Notes under the pieces: model-generated | The model's database searches: none | Seen by the model: the letters and a program-made list of their open reading frames with translations, nothing else | Told to the model about the DNA's origin: nothing | Shown here: positions 1-64,000 of the stretch, one piece after another | Position numbering within the stretch: the stretch's first letter is position 1 | Layout: every line of letters starts with the position of its first letter | Made by a program: the position numbers and the translations under genes | Origin: Flectonema sp. DT1601 | Taxonomy: Eukaryota | Direction: 5' to 3' | DNA length: 64,000 nt | Assembly: GCA_964019425.1 (NCBI GenBank) | Contig: OZ025785.1 | Coordinates: forward strand, 1,054,001 to 1,118,000

Positions 1-1
1 A

Positions 2-1321
2 CCAAAGGCTGAGGCAGACCATCCACCGCCCGCCATAGCCGACCCCGTTAGAAGCCCAACGCCACCGGCCAGTCCGAGGAGCAAGAAGCAGTGGTCCCCT
101 GGTTCAGATTCGCAAGACGAGCCTGTATCAGTGAAGAAGCCGAAGACGTCCGCACCTGAAGTGGCCCGAGAAGACTCAGTGACTTCAGAAGGCCCCCCAC
201 TAGTAGATAACCAACGGAACCCGACGGTCACGACGGAGATAGAAAATGTAGCGCCGACCGCCTCACCTGTTGAAACTGCAGTTACAACCAATGTCGGCCA
301 GAGTAAGCCGGAGCCAAAGGAAACCGACATCCCACCGCCGAATGCAAGTCAGGAATTGGAAGATGCCACGGCCAGCGCCACACCAGTCACTAGACCGACA
401 GATTTGCCCACCGAAGGCAGTCCCCTGCCGTCAGCCAGTCTAAGGACGATAGTTGCAACCATAGACCCGCCGGAGAAAGGTGAACACGATGCCTCCGAAG
501 ATACAGTAAACACCCTCAAGGAAGAAGTATATGATGCCCCTGGAGATCAGACAGACACCCTCACCGGGGAAGTACGCGATGCCTCCGAAGAACCAGCGGA
601 TATTCTTACCGAAGTAGAACATGATGCCGCCGGAGAACTAGCAGACACCCTCGCCGAAGAAGTGCGCGATACCGCCGAACAACCAGCAGACATCCTTACC
701 GAAATAGAACAGGATGCCTCCGGAGAACTAGCGGACGCCCTCGACAATGAAGTGTGTGACACCTCTGAAGAACCAGTAGACATCCTCACCAAGGAGGAAC
801 GCGACTTGTCCAGCCCGTCATCGCAGTTACAAGCATACGACAAGGAGACCCACACTCCCCCTGTGGCCAGAACGCTAGACCTCGACAGCCATAACAGCTC
901 TACAGAAGATCCGACACCGAAGACCAGAAGAGCAAGGAGCAGCCCACCCCGGACGGGGACAAGTAGCTCCGATGTCTCCACAAACGATACCGAAGATACC
1001 CGACCGACATGTGACCATGCACCGCCGTTGCAAAAGGGACCAAGGGTCAAATGCGACTTCTGCCATAGATTGTTGCAACGGAAATGGTTCAGGAGCAGAT
1101 GCACGAAGTGCCAGATAACGACCTGTCGAAGATGTTGGACCGCCGGAGTGGAGACCGCCTCCAGAGCCTTGGATCACCCAGACAGTACACCAAGACACAG
1201 GAGGACGAGGTCGTGCCCATCCTCGAACGAGAAGACAAAGAAGAAGATATCGCCATACAGTTCCGCGGACTCAGAGAAGACCAACCTGAGTCCGGGGAAG
1301 AGACTTAAAGACGACTGCTGA
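2..1321 (+). CDS. 5'-truncated ORF (>440 aa): Pro/Thr/Glu-rich region, 15-aa acidic repeats, C-terminal Cys cluster (ZZ-like zinc finger); possibly retroelement-associated
   Basis: The frame of ORF 131..1321 is open back to position 2. It contains CDFC-x11-RCTKC-x4-CRRC at ~1052-1135 and is followed ~630 nt later by a long poly(A). Confidence 0.6.
   Translation, partial: PKAEADHPPPAIADPVRSPTPPASPRSKKQWSPGSDSQDEPVSVKKPKTSAPEVAREDSVTSEGPPLVDNQRNPTVTTEIENVAPTASPVETAVTTNVGQSKPEPKETDIPPPNASQELEDATASATPVTRPTDLPTEGSPLPSASLRTIVATIDPPEKGEHDASEDTVNTLKEEVYDAPGDQTDTLTGEVRDASEEPADILTEVEHDAAGELADTLAEEVRDTAEQPADILTEIEQDASGELADALDNEVCDTSEEPVDILTKEERDLSSPSSQLQAYDKETHTPPVARTLDLDSHNSSTEDPTPKTRRARSSPPRTGTSSSDVSTNDTEDTRPTCDHAPPLQKGPRVKCDFCHRLLQRKWFRSRCTKCQITTCRRCWTAGVETASRALDHPDSTPRHRRTRSCPSSNEKTKKKISPYSSADSEKTNLSPGKRLKDDC
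485..799 (+). repeat. Coding 45-bp (15-aa) tandem repeat, 7 units, with alternating 30-aa higher-order pattern
   Basis: HDASEDTVNTLKEEV / YDAPGDQTDTLTGEV / RDASEEPADILTEVE / HDAAGELADTLAEEV / RDTAEQPADILTEIE / QDASGELADALDNEV / CDTSEEPVDILTKEE. Confidence 0.9.
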
Positions 1322-1942
1322 GATCTGTGGGTGTACTCACACGTCCCCTCCCCCTCCTCCTCCCCCACCCCCCCCCTTTATACCCACCGGAATAGATAAT
1401 TTCTTTTAAAAGTGTCACTGTGAGACCTCAAAGAAAGCCGCACGTCCTCGGCAAAAAGAAGCCTGAGATGCTGACAAAAAGTCGATCTGTTAGTGAAACC
1501 TTGCCACTTAGCTTAGCTCTTCCAAAAACAACCAAGGCGGAACAAGATTGACTGCGTCGAAGGTGGAAACCGACAGCGTGCGAAGAAGAAAAAAGTAAAA
1601 GACTTAGGTAAAGCATACAACAGGTTATTAGGGAATAACCGCCGTCACACGGAAGAGTGATGAGTAAACCAGGGGCAATAATTACAACTTGGTCCACCGG
1701 GCTGGTGACAATGTTCCAACGTAGCATGCTAGGGCTAAGACAAGAGATGCGCCTGACGCGGGTGGAGTAGAGTCTTGTTATATTTTGGAGAGCAACGTTT
1801 TCGAACTACCCACAATATACCCGTCAGGAGGCAACTTGTACTTGGCTTACAATTTTAAAGACTACCGGTTTTCTCAGATAGAATTCCAGCAGACAAAGAA
1901 AAGTAAAAGAACTGTACTAGCATGTGGTTTCTTCCCGGCATC

Positions 1943-2087
<145 letters not shown>

Positions 2088-2200
2088 ATAAACAATGTTA
2101 TCATTGTTTTTTTTCTATCGATCGACTATGTCGATTAATTTCTATTTTCCGTCCTGATCGAGACGCTAAACTGATTGTTTCCTTTTTTTAAATAATAAAT

Positions 2201-2228
<28 letters not shown>

Positions 2229-2232
<4 letters not shown>

Positions 2233-2635
2233 ATCTCCCTGCTATCCTCATATCCCCACAATAATATTATACCTTTTCATTTTCTCTTTCCTTTTCTGGT
2301 CTTTTTTTTTCTTTTTTTCCTTTTTCATACAACGTTTTTTTATTTATATTTATATTTTTTTTTTTTTTTTTTTTTTTCATGTTTGATTATTTCCTCTTCA
2401 TATTTTTTTTTTTCTATTCTTTCTTTTTTTTTTTTTTTTTTCTCTGCCTCTCTCTCAATTCTGTTCGTTTCTTTGAAACGAAAATTCATTTGAATATTAT
2501 TCCTTGGTCAGCAACCATCATTGTCGCCCTTTGGGCCTGTTAAAAAAAAAAAAAAAAAATAAAAAGAAAGTTTACATCGGGAATAGGGCAGGAGCCAAAA
2601 GCTCCCAGTCCGTTACTTCCCACTTTATCGAAATT
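2229..2635. repeat. Interspersed ~410-bp repeat 'A' (GAGCATCTCCCC...CACTTTATCGAAAT)
   Basis: Near-identical copies at ~2229, 9507, 13219, 14100 and 16706-18746 (the last interrupted by two TIR elements). Partial copies at ~3561-4060 and ~10700-10895. Confidence 0.9.
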
Positions 2636-2656
2636 TTTTAAAAAATAAATAAAAAG

Positions 2657-2696
<40 letters not shown>

Positions 2697-2942
2697 AATG
2701 TTATCATTTTTTTTTTATCGATCGACTATGTCGATCACTTTCAATTTTCCGTCCTGGTCAGGACGCTAAACTGATTGTTTTTTCTTTAAAAATAAATGAA
2801 AAGAATAAAAAAAAAAAAAAAAAAAAAAAGAATAAACAATGTTATCATTTTTTTTTTATCGATCGACTATGTCGATTACTTTCTATTTTCCGTCTTGGTC
2901 AAGACGCTAAACTGATTGTTTTTTCTTTAAAATAATTAAAAG

Positions 2943-2975
<33 letters not shown>

Positions 2976-5104
2976 ATAAACAATGTTATCATTGTTTTTT
3001 TATCGTTCGACTTTTCCGTTTTTTTCTCTTAAAAAATAAATAAAAAGAATTTAAAAAAAAAAAAAAAAAAAAAAGAATAAACAATGTTATCATTGTTTTT
3101 TTATCGATCGACTTTGTCGACTAATTTCTATTTACCGTCCTGGTCAAGACGCTAAACTGATTGTTTTTTCTAAATAAATAAAAAGAATAAAAAAAAAAAA
3201 AAAAAAAAAAAAAGAATAAACAATGTTATCATTGTTTTTTTTTATCGATCGACTATGTCGATTACTTTCTATTTTCCGTTTTTTTTTCTTTTCCTGTCTG
3301 ACTGACTGTTTTTTCTTTAAAAAATAAATAAAAAGAATAAAAAAAAAAAAAAAAAAAAAAGAATAAACAATGTTATCATTGTTTTGTTATCGATCGACTT
3401 TGTCGACTAATTTCTATTTTCCGTCCTGGTCAAGACGCTAAACTGATTGTTTTTTCTTTAAAAAATAAATAAAAAGAATAAAAAAAAAAAAACAAAAAAA
3501 AAAGAATAAACAATGTTATCATTGTTTTTTTATCGATCGACTATGTCGATTACTTTCTATTTCTCTGCCTCTCTCTTAATTCTGTTCGTTTCTTTGAAAC
3601 GAAAATTCATTTGAATATTATTCCTTGGTCAGCAACCATCATTGTCGCCCTTTGGGCCTGTTAAAAAAAAATAAAAAATAAAAAGAAAGTTTACTGAATA
3701 AGAAATTTGGGAGAGGAATAGGGGCAGTGAACTTTTGATTCAGGCCCTTCCCAACGAACAGGACGAAGACTTCTAAAACCTGAGATGAACCAATTGAGTT
3801 GAAACAAACAAATAACAGAGACGCAACACATACCGGAACATCATCGCAAGCAATGCTTCGGACCTCCGTCGACCTTCGTTCTTCCGGCGGCAAAGGGAAA
3901 CAAGAAAGAACGGGCAATGGGACAAACCTGTTAGTTGGTGTTGTGCTGTTGTTAAAAACAAAAACATAAACGCCAGGAAGTTCGACAACGAAGACATCGA
4001 CATCGGGAATAGGGCAGGAGCCAAAAGCTCCCAGTCCGTTACTTCCCACTTTATCGAAATTCATCACTTTCTATTTCTCGTCCTGGTCAGGACGCTAAAC
4101 TGATTGTTTTTTCTTTAAAAATAAATAAAAAGAATAAAAAAAAAAAAAAAAAAGGAATAAACAATGTTATCATTGTTTTTATTTTATCGATCGACTATGT
4201 CGATTACTTTCTATTTTCCGTCCTGGTCAAGACGCTAAACTGATTGTTTTTTCTTTAAAAAATAATAAGAAGGATTTAAAAAAAAAAAAAAAAAAAAAAA
4301 AAGAATAAACAATGTTATCATTGTTTTTTTATCGATCGACTATGTCGATCACTTTCTATTTTTCGTCCTGGTCAGGACGCTAAACTGATTGTTTTTTCTT
4401 TAAAAATAATAAAGAATTTCGATAAGAAGGATTTAAAAAAAAAAAAAAAAAAAAAGAATAAACAATGTTATCATTGTTTTTTTTTATCGATCGACTATGT
4501 CGATCACTTTCTATTTTCCGTCCTGGTCAAGACGCTAAACTGATTGTTTTTTTTCAAAATTAATAAAAAAGAATACAAAAAAAAATAAAAAAAAAAGAAT
4601 AAACAATGTTATCATTGTTTTTTTTTATCGATCGTCTATGTCGATCACTTTCTATTTTCCGTCCTGGTCAAGACGCTAAACTGATTGTTTTTTTTCAAAA
4701 TTAATAAAAAAGAATACAAAAAAAAATAAAAAAAAAAGAATAAACAATGTTATCATTGTTTTTTTTTATCGATCGTCTATGTCGATCACTTTCTATTTTC
4801 CGTCCTGGTCAAGACGCTAAACTGATTGTTTTTTTTCAAAATTAATAAAAAAGAATACAAAAAAAAATAAAAAAAAAAGAATAAACAATGTTATCATTGT
4901 TTTTTTTTATCGATCGTCTATGTCGATCACTTTCTATTTTCCGTCCTGGTCAAGACGCTAAACTGATTGTTTTTTTTTCAAAATTAATAAAAAAGAATAT
5001 AAAAAAAAATAAAAAAAAAAGAATAAACAATGTTATCATTGTTTTTTTTTTTTATTGTTCGACTTTGTTGACTGGTCAAGACGCTAAACTGATTGTTTTT
5101 TCTT

Positions 5105-8100
5105 TAAAAAGAAGATTTCATATTAGAAACTAGGAAACTAGGTTAACACTTAGTTAAAATTAAGACCGGTTAGTCAGTTTAAGGTCTTGTCTAGGACCAA
5201 CATTCTTGTTTAACTTCAGTTATATTCATTTTACTTTTTATTGTTTCCCATCTGTTTTTATTTTCTATTAGTTCTGGTCAGAAACCCCTGGGCAGCAAGA
5301 AGGAAAACAGTTTAGTACTTCTGGGTGTTTGGCATCACCCCCCATAGTGAGCAAGTACAACAGGTAGCATTGGTAGTCTGTTGATCCTGAGTGATCCCAG
5401 CTACAGTTTTGTTTTTCTTTCTTTTTTTTAGAAGAAGATCAGGACATCCAAGCACTGCTGGATAGTTGCTGAATGCAGGGCCTGCCTGTGGCATTATAAT
5501 AACAGGCTAAGTCATTTGTAGTTCATAGTTTACCTTTGATTTTATAACTTCACACAGGGTACTATGAACGATGAGAGATCCAGTGGGATCACTCAGGGTC
5601 TAGTAGAGACCACCAATGTTGTGCGTTGATAGGCAAGGTGACCAACCTTGACATTCTTTCTTTTCTCTCCTGTTGTGACAAACACAAAATACACACACAG
5701 CTTACAGTGTGTTCTTTGTGTATGTTTTCTTCAGGTGTGAGTAGTTTTTTTGTTCTTGCTCTTCAGGGAGGGCCTTAGCCAAAAGCTAACAGTCCAAATC
5801 TCACCTGGAAATTCAACTCATTAAAAGGTTAAAAAAAAAAAAAAAAAAAAAAAAAGATTAATCAATGTTATCATTGTTTTTTAATCGATCGACTATGTCG
5901 ATCACTTTCAATTTTCCGTCCTGGTCAGGACGCTAAACTGATTGTTTTTTCTTTAAAAATAAATAAAAAGAATAAAAAAAAAAAAAAAAAAGGAATAAAC
6001 AATGTTATCATTGTTTTTATTTTATCGATCGACTATGTCGATTACTTTCTATTTTCCGTCCTGGTCAAGACGCTAAACTGATTGTTTTTTCTTTAAAAAA
6101 TAATAAGAAGGATTTAAAAAAAAAAAAAAAAAAAAAAAAAGAATAAACAATGTTATCATTGTTTTTTTATCGATCGACTATGTCGATCACTTTCTATTTT
6201 TCGTCCTGGTCAGGACGCTAAACTGATTGTTTTTTCTTTAAAAATAATAAAGAATTTCGATAAGAAGGATTTAAAAAAAAAAAAAAAAAAAAAGAATAAA
6301 CAATGTTATCATTGTTTTTTTTTATCGATCGACTATGTCGATCACTTTCTATTTTCCGTCCTGGTCAAGACGCTAAACTGATTGTTTTTTTTCAAAATTA
6401 ATAAAAAAGAATACAAAAAAAAATAAAAAAAAAAGAATAAACAATGTTATCATTGTTTTTTTTTATCGATCGTCTATGTCGATCACTTTCTATTTTCCGT
6501 CCTGGTCAAGACGCTAAACTGATTGTTTTTTTTCAAAATTAATAAAAAAGAATACAAAAAAAAATAAAAAAAAAAGAATAAACAATGTTATCATTGTTTT
6601 TTTTTATCGATCGTCTATGTCGATCACTTTCTATTTTCCGTCCTGGTCAAGACGCTAAACTGATTGTTTTTTTTTCAAAATTAATAAAAAAGAATATAAA
6701 AAAAAATAAAAAAAAAAGAATAAACAATGTTATCATTGTTTTTTTTTTTTATTGTTCGACTTTGTTGACTGGTCAAGACGCTAAACTGATTGTTTTTTCT
6801 TTAAAAAGAAGATTTCATATTAGAAACTAGGAAACTAGGTTAACACTTAGTTAAAATTAAGACCGGTTAGTCAGTTTAAGGTCTTGTCTAGGACCAACAT
6901 TCTTGTTTAACTTCAGTTATATTCATTTTACTTTTTATTGTTTCCCATCTGTTTTTATTTTCTATTAGTTCTGGTCAGAAACCCCTGGGCAGCAAGAAGG
7001 AAAACAGTTTAGTACTTCTGGGTGTTTGGCATCACCCCCCATAGTGAGCAAGTACAACAGGTAGCATTGGTAGTCTGTTGATCCTGAGTGATCCCAGCTA
7101 CAGTTTTGTTTTTCTTTCTTTTTTTTAGAAGAAGATCAGGACATCCAAGCACTGCTGGATAGTTGCTGAATGCAGGGCCTGCCTGTGGCATTATAATAAC
7201 AGGCTAAGTCATTTGTAGTTCATAGTTTACCTTTGATTTTATAACTTCACACAGGGTACTATGAACGATGAGAGATCCAGTGGGATCACTCAGGGTCTAG
7301 TAGAGACCACCAATGTTGTGCGTTGATAGGCAAGGTGACCAACCTTGACATTCTTTCTTTTCTCTCCTGTTGTGACAAACACAAAATACACACACAGCTT
7401 ACAGTGTGTTCTTTGTGTATGTTTTCTTCAGGTGTGAGTAGTTTTTTTGTTCTTGCTCTTCAGGGAGGGCCTTAGCCAAAAGCTAACAGTCCAAATCTCA
7501 CCTGGAAATTCAACTCAGTCCTTGTCAGTTTTGGCATCAAACTTGTAATGGTTTAATCATTACAGGTTATTTACTGAAATATTTGTTCTAAAAGTTGCTA
7601 AGTATTTCTCACTTAGAAATTTTTTATTTTTTTATTTTCAGCTTAATTAGCTACAAATTGTTTCTACTAAGTGTTTCTCGCTTAGTTTTTTTTTTTTGCT
7701 TTTCAGCTCCTTAAAAGCTGCTAAGTGTTTCTGCTAAGTGTTTCTCACTTAGAATTTTATTTTTATGTTCGTTTTCTATCCCTTCTCCTATCCCTTTTGT
7801 TCAAAATAAGCGGGAGGAAATTCTCTCATTCACGCTAAGATGCACTCTGAACTTTGATTTTTTGATCTGAGTGTGAGGGAATGACCTGTTAGTGCATTGG
7901 GCATAGGCTGGGCTGCAGTTTAGATGTCTTAGGTGTTAATAGGGGGTTCCTCTTAGCATTTTTCTTTGTTCCCACCTTATGATTTTCTTGAAGAAAAAAA
8001 ATAGAAGTCATAATGGTGCTTCCCTCTGGAAGGGTTGTAAGCCATGGTGTCCAACTAAATTAAAGGACAAGTCTGGGATAATCCCTGCCAGAGGGGCGAG

Positions 8101-9042
8101 TATTCTACCATGGTTGAAATACTCTGGCAACTGATCTTCAATTTTATGTTGTTTGTTAGCTGCTGGTGTATCTCGATCATGTGTTGATACTTGCATTTTT
8201 TTTTATTTGTAATCTTTTACTACAATAACTCTTGCAATTATCTTTTCTTTTTTATTCTCTATCTGTTCTGGTCTGTTTCTTCATTTTTTTTACATTAATA
8301 ATTACATTTTGTTCAAAAAGAAAAAAAAAGAAAAAGATTTCATATTAGAAACTAGGAAACTAGGTTAACACTTAGTTTAAATTAAGACCGGTTAGTCAGT
8401 TTAAGGTCTTGTCTAGGACCAACATTCTTGTTTAACTTCAGTTATATTCATTTTACTTTTTATTGTTTCCCATCTGTTTTTATTTTCTATTAGTTCTGGT
8501 CAGAAACCCCTGGGCAGCAAGAAGGAAAACAGTTTAGTACTTCTGGGTGTTTGGCATCACCCCCCATAGTGAGCAAGTACAACAGGTAGCATTGGTAGTC
8601 TGTTGATCCTGAGTGATCCCAGCTACAGTTTTGTTTTTCTTTCTTTTTTTTAGAAGAAGATCAGGACATCCAAGCACTGCTGGATAGTTGCTGAATGCAG
8701 GGCCTGCCTGTGGCATTATAATAACAGGCTAAGTCATTTGTAGTTCATAGTTTACCTTTGATTTTATAACTTCACACAGGGTACTATGAACGATGAGAGA
8801 TCCAGTGGGATCACTCAGGGTCTAGTAGAGACCACCAATGTTGTGCGTTGATAGGCAAGGTGACCAACCTTGACATTCTTTCTTTTCTCTCCTGTTGTGA
8901 CAAACACAAAATACACACACAGCTTACAGTGTGTTCTTTGTGTATGTTTTCTTCAGGTGTGAGTAGTTTTTTTGTTCTTGCTCTTCAGGGAGGGCCTTAG
9001 CCAAAAGCTAACAGTCCAAATCTCACCTGGAAATTCAACTCA
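5105..9042. repeat. Copies and fragments of ~1.4-kb repeat 'B' embedded in the satellite (5105-5820, ~6800-8330, ~8335-9042)
   Basis: The same short ORF (MPQAGPAF...) appears at 5312, 7009 and 8534. A 1697-bp tandem duplication is shown by the offsets 4888 to 6585 and 5312 to 7009. Confidence 0.9.
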
Positions 9043-9332
9043 TTAAAAGGTTAAAAAAAAAAAAAAAAAAAAAAAAAGATTAATCAATGTTATCATTGTT
9101 TTTTAATCGATCGACTATGTCGATCACTTTCAATTTTCCGTCCTGGTCAGGACGCTAAACTGATTGTTTTTTCTTTAAAAATAAATGAAAAGAATAAAAA
9201 AAAAAAAAAAAAAAAAAAAGAATAAACAATGTTATCATTTTTTTTTTATCGATCGACTATGTCGATTACTTTCTATTTTCCGTCTTGGTCAAGACGCTAA
9301 ACTGATTGTTTTTTCTTTAAAATAATTAAAAG

Positions 9333-9365
<33 letters not shown>

Positions 9366-9478
9366 ATAAACAATGTTATCATTGTTTTTTTTCTATCGAT
9401 CGACTATGTCGATTAATTTCTATTTTCCGTCCTGATCGAGACGCTAAACTGATTGTTTCCTTTTTTTAAATAATAAAT

Positions 9479-9510
<32 letters not shown>

Positions 9511-9934
9511 ATCTCCCTGCTATCCTCATATCCCCACAATAATATTATACCTTTTCATTTTCTCTTTCCTTTTCTGGTCTTTTTTTTTCTTTTTTTCCTT
9601 TTTCATACAACGTTTTTTTATTTATATTTATATTTTTTTTTTTTTTTTTTTTTTTCATGTTTGATTATTTCCTCTTCATATTTTTTTTTTTCTATTCTTT
9701 CTTTTTTTTTTTTTTTTTTCTCTGCCTCTCTCTCAATTCTGTTCGTTTCTTTGAAACGAAAATTCATTTGAATATTATTCCTTGGTCAGCAACCATCATT
9801 GTCGCCCTTTGGGCCTGTTAAAAAAAAAAAAAAAAAATAAAAAGAAAGTTTACATCGGGAATAGGGCAGGAGCCAAAAGCTCCCAGTCCGTTACTTCCCA
9901 CTTTATCGAAATTTTTTAAAAAATAAATAAAAAG

Positions 9935-9974
<40 letters not shown>

Positions 9975-10221
9975 AATGTTATCATTTTTTTTTTATCGAT
10001 CGACTATGTCGATCACTTTCAATTTTCCGTCCTGGTCAGGACGCTAAACTGATTGTTTTTTCTTTAAAAATAAATGAAAAGAATAAAAAAAAAAAAAAAA
10101 AAAAAAAAGAATAAACAATGTTATCATTTTTTTTTTATCGATCGACTATGTCGATTACTTTCTATTTTCCGTCTTGGTCAAGACGCTAAACTGATTGTTT
10201 TTTCTTTAAAATAATTAAAAG

Positions 10222-10254
<33 letters not shown>

Positions 10255-13044
10255 ATAAACAATGTTATCATTGTTTTTTTATCGTTCGACTTTTCCGTTT
10301 TTTTCTCTTAAAAAATAAATAAAAAGAATTTAAAAAAAAAAAAAAAAAAAAAAGAATAAACAATGTTATCATTGTTTTTTTATCGATCGACTTTGTCGAC
10401 TAATTTCTATTTACCGTCCTGGTCAAGACGCTAAACTGATTGTTTTTTCTAAATAAATAAAAAGAATAAAAAAAAAAAAAAAAAAAAAAAAAGATTAAAC
10501 AATGTTATCATTGTTTTTTTTTATCGATCGACTATGTCGATTACTTTCTATTTTCCGTTTTTTTTTCTTTTCCTGTCTGACTGACTGTTTTTTCTTTAAA
10601 AAATAAATAAAAAGAATAAAAAAAAAAAAACAAAAAAAAAAGAATAAACAATGTTATCATTGTTTTTTTATCGATCGACTATGTCGATTACTTTCTATTT
10701 CTCTGCCTCTCTCTTAATTCTGTTCGTTTCTTTGAAACGAAAATTCATTTGAATATTATTCCTTGGTCAGCAACCATCATTGTCGCCCTTTGGGCCTGTT
10801 AAAAAAAAATAAAAAATAAAAAGAAAGTTTACATCGGGAATAGGGCAGGAGCCAAAAGCTCCCAGTCCGTTACTTCCCACTTTATCGAAATTCATCACTT
10901 TCTATTTCTCGTCCTGGTCAGGACGCTAAACTGATTGTTTTTTCTTTAAAAATAAATAAAAAGAATAAAAAAAAAAAAAAAAAAGGAATAAACAATGTTA
11001 TCATTGTTTTTATTTTATCGATCGACTATGTCGATTACTTTCTATTTTCCGTCCTGGTCAAGACGCTAAACTGATTGTTTTTTCTTTAAAAAATAATAAG
11101 AAGGATTTAAAAAAAAAAAAAAAAAAAAAAAAAGAATAAACAATGTTATCATTGTTTTTTTATCGATCGACTATGTCGATCACTTTCTATTTTTCGTCCT
11201 GGTCAGGACGCTAAACTGATTGTTTTTTCTTTAAAAATAATAAAAAGGATTTAAAAAAAAAAAAAAAAAAAAAGAATAAACAATGTTATCATTGTTTTTT
11301 TTTATCGATCGACTATGTCGATCACTTTCTATTTTCCGTCCTGGTCAAGACGCTAAACTGATTGTTTTTTTTCAAAATTTATAAAAAAGAATACAAAAAA
11401 AAATAAAAAAAAAAGAATAAACAATGTTATCATTGTTTTTTTTTATCGATCGTCTATGTCGATCACTTTCTATTTTCCGTCCTGGTCAAGACGCTAAACT
11501 GATTGTTTTTTTTTCAAAATTAATAAAAAAGAATATAAAAAAAAAATAAAAAAAAAAGAATGAACAATGTTATCATTGTTTTTTTTTATCGATCGTCTAT
11601 GTCGATCACTTTCTATTTTCCGTCCTGGTCAAGACGCTAAACTGATTGTTTTTTTCAAAATTAATAAAAAAGAATACAAAAAAAAATAAAAAAAAAAGAA
11701 TAAACAATGTTATCATTGTTTTTTTTTATCGATCGTCTATGTCGATCACTTTCTATTTTCCGTCCTGGTCAAGACGCTAAACTGATTGTTTTTTTTTCAA
11801 AATTAATAAAAAAGAATATAAAAAAAAAATAAAAAAAAAAGAATAAACAATGTTATCATTGTTTTTTTTTATCGATCGTCTATGTCGATCACTTTCTATT
11901 TTCCGTCCTGGTCAAGACGCTAAACTGATTGTTTTTTTTCAAAATTAATAAAAAAGAATACAAAAAAAAATAAAAAAAAAAGAATAAACAATGTTATCAT
12001 TGTTTTTTTTTATCGATCGTCTATGTCGATCACTTTCTATTTTCCGTCCTGGTCAAGACGCTAAACTGATTGTTTTTTTTTCAAAATTAATAAAAAAGAA
12101 TATAAAAAAAAAATAAAAAAAAAAAAATAAACAATGTTATCATTGTTTTTTTTTTTTATTGTTCGACTTTGTTGACTAATTTCTATTTTCCGTTTTTTTT
12201 TCTTTTTAAAAAGTAAATAAAAAGAATTTAAAAAAAAAAAAAAAAAAAAAGAATAAACAATGTTATCATTGTTTTTTTTTATCGATCGACTATGTCGATT
12301 ACTTTCTATTTTCCGTCCTGGTCAAGACGCTAAACTGATTGTTTTTTTTTCAAAATTAATAAAAAAGAATATAAAAAAAAACAAAAACAAAAAGAATAAA
12401 CAATGTTATCATTGTTTTTTTTTTATCGTTCGACTTTGTCGACTAATTTTTATTTTCCGTTTTTTTTTCTTTAAAAATAAATAAAAAGAATTTAAAAAAA
12501 AAAAAAAAAAAAAGAATAAACAATGTTATCATTGTTTTTTTATCGATCGACTATGTCGATCACTTTCTATTTTCCGTCCTGGTCAAGACGCTAAACTGAT
12601 TGTTTTTTCTTTAAAATAACAAAAAGGATTAAAAAAAAAAAAAAAAAAAAAAAAAAGAATAAACAATGTTATCATTGTTTTTTATCGATCGACTATGTCG
12701 ATCACTTTCTATTTTCCGTCCTGGTCAAGACGCTAAACTGATTGTTTTTTCTTTAAAAAATAATTAAAAGGTTAAAAAAAAAAAAAAAAAAAAAAAAGAT
12801 TAATCAATGTTATCATTGTTTTTTAATCGATCGACTATGTCGATCACTTTCAATTTTCCGTCCTGGTCAGGACGCTAAACTGATTGTTTTTTCTTTAAAA
12901 ATAAATGAAAAGAATTTAAAATAAAAAAAAAGAATAAACAATGTTATCATTTTTTTTTTATCGATCGACTATGTCGATTACTTTCTATTTTCCGTCTTGG
13001 TCAAGACGCTAAACTGATTGTTTTTTCTTTAAAATAATTAAAAG

Positions 13045-13077
<33 letters not shown>

Positions 13078-13190
13078 ATAAACAATGTTATCATTGTTTT
13101 TTTTCTATCGATCGACTATGTCGATTAATTTCTATTTTCCGTCCTGATCGAGACGCTAAACTGATTGTTTCCTTTTTTTAAATAATAAAT

Positions 13191-13222
<32 letters not shown>

Positions 13223-13645
13223 ATCTCCCTGCTATCCTCATATCCCCACAATACTATTATACCTTTTCATTTTCTCTTTCCTTTTCTGGTCTTTTTTTTT
13301 CTTTTTTTCCTTTTTCATACAACGTTTTTTTATTTATATTTATATTTTTTTTTTTTTTTTTTTTTTTCATGTTTGATTATTTCCTCTTCATATTTTTTTT
13401 TTTCTATTCTTTCTTTTTTTTTTTTTTTTTTCTCTGCCTCTCTCTCAATTCTGTTCGTTTCTTTGAAACGAAAATTCATTTGAATATTATTCCTTGGTCA
13501 GCAACCATCATTGTCGCCCTTTGGGCCTGTTAAAAAAAAAAAAAAAAATAAAAAGAAAGTTTACATCGGGAATAGGGCAGGAGCCAAAAGCTCCCAGTCC
13601 GTTACTTCCCACTTTATCGAAATTTTTTAAAAAATAAATAAAAAG

Positions 13646-13682
<37 letters not shown>

Positions 13683-13925
13683 AAACAATGTTATCATTTT
13701 TTTTTTATCGATCGACTATGTCGATCACTTTCAATTTTCCGTCCTGGTCAGGACGCTAAACTGATTGTTTTTTCTTTAAAAATAAATGAAAAGAATTTAA
13801 AATAAAAAAAAAGAATAAACAATGTTATCATTTTTTTTTTATCGATCGACTATGTCGATTACTTTCTATTTTCCGTCTTGGTCAAGACGCTAAACTGATT
13901 GTTTTTTCTTTAAAATAATTAAAAG

Positions 13926-13958
<33 letters not shown>

Positions 13959-14071
13959 ATAAACAATGTTATCATTGTTTTTTTTCTATCGATCGACTAT
14001 GTCGATTAATTTCTATTTTCCGTCCTGATCGAGACGCTAAACTGATTGTTTCCTTTTTTTAAATAATAAAT

Positions 14072-14103
<32 letters not shown>

Positions 14104-15203
14104 ATCTCCCTGCTATCCTCATATCCCCACAATAATATTATACCTTTTCATTTTCTCTTTCCTTTTCTGGTCTTTTTTTTTCTTTTTTTCCTTTTTCATA
14201 CAACGTTTTTTTATTTATATTTATATTTTTTTTTTTTTTTTTTTTTTTCATGTTTGATTATTTCCTCTTCATATTTTTTTTTTTCTATTCTTTCTTTTTT
14301 TTTTTTTTTTTTCTCTGCCTCTCTCTCAATTCTGTTCGTTTCTTTGAAACGAAAATTCATTTGAATATTATTCCTTGGTCAGCAACCATCATTGTCGCCC
14401 TTTGGGCCTGTTAAAAAAAAAAAAAAAAAATAAAAAGAAAGTTTACTTCGGGAATAGGGCAGGAGCCAAAAGCTCCCAGTCCGTTACTTCCCACTTTATC
14501 GAAATTTTTTAAAAAATAAATAAAAAGAATTTAAAAAAAAAAAAAAAAAAAAAAAAGAATAAACAATGTTATCATTGTTTTTTTATCGATCGACTATGTC
14601 GATCACTTTCTATTTTCCGTCCTGGTCAAGACGCTAAACTGATTGTTTTTTTTTCAAAATTAATAAAAAAGATTATAAAAAAATACAAAAAAAAGAATAA
14701 ACAATGTTATCATTGTTTTTTTTATCGATCGACTATGTCGATTACTTTCTATTTTCCGTCCTGGTCAAGACGCTAAACTGATTGTTTTTTTTCAAAATAA
14801 AAAAAAATATTAAAAAAAAAAATAAAAAAAAAAAGAACAAACAATGTTATCATTGTTTTTTTTTATCGTTCAACTTTGTTGACTAATTTCTATTTTCCGT
14901 TTTTTTTTCTTTAAAAAAAAAAAATAAATAAAAAGAATTTAAAAAAAAAAAAAAAAAAAAAAAAAGAATAAACAATGTTATCATTGTTTTTTTTATCGAT
15001 CGACTATGTCGATTACTTCCTATTTTCCGTCCTGGTCAAGACGCTAAACTGATTGTTTTTTTTTCAAAATAAAAAAAAATATTAAAAAAAAAAAATAATA
15101 AAAAAAAAGAATAAACAATGTTATCATTGTTTTTTTTATCGTTCGACTTTGTTGACTAATTTCTATTTTCCGTTTTTTTTTTCTTTAAAAAATAAATAAA
15201 AAG

Positions 15204-15236
<33 letters not shown>

Positions 15237-15724
15237 ATAAACAATGTTATCATTGTTTTTTTTATCGATCGACTATGTCGATTACTTCCTATTTTCCGTC
15301 CTGGTCAAGACGCTAAACTGATTGTTTTTTTTTCAAAATTAATAAAAAAGAATATAAAAAAATACAAAAAAAAGAATAAACAATGTTATCATTGTTTTTT
15401 TTTATCGTTCGACTTTGTCGACTAATTTCTATTTTCCGTTTTTTTTCTTTAAAAAATAAATAAAAAGAATTTAAAATAAAAAAAAGAATAAACAATGTTA
15501 TCATTGTTTTTTTTTATCGATCGACTATGTCGATTACTTTCTATTTTCCGTCCTGGTCAAGACGCTAAACTGATTGTTTTTTTTTCAAAATAAAAAAAAA
15601 TATTAAAAAAAAAAAATAATAAAAAAAAAGAATAAACAATGTTATCATTGTTTTTTTTATCGTTCGACTTTGTTGACTAATTTCTATTTTCCGTTTTTTT
15701 TTTCTTTAAAAAATAAATAAAAAG

Positions 15725-15757
<33 letters not shown>

Positions 15758-16840
15758 ATAAACAATGTTATCATTGTTTTTTTTATCGATCGACTATGTC
15801 GATTACTTCCTATTTTCCGTCCTGGTCAAGACGCTAAACTGATTGTTTTTTTTTCAAAATTAATAAAAAAGAATATAAAAAAATACAAAAAAAAGAATAA
15901 ACAATGTTATCATTGTTTTTTTTTATCGTTCGACTTTGTCGACTAATTTCTATTTTCCGTTTTTTTTCTTTAAAAAATAAATAAAAAGAATTTAAAATAA
16001 AAAAAAAAAAGAATAAACAATGTTATCATTGTTTTTTTTATCGATCGACTATGTCGATTACTTTCTATTTTCCGTCCTGGTCAAGACGCTAAACTGATTG
16101 TTTTTTTTTCAAAATGAATAAAAAAGAATATTAAAAAAAATACAAAAAAAAAAGAATAAACAATGTTATCATTGTTTTTTTTTATCGTTCGACTTTGTTG
16201 ACTAATTTCTATTTTCCATTTTTTTTTCTTTTTAAAAATAAATAAAAAGAATTAAAATAAAAAAAAAAAAAAGAATAAACAATGTTATCATTGTTTTTTT
16301 TATCGATCGACTATGTCGATTACTTTCTATTTTCCGTCCTGGTCAGGACGCTAAACTGATTGTTTTTTCTTTAAAAATAAATAAAAAGAATAAAAAAAAA
16401 AAAAAAAAAAAAAGGAATAAACAATGTTATCATTGTTTTTTTTTTATCGATCGACTATGTCGATTACTTACTATTTTCCTTCCTGGTCAAGACGCTAAAC
16501 TGATTGTTTTTTCTTTAAAACAATTAAAAAGGTTTAAAAAAAAAAAAAAAAAAAAAAAAATGAATAAACAATGTTATCATTGTTTTTTTTTCTATCGATC
16601 AACTATGTCGATTAATTTCTATTTTCCGTCCTGATCGAGACGCTAAACTGATTGTTTCCTTTTTTTAAATAATAAATAAAAAGAAAAAAAAAAAAAAAAA
16701 AAAAAGAGCATCTCCCTGCTATCCCTCATATCCCCACAATAATATTATACCTTTTCATTTTCTCTTTCCTTTTCTGGTCTTTTTTTTTTCTTTTTTTTCC
16801 TTTTTCATACAACGTTTTTTATTTATATATATATATATAT

Positions 16841-17617
16841 CAGTCATTCCTTTTTTTTGCGAACAAAAAACACCATTTTCTCACCGCCTGAGCAAGGTTA
16901 CACGATATGTTACTTTTGCTCGATTTTTTATTTTTTGGAATCGGGGAGGGTGCGATCTGTAAAATTAGGCATAGGGATATACTTTTAAACATGGTAAATG
17001 CTGCTAAAAAGAGATAAACGTCTCTTTGCAAAATTTCCTTGGTACTACTCAATGATAAATATTAATCCCAGACCTGGAATGGAAAGATCGAGAAAATCTG
17101 AGTAAAAAACACCCCTAATTTTTTTTTTTTCACTATTTTTTCCCCCTTCTCCCGCACTCAAGAGATATGCACCTTTTTACTAACAAATCAACCCTAGTAG
17201 CAATTATGTAAGGAAAATGTTGCATCTGTGGTGGTGATAATGATCATTAAGTATCAAAGTAGGTCCAAAAAGACAGGTAGTAACAATCTGCCTCACCGGC
17301 ACATGCTTAGTACTCTTTAATATATTTTTGCTCGATTATTTTTTCTCTGGATCCCGCTGGACCAGCAGTGTAAAATTAGACCCTTCGATTAATTTTTAGT
17401 TTTGGTACTTGTCCACGGCTGAGCTGATTTAGTAAACCACAAAATCTCTTTTCTCAATTCGGGTGACAAGTATGTGATGCCAACCTCCCGATTTCGGACG
17501 GAAATGAACCCAATGATGCAGCGCATTAAAATGCCGCTTCGATCGAAATTTTTACAATTTTTTTTTGAAAATCTTTTTCAATGTCCAAAATTTGTTCGCA
17601 AAAAAAAGGAATGACTG
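16841..17617. mobile_element. 777-bp non-autonomous TIR element (MITE) inserted in an (AT)n run
   Basis: Perfect 27-bp TIRs CAGTCATTCCTTTTTTTTGCGAACAAA / TTTGTTCGCAAAAAAAAGGAATGACTG, flanked by ATAT on both sides. Other copies of repeat A (e.g. 2330-2380) show the empty site. Confidence 0.9.
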
Positions 17618-17678
17618 ATATATATTTTTTTTTTTTTTTTTTTCATGTTTGATTATTTCCTCTTCATTTTTTTTTTTC

Positions 17679-17710
<32 letters not shown>

Positions 17711-17950
17711 CTCTGCCTCTCTCTTAATTCTGTTCGTTTCTTTGAAACGAAAATTCATTTGAATATTATTCCTTGGTCAGCAACCATCATTGTCGCCCTT
17801 TGGGCCTGTTAAAAAAAAATAAAAATAAAAGGGTAAAGGGGTCTTTCCTACACAAATAGTTTCAGAACTAACCATTCATTACAAAATCCAAAATGGCTGT
17901 AAACCGTCCAGTTCGATCCTGGGTGAGGGCATTTTTTTTTTTTCCCGATT

Positions 17951-18435
17951 TTTTTTTCAGGTTGGACTTTGTACGGGGAGGTTGGCTTTTATTAGTGGCT
18001 CCCCCCCCTTGGGGGGGGTTGGGGGGGGGGGCTTGCGTCCCGCCAAGAATTTGGCGGACGCAAGCCCCCCCCTTGCACTCTTCCCCAGCTTAACATCCAT
18101 TAGTAGCAAACTTGTTTTTTCAGGTTGGACTTTGTACAGGGGAGGTTGGCTTTTATTAGTGGCTCCCCCCCCTGGGGGGGGGGTTGGGGGGGGGACTTGC
18201 GTTCCGCCAAGAACTTGGCGGAACGCAAGCCCCCCCTTGCACTCTTCCCAACTTAATATCCATTAGTAGCAAATTTGTTTTTTGAGGTTGGACTTTGTAC
18301 AGGACAGGCAGACTTTGTACGGGAGAGGTTGGCTTTTATTAGTGGCTCCCCAATTGCGGGTTGGGGGGGGGGCTTGCGTTCCGCCAAGTTCTTGGCGGAA
18401 CGCAAGCCCCCCCTTGCTCTATACCCCAGCTTAAT
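17951..18435. repeat. Three ~164-bp GC-rich tandem units inside the MULE-like element, each with a long hairpin and G-runs
   Basis: Units start (C/G)AGGTTGGACTTTGTAC at ~17958, 18121 and 18285. Palindrome CTTGCGTTCCGCCAAG-NN-CTTGGCGGAACGCAAG. Confidence 0.9.
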
Positions 18436-18471
18436 ACCTATTCTGGGTGAAAAAATCCGGTAAAAAAAAAA

Positions 18472-18543
18472 TGACGTTGGTCGGGATTGAGCCTGGGCGT
18501 CGGGTATCCAAAGTCAGTGCTCCCTCCGCTGAACCACATCCGC
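18472..18543 (-). pseudogene. Degenerate tRNA-derived sequence (tRNA length, TGG at the anticodon position) followed by a T-run
   Basis: Minus strand GCGGATG TG GTTC AGCGGAGG GAGC A CTGAC TTTGGAT ACCCG ACGC CCAGG CTCAATC CCGAC CAACGTC A TTTTTTTTT. The A box and D-arm are intact, the B box is degenerate, and the acceptor and anticodon stems do not pair. Confidence 0.6.
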
Positions 18544-18747
18544 TCTTAAAGACAGGTGCGGGTCTCGATGCATCCCATATACAGTTTTTGGGTCCCCCAG
18601 CCATTTTGGATTTTGTAATGAATGGTTAGTTCTGAAACTATTTGTGTAGTAAACACTAGTTTGCCCAAAATAAAAAGAAAGTTTACATCGGGAATAGGGC
18701 AGGAGCCAAAAGCTCCCAGTCCGTTACTTCCCACTTTATCGAAATTC

Positions 18748-21700
18748 AATTGTTTCTACTAAGTGTTTCTCACTTAGATTTTTTTTTTTTGCTTTTCAGC
18801 TCCTTAAAAGCTGCTAAGTGTTTCTGCTAAGTGTTTCTCACTTAGAATTTTATTGTTATGTTCGTTTTCTATCCCTTCTCCTATCCCTTTTGTTCAAAAT
18901 AAGCGGGAGGAAATTCTCTCATTCACGCTAAGATGCACTCTGAACTTTGATTTTTTGATCTGAGTGTGAGGGAATGACCTGTTAGTGCATTGGGCATAGG
19001 CTGGGCTGCAGTTTAGATGTCTTAGGTGTTAATAGGGGGTTCCTCTTAGCATTTTTCTTTGTTCCCACCTTATGATTTTCTTGAAGAAAAAAAATAGAAG
19101 TCATAATGGTGCTTCCCTCTGGAAGGGTTGTAAGCCATGGTGTCCAACTAGATTAAAGGACAAGTCTGGGATAATCCCTGCCAGAGGGGCGAGTATTCTA
19201 CCATGGTTGAAATACTCTGGCAACTGATCTTCAATTTTATGTTGTTTGTTAGCTGCTGGTGTAATTAAATCATGTGTTGATACTTGCATTTGTTTATTTG
19301 TTATCTTTTACTACAATAACGCTTGCCTATATCTTTTCTTTTTATTCCCTATCTGTTCTGATCTGTTACTTCATTTGTCTTGTTTAACTTCAGTTATATG
19401 CATTTTACTTTTTATTGTTTCCCATCTACTTTTTATTTTCTATTAGTTCTGGTCAGAAACTCCTGGGCAGCAAGAAGGAAAGTAGTTAAGTACTTCTGGG
19501 TGTTTGGCATCACCCCCCATAGTGAGCAAGTACAACAGGTAGCATTGGTAGTCTGTTGATCCTGAGTGATCCCAGCTACAGTTTTGTTTTTCTTTCTTTT
19601 TTTTAGAAGAAGATCAGGACATCCAAGCACTGCTGGATAGTTGCTGAATGCAGGGCCTGCCTGTGGCATTATAATAACAGGCTAAGTCATTTGTAGTTCA
19701 TAGTTTACCTTTGATTTTATAACTTCACACAGGGTACTATGAACGATGAGAGATCCAGTGGGATCACTCAGGGTCTAGTAGAGACCACCAATGTTGTGCG
19801 TTGATAGGCAAGGTGACCAACCTTGACATTCTTTCTTTTCTCTCCTGTTGTGACAAACACAAAATACACACACAGCTTACAGTGTGTTCTTTGTGTATGT
19901 TTTCTTCAGGTGTGAGTAGTTTTTTTGTTCTTGCTCTTCAGGGAGGGCCTTAGCCAAAAGCTAACAGTCCAAATCTCACCTGGAAATTCAACTCAGTCCT
20001 TGTCAGTTTTGGCATCAAACTTGTAATGGTTTAATCATTACAGGTTATTTACTGAAATATTTGTTCTAAAAGTTGCTAAGTATTTCTCACTTAGAAATTT
20101 TTTATTTTTTTATTTTCAGCTTAATTAGCTACAAATTGTTTCTACTAAGTGTTTCTCACTTAGATTTTTTTTTTTGCTTTTCAGCTCCTTAAAAGCTGCT
20201 AAGTGTTTCTGCTAAGTGTTTCTCACTTAGAATTTTATTGTTATGTTCGTTTTCTATCCCTTCTCCTATCCCTTTTGTTCAAAATAAGCGGGAGGAAATT
20301 CTCTCATTCACGCTAAGATGCACTCTGAACTTTGATTTTTTGATCTGAGTGTGAGGGAATGACCTGTTAGTGCATTGGGCATAGGCTGGGCTGCAGTTTA
20401 GATGTCTTAGGTGTTAATAGGGGGTTCCTCTTAGCATTTTTCTTTGTTCCCACCTTATGATTTTCTTGAAGAAAAAAAATAGAAGTCATAATGGTGCTTC
20501 CCTCTGGAAGGGTTGTAAGCCATGGTGTCCAACTAAATTAAAGGACAAGTCTGGGATAATCCCTGCCAGAGGGGCGAGTATTCTACCATGGTTGAAATAC
20601 TCTGGCAACTGATCTTCAATTTTATGTTGTTTGTTAGCTGCTGGTGTAATTAAATCATGTGTTGATACTTGCATTTGTTTATTTGTTATCTTTTACTACA
20701 ATAACGCTTGCCTATATCTTTTCTACGTCGATGGAGGACAATCCTCCCATCAACAGACCCATCTCCGGCTGTGCGTCGTCGCCTCCCCCGCCACCGGTAG
20801 CCGGGGGGCCTTCGTTTCCCGCAACCAGGCGACGTAACTGCGCCTCCAACTCTGCCTTCTCAGTCTCTTCTCGTACCCTCTGCCGTAAGTTAGCCAGCTC
20901 TCCTGAGTTTGCGTAGGAAGATGAGACGGGGTTGGGCACCAAAGTAGCCTTCGTAGGTGATAACTTTGCCATCCGTTTTTCCAGCTCGAGCTGGGCCTGC
21001 AGCGCAGACACTTCCGCGTGGTGTCGTGCCTCCAGCTTGGCCTTCGCCTCCGCTTCGTTCACCAGGATTCCGGCCTGGTTCCGTGCCGCGTCCACATCCC
21101 TCCCTTGGGCTTGCGTTACCGCCAAACCGGCTTGGGCCCGCACCGCGTCCACCTCCCTCCCTGCTTGTGCTTGCGTTACCGCTGCGCCGGCTTGGGCCCA
21201 AGCTGAGTCGCAACCAGCTTGCGCATGCATGATCGCTTGAGCCGCCATGGACTGCGTGGCAGCTATTGCAGAGTTCCCCTCTGCTACCAGAGCCCTCCGG
21301 TCTCCGGCCGCTACCACCTCCGTGGCCATCGCCTGCGTCTCCGCGGAGTGCGCTGCCATTGCAGCTTGGGCAACGAACGTTGGTGTTGCTTGTCCTCTTC
21401 CGGCCCCTGGAGTGAGGGCTACGACGGTGTTTGGGTCGACGCCAGACATTTTTGTTGATCGCAGCTAGTTTTACTGGCGCACAGGGAAAATAGATAACAT
21501 GACATAATAAATAACGGCTCTTAATCTGAATAGTTTGCTTTTCTGGGATAATCCCTGCCAGAGGGGCGAGTATTCTCTATCTGTTCTGATCTGTTACTTC
21601 ATTTGTCTTGTTTAACTTCAGTTATATGCATTTTACTTTTTATTGTTTCCCATCTACTTTTTATTTTCTATTAGTTCTGGTCAGAAACTCCTGGGCAGCA

Positions 21701-22223
21701 AGAAGGAAAGTAGTTAAGTACTTCTGGGTGTTTGGCATCACCCCCCATAGTGAGCAAGTACAACAGGTAGCATTGGTAGTCTGTTGATCCTGAGTGATCC
21801 CAGCTACAGTTTTGTTTTTCTTTCTTTTTTTTAGAAGAAGATCAGGACATCCAAGCACTGCTGGATAGTTGCTGAATGCAGGGCCTGCCTGTGGCATTAT
21901 AATAACAGGCTAAGTCATTTGTAGTTCATAGTTTACCTTTGATTTTATAACTTCACACAGGGTACTATGAACGATGAGAGATCCAGTGGGATCACTCAGG
22001 GTCTAGTAGAGACCACCAATGTTGTGCGTTGATAGGCAAGGTGACCAACCTTGACATTCTTTCTTTTCTCTCCTGTTGTGACAAACACAAAATACGCACA
22101 CAGCTTACAGTGTGTTCTTTGTGTATGTTTTCTTCAGGTGTGAGTAGTTTTTTTGTTCTTGCTCTTCAGGGAGGGCCTTAGCCAAAAGCTAACAGTCCAA
22201 ATCTCACCTGGAAATTCAACTCA
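18748..22223. repeat. Two tandem copies of repeat 'B' (~1385-bp period); the second is interrupted at ~20725-21576
   Basis: ORF MQVSTHD... recurs at 19101 and 20486 (offset 1385), and MPQAGPAF... at 19433 and 21661. Confidence 0.9.
20712..21449 (-). CDS. GC-rich Ala/Gln-rich coiled-coil ORF (245 aa) inserted in repeat B; probably a 3'-truncated captured fragment
   Basis: ATG at 21449 with internal ~20-aa repeats (AQAGAAVTQAQAGREVDAVR). The stop codon is supplied by flanking repeat B sequence, and there is a sharp GC/CpG contrast with the flanks. Confidence 0.5.
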   Translation of the reverse strand: MSGVDPNTVVALTPGAGRGQATPTFVAQAAMAAHSAETQAMATEVVAAGDRRALVAEGNSAIAATQSMAAQAIMHAQAGCDSAWAQAGAAVTQAQAGREVDAVRAQAGLAVTQAQGRDVDAARNQAGILVNEAEAKAKLEARHHAEVSALQAQLELEKRMAKLSPTKATLVPNPVSSSYANSGELANLRQRVREETEKAELEAQLRRLVAGNEGPPATGGGGGDDAQPEMGLLMGGLSSIDVEKI

Positions 22224-22374
22224 TCTAAATAGAAGTCATAATGGTGCTTCCCTCTGGAAGGGTTGCGGGAAATTAAGGCTGAAACTTTCCTTGAAATGCC
22301 AGATTTTAGAAAACGAATTAGAGCAAATGAAAGAACGAATTTTTTATGTTCTATTTTTATTTTACTTTAATGCG

Positions 22375-23361
22375 ATGTCAGCCTCCCTCGAGAAAGACAA
22401 GCAGTTACTAAATGGATTACCTGTTGAGATCAAAGCTACTAACCAGGATCCATCCTCACTTCCTCCTGCGCCCCCTGTTTTAATTATTGAAAAAGATAGA
22501 AAAGAATATGAACTTCTGGAAGGAGTAATTCAACGGTTAACAGCAGAACGCGATGAATCGAAGACTTCTCTTTCTGCACTAGTTCGACAATATGACTTAG
22601 TGGAAGATTACAGGAAACGTGAGCTCGCAAATCTGACTCAGAGAGCAGACCTATCGGAAATGGCGCTCTTTAATTACCATCAAAGGTTTGTTCTTCTGTC
22701 GAACGAATTGGAGACCAAATGTAATGAGGAAAGAGAAAGTAAAATAAGACTTTTCTATACTCAACAGGAGGTCGAGAGTTTGCGTGCCGCGCGTCCCCGT
22801 ATGACCCACTTTAGTCAACAAGTTTCCCCCCGAACCCCCGTTCTGTATGAATCTGTTGCTATGATGAAGATAGCAAAGAACTACCTCTCGCTCTTTACAA
22901 CTACGAGTAGTCTTTTTACTCCTCTTATTAAACCCCTTATCCCTACCCTTAATTATATCACCCCTCTTTGTCCTCTAGCCTCAATTCCTCCGACAATGCC
23001 GCAGAGTGAAGCTCTCGACCGCACGCCGACCAAGATTTTACGACAAGAGAGTCACGTTATCTCCGTTAAAGAGAATACACCTATTGCGAGACAATGGTCC
23101 GAGGGTAGGATTGACTTACTCGAGAACTACTGTCGAGCAGTAGATGACTCTCTCGAAACAAACGAGAAAGCGGCAGAGCTCTCAGAACAACTTTTGGATG
23201 CCCAACTTCGCCTCTCGGAGCTGAATCACCAACGGTGTACAACTCACGCAGAGCAGCTTGAGCAATCCATGATGTTAACGGGACTGGCGAGCGATTTAAA
23301 TGCTCAACTCGCCTTGGCACGGTCTCAAATTGCGGCCCTGAAGTTCCAATTAGCTTCATGA
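22375..23361 (+). CDS. Hypothetical coiled-coil protein (~328 aa from MSASLEK), likely TE-associated or a fragment
   Basis: Long open frame rich in L/E/Q/R heptads. The upstream part of ORF 22153..23361 is repeat B sequence and is not credible coding. Confidence 0.45.
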   Translation: MSASLEKDKQLLNGLPVEIKATNQDPSSLPPAPPVLIIEKDRKEYELLEGVIQRLTAERDESKTSLSALVRQYDLVEDYRKRELANLTQRADLSEMALFNYHQRFVLLSNELETKCNEERESKIRLFYTQQEVESLRAARPRMTHFSQQVSPRTPVLYESVAMMKIAKNYLSLFTTTSSLFTPLIKPLIPTLNYITPLCPLASIPPTMPQSEALDRTPTKILRQESHVISVKENTPIARQWSEGRIDLLENYCRAVDDSLETNEKAAELSEQLLDAQLRLSELNHQRCTTHAEQLEQSMMLTGLASDLNAQLALARSQIAALKFQLAS

Positions 23362-23963
23362 GCAGAAGGTTTGAGTCCGCCAGACACAGAAGAACATGAG
23401 GAAAATGAAACTCCGCCGAGAAAGTCTGAGCGTTCAACTCTGAAAAAACGGACCCCTCCATCAAGATATCGTTACAATCGTAGGAGATGTTCTGCTGATG
23501 ACGTTCACGGTGACTCCACCCCCTTGTAATTCTCTTTTTCCTTACTTTCACATCACTTTGTTTATTTAGTTTATTAGCTTATTTCATAGATGGAAGTGCC
23601 CTACAATTTGGAGGGCGTGTAGGGCGCTTGTAGGGCGCTTTTAATATAAATATTATTTTGGAGGGCGCTTTTTTTTACCTTTTTTATTACTATAAGACAG
23701 CTAAATTGACGTCGACTTACACTGACGCACAAGTATTTTGACGCAGAAGCCAAAAAAAAATTTTGACATGCTTGGCAGTCTTTCGAAAAAGAGAAAAAAG
23801 GGTGTCACGGGGTTCGAACCCGAGACCTCCAGGTCATGGTTCGGAGGTCAGCAATGGCAAAAACAATGGGCCACTCCTTGAGAGCTTCCGGAGCCTGCTG
23901 CAATCCCTGAAGCTGAAACTCATTTCAGTGGACGATGCATCCCAGATCTACAAGGAACTAATA

Positions 23964-25391
23964 TGAGGCGATCGGCAGGGGTGGAGGTTTCACGAATTTT
24001 CACGATCCTTCACGGTTTGTCACGAGTTGTCACTACCTATCACGAAAATTCACGAAAATTCACTGCCAAAAAGCATGGTGAAAAATCGTGAATTTTCGTG
24101 AATAATCGTGAATTTTCGTGAATTTTGATATTGAGATTTGTGGTTTGGTAAAAAAAACTACTCAGGGGGGGCCTGAACTGCACTGCTTCGTAGTTGTCAT
24201 CGGTGCTTGTTAATCCTATCGTTCTCTACAGTTTATTGTTAATACTACTTCTCTTTAATCCAGCTCTTGTTACAGTTTCATGTGGTTGCTGAACTAGGTG
24301 GGTTGATAGGCATGTGTGGTGATCGTTGAAGTGGTGGTGCTTGTTAATCCTATCGTTCTCTAAAGTTTATTGTGGTAATGCATTCACATGGCTCTCGTAA
24401 GAGTAACAGTGCAACTTCGCGATTCCTTGCCAGCAGAGATCTTGCTGTATGTGACTAGCAGATCAAAGCTGTTAGATGTATTGGGTGGTATGGGACTAGA
24501 AGTTGAAGATGACTTGGAGGTTAGGGCTCGTGTTGCTGGCACAGATGGCATGCTGATCTGGTGCGATGAGAAGATTGGTGAAGTTGACGGTGTATTGCAA
24601 TACACTGTTGCTGGGACCCTGCATCACCGCCCACAGCCACCAAGTACAGTTGTCCCGATCCTCTTGCAGCACATCGCCATGCGCCGCATTCCGCAGTTTA
24701 CCCGCCAGCTTCATGGTCTTGAATACGTCAGTTATGCAGTCAGTGACGCAACATCTGTGACAGAAAACTCGTCAGCGCTACACATCACTGCTGCTACAGC
24801 TACGACTGCATGCTATAGTCTTGCATGCAGACTGACACAGAGCCACCAAGCTCAATCATTCTGTGACACACTACGACGTGCGCCACTTCCAGCAGCTCGG
24901 AATCTTAATCACTGATCCGGCACCACCACCTCTGTCAACCTGCACGATTACCTCTGCGCTCAGTGATCGGGGTGGGTCAGAATACAGGGGGTTTAAATTA
25001 TTTGACCAAGATGGCAATATCTGCCTCATCCCGGAGCCTACACACCGAGTTCATTGCATTGCCTCCTGGATTGCGAAGTACTTTGGCCTCAGTGACTTCC
25101 TCCGTTCAATAGTAACGCTGTGCTTCTTCATACGTGGGAATCGGTCGTTTGCTTACTGGCTTCGCAAGAAGCACCGCATCTCTTTTAGGGCGTGTCCATT
25201 TAAAGAGAAGGTTACGAATGGGCGCTTCTGAACCTTAGCATTTTCACACATTTTCACACATTTTCACAGGATTTCACTACCAAAAAGCAGCAAAAAATTA
25301 AGTGAAAAATCGTGAAAAATCGTGAAAAATCGTGAATTTTCGTGTAGCAAAGTGAAAAATCGTGAACACCTCCACCCTGCCGATCGCCTCA
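23964..25391. mobile_element. Nested 1428-bp TIR element with TG...CA ends, 5-bp TSD and 10-bp subterminal repeat arrays
   Basis: TIR TGAGGCGATCGGCAGGG(G)TGGAGGT. TSD TAATA at 23959-23963 and 25392-25396. TTCACGA/TCGTGAA arrays at 23988-24127 and 25240-25366. Confidence 0.9.
24388..25231 (+). pseudogene. Frameshifted, truncated DDE transposase-like remnant (hAT/MULE-like motif order)
   Basis: ORFs 24388..24915 and 24863..25231 join by a +1 shift near 24878 (SHQAQSFCDTLR / RHFQQLGI). Motifs LIWCDE, SALSDRGG, HRVHCIA and FLRSIVTLCFFIR were matched by eye only. Confidence 0.45.
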
Positions 25392-26920
25392 TAATAGCCC
25401 GCAGAATGCACCGAGTCGAATATAGAGGGATTCGAGGAGGGAGAGTGCGTTCTTGCTAACCTGTTAATAGGCCGGTCTTCACGGTACCTTGTGAGAAAAA
25501 AAAGAAGTTTACTGGTGACAAGTAAACTGATATCCCAGAGACGCATTTGATCGGGCGAACCGGAGAAAAGTCAAATAAGATCCGATTCGACCCTCGCTGA
25601 GGGCAGGGGTGTGTCAAAATGAACTCGGCATTATATTAAATTTAATTAAAAAAGCGCCCTACGCGCCCTCCAGCGCCCTATTTTGGCCCTACAATGGCCC
25701 TATTTTGGCCCTACAAATTTTTGTGGCTGATTTTCACCAGGCGCCCTCCAAATTTGGAGGGCACTTCCATCTATGTTATTTATTATTTATTGTTCGTTTT
25801 TGTTTGTATTATTTTGTCGATATGTTTATGTCCGTCAGATCATAACGTTAATCAGGTTAATTGTTAATTGTTAATTGTAAATGGTCTAAACCCCAATCCA
25901 AGTTCCCAAGGCTTGGCATAGATTTGAGTGACGCCTTACTGGCCTCCTCATCCTCGGGGCCAGCAATGGTTTTTTTTTTTTTCTCTTATTTCTTTTTTTC
26001 TTTTTTCTTTTACTCTAATATGAAATATTTTTGAACAAAATGTGTTTATTAATTTAAAAAAAAAAAAAAAAAAACAAGCGACCTGTGGTTTAATTAACCA
26101 GTTGGATTCCTCTTGTTCGTAACAGTTCCAAGTTGACACTTCATTGTAGACACAGAACACAATGGGGCATCTACGAACATCAGTTGGCCAATTGGGATCA
26201 CACGTTTGAGTGTTGATTTGAATAGTATGACTCCTAACTAATATTATGTGATGGACTTCACTCGCAATGAATGGACGAAACCGTACTTCGAGTTCCTAGC
26301 GATCAATGATGCTTATGCTTTTGAGCAAGATTCTTCTTAAAGTATAAATTGGAAACTAAAACTTTTAAATGGAATGAATATAATCCAAACGGAACGAATG
26401 AAGTAGCAGACCGAAATAGAATAAACGCAAGTCTCAACACATGGTGTAACTACACCAGCAAAAAAGAACAACATAACAATTGATGATCGCATGCCATAGT
26501 ATTTCGTCTGTGGAGCCGATACATCAAATGGTTTCCTAAGTCGAAAAATGTTCTCTCACACCAAATTTGAGATTTAAACTTGTGCTTCCCCCCCCCTCCA
26601 ATATTCATTGCAGTATCTACCTAGAAATATTTCTCTATGATATTTAAGATTCAACTGCAGACAATGGTACCCTACGGTAGTTTATCGAACATCAAGTAAT
26701 CCAGTGACGATCTTGTCGACCATGTCTACCGGCCTCGGATGACGTAGTCGTCTCTTTTTTGTTTTCCCTTGAAATACATCTGGAAAACTGATTGTGTGTA
26801 TTTGATTACCTTTATTCATTACCAGCATTCCATAATGTTAATATCTTGTTATTGAACCTCTTAGTTAAGTACATTCATTAGTTTGTTATTATGTTATACT
26901 TGTACCCCATCCAGTTGTCA

Positions 26921-29167
26921 ATGCGTACAGTAGAAGAACTACTGAGTGCAGAGGAGCACAATGGAAGCTGGGCAATTGAAAGTTTAATTATCTCCAAGTT
27001 GGGAAATGCTAATTACCCAAATCTCTTAGATCTCTTGATTACTTCATCTCAATTAGATACCGTGGATTGGAAATCAAAGGGAGAGGTCGGCATGAAAGAA
27101 ATAATAACATCTTTAGCAGAAGGAGGTAAAATCGGACTGTACGACGAGAAGACTACAACCAACATCTGGATAAAAGTACTTGTTCCCATAATAAGATCTC
27201 ACGTTAAGTCGAATCGTTTTGAACAATTGTCTAGTGTACAACAGGGAATTATATGCACTATTGTTAAAGCAATTTACTCTCAGGTACTGATTGCGCAAAG
27301 CAGCGATGCAGAATCTGTTTGTCACATTCGACTTTTCAGCACATTGATTACTTCCTTTGAAGAAACATATCCAGGTTGCAGTTTGTGTGACTCTAACGGG
27401 TTAAGTGTTTTAACCTTAATGCTATACTCTGGAAGTAGTCTCCTTAAGACTGATTACTGCAAAGCTGCCGAGCAGTGGGACATGCGAATCAAGTTCTTTG
27501 AGAATGGAGTTCTTTCTCAAATATTAAATGTAAACTCATCGATGTTAGACTTGTCAACATATCTAAACCATATGATTAATGTGAATGGAAAATATAAAAC
27601 ACCAGCTTTACTATCATCCCTTCGTATAATAAACCTCGCAGCACCTCCGGTAGTAGTTTCATACTTCGTGAAGTATGCATCTTTTATACTATCAAGTGTT
27701 CAAGAATCCAGTACTGTTTCTGAACAAGTCACATATACATGTTCATCAGCTATTGTTGAGGTGTTCACAAATGCGATTCACAGTTGTGGTACAGCTGTTT
27801 TAATACCGTTGGAAGAAGTATTGTTTGAGGCTGTATTGGATGCAACCAATCAACTTCCTTTTTTAATAGCTGCAGAAGTATTTATTAGTATTCAAAAGAC
27901 AGCAACACCCAACTGGATAACTAACCATTACAAAAGATTAATTAAATTACTAACAGGACGGACAAGGTCTGATAAACAAGAGTATGAAACAATTATCGAC
28001 AGACGAGTCTGTTATCTAATAGATATTTGTGTGTCTTGTCTTAATAATTCAACTGAGGAACTGTTACCCTCTTGGATAGATAGTTGGATTCCAATGTTGA
28101 GTACTGATTATGAATCCGTCTCGTCTTTAATTTCCAGATTTAGCGACAACTACTGCGCATGGCTTTCCCAGAAAGAACATTCCTTTTGGCTTGAAACACT
28201 AAAACATGCTGCAGAGAAAAGTGACTTGCAAACCGCGGCAAAACTCATCAGAAACGTGCGAATTGCTCCAACAAAAGATTGGGATTCTGTTTACGGTGCT
28301 GCACAGACTGGTACGATGAAATGTTATTGTTGTTGCTCACAAGTCACAGTTGACAGTAATACGCCGTGTCAGTGCCGCACAGTTTCCGTTTCACAAAAGT
28401 CGCCATTGGTACCTGCACTGCAACTACTACTACGAAAAGCGAGAGGAATTATAAGTTCACATGAAAGGGTAAACCTTCCTGCAGCGTTGGATGTTTTAGG
28501 TTCTGTTTTGGGTATTCTGAAAAAGACTTTTAACTTTGCAGTAATTGAAGCAGCATTGTCAACATGTATTGAAAAAGTTGAGAATGATGGTTTCAGTAGG
28601 TGTAGCGAAATGTTATTAGCAATGCAGCGCACAGCGCTGCGCGTCAAGTTCTTTTCATCGAACGTGGCATTTTCTCTACTTTGGGATTTTTGCTCAAAGC
28701 AAACTCAGTCGACATCGTCCCCTCTCTCACACCTTCTTCTCCTTCGCAATTCTGTTCGCTCGAATCCTTCACCAGTAGTTGGTCACTCCGATGTAAGTGA
28801 TACTGATTTCACAAATGACGTTTTGAGACCAACATTAGAGTCGTACCGCTCTCGACTTCCTACTTTCCCTTCGTTTTTTATTAACGAAACACAGTTAATT
28901 CCAAATGCGAGCGTTACGTTGACGCTTCAAAGACTCAAGGATGTGTTGTTGGTATGTCTATGTTTCTATTATTCTATGTTTCTATTTGTGTTGTTTTGCG
29001 TTCAACCAATCGAGTACGAGCTACCAATAAACTAATTAATAATTTAGGATGCTTCCTCCCTAGACGTTGGCATTGCTGCAATTGAAAACCCTGAACTATT
29101 TGGTGAAGTAGCAGATGTCCTTCACTCAACTTCTGAAGCGTTTATAAAGAGACGCAAAGTTGGGTAA
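26921..29167 (+). CDS. Hypothetical alpha-helical protein, 2 exons (26921-28951, 29048-29167), C-terminal KRRK basic motif
   Basis: Long ORF with a phase-0 intron GTATGT(28952)...ACTAATTAATAATTTAG(29047). Exon 2 reads DASSLDVG...FIKRRKVG*. An alternative start exists at 26891. Confidence 0.8.
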
Positions 29168-29306
29168 GGAACTTACTACTTGAGTTGAAAACTTTCATGT
29201 CTCAATTATACAAATTTACATTCTTCCTGCAGTTCAATATGGCTGTCGTGTTCGTTGCTATTTCTGTGATAAAAACTTACTCTCACAGGTCACCCTGAAG
29301 TATATT

Positions 29307-30299
29307 ATGAATCTTTCTACCCTTCTCCCTGTTGCCTCGGGTACAAAGAAGAAAAAGGGTAAATTGAAGAAGAAAAAAAAGGGTTTGATGACGGACCTCT
29401 TGTTGCTAAACAACAACAGAGTCGACAGCGATAGTGACATCGATGAGCTAGAAAGAGAATTACAAGAGAAAAAGAGACTTCAAATAGAAGCTGAGGATGA
29501 ACAAATCCCCACAACAGGCATCGCAGCAATGCTACCAGCAGCTAGAAAAAAGAAGAGCAATGAGAATAAAAATGACAATATTAAGAAGCCGCATACATTT
29601 GAACTTCGTGAAGGAATATCGGAAGCATGCGATAAAGAAAAGATAAACGAATCACTCGGTGGAGGTCTCTCACTCGGGTACAGCGATTCTGACTCAAATT
29701 CCGACTCCGAATTGAAGACTGTACCAGAAGCTATTTCTGAATGTATCAAATCAACAACTCTAATTAATACTATCCCTGCAGTCTATCACGAGGAAGTACC
29801 TGACGCACCTCTTCCTCTCATAACAGTACAACAGTTGCAACAACAACAACAGCAACAAGGGAACGCCGAAGTGGTTGAAACACAGAAAGTGATTAAGAAA
29901 ACTACTTTTACATTTAAGAACCGCGCTGAACCAAAACCTCGCGAAGAAGTTATAGTGAAAAGAGAAGGACTCGGAGAAGATGATAACCAAATATCAACAT
30001 CAACATCAACATCATGTAAGACAACTGTTGATTATCAAGAAGCTTTAACTCCTCTAGCAGAGTCTCCTCCTTCTTGTCCTCCTGATGTTATTCACACTCC
30101 TGATGTTATTCATAATCCTGATGTTATTCATATATCACAATCTGATCAGTTACGAAGTTCACAGTCATATGCTCCCCTCGTTCAACCAACTTCTACCCAA
30201 GGTAAATCAAAGAATAGTATATTTAACATCGCAGCACAGGCTGCTGCCTACAAAAACAGGGCTGAATACAATTACAAAGCAACGAGGACGCGTAGATAA
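29307..30299 (+). CDS. 330-aa low-complexity nuclear-type protein; C-terminus resembles the PRCC C-terminal domain
   Basis: Lys-rich N-terminus, SLGYSDSDS segment, poly-Q and (PDVIHx)3. The C-terminal VIHISQSDQL...PTSTQGKSKNSIFNIAAQA resembles the PRCC pattern as I recall it; this is unverified. Confidence 0.6.
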   Translation: MNLSTLLPVASGTKKKKGKLKKKKKGLMTDLLLLNNNRVDSDSDIDELERELQEKKRLQIEAEDEQIPTTGIAAMLPAARKKKSNENKNDNIKKPHTFELREGISEACDKEKINESLGGGLSLGYSDSDSNSDSELKTVPEAISECIKSTTLINTIPAVYHEEVPDAPLPLITVQQLQQQQQQQGNAEVVETQKVIKKTTFTFKNRAEPKPREEVIVKREGLGEDDNQISTSTSTSCKTTVDYQEALTPLAESPPSCPPDVIHTPDVIHNPDVIHISQSDQLRSSQSYAPLVQPTSTQGKSKNSIFNIAAQAAAYKNRAEYNYKATRTRR

Positions 30300-30466
30300 T
30301 AAACAACCACTGCCGTCTGTATTATTACCCTACAGGTGGGTTATTGTACTTCTTTTGTCGTACTGTTCATCATTATTTACCCGTCGTAGCGAGGCTACAC
30401 GGCGATTATATGCTTAAAGTAAGTCTTGTTTTCCTTAACCTTATTACTGCAGAGATTTAATACAAA

Positions 30467-32745
30467 ATGTCAGGCGCTGCTGTCGTGGGAACCGTTTTGA
30501 AAGGATTGGACCTGTTAGTATGGTTAGTCACATTGGGTCCTTTATGGATGGCTATAAGTAATGCCAGTGTTCCGAGATTGCGTGCAAAGGAAGTTGATAC
30601 TGCGGATGTTAATGGAAAACTGCCGCCATCGAAAATATTTAGATGTATCGAAGCCATTCAGAAGGGTGAACTTTCTACAAACCCAATTCCTGGAGTTACA
30701 ACTTTGTACGGACTCGTACTTCACGCTGTTCAGAAATACGCGAAGAAGAACGCTCTCGGAACTCGTACCTACCTCGGCTCCAGTGTCATTGAGGGATCAA
30801 AGTTCCCAACAAAACAATTTGGATCTACCAAGTGGTTGACGTATGAGCAGGTTGACGAGAAGATGCACAACTTTGGATCAGGTCTTAGAGGCCTCGGTAT
30901 GGAACCACTCCACTTGAAGGAAGGTCAATCATTCGACGATGTCACTGGGCCACACGGAATTCTGATGTACGAGAACACCTGCGCCGAGTGGTTGATGGCC
31001 GCTCTCGGTGCGTCCTCCCAGTCTCTTGTAATTGCCACCTGCTATGCAACACTCGGTGTTGAAAGTGTTATCACAGCAGTTCAGGAAGGTAGTATTGTCA
31101 CCATCGTTTGTAACTACTACGCTGTTAAGGATATTTTAAAGAGAAAGTCTGAAATGCCAACTCTGAAGAACATCATCTACACGACTCTTTACGTTGAGCC
31201 GAAGGACATTGACCAACACCCTGGCAAAGATGATACCATCACCGTCTTGTCATTTGATGAGGTTTGCCAAAAGGGAGCTGAGAAGAAGGTGGCACCGTCA
31301 CCACCAACAGCACGCGACGTATGTATTATTTCAGTCTGGTGCCAGTGTGGATACGTAGTACATTTCTTATCTTTAATAATAAACAGGTTTGTATTTTGAT
31401 GTACACTTCTGGATCAACTGGAAAGCCTAAGGGAGTCGTGGTCCGTAACAGTCAGTTAATAGCAGCCATTACTGCTATCAGAATTAGAGCGAAGTTTCAA
31501 ATTGGAGAAGTTTTAGTCGGATACCTTCCATTAGCTCACATCTTTGAGATGATGATGGAAATTTTTGTATTTGGATGGGGTGGTGAAATCGGTTACGCTG
31601 ATCCGAAAACCTTATCAGGTGGACCAGGGAAGTGTATGCCTCACGGTGCCCTCTTAGAATTCAGACCAACCATTATGGGCGCCGTCCCAAAGGTTTGGGA
31701 AGTGATCAAGTCTGGAGCCGAAGCTAAAATCAAGGCGAGTGGTAAAGAACAATTATTCAATGCTGCACTGGAGTGGAAGAAGACAGCAGTCACTCAGTTC
31801 CGTGAAACACCGGTTTTTGACAAGTTAGTGTTCGCCAAGATTCGTGCAACTCTCGGAGGAAGATTGAGACTCGCTGTTTCTGGTGGTGGTGCGATCTCAG
31901 GTTCGGTTCAGGAATGGGTCAGAGCTGTTTTCGGATGTCCATTAATTCAAGGTTATGGTTTAACTGAGACATGTGCTGGTCTTACTGTTCAAGCTGCTGA
32001 TGACATGCGTGTTGGTGTTGTTGGTGCTCCAATCGAAACGGTTGAAGTACTTCTCCACTCTGAGCCTGAAATAACTGACTTTGACTCAAAGCCATACCTC
32101 TCCACTGATACCAATCACATGGGAGCACCTTGTAAGGGTCGTGGAGAAGTATGGGCTCGTGGTAACAATCTCACTGACGGTTACTACAAAATGCCTAAGG
32201 AAACTGCTTCCGAATTCGATAAAGACGGATGGTTTCACACTGGTGACATTGGTATCATCACACCAGATGGAACCATTAAGATTGTTGACCGTAAGAAGAA
32301 CATCGTCAAGTTGAAGGGTGGTGAGTACATTGCCCTTGAGAGAATGAACCAAGCATTCAACCAGTGCCAATATGTTGATGTTGATGGTGGTGGTGTCTGC
32401 GCTTACGGAGATTCAGAGATGGACAGACCGGTCTGCTTGGTTCAAATGAATGCCGTAAAGGTTGGTGAACTCGCAAAGAGCCTTGGGATCGAAGAGACTT
32501 CACCTGAGAAGCTCTCGAAGAATGAAAAGATCATCGCTGAGGTTACGAAAGCTCTCAATCTGGCGGGAAAGAATACTCAGCCACCACTTTCATCTCTTGA
32601 AGTGTTGGCCTCAGTTGCTTTGTTAACCAAGCCGTGGAGTGCATTAGAAGGAACTCTTACTGCTTCCCTGAAGATAGTTCCGAAGCAGATTCAAATGGCT
32701 CATGCGGAAGAACTTGCTGCTGTGAAGTCGAAGGGCATTCGTTAA
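30467..32745 (+). CDS. ACSL: Long-chain fatty acyl-CoA synthetase, copy 1 (736 aa; exons 30467-31318, 31387-32745)
   Basis: Motifs MYTSGSTGKPKGV, YLPLAHIFE, QGYGLTET, GWFHTGDIG and DRKKNIVKLKGGEYIALE. Phase-0 intron GTATGT...AAACAG at 31319-31386. Confidence 0.95.
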
Positions 32746-34053
32746 ATGATTTAATGAAACGCTACCACTTCCCTCTAATTCGTTTTTTAAAAAAAGAAGA
32801 TTCAAATGATTCACGTCTGCTGTGCAATTTTATTCTCTTTGCTACATCCCATTCCCCCATACGCGTCAAGGTGAAGGGAGACGTGGTTCACTTCAGAATA
32901 AACTGAATTTATTGCTGTGAATTCGAAGGGTCCACCGATTACCTTCGTATGATCCGATGAGACGTCTCTGTATGGTTCAGGATAAACCTGTTGACATGTT
33001 AGTCTTCTCTGGAAAAAAAGAAAAAGAAAAGTGTTTCAGGATCTAAGCAATCCTTGTACAGTTTTGAGCAAGCTCATGACGACTAAATGATAACAAACAC
33101 TAGCATTTCACGCGGCGTCTTTGACGGTGCGATGCAATGAGAAACCCCCCCGTCCATTGATATATTTATCCAAGTTCCCCCTCTGCTACGCTCCCCATAT
33201 AAAATTATAATTTCCATTGACAGACGTATTTAACAAAAGTGGTGTTTTCCTCTCTTAGCGGTGGGGACAAATTTATATTTCCACCTCTTTTGATGTACAT
33301 ATTCTTCACTTCTTCCCTTTTTCTTTCGTCATTCTTCTCTTTCCGAAATATATATGCGTGTGATGTGTTAACTGTTAAGTGAAACTTGTGACTTAATAAA
33401 TACGTTGTGTTTGTGTGTCAAAAGACATGGACTACGATTTGTAAACTGGTAGCCTGTTGAGAACTGAAGCAAAATCAAAAAAGTTCTTTCTCTCTCTTTT
33501 AAAAGGGACACCGATAACAAAATCCTAATATTCCACGTCTCACATTATTGATAAGTACAGAATATCTGACAATATGAGATTACTTCATAAATCTAGAAGT
33601 GTACTATTTTATGTATTGTAAGATGTTGAACAGGAATCGGACTACGAATACTGCATTCAGATCCAGGCCTTGTCAGTCGTTCGTATTTTTTAATTTCCGC
33701 AACAGGCTCGTTGAGAAGTCCCCTCTCAGATATCCCCCTTGGGTAGGTATTGTTACCAACCATTATAAGTATCTACACATCAGCTGATTAATGCAAGGCA
33801 GACTGATAGAAGTGTCTACTGCTGACGCATTCCACAGCTGTAAATTATTTTGTCGAGGTATTTGGAATACTACCTAACGTAAGGTACCATTATGAAATAT
33901 TTCTTTTTAGTTTTTTATTCGTTCTTCCCAACTGAACAGGGTGAGAATTCCTTTTTTTTTTTTAATTTTTTTTTTACGATATTTACAGTGTGTGTATTTT
34001 ATTTTTCCTTAACCATAAAATGCTATTATAACCCCCCGCTGGGGGCTTCACTC

Positions 34054-34299
34054 CCCCCGGCCTCCTCCCCAGATACCCATATTCGACACCACGTATGGGA
34101 TTTTGTAGATGTCAAATAGTGTAAAGTATTTACGTCAATCGCAGAGTGTATACCTACACTAACATTACCTTTAGTCAACTGTATCTTAGAACTAATGTTA
34201 AATTGTTGTTATGTTGTTTATGATACAAGTACAAACTCGAACAGTTAACCCCCGGCCTCCTCCCCAGATACCCATATTCGACAGCACGTATGGGATTTT
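34054..34299. repeat. ~51-bp direct repeat pair (34054-34104, 34249-34299) containing a small hairpin
   Basis: CCCCCGGCCTCCTCCCCAGATACCCATATTCGACA(C/G)CACGTATGGGATTTT occurs twice, with a CCCATA...TATGGG stem. Confidence 0.85.
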
Positions 34300-34582
34300 A
34301 TCGATACCAAATTGTTAGTCTTTAGTTTTAGTCAAAAGTTGCTTGTACTCATGAGAGTGGGTTGTTGTACTTCTGATTGGTCTCTAGTTTGTTATGAAGT
34401 ATAACATGCGTACGATAACTAACACCGACACTAATGTAATTATGTCATCCTTTTGAGTGAATTGTAAAGTAAGATTGGATATCATTTCAATAAAATGAAA
34501 TAAACAAATCACCACCTCCACAAGAAACTAATTCATCTCAGCAGATATTTAATTTAGGAAATAAAAAAAAAAGAAAAATAAG

Positions 34583-36950
34583 ATGGTTAGTGCCGGGTTA
34601 GAAGTTGCAGGAGTAGTCCTGAAGGGAATCGATCTACTCGTTTGGTTGATGACTTTAGGACCTGTTTGGATGGCTTTAGGAAAAGCCAGTGTGAGGAGTG
34701 TCAGAGCTAAGGTAGTTGATACTGCTGATGTTAATGGAGACCTACCACCGTCAAAAGTCTTTAGATGTGTTGAAGCTATTCAGAGAGGTGAATTAGCTAA
34801 AACCCCACTTCCTGGAGTTACAACTTTGTACGAATTTGCGATGCAGGCTATTCAGAAATACGCGAAGAAGAACGCTCTCGGAACTCGTACCTACCTCGGC
34901 TCCAGTGTCATTGAGGGATCAAAATTCCCAACAAAACAATTTGGATCTACCAAGTGGTTGACGTATGAGCAGGTTGGCGAGAAGATGCACAACTTTGGAT
35001 CAGGTCTTAGAGGCCTCGGTATGGAACCACTCCACTTGAAGGAAGGTCAATCATTCGACGATGTCACTGGGCCACACGGAATTCTGATGTACGAGAACAC
35101 CTGCGCCGAGTGGATGATCGCTGCTCTCGGTGCGTCCTCCCAGTCGTTTGTTTTGGGAACCTGCTATGCAACACTCGGTGTTGAAAGTGTTATCACAGCA
35201 GTTCAGGAGGCTGGAATTGTCACCATCGTTTGTAACTACTACGCTGTTAAGGATATTTTAAAGAGAAAGTCTGAAATGCCAACTCTGAAGAACATCATCT
35301 ACACGACTCTTTACGTTGAGCCGAAGGACATTGACCAACACCCTGGCAAAGATGATACCATCACCGTCTTGTCATTTGATGAGGTTTGTCAAAAGGGAGC
35401 TGAGAAGAAGGTGGCACCGTCACCGGGATCTCCACGTGACGTATGTCGTTATCATTTTTCACTTAACAGGATAGTCTAGTCTATTGAAGGTCTATAAAAA
35501 TAAAACTCAATGTGCTTTGTTTGGATGTCAGTCGAAAACAATAAATTGTGTCCGCAGTGCGGTCAAAATAATAATAAAAAAACAGATCTGCATTCTGATG
35601 TACACTTCCGGATCAACCGGAAAGCCAAAGGGAGTCATGGTTCGCAACAGTCAGTTGGTTTGCCTCTTCCAGGCCATCAAGGACAGAGCTGGACTTCGTG
35701 TTGGAGAAACCTTAGTCGGATACTTACCACTCGCTCACATCTTTGAGATGCAAATGGAATTCTACTGCTTTGGATTTGGTGGTGAAATCGGTTACGCTGA
35801 TCCAAAGACTCTCGTAAGTGGACCAGGGAAGTGTATGCCTCACGGTGCCCTCTTAGAATTCAGACCAACCATTCTCGGTGCCGTCCCAAAGGTTTGGGAA
35901 GTGATCAAGTCTGGAGCCGAAGCTAAAATCAAAGCCAGCGGAGCATCGAAGGAGTTTCTTTTTAACACCGCACTGGAGTGGAAGAAGACAGCAGTCACTC
36001 AATTCCGTGGAACACCGGTTTTTGACAAGTTAGTGTTCGCAAAGATTCGTGCAACTCTCGGAGGAAGATTGAGACTCGCTGTTTCTGGTGGTGGTGCGAT
36101 CTCAGCAAATGTTCAGGAATGGATCAGAGCTGTTTTCGGATGTCCATTAGTTCAAGGTTATGGTTTAACTGAGACATGTGCTGGTCTTACTGTTCAGGGT
36201 TTTGATGACATGCGTGTTGGTGTTGTTGGTGCTCCTGTCGAAACCGTTGAGATTATTCTCCACTCTGAGCCTGAATTAACTGACTTTGACTCAAAGCCAT
36301 ACCTCTCCACTGATACCAATCACATGGGAGCACCTTGTAAGGGTCGTGGAGAAGTATGGGTTCGTGGTAACAACGTAACCGACGGTTACTACAAAATGCC
36401 TAAGGAAACTGCTTCCGAATTCGATAAAAACGGATGGTTTCACACTGGTGACATTGGTATCATCACACCAGATGGAACCATTAAGATTGTTGACCGTAAG
36501 AAGAACCTCGTCAAGTTGAAGGGTGGTGAGTACATTGCCCTTGAGAGAATGAACCAAGCATTCAACCAGTGCCAATATGTTGATGTTGATGGTGGTGGTG
36601 TCTGCACTTACGGAGATTCAGAGATGGACAGACCGGTCTGCTTGGTTCAAATGAATGCCGTGAAGGTTGGTGAACTCGCAAAGAGCCTTGGGATCGAAGA
36701 GACTTCACCTGAGAAGCTCTCGAAGAATGAAAAGATCATCGCTGAGGTTACGAAAGCTCTCAATCTGGCGGGAAAGAATACTCAGCCACCACTTTCATCT
36801 CTTGAAGTGTTGGCCTCAGTTGCTTTGTTAACCAAGCCGTGGAGTGCATTAGAAGGAACTCTTACTGCTTCCCTGAAGATAGTTCCGAAGCAGATTCAAA
36901 TGGCTCATGCGGAAGAACTTGCTGCTGTGAAGTCGAAGGGCATTCGTTAA
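34583..36950 (+). CDS. ACSL: Long-chain fatty acyl-CoA synthetase, copy 2 (740 aa; exons 34583-35440, 35586-36950)
   Basis: Same AMP-binding and FACS motifs as copy 1. The intron lies at the same codon position, GTATGT(35441)...AAACAG(35585). Confidence 0.95.
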
Positions 36951-38872
36951 ATGATTTAATGAAACGCTACCACTTCCCTCTAATTCGTTTTTTAAAAAAA
37001 GAAGATTCAAATGATTCACGTCTGCTGTGCAATTTTATTCTCTTTGCTACATCCCATTCCCCCATACGCGTCAAGGTGAAGGGAGACGTGGTTCACTTCA
37101 GAATAATAAAAGTGAGAAAGAAACAAGAGTAAAAGATCCACATCGGTGATACGACTCACGGAATGCTACTTTCCCATACGTACTTGCGCGGCGTTCTGAA
37201 AGTTTGATTTGTAGATTTCAAGCCAAACCACTGCATTGTTCAACAGGACAGGACCTAACCAGTTATTGAAAACTATGGCAGTAAAGATATGGTCTGAAGA
37301 GAGGAGGTCTGCCTGGTCTTTTCTTTCTTTTGCATTTTATACTTAGGGAACAGCTGCTTTACGTTATGAAGAAAAAAAAGAAAAAAATAGTTAGGGGAAA
37401 AAAAAAAAAAAAAAAAAGTAAACAAACTGGTATCTGTTTTCTTCCTGGATAACTTCCCATAATGTTACTGAGAAAGAATAAAAAAAAAAAACTTGCCCAC
37501 GTCCCCAGTCTGAGCCATATGAGCCACAGCCATGTTATTGTGAGGAGTATCTGCACAAAATGATTAAAATGTCTCTCTCACTTTTTTTTTTTCTTCTTTT
37601 CCATTCCGCGAGTGAAGTTTACGAATATTAAAAAAAAGGGGAAAAAAAAAAAAAAAAAAAAAAAACACTCTCTCTCTCTCTCAAATTTAAATAACACGAC
37701 ACAATGTCCTAACAGCCCTTTTTAAAAAAAAAAAAAAATAATAGTTAGTCGGTACAAAAGAAAAAAAAAAAAAAAAGTAGAAAAAAACTGATGAGGACTA
37801 ATATTATTATATTTCGCTACTATCCCCCCAATATCTCCCTACCTCACCCCCCCCCAAAAAAAAAAAAAAAGTGTGAGACAAGAAAAAAAAAAAAAGAAAA
37901 AAAAAAGGCAAAGACCAGTCATTTATTGTGACTTAGCTGGCTAAGCTTCGTCTCAATGCTCAGGACTCATCGTGCATGGTTTCATTACACCCTGCCTTGT
38001 GCTTGTTCAGTGCATTTCAGGCAGTAGCTATCAGACTTGTCTGCGCTACACACATACCATCACAAGTTCCAAATAGCATCTGCAGACACGTTTCACTTAA
38101 ATGAAACGCCTCCCTAACATATTTTTGAAGAGAGAAAAAAAAGGAGGGGAAAAAAAAAAAAAAAAAAACTAACGGGAAACACACAACAAAAGTTTTTTTT
38201 CTTTCTTTTATCTTTTTATATTATTTCAGAATACCAACACTTTGACACTCTGAGTCCCTCGGAATATTCACAGCAGGTGTTTTTACATTATTGCCGTTGG
38301 TAATGGGCTGCATTCGAGCGGAAAAACCCGATCGTTCATACTTGCAAAGAACAGAAATCCAAAAAAAAAGAAAAAAAAAGAAAAAAATAACAATACTAAA
38401 GGTAACTAAACCCCACTCGTTCTATGCTTTCACACACAGCTATATAATATACATTTTCTTTTTTTTTTTTTTAAAAACAATTAAATCATAACTCACATAA
38501 ATCTCTCCAGCATATGTCACACCAGATTAGATAAATCTGTTCACAATTAGTCAACACCTGTGATCGAATCCCATGACCAATCCCTTCCCCAACCCAATAG
38601 TAGGATCAACCTATTTGACTACGTGTTAACTAATGGTGGGTAGTAGACATTAGTGTTTGAATGCTTCTGATGATTGGAACTCGTCAGTCTCAATTTTTTA
38701 AATAATAATTTCCCACCCTCAGCAAGAGTAGAAAGGAAAACAGAAAAAAGAAAAAGAAAAATACAGCCCGGTTAGTAGGTAGAGCCGTATCTACTATTAT
38801 TTAGCGGGAACTGTGTAGAAGAAGGATCTCTGAAGGGGAAACAAGCAAACAAACAAACAAAAGAACAACAAA

Positions 38873-41800
38873 ATGTTTTGTTCGAGAGTGCTAAGCGTGA
38901 TGGCGCTGTTGGCTGGAGCTCATGCTGCTGCTGCACCTACGACTTGCAACCCTGCGGGGTTGCGTGGAGAGGGACTGCTTCACCACGATGTGAAGCACCT
39001 AATGCCGGGGACATTTCAAAAGACTGCGGCGATGATCTCATCGAGACAGCAACATGTTGCTTGTGACGGGGACTGCGTCAGAAGCTTCAGGGACACCACC
39101 ACTCACTCACCGCTCAAGTATGTATTTCACTTAGGTGGACTCTTTTTTTCTTTTATTTTTTTGTTCAACTTGTTGCAAAAAAGAAAAAAAGAAATGGGGA
39201 AGGGGAAGGGATTGATAATAACAATAATAACAATATTTAAAAAAACAGCATTCACGTTGACTTTTCACTTTTGGATGATTCAAGATACGCTTGTCAAAAT
39301 ACTGGAGACATAATCCAGTTGGCGCACGACCCTTCTCCGGGAGCCGCAAATGCTTTTGGAGGGGGCGGGTACACGACGAGCAACAACATCGACTACGTGT
39401 GCCCGGATTCATGGGTGATGACGAGCAACAAGAAGCAAAGACTGAAGGACGCGGTGAACAGGGCAGTGACTCGAATCAAAACGGGTCTGATGGCCAAACA
39501 CGTGGTCGAAAACGAAGGAATCATCAAGACGGTCGACGGGAGGGTGAACTGCAACGCTCGGGACGGTGATTCGAACGTTTTCAGCAACCTGTTGATCGCA
39601 GAGAACGGAGTAGCGGCGGACTTCGTGTTGTATGTGACGGCCAACCCGGTGATCGTCTTTGACGGGTCGGGTTCCAGGATTCAAGCCAATGCTGCAGGTT
39701 GGCCGTGCCACTTTGCGAGGGAGAGTTCAAGACCGGTTATCGGTTTGATATCATTCCACCCGGATCAAGTGTCGGATATTGACAGTGAGGTTCAGTACAT
39801 GTCGAGCGTCGCGCTGCACGAGTTGGTTCAGGCGCTGGGATGGACTCCGGAGCTTGCGGTGAACGACAAGTACATCACCAACTGGAACGCTGAGGGAAGA
39901 ACGTTTGACCAACTTCCTATTGACCTCATGGTGACGAAGAGTGATCGTCTTGGAAAGAGGGGTTACCTGAGATCTCGCGAAGTGACCTTTGCCGAATTCT
40001 TCGACGATCCGTCGTGGGTGCAGCCGGCGTTTTCTTCGTGGAGGGAGTCCTACCCGATTGGTACCCCAGCGCAAGTGACGAAGCTGACGACTCCGACGGT
40101 GATCGAGCAGGCGAGGTTGCACTACGGGTGCAGCCCTACGGATGTCGATGGGCTGGAAGTCGAGGACTACACGTTTCGGGCGATGGGGTACGGCCGTGAT
40201 TGGAACGACTTTCCGCAACACTTTTCAGTTCTTTGGGAGAAGCGTATCGCCAACGACGAGGTTATGAACCTTCAGGTGACCTCGAAGGCGGTTCTGTCGA
40301 GGCTGACTCTCGCGATGCTTCAGGACACGGGGTACTACACGGCGGAGTTCTCTGCGGCGGAACCGTTGGCACACGGGAACAACGAGTGCTTTGTGCTGAC
40401 TTCGAACTGTTGGGCTTGGAGTGGTGATTACATTTGCCCGAGATCGGATGGATTGCCGGTGACGAGCCCCACGTTCTGCACTGCCGACCGACGTGGACGT
40501 GGTACCTGCAATGCCGGCGAGTACGTGGTGTACAGCAGGTCTGTTGTGCCTCGGGTCCCTCGTGAGTACCTTGTGGTCAAGGATGCGGTGACTGGAACGA
40601 GATACTTGCCGTACTATGTCCCCAATCTCAGTTCTTATGCAGAGTTTAACGTGATGAGGGAACCGATCGTCAGACTGAACGGAGGATGTGATGAAATCAT
40701 GGACTTCTGTCCGGTGTGGGAACAGGTTTCGGTTGAAGACGACTGCAGCAACCCGACGGGGTGGGCCGGCACTCCCGCGCAGTACACGGCCCCGGGATCG
40801 ACCTCTTCGTGCTTCGTTTCAAATCTTCGGACGTCTACCACGGGGACGCTTTCGGGAAGGTGTCTTCCTCACGTCTGCGAGGCTGCCGAGGCCGGGACGT
40901 TTGAGCTCACCCTGTTCGTGGGGAGGACTCAGGTAAAGTGCAGCACGAAAGGGAAAATACAAGCGGTCAGCTTGGCTGATGGGATTGGTGGGGATATCTA
41001 TTGTCCGGATCCCACTTTGTTCTGTGCAGGAAAGGCAGAGCTCCCTCCGGTGGCGTTGAGGTTAATCGAGGGTACGGGGGAAATAGTTGTCGGGGAGTCG
41101 ACGGAGTTCGTCATCGAGGCAACCGCGATGGGATCCATTTCGGGAGTGAGGAACCAGATTGGAATGTGTGTGGTGTCCGGGGAGATCGACGAGATGTCCA
41201 CGAGGGAAGCGAGCTACCACGGGAAGTGCGAGAGGGTTTCGACGAGTACTTTTACCCACATGGATTGCCCACTGTTGGATGATCCGGTGAGGAGGAGCTC
41301 GGCGCAGCAGTGCCACGCTGCGTGTTGTGCGGATCCGGATTGTGTGATGTGGCAGTGGATCACGTCCAGCGGCGTGTGCAAGCGGGGATCGACTGGACCG
41401 GAGCTGTGCGAGGGTAAGCCGTGGGAAGTAGCTCAAGATGGAGCATACCTCAGGCGGATTACTCAGTTGCCTTCCTCGGGACTTCTCCCTGGGGAGACAT
41501 GCAAGACGACATTCATGACGCGCCTCGGGTTCGAAGCGAAGGGACAGGCGAAGTTCAAGGTGTTTCTGAAGTCCGTGAGCAGCAAGATCGTGTTCTACGG
41601 GATCGGAGAAAACCTCCTCAATGACGTCATCGTGCGGACTGTGTCGGCGAAGGCCGGGCCTCCTTCGAACGTGAGGATCACGTCGCCGCCTGAGGGAACC
41701 GAGATTCTGTCCGGAAGCGGGTTCGATGTCACCGCGATCCTGACGGATGCGTACGGAAACCCTTCGAGGGGCACTGCCGATGGATCTGTTTGCCCGTGGG

Positions 41801-44800
41801 GGGTGAAGACTTCCGAGACGGATGTTGACTTCTTGGGTGACGACCGGGTGGTGATGGACGGGAAGTGCATTGAGCTGTACAGGACGGCGATGACGAAGGC
41901 CGCTGCGAAGGAGAAATGCAGGACGGCTTGGGGAGAAGGGATGGGGACCCTCGCGACAATCACGAGCTTGGAGATGGAACAGATGCTGGTTGGGGCCTCG
42001 GTGGGTTCTTTCTGGACGGGATTGGAGGTGACTGCCTTGACGATGCCGGCGACGACGACGTGGGATTCGGGGGCGGACTCGCAATGGTGGAGGGAGACTT
42101 ACGGAAACCCGAATGGTCAGGATTACGGTGAATGGGGTTACAGGAAGGGTTGCTGCAGCGGAATCTGGGAAGCGGATGTCGACAGGTACGAAACCACCGC
42201 GGCGTTTGATGCGAATCCTCGGATCAAGAGCTGCATTCGATTCAACCCGAGCGTGTACGAGTACTACCCTTACGAAGCGGTTCTTTGCCGTGAGAGCTAT
42301 CCGTTCTTCTGCGAGTTCAGGCCCCGATTGAAGTTGGTTGTGGACGCAGTGAGCGTGGATGCCGAGATAACTGCGCCTGTCGGAGTGTACGCGGGCAGCA
42401 ATGTGAGGTTCAATGGAGTTGTCGCTTTGAGAGCGCCAGTCGGAGACACTGTTGATGACCACGATACCTTCATGATTCAGGTCACCAGCCCGGGAACGAT
42501 CTTGTCGTCGACCGGAGGGCAGGTTATCTTGAAGTGGAAGGTGCCACCTCAGCCAACGCACATCCAGGCTCTGGGCTACGATAGCGGGTCTGCTACGTGG
42601 TTGCCGTCGATCACGGTTCAGGCGGGCGGAACCATCACTGTGACGATCAACCCGACCGATGTCGGGGGGAAGTTCATTTCTTGGAGCAACATTATGTACT
42701 ACGAGGTGAGGGACCTGTCTTCGGGGAACGCGTACGAATTCACAGGATCGTGTCCAAATGGGAGGGTGAAGGACGGATGCCGGGTTGTGATGACGCCGGA
42801 GAGCCATCCGTTCATTACTAAGGTGAAGACGATTGAGGTGGTCGCTTCGTCGGTGAAATTGACTGCCAACCCGGAATCGGTTCTGATCCACATTGTTCCG
42901 GGAACTCCGTGCGGGATCGACGTTGATTGCCCAGCGGCTGCCGAGTACGCATCGGTCATGGATCCAGTTGATTTTAAGATTGTTGATTGCTACGGCAACC
43001 CTGTCTGCGACAGGAGGAGCAACGGGATGCCGATCACCGTTTCAGGTGACGGGCAGCGGGCCCTCGCTTCGGGCTTCGGATCTTCTCCGACGTCTGTTTG
43101 CGGGGCGTTCAGCTCGGAAGGCGACTGCAGAGAGGGAGGATGCCTCTGGGGAACTGCACAGATGGATCCGTTGATCTGCGAGCCGGGAACCTGTTGCTAC
43201 TCTGTCAACGGTCCACGGTTGGTTCCACACCGCGGATCGAGCGATTTCTTGGGAGCGCAGAGGCTGTGTTTCCCCAATGATCGTGCCATCCTGTTCTCTG
43301 GTAGCGAGGCTCCGTACATCAGAACTGCGAGTTGCGCGTACGACCTTGCGGAATTGTCTGACTTCGAAGACATCTTTTACATCAGACCGTCGACTTCGGG
43401 GAAGCTGCACCTCGAGGTCGCTTCGAGTGGTTCAGAAATTGTGAAGCCCAACGAGTACGAAGAGATCGGGGACAAGTGTACCCCTGATTCCAACGGTGTG
43501 ACCGGACTACACGACACCTACACCTGGGACACAGCCGATTTCTGTGACCCAACGGAGTCGTCGTTCGATGCCGCAAGGTGTTTGAAGCCGATGAACGCGG
43601 ATGTTTGCAAAGAGCTTTGCAACCTGTACCCGAGTGCGGGCTGCATTGGAGTGGAGTACTCCGAGGCAGCTGTCGTCGCTGATTCAACAGCAGCATCGTG
43701 TCCCGCGGAGTACCCGATTGCATCTGACGGAAACACCTGTTGCAAGGCTGGTGATTCCTCGGACTGCACGGGATGCCCGGCGGTCGCCGACCAAAATCAG
43801 GAACAGAATTTTCTGTGCACCGTAGGTGGAAACAGCTTCGTTTTCCCCGGCAAACTCACGGATCTGGGACTCGTGTCATACCAGACAGTTGATGATGAAA
43901 GTTGTGCTGATGGTAGGAGAACGGTGCTGAAGTTCACTGATACGGCAGCCCACCACGACAGAATATTAGGTCGGCTTAGTTGTGGGACCTTGGGTGCGAG
44001 TAGTGTCACCCCTGCTAACACGTGTGTTGCACACGCTCGTGTAGAAAGCTTTGGCGAGTATGCTGGATGTCGCATTCAGCAAGCTTCCGTTTCCGAATTT
44101 CGAGTAGTAAATGCTGTTGAAGGATGCCCTGTGTTCTGTGATGCAAGGGGGTACCAATACTGGGGTTTGGTCTGTCCGTTCGTTGATGGGACAGTAGGGT
44201 GCATATGTTCTACACCTGCTGAATTTGATGGATCAGCTGTGACGGATGATGCCGATTGCTGGTCAGCCAGTGGGAACGAGCCTCAGTGCAACGGTGCGAG
44301 CTTGAAAATTGGAACAACAATTTATGGCTCGGGTCGCAGTGAGAGGGCGGCAGCTTTCTACAGGGTAACGCGGTCTGTTGCTGTGTCTACTTCGAGGACT
44401 TGCGCAGACTGGAAATCTGATGCGAAAAGCTGCTCATTGATGTTGAAGGGACCGAGGCCAGCGTCCACCACGACCATTACCAACGGGCCTGTGGTCTACG
44501 GACTAAAAGACGGACACACCGGAAACCTTAACAACTACGAGAACACTTTGACGAAGGCGAGCGCGCCGTCGGAATCGACAGCGGGCGACATGTGCTTCCG
44601 CAGAGGGGTGACGATCAAGGGAACCAAGCCAAGCCTCAGCGTTCAGATATTCGGACCGAAGGATTCGCTCGAGGCAGTTGATGGGGAAAGAGGCAGAGAA
44701 GAACTCTGGACGTGCGAACCCTCCCCGTCGTCGAGTGTGTCGTTGAAGCAGGCAAACGTGGAGGCGAACCGAATCTACGCGATCAAAATCAATGTTCTCG

Positions 44801-47800
44801 AGGAGGTTGATGCGGTTGAGTCAAAGCCTCTGTACACGGTGAGGCTCGGCGAGGAGAACGAAGCCGGACTGTCTTGCGGAGAGGACATGGAGTGCACGGC
44901 GGGACATCCGTGCCCAGCAACATGCAGTGAGTCGATGTTCTCGGGATTGATTGTCCCTGCTGAGAGCGGGAGCTGTGCCGAGTCGACGTTGACGGTGTCG
45001 CTTCGCGCCGACAAGGAATGGACTGATGAGTTTGGCCTGACGATCACGGAGGGGACTTGCGAGGTTGCGATGGGTTGCTCAAAGTTCTCGCTTCAGGCAC
45101 CCGATGAGATTACTTCGGGAAGGACGCTCTGGAACTTCGTGGCGTTCTCGGTGTCGGCTTCGGCGGGACAAAATCTCGGCGACAGGCAAATTGCATGGAG
45201 GCTGGTGGCGATTGACTGCGAAAACAATGTGGTGGAGTCGTGGAGCAGCGTGACCGACACGGAACTGGATGCGGCGAACGGCTACTCGAGTTCGGCAAGC
45301 AGAGACTTCGAGGGTCCTGCGTGGGGATCGGGATACCGTGGAACGTGCTCGTACATCACTTTGAGGATCATTTCAACCAGCCACCCGATCAAGGCTGCGG
45401 AGAAGAGGGTTGTCGTGCTGCCGGGTAATCCGTATGCGGTGGAAATCCTGAAGGATGTCCCGAGCTGCTACGAGGCGTGTGACGGAGATGCGGGTTGCGA
45501 CAACCTCCGATTCTCTGTTGTCCTGAGGACCGAAATCGGTACCAGGTCGCTCACGGATGGGATTGAGTGTACGGCGTCGGCTGAACACCTCGATGAAGGG
45601 AATAACCGTTACGTGTCGTCCGCGTTCTCGCCGTTTCCGAAAATCGTGAAGCAGACTGCTCAGGGAGTGGCGACGTTCTCGACCGGGTACAAGCGGGCGG
45701 GAGATCTAAAGATCGTCGTGAGCTGCGTGTGTGCGACGTGTGCGGGTGACAGGAGGGCTGTTGTGATGCAGAGCATGCAAAGGTTCGTGGAGGTATTCCC
45801 GGCTGCGCCGTCGTCGATCACCTGCAGCGCGCCGACCCGTGTGTTGGCGGTTGACGACATCGATGTATCGGCGTTTCTTTCGGACGAGTACGGAAATGAG
45901 GTTTCCGAGAGGGTGTCTGGAATGGAGCTGTCCCTGAGGAAAACGTCTCCTGGAGAGGGGACTGGGGCCCTGGCTGGGGCGAGGTCGGTGGCCCTGTCGC
46001 CGAACGGTGATGCCGAGTGGATCGTGCAGCACGATAAGACTGTCAACGCGTTGGCGATCGAGATCTCGGTCGCGGCACCGACGCTGAGCTCCCCGTCGGA
46101 ACCGTATTCGTACACCGGGTGCTTCACGACTTCGAACGTGGGGTCTTTGCTCGGAAGCGGTTGCACGAAGAAGAGGGAGTCGGAGAACATGACCCCGGCG
46201 ATGTGCGCAAAGGTGTGCGCAATCTTCCCGACGTTCGTGCTCACCGGGAACGATGTTGGTTCGAGGGCGACGGTCTGCATGTGCTCGATGCAGGAGGCGA
46301 TCACGGGAACGCCGACGGCGGGAGCGAATTGCCAGAGGCACGGATGTCAGGGAGACGTGCTCGGAACGAACAGCAGATGCGGATGCGCTGTGGGAACGGA
46401 TGCGAGGATCGTGGCAGCTTACAGGAGGAACACGAACTACCAGCAGACCGGGATCGCGGCGACGACGTGCGGTTTGATCAGGGTGTACCCGAACAGGCCT
46501 CGGGCGTTGAAGATCACCAAGCAGCCGTGCGAGTGGGTTGGAAACACGCTGGTGGGGAACTACGAAAGGAGGTGCCAGCAGGCGCTGAGCAGCGCGAGGT
46601 GCCCGGATGCGGCTGTGAACCAGCAGATGAGCTACACGGTGGGGGTTTACGATGCCGGTGGGAACTTGGCGGACACGGCTGGCGACTACAGGACGTTCGC
46701 GAATGCGAGATCGGTGAGGGAGTGTTACAAGAGGTTGGTGACGACGACGACGGTCGGGGGCGAGGAAATCGAAACAGACGAGGTTTGCTTCGACGGGTAC
46801 CCGGACGTGGAGGTGTCGCTGGAGCGGATCTCGTACGCGGGAGGACTGTCGATTCAGCCTGAGAAGCACAACCTTCGAAGCGGAAACGTGTTTACATTTA
46901 CCACGACGCAGGTGGACGTGGGATGTGTTGTTTTGTGGGCGACTGCCGACGGGGCGTTGGATAGTTCGGCGGCGACGAACAAGATTTGCTTCCACGCGGG
47001 GCCGATTGCCCGGATCGTAATCGTCGAGTCGCCGGAACAGGTGTTCGCTTTGAGCAAGTTCCCGTTGTCGAAGGCAGTTGTCTACGACAGGAACGACAAT
47101 AAGGTCACCTGGGCGACTTCGTCACTCGGAATCTACCCGTGGGACGACGGTGCGCAGCCGAACGCGGAGGAGTTTTGTCTGGGGAGGGTGACGACGGGGG
47201 AGGGGGAGGTGAGAACCGTTCCCCGCGTGGTGAACGCGCTCATCAATTTGGGGGCGAACCACCCCGGTGCGACTTCGGAAAGCAGGAGGCCGTACAATCC
47301 GAGCACGAAGCTGAGCGGCGGTGAGACGACGTTCGGAGGGTTCGCGTACCAGTCTCTGGAAGACGGTCTGGACACCCCGTGCTTCAGGTTGAGGTTGTCG
47401 TTGGAGAGGGATGGCGGGAATCCGTCGGTGTTGGGATGCCCTGCCGGAACGTCGGGTCGGTTGATCGAAGCGCTCCAGCTGAAGGAAGATGAGTATTCAA
47501 CTGTTGTCGGTCTCTCTGATCGCATTGAAATATTGCCGGCGTCGCTTGCGTTGGTTTCCCCGTCGAGCGACACGGTGACCGTCAAGGCCGGTACTCCGGT
47601 TACTGCGATCATCTTCTGGACTGCTGACACCCAGTGCTTTGCGGATCCGACGTGCCAAACCGACGCGTTCAAGGTTCGGATGGAGTACGTGTCGGGGCCA
47701 ACGAGTTTATCTGACTGCGCGATGTGTGGTTACGAGGTTTCGTCGCCTGATGGCAGGCAGGTTCGGTTCTCGAACATCATTCGCAGGGTCGCGGGTACCT

Positions 47801-50800
47801 ACAAGTTCCGTTTCTGGGGGACGTCGCAGGACGTTCCTTTCGCGGCACCTGTTGACCTGACGATCATAATCCTCGCTGCTGATGCCGATAGCTTGAACAT
47901 CGTGTGCCCTGAGGAAGTGGTTTTCGGGTCCGGGTTGGTTGTCGACGCGGGGACGATGTTCGCGTACCAAGTGGATGTTCGGGATGGGTACGGCAACCCG
48001 GTGAAGACGTGGAGCGAGGACATCTCGTTGCACGCGAGGGTCGCTGGCGGATTTAGGACGTACGCTCCGTGGTACGACTTTGGGCAGCCGATCCACGTGT
48101 CCCAAACGCAGGGGAACACGTACGCCGTTTTCAACGGGCTCTCGATTGAGAAGACCGGAAGGTACGAAATCTACGCGAAGTCGGGGAGGTTGTTTAACGA
48201 CTTGTGCACGGTGACGATTACCGCTGCGGAACCGGAAAACTGTGCCGCGTATTTGACGGACAGCCCGGTAGAAGCGCAGCCGGAGTACGTGAAGGCGGGA
48301 GTGAACATGAGGATCCGGGTTACGTTCCACGATGCGTACGGGAATCTGATTGCGGCGAAGATGAACGGGGAGACGGTGACCGTGGACCTCGCGCAGGGAG
48401 TTACTGGAATGCTCCACGGGACGACGGAGAAAGTGGTGAGCTCTGCGCTGACGTTCTTCGACGTGAACTACCAGGTGGCACCGAAGGAGATCGGGTTCAT
48501 CGCTTCCGCGAGGGAAGGGTCGTTGTCGTGCAGCACCGACGGTTTGCTGATCGTCGCCAACGACCCGGCGACGATTAAGATTATTGAGGTTCGCGAGAGG
48601 GAACCGAGTGCGGAGACTCCACCGAAGGAGCCGTTGCAGCCTATCGAGGGACCGAACAACGATGAGTACCTGTCTCCGTTGACTGCTGGAGAAGACTTCT
48701 GCGTGAAGGTCCACATTGTCGACGAGTTTGGAAACATCGTGGACGAAAGCAATGAGGAGATCAGGAAGTTGTACACGTCGAACGCGGGTACAGGAAACAA
48801 CGGCTCGCCGCCAATCTTCAGTTTCGATCAGGCGAACACGCAACCCTTGTTCACGTTTGGAGGTGATTCTAATTCTGACGGAGGTTTGTTGTCTTTCTTG
48901 GATGACGAGCAGGGGTCCGATGAATGTAACGACAACTTCATCCTCCTTCCGTTCTTTGGCTTCGAACCGCCCCAGGAATGCGGTTCGGGGGTTCCTGTGT
49001 TGGATACCGATGACTTGCCGCTTGATAACAACCCGACTCTCGATGATGGAAACGCTGAAGCGATCGGGGGGGAAACGTCTCCCCAGGAGAGCAACCCCGA
49101 GTACCCGATGAGGCGGGTGACGCTTGCCAGGTCCGGATGTGCGAGGGTTGACGGATGCAAGAGCACCACCGATGAACTTGACGGGACGACGCAGCTGGAC
49201 TCTGTGAACGGAGTGTTCGATATTTGTGGAGTGCAGTACGTCCGGTCCGAGTGCATTTACATCATGGCGTCGTCGGCGGACCTCGGAACCGACGAGTCTC
49301 CAAAGGTTTGCGTGTCGCACGCGGTGTGGGACAACATGCAATGCGTGACGACTACTACGAGAACCGCGCAGGGGAGGGAATTCGGAGGATTCAAGGTGTC
49401 GATGTTCGACGTGCACGGGAACCCTGCGAGGAGCTGTTCGAGGGATTCGGATGACAGGTCATGTGAGGTGACGATCCAGGAAATGGAGGAGAGAACAACA
49501 AACGGGTACACGTGCTGCGGGAAGAAGACGGACCCGAACCTGGCACCGGGAGTTTTGACGGGAGAGGAGCTGACGATCGACGCAGCTGGCGGAAAGGCGG
49601 ACTTCGATGAGTTGGTTTACAGCAGAGGAAGGCCGGCGAGCGATGCCCTCGAGATTGAGGTGGTTGGGGCTGACGGAATCCGTGCGTACTGCGGTCAGGT
49701 TGTAGTCGTGGGAGTCCGTTTGGTGTGTACGGAGTCCCCTCCGGAGGTGGTTGCCGGAGAGGCGTTCGCGGTTGAGGCGAAGATGATGACCTGGAGCGCG
49801 GCTGACGGGGAGTACGTGGACATCAACTGCGTTGGGGAGAACAGGAACACCCTGTGTCCTACAATGGGGAGGCTCAGAGTTGCCCAGAGCACGGGAACGT
49901 TATCCGGAAACTACTTCTTCGTGAGACAGGCTGGGGCGTCCGGGTACTCGAATGCGCACTGCGGTGCGGCGGCAACAAGGGGAGCGTGCGGCGGAATTGC
50001 GGACCCGGCATGTTCGTACGGCGTTCACGTGACGGAGCCGTTCCCTGCGATGAAGAGCGCGCTGAGCTGCTACAACCCGACGCCGGACTTCAGCGGGTTC
50101 CAGGTGTCTCCAAACACGTTGGGGCAGCTGACGTTCTCGTCGCTGAGGTACTACACGGCGACGACGTTCAGGCCGGAGGCAACCCCGAAGCACGCGAGCG
50201 TTTCGACGAGGCAGTGGGCTGCGGCAGTGGCGGCTGACAGCGAGGCCCCGGGGGTGTGCGATCCGGTGAAGGTGGTGGCGAACAAGCCTTACGAGCTGTG
50301 CATGGGTGGGACCACGAGTTCGTTTCAGGCAATCCTGCACAAGGGGTACTCGGAGACCCCGAGCTCGGTCAGGTACGGAGCGAAGTTTGAGAGGTGCAAG
50401 TTGCTTTGCGACGCGAGCAACACCTGCAAGAAATGGGCGTTCGTGCCGGATGAGAAGGTGTGCAAGCTGTACACTGCAGGGGACATCGTGCCGACCGCCG
50501 ACGAAGAGGGAACGGTGTCGGGATGCAAGGAATCGGACGACCCGGCGTGCAAGTGCACGTGTGCTGGGGCGGAGGGTGGTTGCCCGGCATGCTTCACGGT
50601 GAAGCCTGGAAGCTGCTCCAAGTGCGCGGGTCCGAACTGCGGTAGTTGCCCGGCGAAGACTGTCGTTGCGGGAAGACCTTTGACGATGGGGATGAGGATT
50701 CACGATGAGTGGGGCAATGAGATCTCTGAGACGATTACGAAGGAAGTGGTTGTGTCGTGCAAGGTGACGCGGGGACCGCTTCGCAACCCCGAGTACCGCC

Positions 50801-53800
50801 CGACGCTGTACCCTGAGCCGGTGTTTTCGGTGGTGCCTGTGACATCGGAAGATGAGCAGCAGAGGAAGGGGATGGTGACGATCACGGGTCCGTCGAGCCT
50901 GCGCGTGGCCGGAGACTACGAGGTCAGTTGCTGGGCGGACACCTGGGGACCGGAAGGGGAGATGGACTCTGGTATGCCTGACCTGACGAACTACCAGGCA
51001 CCGGGCGGTGTCGTTTGGACGCCGGTTGGGGTGGTGACGGGAAGCGGGGGCGAGTGGGTGGCCCGCCAGCAGCTGCAGGATATCCTCGACGCTTCGTCCA
51101 ACCAGATAATCCGCAGGCGGTGCCTCGGATGTTCCCAGGAATTCACGTTCATCAAGATGAAGAAGCACTTCGGCAACCTCGGCGAGGTGTTGTCGAAGAC
51201 GTGGTCGTCGGCGGTCGCGGTCGGAGACTACGAGGTTTACAACACGTACCGGGATGCCGTGCTCGGGGTGGACAAGTGGGTGGACGCCTGCAGTGCATGC
51301 GAAGGCCAGACGGACACAAGCTGCCCCCAGGGGATCTGCGTGTTCGAAGGAACCTGCAAGCCTGCGTTCGAGGTCGGCTTCCCGGGAATGTGTGGCGGGG
51401 GAAGGGTGTGGACCCCTACCGGGGTAGAGGGGCAGGACGTGCTGACGACGGCCAAGCACGTCACGTTCGCCGTTGAAACCGCTCCGGGGTGCACGCCTCG
51501 GGTTGGAAAGGCTGCCGACTCGGAACGCATTCGGGTGGTGGATGCGAGAACGTTCGACGAATGCGTCAAGAATGTGAAGGAGACGTACAACGGTTTGACC
51601 GAGCGGGAGGCAACGGCGGCAAGTTGGAAGAGTTCAAACGGCAAGTGCTTCGCTGTGGTCGGTGTTTGGGGAACCAAAACGCGGGTCAGAAGGGGGACGA
51701 CGAATTTGGCCAGGTGGCGCACATGCGACTTCCCAGCTGTCAACAAGTACTCGGTTTCGGTCGGGGGTTGCGTGTGCTACGGTGAACTGTGCCCTTGCAG
51801 CTCGCCGCCGAGAAGCAACCCGAACCTGAGAAAGGTGTGCGGGGTGAAGGTGATCCCTGCGGCGGCTGACCACCTGACGTGCCTCGACCGTCCGAAGGAC
51901 ACGTTCGTTGGACAGGAATTCGACGTGACGGTGGCGGTGCGCGATGTGTACTCGAACCGAGTCGCCTCCGTGAACGAGGGGACGGTGACTGCGCATTTCA
52001 AGGGTCTGTCGAGCCCTGCGGGGGACATTGTTTCCGGGGTGGCGACGGTGTCGATGGCGCTGAAGAAGTATGGCGACTTCAAGGTCCAGGTGACGTCGGA
52101 CCTGGCAAGCCTCGCGAATAAGGTGGCGCGTTGTCCGGCAACGGTGTTGAACGACGAGGAAGACAACTGCCCACCGCACAGGGTGACCTGTCCGATCGAG
52201 GACGACAGGTGTTGCGATGGAAAGGTTGCTTGCCCGGGGGCCAACAGGATTAAGGTGTGCCCCGGTGACTTGACCACGATCACGTTCGCGACGCATCCGC
52301 CGCACAACGTGCCGTGCACGTCGGAGAAGCGTCAGCAGTCGGAACAGATGATCCCGAAGATCACCATTAAACTCTTCGATGAGGAGGGGAACCTGAAGAT
52401 CCTGCGGCCGATCAAGGTGAGCATCATGCTTGCGACGGCGACGAACGGGGCTGCGCCGTCGGAGGAGGGAAGGTTGTCAGGGACGGTGTCGAAGGACTCG
52501 GTGGGGGGAGTCGTGGTGTTTGACGACCTGTCGTACAACGTGGCGGAAAGGATCGGTCTCAAGGTAGAGGCGTTTGAGCAGGGCGCGGTTGTGTCGGGAG
52601 TGGACATCACGGTGCAGCGCAAGTCGACGGCGATCATCAACGTGTGTCCGGGAGACATCTGCAAGATCGAAATCGAGGATTCACCGACTACCTGCACCTT
52701 CGACGTGGTGACTGAAGACCCGATTGAGGTGGTTGCGAAGGATCACTTTGGCAACAACTTGCTCGACCATCAGGTTGAGGATTGCGAGATCTCGGTCAAG
52801 GTGAAGAAGACGGGGACGCCGGACGGATTATTCTGGGTTCGCGTGAAGGACGGTTCGTCATCGAGCGAGGATCGCTACAGCCGCGCCCGATTGGGGCACA
52901 CGGTGACGAAGATCAGCGAGACTTCGTTCATCATGTACGGTGGTTCGCTGGTTCGGCGCGAGGACCGTGACTTTGAACACCTCGGAAGGGCCAGTGGACG
53001 CATCGATCGAGAGTGGGGGGACAGACGTGTTTGGAGGTTCGACGTCTTGACTTCGGAGTGGACGGTGGTTTGGTCACCTCCGGAAACACCGAGCTTCAGA
53101 ACCGAGGGAGGCGACGTTCCTGCAGAGGGAGTTGTTGGAGGAAGATGCCTGTACCTCGGCGGACGTCGGCCTGCGGAGAGCCAGCTGGGGAACTGCAACG
53201 AACACGGTCCGACGCAGAAAGCCGGACACGCTGGGGAGTTGATTGGGAACAAGTTGGTCGTGTTCGGAGGGTTTTCCCCGGGTAAGTTTCGCACGGGACA
53301 CTACTCTGGTGACGTGTGGATGTATGATGTGGTTACCAATCTTTGGAACCAGGTGGACGTCAGGGACAGTGAAGTCAAGTTCGGGGGCTACATGATGGCG
53401 TCGGCATCGTACCGCAGGCGGTTTTACGTGGTAGGCGGAACTGCTAGTGAGTTCGTTCCTGGAGAAAGCAACGGCCGCTTTTTTGCTCAGGGGAAGGCCA
53501 CCCACTTGTACTACTTGGACCTGAGCACCGCGGTGACGGTGAGCGTAGCAACCGAGACACCGAAGGTGTCGTGGGTGAAGGTGCCGATCGGCGGAAATGA
53601 CCATCCATACATCTATTTGGGATCATCGGCTATTCTCATTGGAACAAGGTTGTACGTCACCACCGGTAGGTCGATCGGGGAAATAGCTGACGACGTCGGA
53701 ATCTACTCGATTGATCTCGAAAACGTGAACGGAGGGTGGAGGGTGGAGTCGCGCATCTTGCCGTACGTGTTTAACCACCACACTGCGTTCGACGCGGAGA

Positions 53801-56800
53801 CGAGGGAGATCATCATCTACGGAGGACAGGAGAGGTACGAACAGGCGGTCGGCCATACAGTTTTCACTGAGCAGTCGCGCGTCACGAGGTCGTTCAACAT
53901 CGACACGAAGCAGTGGACGAACTTGAACCCGGGTGGGAAGTCGGGTTGTGTCGCGCAGAGCGGTTACGAGTACTTCGCGGCGAACCCAGAAAACGCGCCG
54001 GTGGTGTCGAACCGATGCAGTTTGAGGGGTGACGAGAACGCGTGTTCGTTGGCGGACGCGGGGGAATGCGCGTCGCGGACGACGAAGGGGGATTGCCTTC
54101 CTGCGGTTGGTAGCGACAGTTTCAAATGCGCGTGGCTTCCAGGCGAGGCGGGGGCCGGGGAATGCGTGGTGCCCTGCCGATGGGTGGACGCTTCGTTCGG
54201 AGGAGACAAACCCGGAAAGAGGTTCTACTCTGGAAATGCCAGGGGCCACGTCATCACCGTTGGTGGTCAAAAGAGAATGTACATGTTCGGTGGGATGACC
54301 AAGCTTTCGCCTGAGCAGCAGATGTACTCGGAGCACTTCTTGCAACCGGATGCGTATGCTGTATTTCCCGATACGGTGACGTCGTCGGACAGCGACATGT
54401 GGTACCTGGAGATGCCGAGCAGCGGTGCGAAGGAGGCGTTCGACTTGAGGCCGTACGAGAAGAACTGCCGGGCGGTAGCGGGAACTGAGACATCGTGCGC
54501 TCACTTGTGGTGGAACAAGGTGCAGTGCGAAGGAACTGCGGGGTGCAGGTGGTTCGCCGGTTCGGAGTTCGTCTCCGGGGATCAGGTTCAGTGCTCGGCT
54601 GCGGACGGGCCGGACTGCGTTGTCCTTCACGGAACAACGTCGTTCAGGATGCCTTCGTCGTCTGTTGAATTCGATAACATCATCGTGTCATCGACGAGGA
54701 AGTTGTTGGAGGATTCGATGGCTTACTGCGCGACTGTAGTCGAGGGTATGAACTGTCAGCAGCACGCAACTGAAGAACAATGCACGGGAGGGGAGGGAGG
54801 AGACTGCAGGTGGGTGGTTGAGGCGCCTACCAGGAGGATGTCGATCCAGATGTTCGTGTCGGTGAAGTGCGGGAAGAAGGATCCTCGCTGCCCGCTGTCG
54901 CCGGTCGACTTGCCGTCAAGGGTTGAATGTGCTCGTTGCAAGCTGACGGTGAACAAGCAACCTGGTGGGGAACACTTGGTGATGGGAGCTGGGAAGCCGA
55001 TCTTCACGTCGAACTTGCCGGGTCACAGTTTGAGTCCGATTACCGTTGATGTCACTGGTTCGGATGGGTCTCCGGTCACCAACCTGGACAACTCGGATGA
55101 CATTCTGAGGGACACGTCGATCACCCTTTGGCTGTCGAGAACGAGGTTCTCGTCGAACAGGGAGAGGACGTTGGAGTCGTCTACGAAGGCGATCGTCGGA
55201 ACGAGGTCGACCTTCGAGCAGAGTGACTTGTCGTGGAGCGTGGACTCGGCGCCTTCGGTGATTTGGTTGAAGGCGGACCACGCAGAGGGTGTTTGCGAGT
55301 CGAGCCACGCATGGCCGGTGAACGTTGTGAACGACCACGCTTGTGGATGGAAAGTCAGGAGCGTGAAGCAGGAGGTGAAGGCCGGGGAGGCGTTCGACGT
55401 GGACGTGACTCTGTTGGACAAGTTTGGAAACGTGGCGTACTGCGACTACCAGAGAGGGCACTGGAGGGAACCGGCTTCGGGACCTGCAAAGGTGCTGAGG
55501 ACGTTGCCAGACAGCAACGAAGACGCGTGCGCGCAGGCATGCCGCGAGAGCAGGCGCTGCAGCTCGTGGAACTTTGCCGCGGAGAGCGTGACCCTCGAGG
55601 GAGCGAATGGCGGGACCCGTATGATTCCGAAGGGAACGTGTCTTTTGAACAGGGGGCTGACAGTCATCAAGAGCCGGGGATGGGCTGAGGTGGAGGGGGC
55701 GGTGACCGGTGTTCCGGGAGGGATCTCGTGCAGAAACGGGGAGTACCTTGCGGTTGAAGCGGTGGCGGCCGACGGGGAAGCCGTTGAGGGGACGATGTTC
55801 TCGGCGACGCACGGGCTCGGGAAGCCGCGTTGTGTCGTGATGGGGGTCGAAGAGGCGGTTGCGACCCTCGTGTTCGGTGGAGACGCGAAGTCGTGCGGGA
55901 AGTGCTGCCGCGAGAACGGGGCCGGCAAGGTGGTCGAGTACCGCGAGGAAGGACACGCGACCAAGTGCGGTTGCACCGACGGGACGTTCCCTTTGGCGGG
56001 GACTTCTTCGTGCTCGGGGTTGTCTGGAGAGGGAAAGAGGTACGTGTCCGTGAGGGACATCGTCGAGGGGTTCCAGGAGGACGTGGTTTCGCACAGGGCG
56101 ACTTTCAAGAAGCTGTGGCACAACAAGGCCGAGCAGATCAAGTTGGTGTTCCACCTGCGTTCACACTTGGAAGGCGCGCCGAGCGCGGGGTGCGCTGTGA
56201 ACCCGTCGGGAACGTTGAAGGTGATTCCAAACGATCCTCACCACCTCAACCTCGAGAGGATTCCGGATGTCGTGCAGGCGTCGTGCGGAGTCGACAACCC
56301 GTTTACTGTTGAACTCGAGATTGTCGATTTCTGGAACAACAGGGTTCCTGTTTCCGACCACGTGGTCGAGATTTCGGTTGAGGTCGGCAGCGAGAGGCTC
56401 ATGGGCACGACGGTTACGAGGTCGGTGAACGGTCTCGTGACCTTCACGCTCAAGTACCAGAAGGCCGAATACTTGACCCTGTACGTGACGGATCGAAACA
56501 TCGCTTCGGGGCAACAGCAGCAGCAACAGCTGAGCATTGCTAGCGGAGCCGGAAGCAGCGAGGCTGGCAGCTGCGCGGGAAGCTGCTCAGGAAACAGCTG
56601 CTTGAACCCGACGGACAGCATGTGCTGCCTGGAGCTTCCGCCGATCAGGATCCTCAGCGGGCCTGCATACAAGTTGGTTACGATTTCCCAGCCGCCGTCG
56701 GTCATTCAGAGTTACGGAAAGGGGGATTGCGATGGGTTCGGCTACGAAGTTCAGTTGCAGGATTCGTGCGGCAACCCGATCGACTCGGAGCACGCTGGCG

Positions 56801-59800
56801 AGAGTGCGGCGGCCAAGTACGAGGGGACCGAGGTACAGGTGGTGGTGGAAACCGGTGATGCGACTCGGTACGTCGCGAGCAACTGTGACAGCGAAGTGTG
56901 CATCGGCAGGTTGGTCCCGCTGCGTCCGTTTGCGACTTTGACTTGTTCCATTGGCGGATCAAGCCGCTGTTCTTGCAGTGACTTGATCAACGAGGCGACC
57001 GTGGACATCGAAAAGGGATACGTTTCCGGGGAGGATAACCTCGTTTGCCAGGCTTGCGAGGCTGCCGGATTCGGGAGCGCCTGGGATGTGAGAAGGGGAT
57101 TGCTGACAATCTCGTCGACGGAAGCGAGGTCGCTGGACTCGTTCACGCAGATGATGAAGAGTGTCGTGTTCACGACGTCTTCGCTGGAGAGCGAAGAGCG
57201 CACCATCACCTGGAGTTACGGCCACGCGTTCTACTCGACATACACGAATCACTTCTACCATTACTACCCAAAGGCGTCCTGTCAGGATGGATACCCGGTG
57301 GGAGAGCGTGTCAACAACCGGTGCCACTGGAGGGATGCGCAGACGGCGTGTGAAAGCAAAACGGTTCTGGGGATGCGTGGGTACCTGATGACGGCGACGG
57401 ACGCCACGGAAGACGAGATCGGAAAATCGAAGATCCAGGGGAGCGGATGGATGGGAGCATCGGACAGGGCGGAGGAAGGGACGTGGGGATGGGTGACGGG
57501 TCCGGAAGGTCAGCGGGGAGGCTGCGTCTACGGAGAGGGGAAGACCGGTTGCTTGGAAAGTGAGATTGGTTTGGTGTTTGGAAGAGGCCAGGCCCCGGGG
57601 TTCAATGCCGTGATCGATCCCGCGACCGGAAACCCGTTCTACAACGCGTACTCGGAGACTGAGCCGAACGATTACGGAGGTGGTGAAGATTACCTGCACT
57701 ACTGGCCATCTGGAGCATGGAACGACTACGCGGCCGAGCAGCGAAATATCGATGGTTTCATCTGCGAGTGGGGAGGGCTCGATGAACCGTGCGCGAGCAT
57801 CGGAGAACTGTCGGGGACTTTGGTGATCAGGGCAGGAAGCGGAAGCCCTGCTGGAAAACACACTATTTTGAACCCGCCGCTCATCCTGACCGGGGGAACT
57901 TGCACCATCGAGGGAGCGCACTCTCAGGTGGACCCTGACCTGCGGTTGACGGTTCGCCTTCCGGAGTACGCGGCGATCAGGCCGGCGAAACCGAACCCGA
58001 TCGAGGTTGAACACTGCACCCCTCGCAAGCTGAAGATCACTGAGCCGAAGGGATGCAATGATCCGAAACTGCCCCTGCCGGTGATTGGAGTTCGCACTCA
58101 GATGCCTGACATGACGGTTGTTATTTTGGATCGCGATGGAAACGTTTGCGACACGACGGAGGTGCTGTCGGCGACCGACGTCGGGTGCCTGTCGACGCTC
58201 GAGGCGCCGCCGGGTGCCCGTTTCATGCGTACGAAGTCGAAGGACCAATGCATGCGTGAGTGTGCTGGTCTGGGATTCCAATACTTCGGGATGACCGAGG
58301 TGGAATGCAGATGCCACATAGCGTCGGACCTCGAAGGGTCTGAGGAAGCAGAGGGCGTGCAGTGCACATCGCAGTGCTACTCGGAAGCGCAGAACATTTG
58401 CGGTGAGGATCCGTTGTCGATCGCGATGTTCGAGATCCGGACGACTTACGGAAGGCTCGAGTACTCGACGTACACGTCGAGGGAGAACCCGAGGAGGAAG
58501 CTGGACCCTCGGTTCTCGGCGCTTTCGATCGCGGACAAGAGCTTCGCGGGAGGCGGAGGAGAGTTGTTCGGGTCGCTGGTGAAGGATGCGTTCGAGGGGG
58601 TGGTGGTGTTCGACGACACGGTTTGGCTGCCGGACCAGGTGAGCCGCGCGGCGTGTCTTGCGAACTCGAGAGCGGAGCCGTGCTCTGGGCAGCTGACGCT
58701 CGAAGTGGAGGATCAGTTCGGGGAGCTTGAGAAGGACACCTGCGTGGTGCGGTCGCAGAACGACAAGGTGGTGTGTCCGTCGGCGACGACGTTGGCTACC
58801 AGGGTCGGCGAGGAATTCGACATCTGGGCCTGGGTTGACACGAGCTTCGAAGGAATGGACGTGACGACGATCGAGTTGACGATCTTCGACGACAGCAACG
58901 AGCTTCAGATTGTTGAGGGCCCGCACCCTGAACAGGGGAATGGTGTCGTGAGCAGCTGGGTGAAGTCGGGATCGAGGTACGTGCTGACGGTGACGAGCAG
59001 CGGGGTCCTCAGGGAAGAAGACAGGGTTTGGTTCCCGAGACTCTTCTACTCGACGGTCATCCCGTCGAACATGGAGAAGGTTGACCGGACGATCAGGATT
59101 CAGTCGGACTTTGCGGAGGAGTGTCGGGTGAAGGTTCAGGTGTCGGCCGGTCTGGTTTCGAAGTGCTCGAGAAGGCTGCCGTCTTCGACGTGCTACAGGG
59201 CATGCGACTATTTTGGGTTCGAGTACTTTGCGTTGGATACGTACGGCAACCAGGTTAAGGGGGACAAGGGACGTTGCGTGTCGACGTCGACGACGCCTGG
59301 GTCGTGCCCAGGGAGGGGAACGTTCCCAGAGGGACCGCGGGGAATGGGGACTCTGAAGAGTATGTTCACCCAGGAAGCCGGACAGATCGGTGTCGGTGTC
59401 ACGACCCGTCGCAGGAACGGAGTGTTGGAGCTGTTCCTCGAGGACACCCTGCGGTATTGGAAGAGTACTTCGATTCCGATCGAGTGGAAGAACGGTGAGG
59501 CCCCGGACTACGGGAGGATCGAATCGGGCGAGCTTTGTGTTGTGTTGGACAAGGTGACCAGGTTCGCAGGTTCAGCCAGCTTGGAGACCTTCTCTTGGAC
59601 GACTGCCGCGTGCTCGGGGGTCGAGAGGTTCTTCTGCAGCGCGACGCGGGTCAATCGTAACCAGTGCAGCAACTGGATCGCGCCTCCCTACGGCCGCGTG
59701 GCGGTGTCGCAGCCGCCTCCGGTATTCACTTCGAACGGTGGGAGGGACGTTCTTTATGGGAGAACATTTTCTTACGGCAACCGCGGAAAATTCTCTTTCA

Positions 59801-62800
59801 AAGTGTACTACTTACGGGCTGTCAGGGCCCGCGAGTTGACGGCAACCTTGATCGCAACGACGGGCGAAGAGGTCGACTGTGGGTTCGGGTTGAAGACCTT
59901 CGAGATCGACATCTCCCCTGCGTTGCCGCGATACCTGAGGGCGACGATCTCGGCGAATTCGCCGATTTCGAGGGACTCGAATAATTGGCCAGTTGTTTGC
60001 ATTTCGTGTTCTTCGGTTGATTCTTTCGACGTCAGGGTGTCGTCGTGGGACTCGTATGGCAACCTCAACAGTTGGGATTGCGAGTCTGAGGACGCGTGGT
60101 CGTCGAAGATAGGCAGGGTGACGATCTCGGCTGAAGGGGTGGTTGATGGGAAGCTTGTGAAGCCGGATTCCACGGGACTCGTGGGAATGCCGGGGACGGT
60201 GGCGGAGGCAAGGGACGGGAAGCTGATGCGGGGAGGAGTGGCAACCTTCAGCGGGCTGCGATTCAACCGACCAGGGTTCGTCAAGTTCGTGGCCGAGGTG
60301 AATGAATGGACTGTGCCGACTTGGAAGCCGACGTTTCCGGTTGTGTATGCGCACTTCGAGGCGTGCCTGCCGAGGAAGCTGGTTCTGATCGAGGGAGAGC
60401 CTTCGCCGGTGGCAGGAAAGGAATTCGTGATGGGCTATGAACTCCGTGACCAGTACGACAACAGGATCACGGCTGATCCGTTCGATGTGTTGGAGAAGGC
60501 GAAGAGGTTGAGCGGCCAGGGCAGAGTTGTGAAGTTCGGGTTCACCAACGGCTATGCGAACGAGGAGCACAGCGTCGAGGAAATCGATTCCTACTACAGC
60601 CGTCACGGAAGGTACGCGCACGCGGTTACCCACTACAAGGTGTTGTACGGGACTTCTATCGTTGCGGTGAACACGAAGCTGGCTTTGGGAGTTGAGAACG
60701 AAGTCTTGATCGACCTGACGGGGACGCCGTTGGAGACGTGTTCGGCGGCGACGATCGAGAGGGATGACGAGTTGAACCTGAAACACAACGAACCGATCTC
60801 GCTTTCGGGATTGGTGCACGACGAAACGGTGCACTACGACGAGCCGTTCGCGTACGGTGTGAGCGCGTACCAGTACGACAGATGGAACAACGAGGGTATC
60901 GAATGGGAAAGCCGTTACGGAGGGATCGAGTGCAAGCTGGAGTTGTCGACGGCGACGGTGTCGTTGTCGGTTGACGGCGTCGACACGGAGGTGACGTACA
61001 CGCTGCCGTTCGTTCCGGTGGCGACGAATGAGCAAGGTGCGGGGGGAGCCCAGCTTGCGAGGGGAGTGCAGCAGCTGGATGCGATGCAGGACGCTCTGCG
61101 GGCTTGGTTCAACGAGGACGCGACGAGGACGGGGCTCACCAACACGGTGCCGTTTTCCCGGGCGGGATCAGATACGAAGGTTCCGTACTTCGTGCCGAGT
61201 CTGTTGATGGGGCAGAGGATGGGGGACGACAGGAGGCCGGTGGCGTACAGGAGTTCGATGGTTTGGTTCAGGCAGACGTTCTCGAGGAGGGCGACGGGGA
61301 AGTTCAAGCTGCTGACGACGTGCGTCCGTCTGGACCGAAGCGCGTTTCGAGTGGACGATCCGCAGGCCCCGCAGCGGTTCAGCAAGGAAACCGCGTACAT
61401 TACGGTTGAGAGGAACGCCATCGAGCTTGTCCGCGAGCCGCCGAGGAACCCGTGCAGGCGTGCGGGAGACGCGGCGTACTTCATCGCGAAGTTGACCCTC
61501 GCGAACGGCGACGACCTCGTGAGCTTCCCGACGGGAGTCCGTCTGATGTACACGATGCTTTCGGTGGACTCGAGGACGACTTCGGGGCCGTTCGCTTGCG
61601 ACGACGCGGTGGTCGTAAAGCGGGAGACTTCGCACGCGGACTTGTCCCAGGAATCGCCTCACACGGTTTGGGTGAGGTGTTCGATCAACAGCGACAACTC
61701 GGAGTCGAACTTGCCGGCGGGGCTGAACTTGAACGGTATGAAGGATCGCAGGCAGTCGTGGGTCGTGGACCTGCCTGGGCGTCCGACGATCATGCAGGAC
61801 ACGTTGGGCGGGGAGGTGGCTTCCGGGTACTCTTCGGTGGAAGCGGAGTTCATCGAGTTCATCCACGCGTGCACCGACAAGATGGTGAGCGACAGTCGCC
61901 CGCCGAGGGAGGTTGTGGTGAACACGCCGTTCTCGCTGAAGGTGACTTTGAAAGACAGGTTCGAGAACAACGGCGGTGTGTACACGATCACGGTGAACGC
62001 GTACAACGTCAACCCGGAGGGTTTCGTGGGTGATTTGAACACGCATTTGGTGAGCCAGTTCACGAGCAGCGCCCAGAAGGACCAGTCGCTCGGTGCGAAC
62101 GACTTCGCGACCGGGGGGGGAGTGGCGTCGTTGTCTGGGTTGTACGTCGACAACGAGTTCCTGAGGGACGCGTCCGGCGAGGAAGGATTCATTTGGGTGG
62201 TCGCTTTCGTGAAGAAGAACTCCGGGAAGGGATGCGATGCCGGGTGCGACCCTCACTTGGAGGGATCGCTTTCGTGCAAAAATGGTGCGGTCCCCCACCC
62301 AATATTTGGATGCGTCTCCTACAACTTCGGGCGCATTCTTGTGACGCCTGACAAGTTCGAGAGCTGCCACTTCGTGAAGTTCCCTGGTCCTGACGGCATG
62401 ATTGCGGGGTCGAGGTTCGCTGAAGATTTTGAAGTCGTCTTGGCCGACCAGCACGGTCTGAGGATCCACGAGTGGGGGCACACTGACGAGGCGAAGATGA
62501 CTGTGGTCGGAAAAGACAGCAAGACGCCTGGGTACGGACTGAATTTGTTCATGGATGCTGTTGGCCTTTCGCCCATCACTTCTCCGAAGGAAACGGAAGC
62601 GGGCGGACTTTTTGTAGTTGAAATGGTCGTGGGTGGGTTGGCGGAAAACGGTGGACAATTCTCGAACTTGAATGGGCAAACCGAAGACGAATGGTGGGTT
62701 CTTCGGGTGGTGTATGTGAACACCGAGCCAAGGGGTCTTTTAGAGATTTTCAGTAGCGACAAGGATACATTCAGCATCTACGTTCCGTTGCCTGAGGACC

Positions 62801-64000
62801 TTTGGGTCACTCTTACTGTGTCGGTTGGCACTTCGGAGGTGGCCTTGACTGTGGTGAGCCTCGATGGCAGCAAGACAGCGACTGCTACTGCGGCGTTCGA
62901 GTCCAGAATCCCGACGGATGGCATCCAGACGTTGAGACTTTATGAAATGGGTTTCTCGTCGCTTCGCGTGACTTCCGGAAGCACAGCTTACCTGGGAGTC
63001 ACCGTTCTGAGCGATGGCGACATTGAATCGAGCGGTGGGTATTACAACGTCGTTGGACCTGTGAACAGGGATCTCCTGGTGATCGAAGGTTCAGTGGCTG
63101 CGGTGACGCAGTCGGTTGGGTTGCCGGGGGACTGCTTCCCGGATTCGGCGGTGACCGGAAGCGACATCCTGACGTACACGACACCTGATTCTTGCATCAA
63201 GAGCCGAAAGGATTACAAGGTAACATGGATGAACAACTGGTACACGAAGACCGGAAAGGTGACTGTGAAGTTCTCGCTGAGGGACGTGACGTGTCAGACG
63301 TCGTTCGACGTGAGGGCCGGTCCGGCGCACCGCCTTCGATGCAAGGACGTGCAGGAGGAGGTCTTCACAAGAGAGCCTTGGCATTCGAGCATCGATGTTG
63401 TCGATGAACACGATAACCTGGTTGAGTGCATCGCTGACTTCCCGGCAACCAACACCGAGGAGGGCGTGTTCGGGGCGAGGTCTTACGACTGCACAGCGTA
63501 CACGGCAACGGTTGCCGTGCACGACGACGTGAGCGGGGATTCCCTGTACCAGGCATCGCAGACGGAGTCGCCGTTCACGAGCATTCCGCAATCGGAGGCC
63601 GCGTTCAGCCCGAGGTACGCCCAGCAGCCGAAGTCTGCGCTCCCGACGGGAGGGGTGAACGGCGTGGCGGACGGGTCGACTTTGGCCGAGTTCGGGGTTG
63701 ACTTCACGCAGGCTACTCCGGTGTCGACTGAGGGATGGGACGCGCGCTCTCCGACGGGAAGCTGGGCGGTGGGTTCGGAGTCATCGGCGGAGGGAGGGAG
63801 GTACTTCTTCGCATCCTCGGAAACCGAGAGGGCGCTGAACATGAGGTACCTCACGGACGGGAGGTTCGAAAACTTCGACAACCACGGAAACAGGTGTGCC
63901 CGGTCGAGGGATCCACGGGCGGTGTGCAGGTACGGTTCGGACCCGAGTGTGGACGGTTGCTGCAGGCTGCACACGCCTGGGAGAATAGTTCCTGGACGGA
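38873..64000 (+). CDS. Giant secreted/surface multidomain protein (>8,300 aa, runs off the 3' end): signal peptide, degenerate leishmanolysin/GP63 (M8) domain, ~25 Ig-like repeats with inserted lectin/WSC/PAN/Kelch modules
   Basis: Exon 1 is 38873-39117 (MFCSRVLSVMALLAGAHA...), followed by intron GTATGT(39118)...AAACAG(39248). Frame 1 from 39250 showed no stop in the stretches I translated. The ORF track lists no terminated + strand frame-1 ORF between 39250 and 64000. Confidence 0.93.
39250..41025 (+). other. Peptidase M8 (leishmanolysin/GP63)-like domain
   Basis: Motifs ADFVLYVTANP, RPVIGLI, ALHELVQALG, ARLHYGC, GLEVED, WEKRIANDEVM, SRLTLAMLQDTGYY, GG...MDFCP and GDIYCP appear in GP63 order. 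Confidence 0.9.
41860..42318 (+). other. C-type lectin-like domain 1
   Basis: GKCIELY...AKEKC...GTLATITS...FWTGL...C...C...PFFCE; no EPN/QPD or WND motif. Confidence 0.8.
46105..46425 (+). other. WSC-like carbohydrate-binding domain (others at ~44056-44367 and ~58180-58437)
   Basis: YSYTGCF...MTPAMCAKVC...VCMC...C...C...RCG...AAY. The other copies show C-x3-C-x3-G(Y/F)QY(W/F)G...CxC. Confidence 0.75.
50390..50530 (+). other. PAN/apple-like module (others at ~41300-41385, 43600-44600 split, ~51540-51730, ~55520-55650)
   Basis: CKLLCDASNTCKKWAF...CKLY...VSG follows the C-x3-C-x5-C-x2-W...C-x-L pattern. Confidence 0.7.
52885..54415 (+). other. Kelch-type beta-propeller, six blades
   Basis: Blades read RLGHT...IMYGG, AGHA...LVVFGG...DVWMYD...W, FYVVGG, LYVTTG, HHTA...IIYGG and GHVI...MYMFGG...DMWYL. 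Confidence 0.88.
57247..57777 (+). other. C-type lectin domain 2 with EPN and WND motifs (bacterial-style)
   Basis: NHFY...WRDAQTAC...GYLMTAT...GWMGASDRAEEGTWGWVTGPEG...EPN(57661)...GEDY...WND(57718)...GFICEWGG. Confidence 0.9.

Follow-up and report, generated by a model that had tools for sequence, protein, structure and literature searches.

The window, the 64,000-nucleotide stretch of DNA analyzed here from Flectonema sp. DT1601, likely a diplonemid protist, contains one very large gene, read on the forward strand, that continues past its right-hand end. Exon 1 (38873..39117) starts at ATG 38873 and, judged by eye, encodes a hydrophobic, signal-peptide-like N terminus and a pro-segment in which a Cys is followed by a His-His-Asp motif. 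A predicted GT-AG intron of 131 bases (39118..39248) keeps the frame on splicing, and a peptide spanning the predicted exon junction matches two other protein records, P0153 and P0004. Exon 2 (39249..64000) is stop-free for about 8,250 codons and exits the window; the stop-free frame to which it belongs (39241-63999) has 8,253 codons. The predicted product of both exons exceeds 8,332 residues, 3.7% of them Cys, and its C terminus lies beyond the window. A scan for transmembrane-like segments found no hydrophobic segment at threshold in the residues encoded within the window. At the start of the long frame lies a leishmanolysin (peptidase M8) domain whose zinc site is degenerate (39249..41040). 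Judged from the sequence, the gene is unbroken, with one predicted intron, and this domain forms the N-terminal head of its giant product.

Several other features lie upstream in the window. An AT-rich satellite with a unit of roughly 141 bases forms several arrays, of up to about 17 copies, between 2638 and 16705. A 717-codon frame (26882-29035, +) matches the Pfam Tra1 HEAT-ring family (E 1.3e-07), and two tandem, closely similar AMP-binding (acyl-CoA synthetase-like) genes occupy 30461-32745 and 34565-36950 (+), each divided between two frames as for one intron. Rfam returned 0 matches.

The original prediction, made from the letters alone, was that the leishmanolysin domain looks like a pseudoprotease; it did not mention that the domain heads a giant protein, and it proposed aligning the domain to the family profile and to the structure of Leishmania GP63. 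The domain was recognized by Pfam, phmmer, AlphaFold2, and Foldseek. It scores 94.9 bits against Peptidase_M8 (PF01457), for which the cut-off is 21 (E 6e-27), and phmmer matches it by sequence to the GP63 structure, 1lml. An AlphaFold2 model of the head, built on a 47-row alignment (A2) that puts a His upstream of the third-ligand motif in the ligand column, has a mean pLDDT of 78.6 and a pTM of 0.85. With this model as query, Foldseek returned 1lml as the sole match at E <= 0.001 (E 9.9e-26; TM 0.66 by target length; rmsd 6.7). As modeled, the head has a leishmanolysin fold.

Both ligand substitutions that had been proposed are present in the sequence. Where an active metzincin has HExxHxxG with both His, the window has HELVQALG. 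In the HELVQ motif (HELVQALGW; 39817..39831), the first His (CAC 39817) and the Glu (GAG 39820) are followed by Gln (CAG 39829) in place of the second His. The third zinc His, which in active metzincins follows a long insertion, is replaced by Leu (CTT; 40231..40233) within a motif that reads SVLWEKR; the assignment of this position comes from alignments. The later motif as a whole is PQHFSVLWEKRIANDEVM, with His 40219, Leu 40231, and Met 40264. Within PQHFSVLWEKR, the His (CAC 40219) sits four residues upstream of the Leu. Also as predicted, the catalytic Glu, the Met-turn methionine (DEVM, ATG; 40264..40266), and the structural cysteines are retained; the family alignments show 16 Cys columns with little or no variation, and all 16 are Cys in the window. 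According to PMC11957388, mutating H264, E265, or H268 of L. major GP63 abolishes activity. A non-standard code for CAG or CTT was considered and rejected: the commonest P0153 residue opposite CAG is Gln (34) and the commonest opposite CTT is Leu (20).

Two regions near the site have been rebuilt. A clade-specific insertion before the third-ligand position (40168..40224) holds an Asp-Phe-Pro that is invariant in the window protein, P0004, and P0153, together with the non-conserved His 40219; within it, residues 319-324 have pLDDT < 50. The strand and loop that correspond to the GXXAWA active-site motif, a motif named in 10.64898/2026.02.11.700901, are remodeled (39679..39708). Here, Ile147, Gln148, Asn150, Ala152, and Trp154 (numbering from 39241) are invariant only in these same three dead-site proteins.

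To place the head among its relatives, we used a HMMER scan, which returned 935 proteins at E <= 0.001; the best 150 of the 935, ranked by likeness to the query, were analyzed. The best match, P0004 (3,786 residues), is 44% identical in the head and collinear with the window protein over its full length. A second collinear protein, P0153 (6,864 residues), was the single match in a word search of long proteins (1,059 scored candidates). Both are 35-39% identical overall to the window protein, and in both the second His is replaced by Gln and the third-ligand His by Leu; whether orthologues share the substitutions had been put forward as a check on the prediction, and these two do. Three further giants, P0005, P0006, and P0007, have 7,231-7,962 residues and retain the Glu and every zinc His. 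They too are collinear with the window protein, with aligned stretches that are each 21-31% identical to it. Pro-segments with a Cys and a later His-His, similar to that of the window protein, are present in P0005, P0006, and P0008. P0052, an 85-residue EukProt fragment that is 57% identical to the window head and ends before the zinc motif, is probably another orthologue.

Other searches added little. A word-based search with the head found 3 distant matches among 7,606 candidates of 330-1,050 residues and none among 6,556 candidates of 1,051-3,000 residues; we judge this search insensitive because it missed P0008, P0010, and P0011, which fall in the latter size range. A scan of metagenome contigs gave 31 pattern matches, with 0 confirmed.

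Loss of zinc ligands is concentrated in one clade. We aligned the window domain with 152 proteins (153 rows, drawn from the head's relatives and not a sample of the whole family). Among the 142 rows outside the window's clade, counting the matches listed, 136 are intact, two have Gln in place of Glu, and four are fragments without the motif. Thus, among the matches listed, loss of a His ligand occurs in 0 of the 138 scoreable M8 rows outside the clade, which makes the degenerate site of the window more than a chance feature, and in the 11-protein clade that includes the window, six of 11 lack at least one zinc His. The two Glu-to-Gln proteins, P0113 and P0133 (M8 proteins of Calicophoron daubneyi and Pharyngomonas kirbyi), are likely inactive, judging by this replacement. 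A sister clade within the 11 consists of P0008, P0010, P0011, P0012, and the fragment P0009; these have an M8 head, 2,400-3,200 residues, and many C-terminal hydrophobic segments. Three of these five lack one zinc His and two have a C2 match. By sequence, they resemble receptors or channels whose ectodomain has a protease fold.

We built a tree of 17 proteins (the 11-protein clade and six outgroup rows from the top matches), leaving out the three ligand columns. The window protein, P0004, and P0153, with their Gln and Leu, form a clade (support 100/99). The intact giants likewise group together (99/97), and so do the proteins of the multi-membrane type (100/100). The branch uniting the intact giants with the membrane type receives 92/92 and carries no star. 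On this tree, ligand loss in the 11-protein clade needs three changes, and a single origin for the six losses is rejected (p-AU 0.0004), with the tested group defined by the trait after a first quick tree had been viewed.

The dead-site heads appear to be maintained. Their end branches (0.31-0.50) do not exceed in length those leading to the intact giants (0.34-0.88). Identity to the window protein in the catalytic core is 129/236 for P0153 and 124/240 for P0004 (52-55%), compared to about 30-50% per 300-residue bin (about 40%) in the body. Across 11 intact enzymes, 55 columns hold the same residue in 10 or all 11 of them, and 46 of these columns are unchanged in all three dead-site proteins. 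Among the nine that differ, only the two zinc-ligand columns have one new residue shared by all three. Conversely, between residues 120 and 380, 34 positions are invariant in the trio yet found in at most one intact enzyme. These positions cluster in the GXXAWA-equivalent strand and in two clade-specific insertions, and would surround the cleft.

Beyond the head, the protein consists largely of repeats. About 18-19 dispersed D-x-x-G-N repeats span 41662..60294. A profile made from the protein itself found 19 copies in the window protein and 0 in reversed controls, and a profile made from P0005-P0007 alone found 18 copies; P0005, P0006, and P0007 have 22-23 repeats each. The repeats are likely Ig-like, of the invasin or filamin type. 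Several hints, each weak, point this way: Invasin_D3 matches, Atlas look-alikes with Ig-like names at low recognition, and a model of a body segment that matches tandem Ig chains at low confidence (mean pLDDT 43.8). Interspersed are Kelch repeats, a predicted beta-propeller (53191..53673; PF24681, E 5.6e-22), and a C-type lectin-like module (57325..57504; PF00059, E 2.5e-05), both above the Pfam cut-off. Two PAN/apple-like modules match PF14295, one below the cut-off (41287..41367; E 1.2e-4) and one just below it (55495..55590; E 9.4e-06). A WSC-like module (58213..58404; PF01822, E 3.6e-06) is also just below the cut-off, and P0153 is annotated with WSC too. An isolated HExxH (HEWGH; 62467-62481, +; residue 7822) has no M8 context, and the only HExxH of P0153 is located elsewhere; this motif is probably due to chance.

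The giant protein is strikingly poor in N-glycosylation sequons. Compared to shuffled sequences, the window protein has three sequons where 47.8 are expected, P0153 has five (expected 46.5), and P0004 has three (expected 25.9); for each protein, none of 200 shuffles was as low. In the window protein, the reversed motif is at a normal level (47, expected 48.6), and Asn directly followed by Ser or Thr is also somewhat low (29, expected 51.1). Nine other frames in the window (20, expected 20.0) and the 142 other M8 matches (719, expected 771) served as controls. The intact giants vary: P0007 has a strong deficit (17, expected 62.2) and P0005 a moderate one (16, expected 26.8), whereas none is clear in P0006 (28, expected 34.6). 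The four membrane-type relatives are enriched in sequons. Since P0007 avoids sequons strongly, the avoidance belongs to the rod rather than to the dead head. We infer that the giant protein encounters the glycosylation machinery of the ER, that selection disfavors glycans on it, and that the rod is tightly packed. Together, the conservation of the core and the avoidance of sequons indicate that selection acts on the protein.

A pseudoprotease is a protease fold that is kept under selection with its catalytic residues replaced, and the model and alignments suggest that the head is one. We think it probable that it is a zinc-free pseudoprotease, with a remodeled cleft that binds peptide without cutting it, and that it sits at the tip of an Ig-like rod that is secreted and adheres or polymerizes. 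The giant protein would enter the ER through its N-terminal signal. With a single His remaining, the head would bind no catalytic zinc, and so the retained Glu would be left without an activated water. The remodeled cleft, with residues fixed only in the dead-site clade, may grip a peptide, which could be the protein's own pro-segment, a neighboring copy, or a target, and leave it uncleaved. Equipped with PAN, lectin, WSC, and Kelch modules, the rod would pack tightly or adhere, and either would explain selection against bulky N-glycans. The ancestor's head was likely active, as those of the three intact giants, by their sequence, still are. The folded but dead or non-canonical binding domain that was first proposed fits these observations: the predicted fold, the recurrence of both substitutions in two orthologues, and the higher conservation of the core than of the body.

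By analogy with enzyme/pseudoenzyme pairs, the dead giant could instead regulate an active giant paralogue present in the same cell, or serve it as a structural partner, through co-assembly or competition for substrate. Collinear giants with intact sites do exist (P0005-P0007), and a ligand loss that arose at least three times within the 11-protein clade would suit such a role. The intact giants, however, could be orthologues from another lineage, and we consider a partner role rather unlikely.

A further possibility is that the site is rewired rather than dead. The metal would then be bound by the one zinc His left, by the invariant Gln, and by an acidic residue, for example the invariant Asp of the insertion, with the Glu as general base and a narrow range of substrates, perhaps the protein's own pro-segment. 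The pattern of conservation fits this as well: all three proteins retain the first His, the Glu, and the Met, and the Gln is invariant and not drifting. His193, Glu194, Gln197, Asp323, and Met342 are all invariant in the three proteins, though just 106 of 236 core positions are invariant three ways. However, Leu at the third-ligand position is incapable of binding metal, and Gln occupies the second-His or third-ligand position in 0 of the 138 scoreable M8 rows outside the clade, among the matches listed. Asp323 lies in the loop modeled with pLDDT < 50, and residues of the active-site helix may persist for packing alone. On balance, we doubt that the site has been rewired, and hold this to be unlikely.

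The original prediction carried a caveat that the His four residues upstream of the Leu might substitute for the third ligand, in which case a two-His site could retain some activity. The A2 alignment and a HMMER alignment to 1lml do place this His at or near the ligand column. In A2, however, the placement needs a 4-residue gap, and in the other 44 rows no insertion separates the ligand column from the [WF]-x-x-x that directly follows it. In the 109-row and 153-row alignments, Leu occupies the ligand column, and the intact P0010 and P0012 carry His in register with it. The two orthologues, P0004 and P0153, have Tyr and Pro at the position of the upstream His, so that they lack a His in either register, and their shared Gln and Leu argue against a shifted ligand. 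The second His would be absent regardless, and a role for this His is very improbable. An assembly error or a decaying pseudogene has next to no likelihood, since both substitutions recur in two other records, the frame runs for 8,253 codons without a stop, and selection appears to act on the protein.

One can speculate on what the rod builds. Ig-repeat rods of 7,000-8,000 or more residues that are nearly free of N-glycans could be subunits of a packed, secreted lattice, for example the euglenozoan tubular extrusome, in which dead M8 heads would be latches and live heads would process or release the lattice on discharge. Our one reason for naming this organelle is that tubular extrusomes are listed for several diplonemids in PMC8061765, and we regard the idea as a long shot.

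A dead M8 domain alone is unsurprising, as pseudo-GP63s are known in trypanosomes. What is new is a variant that loses zinc His, retains the Glu, and is fixed across three diverged records. It belongs to a family of giant, likely secreted repeat proteins that appears not to have been described and in which some heads are live and others dead; in the window protein, sequons show a roughly 16-fold deficit. A literature search, by title and with few subscription journals covered, returned no paper on giant M8-headed proteins or diplonemid leishmanolysins. For a little-studied group of protists, the giant family offers a concrete candidate, open to testing, for a secreted component with a structural or adhesive role. 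On this reading, the GP63 fold has been put to non-catalytic use more than once outside parasites.

Among the closest known systems is L. major GP63 (MEROPS M8, PDB 1LML), with which the window head shares the fold, the catalytic Glu, the first His, the motif Gly, the Met-turn, and the Cys pattern, and perhaps, judged by eye, the layout of signal and pro-segment. The pro-segment's Cys and His-His-Asp, also judged by eye, differ from the HRCIHD/HRCVHD form given in PMC11957388. The second and third zinc His are replaced by Gln and Leu, and the distance from the motif Gly to the third-ligand site is 130 residues, compared to 62 in Leishmania (same source). Where the Leishmania protein has a GPI signal after the head, the window protein has more than 7,600 residues of repeats.

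Also close are the T. cruzi GP63 groups G9 and G10, which in PMC11957388 are predicted to be inactive and, by analogy to inactive trans-sialidases, are proposed to have a binding role. Like the window head, they are conserved M8 proteins predicted to be non-catalytic. However, as described there, they lose the Glu and keep the His, whereas the window protein keeps the Glu and loses two His; and they are ordinary-sized and mostly GPI-anchored, with G9 the most N-glycosylated group, whereas the window protein is giant and avoids sequons. Some T. rangeli GP63 genes also have altered key residues, according to 10.64898/2026.02.11.700901, whose supplementary table of non-conserved sites may list His losses. 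Among the matches listed, the nearest named relatives of the head are Diplonema papillatum KAJ9460312.1 (P0008) and Lacrimia lanifica EP01063_P007637 (P0011). Each lacks one zinc His: the third is Asn in P0008 and the first is Gln in P0011. Unlike the window protein, both have about 2,400-2,600 residues, many C-terminal hydrophobic segments, and an excess of sequons, and both fall in a separate clade.

Follow-up and report, generated by a model that had tools for sequence, protein, structure and literature searches.

A predicted Ig-repeat filament from Flectonema sp. DT1601 with cargo domains inserted into its repeats

A single giant gene, most likely that of a diplonemid marine protist, lies in the window, i.e., the whole 64,000-nucleotide stretch of Flectonema sp. 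DT1601 DNA that was analysed, and encodes a chain of 32 predicted Ig-like repeats, ten of which host a total of 12 domain-sized inserts. The proposal of an earlier note that these modules were added by domain insertion, rather than by end-to-end fusion, was supported by the lengths of the flanking pieces, by empty sockets in homologues and by two low-confidence structural models, which place the cargo within repeats. Our favoured reading, to which we assign a probability of about 0.6, is a secreted Ig-repeat filament, with ten repeats split by cargo, that acts as a sideways, multivalent and likely glycan-binding array. All features described below lie on the + strand of the window.

The gene, its head and its scaffold

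A single uninterrupted ORF (39271..63999; 8,243 aa) continues past the window end (64000); the encoded protein, which is likely to be a secreted filament, has more than 8,200 residues, exceeds the window and has its C-terminus outside it. Upstream lies a likely first exon (38873..39117, with its ORF at 38873) whose hydrophobic start resembles a signal peptide; it is in frame with the giant ORF (phases 2+1) and is followed by a putative GT-AG intron of 131 nt (39118..39248; GT at 39118, AG ending at 39248), likely to be spliced. With regard to secretion, the signal-like exon, the 308 Cys and the few N-glycan sequons (3 seen versus 47 expected) were counted in support. No clear C-terminal membrane helix was found in a hydropathy scan of five homologues, in which one weak segment was observed near the end of P0022.

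The ORF begins with a leishmanolysin-like (peptidase M8) head (39271..41028; Pfam PF01457, E 2.9e-28, 99 bits against a cut-off of 21). Here, HELVQ stands in place of the HExxH zinc site (39817-39831) and Leu in place of the third zinc His (40231), and the head is therefore predicted to be inactive, two of its three zinc His being lost. All three were intact in each of the three homologues spanning the head (P0001, P0014 and P0022). When the M8 region was used as query in a word-based search of proteins of 4,533-14,426 aa, none of 1,892 candidates scored, even though three such homologues exist, and the search is thus insensitive in this case. Neither the dead head nor the nested inserts described below figured in the earlier note. 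Between the head and the first repeat, a probable extra repeat holding a PAN module was recognised by eye (41041..41652; PAN_4 E 3.5e-4 at aa 673-699).

The scaffold proper (41653..63999) comprises 32 linker-free repeats, R01-R32, which were delimited by hand from alignments, with profile evidence and with the fold taken from models; R32 is cut by the window end, and intact repeats measured 111-148 aa. The 22 motif coordinates listed previously were all in the ORF frame, each at the Asp of a D-x-x-G/S/N/D/E-N sequence, and 16 of them matched strict DxxGN. Strict DxxGN occurred 17 times, compared to a mean of 1.7 (maximum 6) in 1,000 shuffles, and the motif preceded by a hydrophobic strand pattern occurred 14 times, compared to a mean of 0.55 (maximum 3). 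A profile built solely from the homologue P0001 gave the window repeats scores of up to 49 bits, compared to at most 4.5 for the shuffled and reversed controls; an initial profile made from the window's own repeats was dropped, as it mostly returned its training set. The repetition described before was confirmed, but the count of about 25 repeats was too low because several repeats lack the motif.

The repeats are predicted to be Ig-like sandwiches of the filamin/Big type. Resemblance to filamin, Big_1, Invasin_D3, Ig_SMCHD1 and GEX2_N came from weak Pfam matches (Invasin_D3 E 2.7e-4, Big_1 E 0.05; a match at E 0.1 in 2 of 12 scaffold stretches), from Atlas leads scoring 0.83-0.88 and from structural matches to filamin, invasin, InvD, FdeC, S-layer and GH2 domains. 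The best Pfam score was 21.8 bits, below the curated cut-off of 33 for Invasin_D3. No single family can be chosen among these five, since no match reached a curated cut-off and the structural matches were tied.

Cargo within the repeats

The inserts occupy four socket positions: after the DxxGN motif (4 of 12), after the next, third strand (5), before the last strand (2) and after the first strand (1). The claim that cargo starts shortly after DxxGN held directly for only four inserts, and a single DxxGN socket was rejected, with eight of the 12 inserts sitting at other loops. The four cargos named previously were real, namely a lectin after 41746 (Atlas and a weak profile match), Kelch after 52741, PAN after 55417 and WSC after 58129 (all three by Pfam). 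Their starts lie 7, 22, 8 and 9 residues, respectively, past the motif Asp, and the Kelch region uses another loop because a further strand precedes its start.

Among the inserts that follow DxxGN, that of R01 (41767..42324) is C-type-lectin-like, with an Atlas score of 0.94, 29 of 30 matches in Lectin_C clusters and a weak profile match (probability 33%), and it was carried by all three spanning homologues. The likeness is of fold only: it gave no Pfam match, the EPN/QPD and WND motifs were absent, and a PDB sequence search returned nothing meaningful. R20 carries a PAN domain at this position (55441..55731; Pfam E 3.6e-7, model Z 9.9 to apple/PAN) and R23 a WSC domain (58156..58452; Pfam E 2e-7, model Z 12.6 to WSC structures), found in 7/7 homologues and 6/6 spanning homologues, respectively. 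The fourth, 141 aa in R25 (59263..59685; 6/6 homologues), had been likened by eye to a lectin, an assignment that was dropped for want of any Pfam or lectin-profile match.

After the third strand, R18 holds a Kelch propeller region of 592 aa (52807..54582; Pfam E 1e-21, 6/6 spanning homologues), R20 a second, WSC-like insert (55771..56067; model Z 6.9 to Wsc1, profile probability 55%, 7/7 homologues) and R31 an insert of 239 aa (62506..63222) that gave no Pfam match and measured 272-313 aa in 5/5 spanning homologues. Two inserts remain at this position. That of R03 (43057..44925, 623 aa) encloses a nested, window-only insert of ~390 aa (43453-44631) with a weakly supported WSC-like part, and GC3 here was 0.56 compared to 0.74 for the whole gene. 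The R22 insert, a window-only cassette of 333 aa (56851..57849), is a beta-rich unit enclosing a C-type lectin (Lectin_C E 8e-6, 27 bits against a cut-off of 22.6), in which EPN (57661) and WND (57718), the calcium/sugar motifs of C-type lectins, are both present. Before the last strand lie a WSC-like insert in R06 (46075..46470; profile match to the R23 WSC, probability 94%; 3/3 homologues) and a 301-aa insert in R15 (50932..51834), for which Pfam gave no convincing family, the one FYVE match being below threshold. R15 also holds the only insert after the first strand, a PAN domain (50299..50640; Pfam E 8e-4).

Once the cargo was subtracted, split repeats measured 83-150 aa, compared to 111-148 aa for intact ones. 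The pieces preceding the cargo measured 38-47 aa at DxxGN-type sockets and 38-65 aa overall. On a profile of intact repeats (62 rows from ten repeats, 131 positions), they mapped to positions of about 11-63, and most pieces following the cargo to about 60-125. The latter were clearly above shuffles in four of nine repeats (R12, R20, R23 and R25), and those of R01, R03, R18, R22 and R31 were within shuffle noise with this profile.

AlphaFold models were obtained for R20 (9-row alignment) and R23 (7-row alignment), with no negative control, and their confidence was low (mean pLDDT 60.9 and 52.5, pTM 0.41 and 0.43; scaffold blocks 24-65). For R20, 28 of the 50 structural matches listed were Ig-type and spanned model residues of about 6-288 with 80-94 residues, across both inserts, among them TRIM45 filamin (Z 6.7, rmsd 3.2, 93 aligned). 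For R23, 42 of the 50 listed covered about 23-273 with 87-122 residues, including the C-terminal Ig domain of a GH2 protein (Z 7.5, rmsd 2.5, 93 aligned). Foldseek on this model recovered the WSC fold only (best E 1.1e-3), with the split scaffold unmatched. These Ig matches, at Z 5-7.5, were tied among filamin, invasin, S-layer and GH2 domains, and such scores may reflect a mere common arrangement. With low confidence, the models predict that one filamin/Big-like Ig sandwich closes around PAN plus WSC in R20 and around WSC in R23; cargo lying between complete Ig domains, the outcome that the earlier note had named as refuting it, was absent from both.

Empty and filled sockets in homologues

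The comparison set consisted of seven collinear homologues, 22-41% identical, of which three are named as diplonemids and three are transcript assemblies. The R22 socket, with its 333 aa in the window, held 4-13 aa in 7/7 homologues. In R15, the PAN socket contained 108-118 aa in the window and three homologues and 2 aa in three others, and the second socket 301-340 aa versus 8-20 aa in the same manner. The 623 aa of R03 contrasted with 256-272 aa in 3/3 homologues, and the reverse was observed in R28 (39 aa in the window, 174-309 aa in three homologues). Where the socket was empty, both pieces were joined as one repeat of 125-145 aa. Without a multiple alignment, the pieces flanking the R22 cassette mapped 24-44 aa apart in four of the seven homologues, and this mapping failed for the three most distant ones. 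The description of the modules as exchangeable held only in the sense of evolutionary gain and loss; the swap of unrelated cargo in one socket was rejected, with none seen among the seven homologues.

A quick tree of the R22 cassette (45 rows: the window plus the first 44 matches covering more than 230 residues, with P0015 excluded as partial) grouped it with cassettes of diplonemid vWA membrane proteins, and a direct bacterial origin was rejected on the basis of this grouping. The tree of the eight scaffold proteins had long branches, and gains and losses were ordered for the window-only inserts alone. Module-flanking introns were absent throughout the ORF.

Proposed function and known parallels

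In the mechanism that we propose, about 32 filamin/Big-type Ig sandwiches would form the backbone, ten of them interrupted by whole cargo domains. Each split repeat is predicted to close as one seven-stranded sandwich once its cargo folds, keeping the backbone continuous with the socket full or empty, and the cargo would stand out to the sides, giving a multivalent, likely glycan-binding array that most likely grips glycans on food cells or surfaces. The rigidity of the stalk and the binding role of its modules, both put forward in the earlier note, are inferences. New cargo would be gained when DNA from other genes for surface proteins is inserted in frame, as suggested by the grouping of the R22 cassette with diplonemid vWA proteins and by the lack of module-flanking introns. 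The head would once have been a protease and would persist as an inactive domain. In favour of sugar binding we counted the EPN and WND retained in the R22 lectin; the R01 lectin without sugar motifs and the several inserts without a family count against it.

The same split-domain architecture could instead belong to a structural filament of a coat or matrix, cross-linked through its inserts to itself or to other proteins, which we regard as unlikely. PAN and Kelch domains commonly bind proteins, the R01 lectin lacks EPN/WND, no clear membrane anchor was seen in the homologues scanned, and the retention of most inserts across homologues only 22-41% identical fits fixed partners. However, in the newest insert, a lectin, the sugar motifs are intact, and the WSC, PAN and C-type lectin folds include carbohydrate-binding members (among the structural matches, WSC domains of glyoxal oxidase and a lectin from a parasite). 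More improbable is a family of targeted digestive enzymes, with a leishmanolysin head, a long carrier and inserts leading it to glycoprotein substrates, the window copy being derived and inactive. HExxH and the third His are intact in the three homologues with an N-terminus. Against this reading, a single protease domain on a chain of 8,000 residues would be uneconomical, and the window protein retains an open frame of 24.7 kb and has acquired cargo despite the loss of two of its three zinc ligands, which indicates that the scaffold is maintained without catalysis. End-to-end fusion, with the split appearance caused by misplaced boundaries, could draw on the weakly detected post-cargo pieces in five of nine repeats and on the low scaffold confidence, but is very improbable, and largely refuted for R15, R20, R22 and R23, given pre-cargo pieces below sandwich size, homologues uniting both pieces in one repeat and low-confidence models that both close one Ig domain round the cargo.

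The split-domain design favoured here is already known from bacteria. Two reports (PMC12077191; bioRxiv 10.1101/2025.09.30.679566) describe the RTX adhesins AhLap and FrhA as tandem Ig-like extenders, some of them split and holding a ligand-binding domain off axis; the inserts there follow the first strand or precede the last strands, and nesting and swaps among relatives occur. Low-confidence models and homologue comparison suggest a similar projection of inserts from split Ig-like domains here; the likeness drawn is architectural rather than one of sequence. Unlike RTX adhesins, with their type I secretion, RTX roll, retention module and distal ligand-binding region, the window protein is eukaryotic, likely has a signal peptide and disulfides, and carries 12 inserts, spread over 10 of its 32 repeats along the whole chain, at four loop positions. 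Its N-terminus consists of the signal-like exon and M8 rather than an RTX-type retention module, and the named homologues are diplonemid. Pfam scans of P0002, P0004 and P0005 returned no RTX family; among these three, P0002 alone may extend to the C-terminus. The pilus tip adhesins RrgA and GBS104 (PMC7893114) likewise have Ig-like domains whose sequence is interrupted by a nested binding domain, and CnaA/CnaB are presented as tolerant of loop insertions (PMC12617251). These pilins differ in having four domains, one nested tip head, sortase anchoring and isopeptide bonds, with no long repeated socket array. Leishmanolysin/GP63 (peptidase M8) shares the N-terminal domain, but the window protein lacks two of three zinc ligands and extends for more than 7,600 residues after it. 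The eukaryotic family itself is undescribed in the literature searched, and the terms 'leishmanolysin', 'GP63' and 'adhesion' were all absent from the main text of the Diplonema papillatum genome paper.

Diplonemids are portrayed as abundant marine protists of little-known biology (PMC10161547), and the filament offers a concrete candidate for the machinery with which they attach or feed. We tentatively suggest, as a possibility short of even odds, that diplonemids independently evolved a split-domain display filament from one Ig repeat type, with four sockets, cargo of up to ~6 times the repeat's own size, nesting three levels deep, continued recruitment from surface-protein genes and a cargo set that in each species tracks food or attachment. 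The split-domain rule for spotting bacterial ligand-binding domains would extend to a eukaryote, and it marks several inserts without a family as candidates for binding. A 2026 survey covering 48,551 insertion events found the insert to be smaller than its host in 77% of them, with nested cases in the minority (PMC13114784). In the window, nine of the 12 inserts exceed the host remainder in length (one marginally), so that the repeat offers a natural model of how a domain folds around a large insertion, and one for display engineering.

Insertion of cargo within the Ig-like repeats

The whole repeat array lies in a giant, stop-free open reading frame (ORF) of 8,243 aa, which runs from 39271 to beyond the window end. 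All 22 motif positions listed in an earlier note on this sequence were found to be in frame and on the motif, and the strict form, DxxGN, was present 17 times compared to 1.7 in shuffled sequences. The array described there was recovered, although with 32 delimited repeats (R01 to R32, from 41653 to the window end) instead of about 25. Repeats were delimited from pairwise and multiple alignments, with boundaries set by hand and accurate within a few residues; R32 is cut off at the window end, and a further repeat, judged by eye, is probably located directly upstream of R01. A profile trained only on P0001, a homologous protein, scored the window repeats well above both shuffled and reversed controls. 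Intact repeats comprise 111–148 aa and are joined without a linker, the last strand passing directly into the start of the next repeat.

Twelve inserts of 97–623 aa were located in ten repeats. Without them, the split repeats retained 83–150 aa in two or three pieces, which is the size of one intact repeat. This remainder, together with the empty sockets observed in homologues, bears out the proposal that cargo domains are inserted in the repeats rather than fused end to end, and we assign a probability of about 0.9 to this split-domain architecture. When the split repeats were mapped with a profile of intact repeats, as suggested earlier, the halves were placed as expected, with pre-cargo pieces on the first half and most post-cargo pieces on the second; however, the post-cargo pieces were clearly above shuffles in only 4 out of 9 repeats.

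The loop after DxxGN, previously regarded as the socket, holds 4 of the 12 inserts (R01, R20, R23 and R25) but is one of four such positions. Using strand names inferred from the Ig-type fold, the others are placed after the strand following DxxGN (R03, R18, R20, R22 and R31), before the last strand (R06 and R15) and after the first strand (R15). Inserts are also nested: as read from the alignment, the C-type lectin of R22 sits within the beta-rich unit of its own cassette, and R03 carries an insert within an insert. In R12, the loop after DxxGN (48751–49113) is acidic and of low complexity, with 121 aa here and 83–124 aa, also variable in sequence, among homologues.

Cargo gain and loss among homologues

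Seven collinear homologues were compared (P0001, P0002, P0003, P0004, P0005, P0014 and P0022). P0003 and P0004, from Diplonema ambulator, and P0005, from Flectonema neradi, derive from transcript assemblies, which indicates that the scaffold family is expressed. Judging by these named homologues, the window itself most likely belongs to a diplonemid. The R22 cassette comprises 333 aa in the window compared to 4–13 aa at the same position in all seven; an alignment-free search placed its flanks 24–44 aa apart in four of them and failed in the three most distant. The PAN domain of R15 and the second R15 insert share one pattern, being present in the window and three homologues and missing from three. 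The R03 insert has 623 aa, in contrast to 256–272 aa in 3 of 3 homologues, the excess being due to an additional insertion of about 390 aa (43453–44631) that splits the shared cargo. Conversely, R28 is almost empty in the window (60937–61053) and filled in P0002 (1610–1824), P0003 (4261–4567) and P0004 (4261–4432) with one additional domain and with segments rich in Cys and in Pro/Thr. Regarding the suggested exchangeability of cargo, gain and loss were thus observed, but unrelated cargo in one socket was not seen among the homologues compared.

The nested R03 insert had no match among the fetched proteins and shows a GC3 of 0.56 compared to 0.74 for the gene, which is consistent with a recent arrival. 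Relatives of the R22 cassette were found among most of the 150 matches listed. A quick tree built from 45 rows placed it within a 17-row group (SH-aLRT 100) apart from the 28 others; vWA proteins with a membrane anchor, from Diplonema papillatum and Artemidia motanka, belong to this group, and in several members the cassette begins directly after a signal-like sequence. The simplest reading is recruitment from another surface-protein gene, a direction suggested by the absence of the cassette from all seven scaffold homologues. A second family (P0006, P0007, P0008 and P0010; 4,200–4,900 aa) combines vWA domains with several copies of the lectin cassette, and its diplonemid members P0006 and P0007 have a C-terminal membrane helix. 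No introns flank the modules.

Predicted structure of interrupted repeats

The AlphaFold2 model of R20 (9 alignment rows, among them the short match P0012, used only in this first fold; mean pLDDT 60.9) showed the PAN domain with good confidence and a WSC-like domain with moderate confidence. Of the 50 rows listed by a structural search, 28 were Ig-type chains with 80–94 residues aligned over residues ~6–288, a span that requires pieces from both sides of the inserts. For R23 (7 rows, mean pLDDT 52.5), WSC was matched at Z 12.6, and 42 of the 50 rows listed were Ig-type chains over ~23–273. Both models support a single Ig-like domain formed from both sides of the cargo. Since the scaffold strands were of low confidence and filamin, invasin, S-layer and GH2 domains ranked equally as Ig matches, the topology is supported but no family is named; Pfam and Atlas leads agreed with these matches and were likewise sub-threshold.

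Predicted secretion, putative function and known systems

Upstream, a short ORF that opens with a hydrophobic stretch would be spliced in frame to the giant ORF across a 131-nt GT-AG intron. A secretory route is suggested by this signal-like exon, by the 308 cysteines and by a deficit of N-glycan sequons (3 compared to 47 expected in 39271–63999); sequon depletion is strong in P0002, P0005 and P0014 and not seen in P0003 or P0022. None of the five homologues examined showed a clear membrane anchor. The N-terminal head matches the peptidase M8 family and is likely a pseudo-protease, with two of its three zinc-binding histidines lost (39817–39831 and 40231); these are kept in 3 of 3 homologues. 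The main observation of the earlier note is real and largely as proposed, amended by the four sockets, nesting, cargo gain and loss and this probably inactive head. As to function, we lean towards a secreted, multivalent glycan-binding filament.

In RTX adhesins, Ig-like domains are described as split to project ligand-binding domains, with nested inserts and swaps (PMC12077191; bioRxiv 10.1101/2025.09.30.679566). The giant protein resembles them in its Ig-like repeats split around inserted domains and its nested inserts, and by analogy may work in the same way as their ligand-binding region, without belonging to that family. RrgA pilins provide a second precedent for a split Ig-like design (PMC7893114, PMC12617251). 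Domain insertions are reported in 20% of multidomain proteins, with inserts smaller than their hosts in 77% of insertion events and nesting in a minority (PMC13114784). The split-domain principle is already published; novelty lies in its occurrence in a eukaryote, in how many sockets there are and in the large size of the inserts. Among the open-access papers searched, including the main text of the Diplonema genome paper (PMC10161547), no account of the eukaryotic scaffold family was found.

Elsewhere in the window, about 16 kb (2001–18000) have 22–32% GC, compared to 56–62% in the giant gene, and contain no ORF of at least 150 aa. A 714-aa ORF (26891–29035) weakly matches the Tra1 HEAT-ring (E 1.2e-7). 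Two tandem AMP-binding (acyl-CoA synthetase-like) genes (30467–32745 and 34583–36950), each apparently interrupted by one intron, are identical at 2,060 of 2,339 aligned bases.
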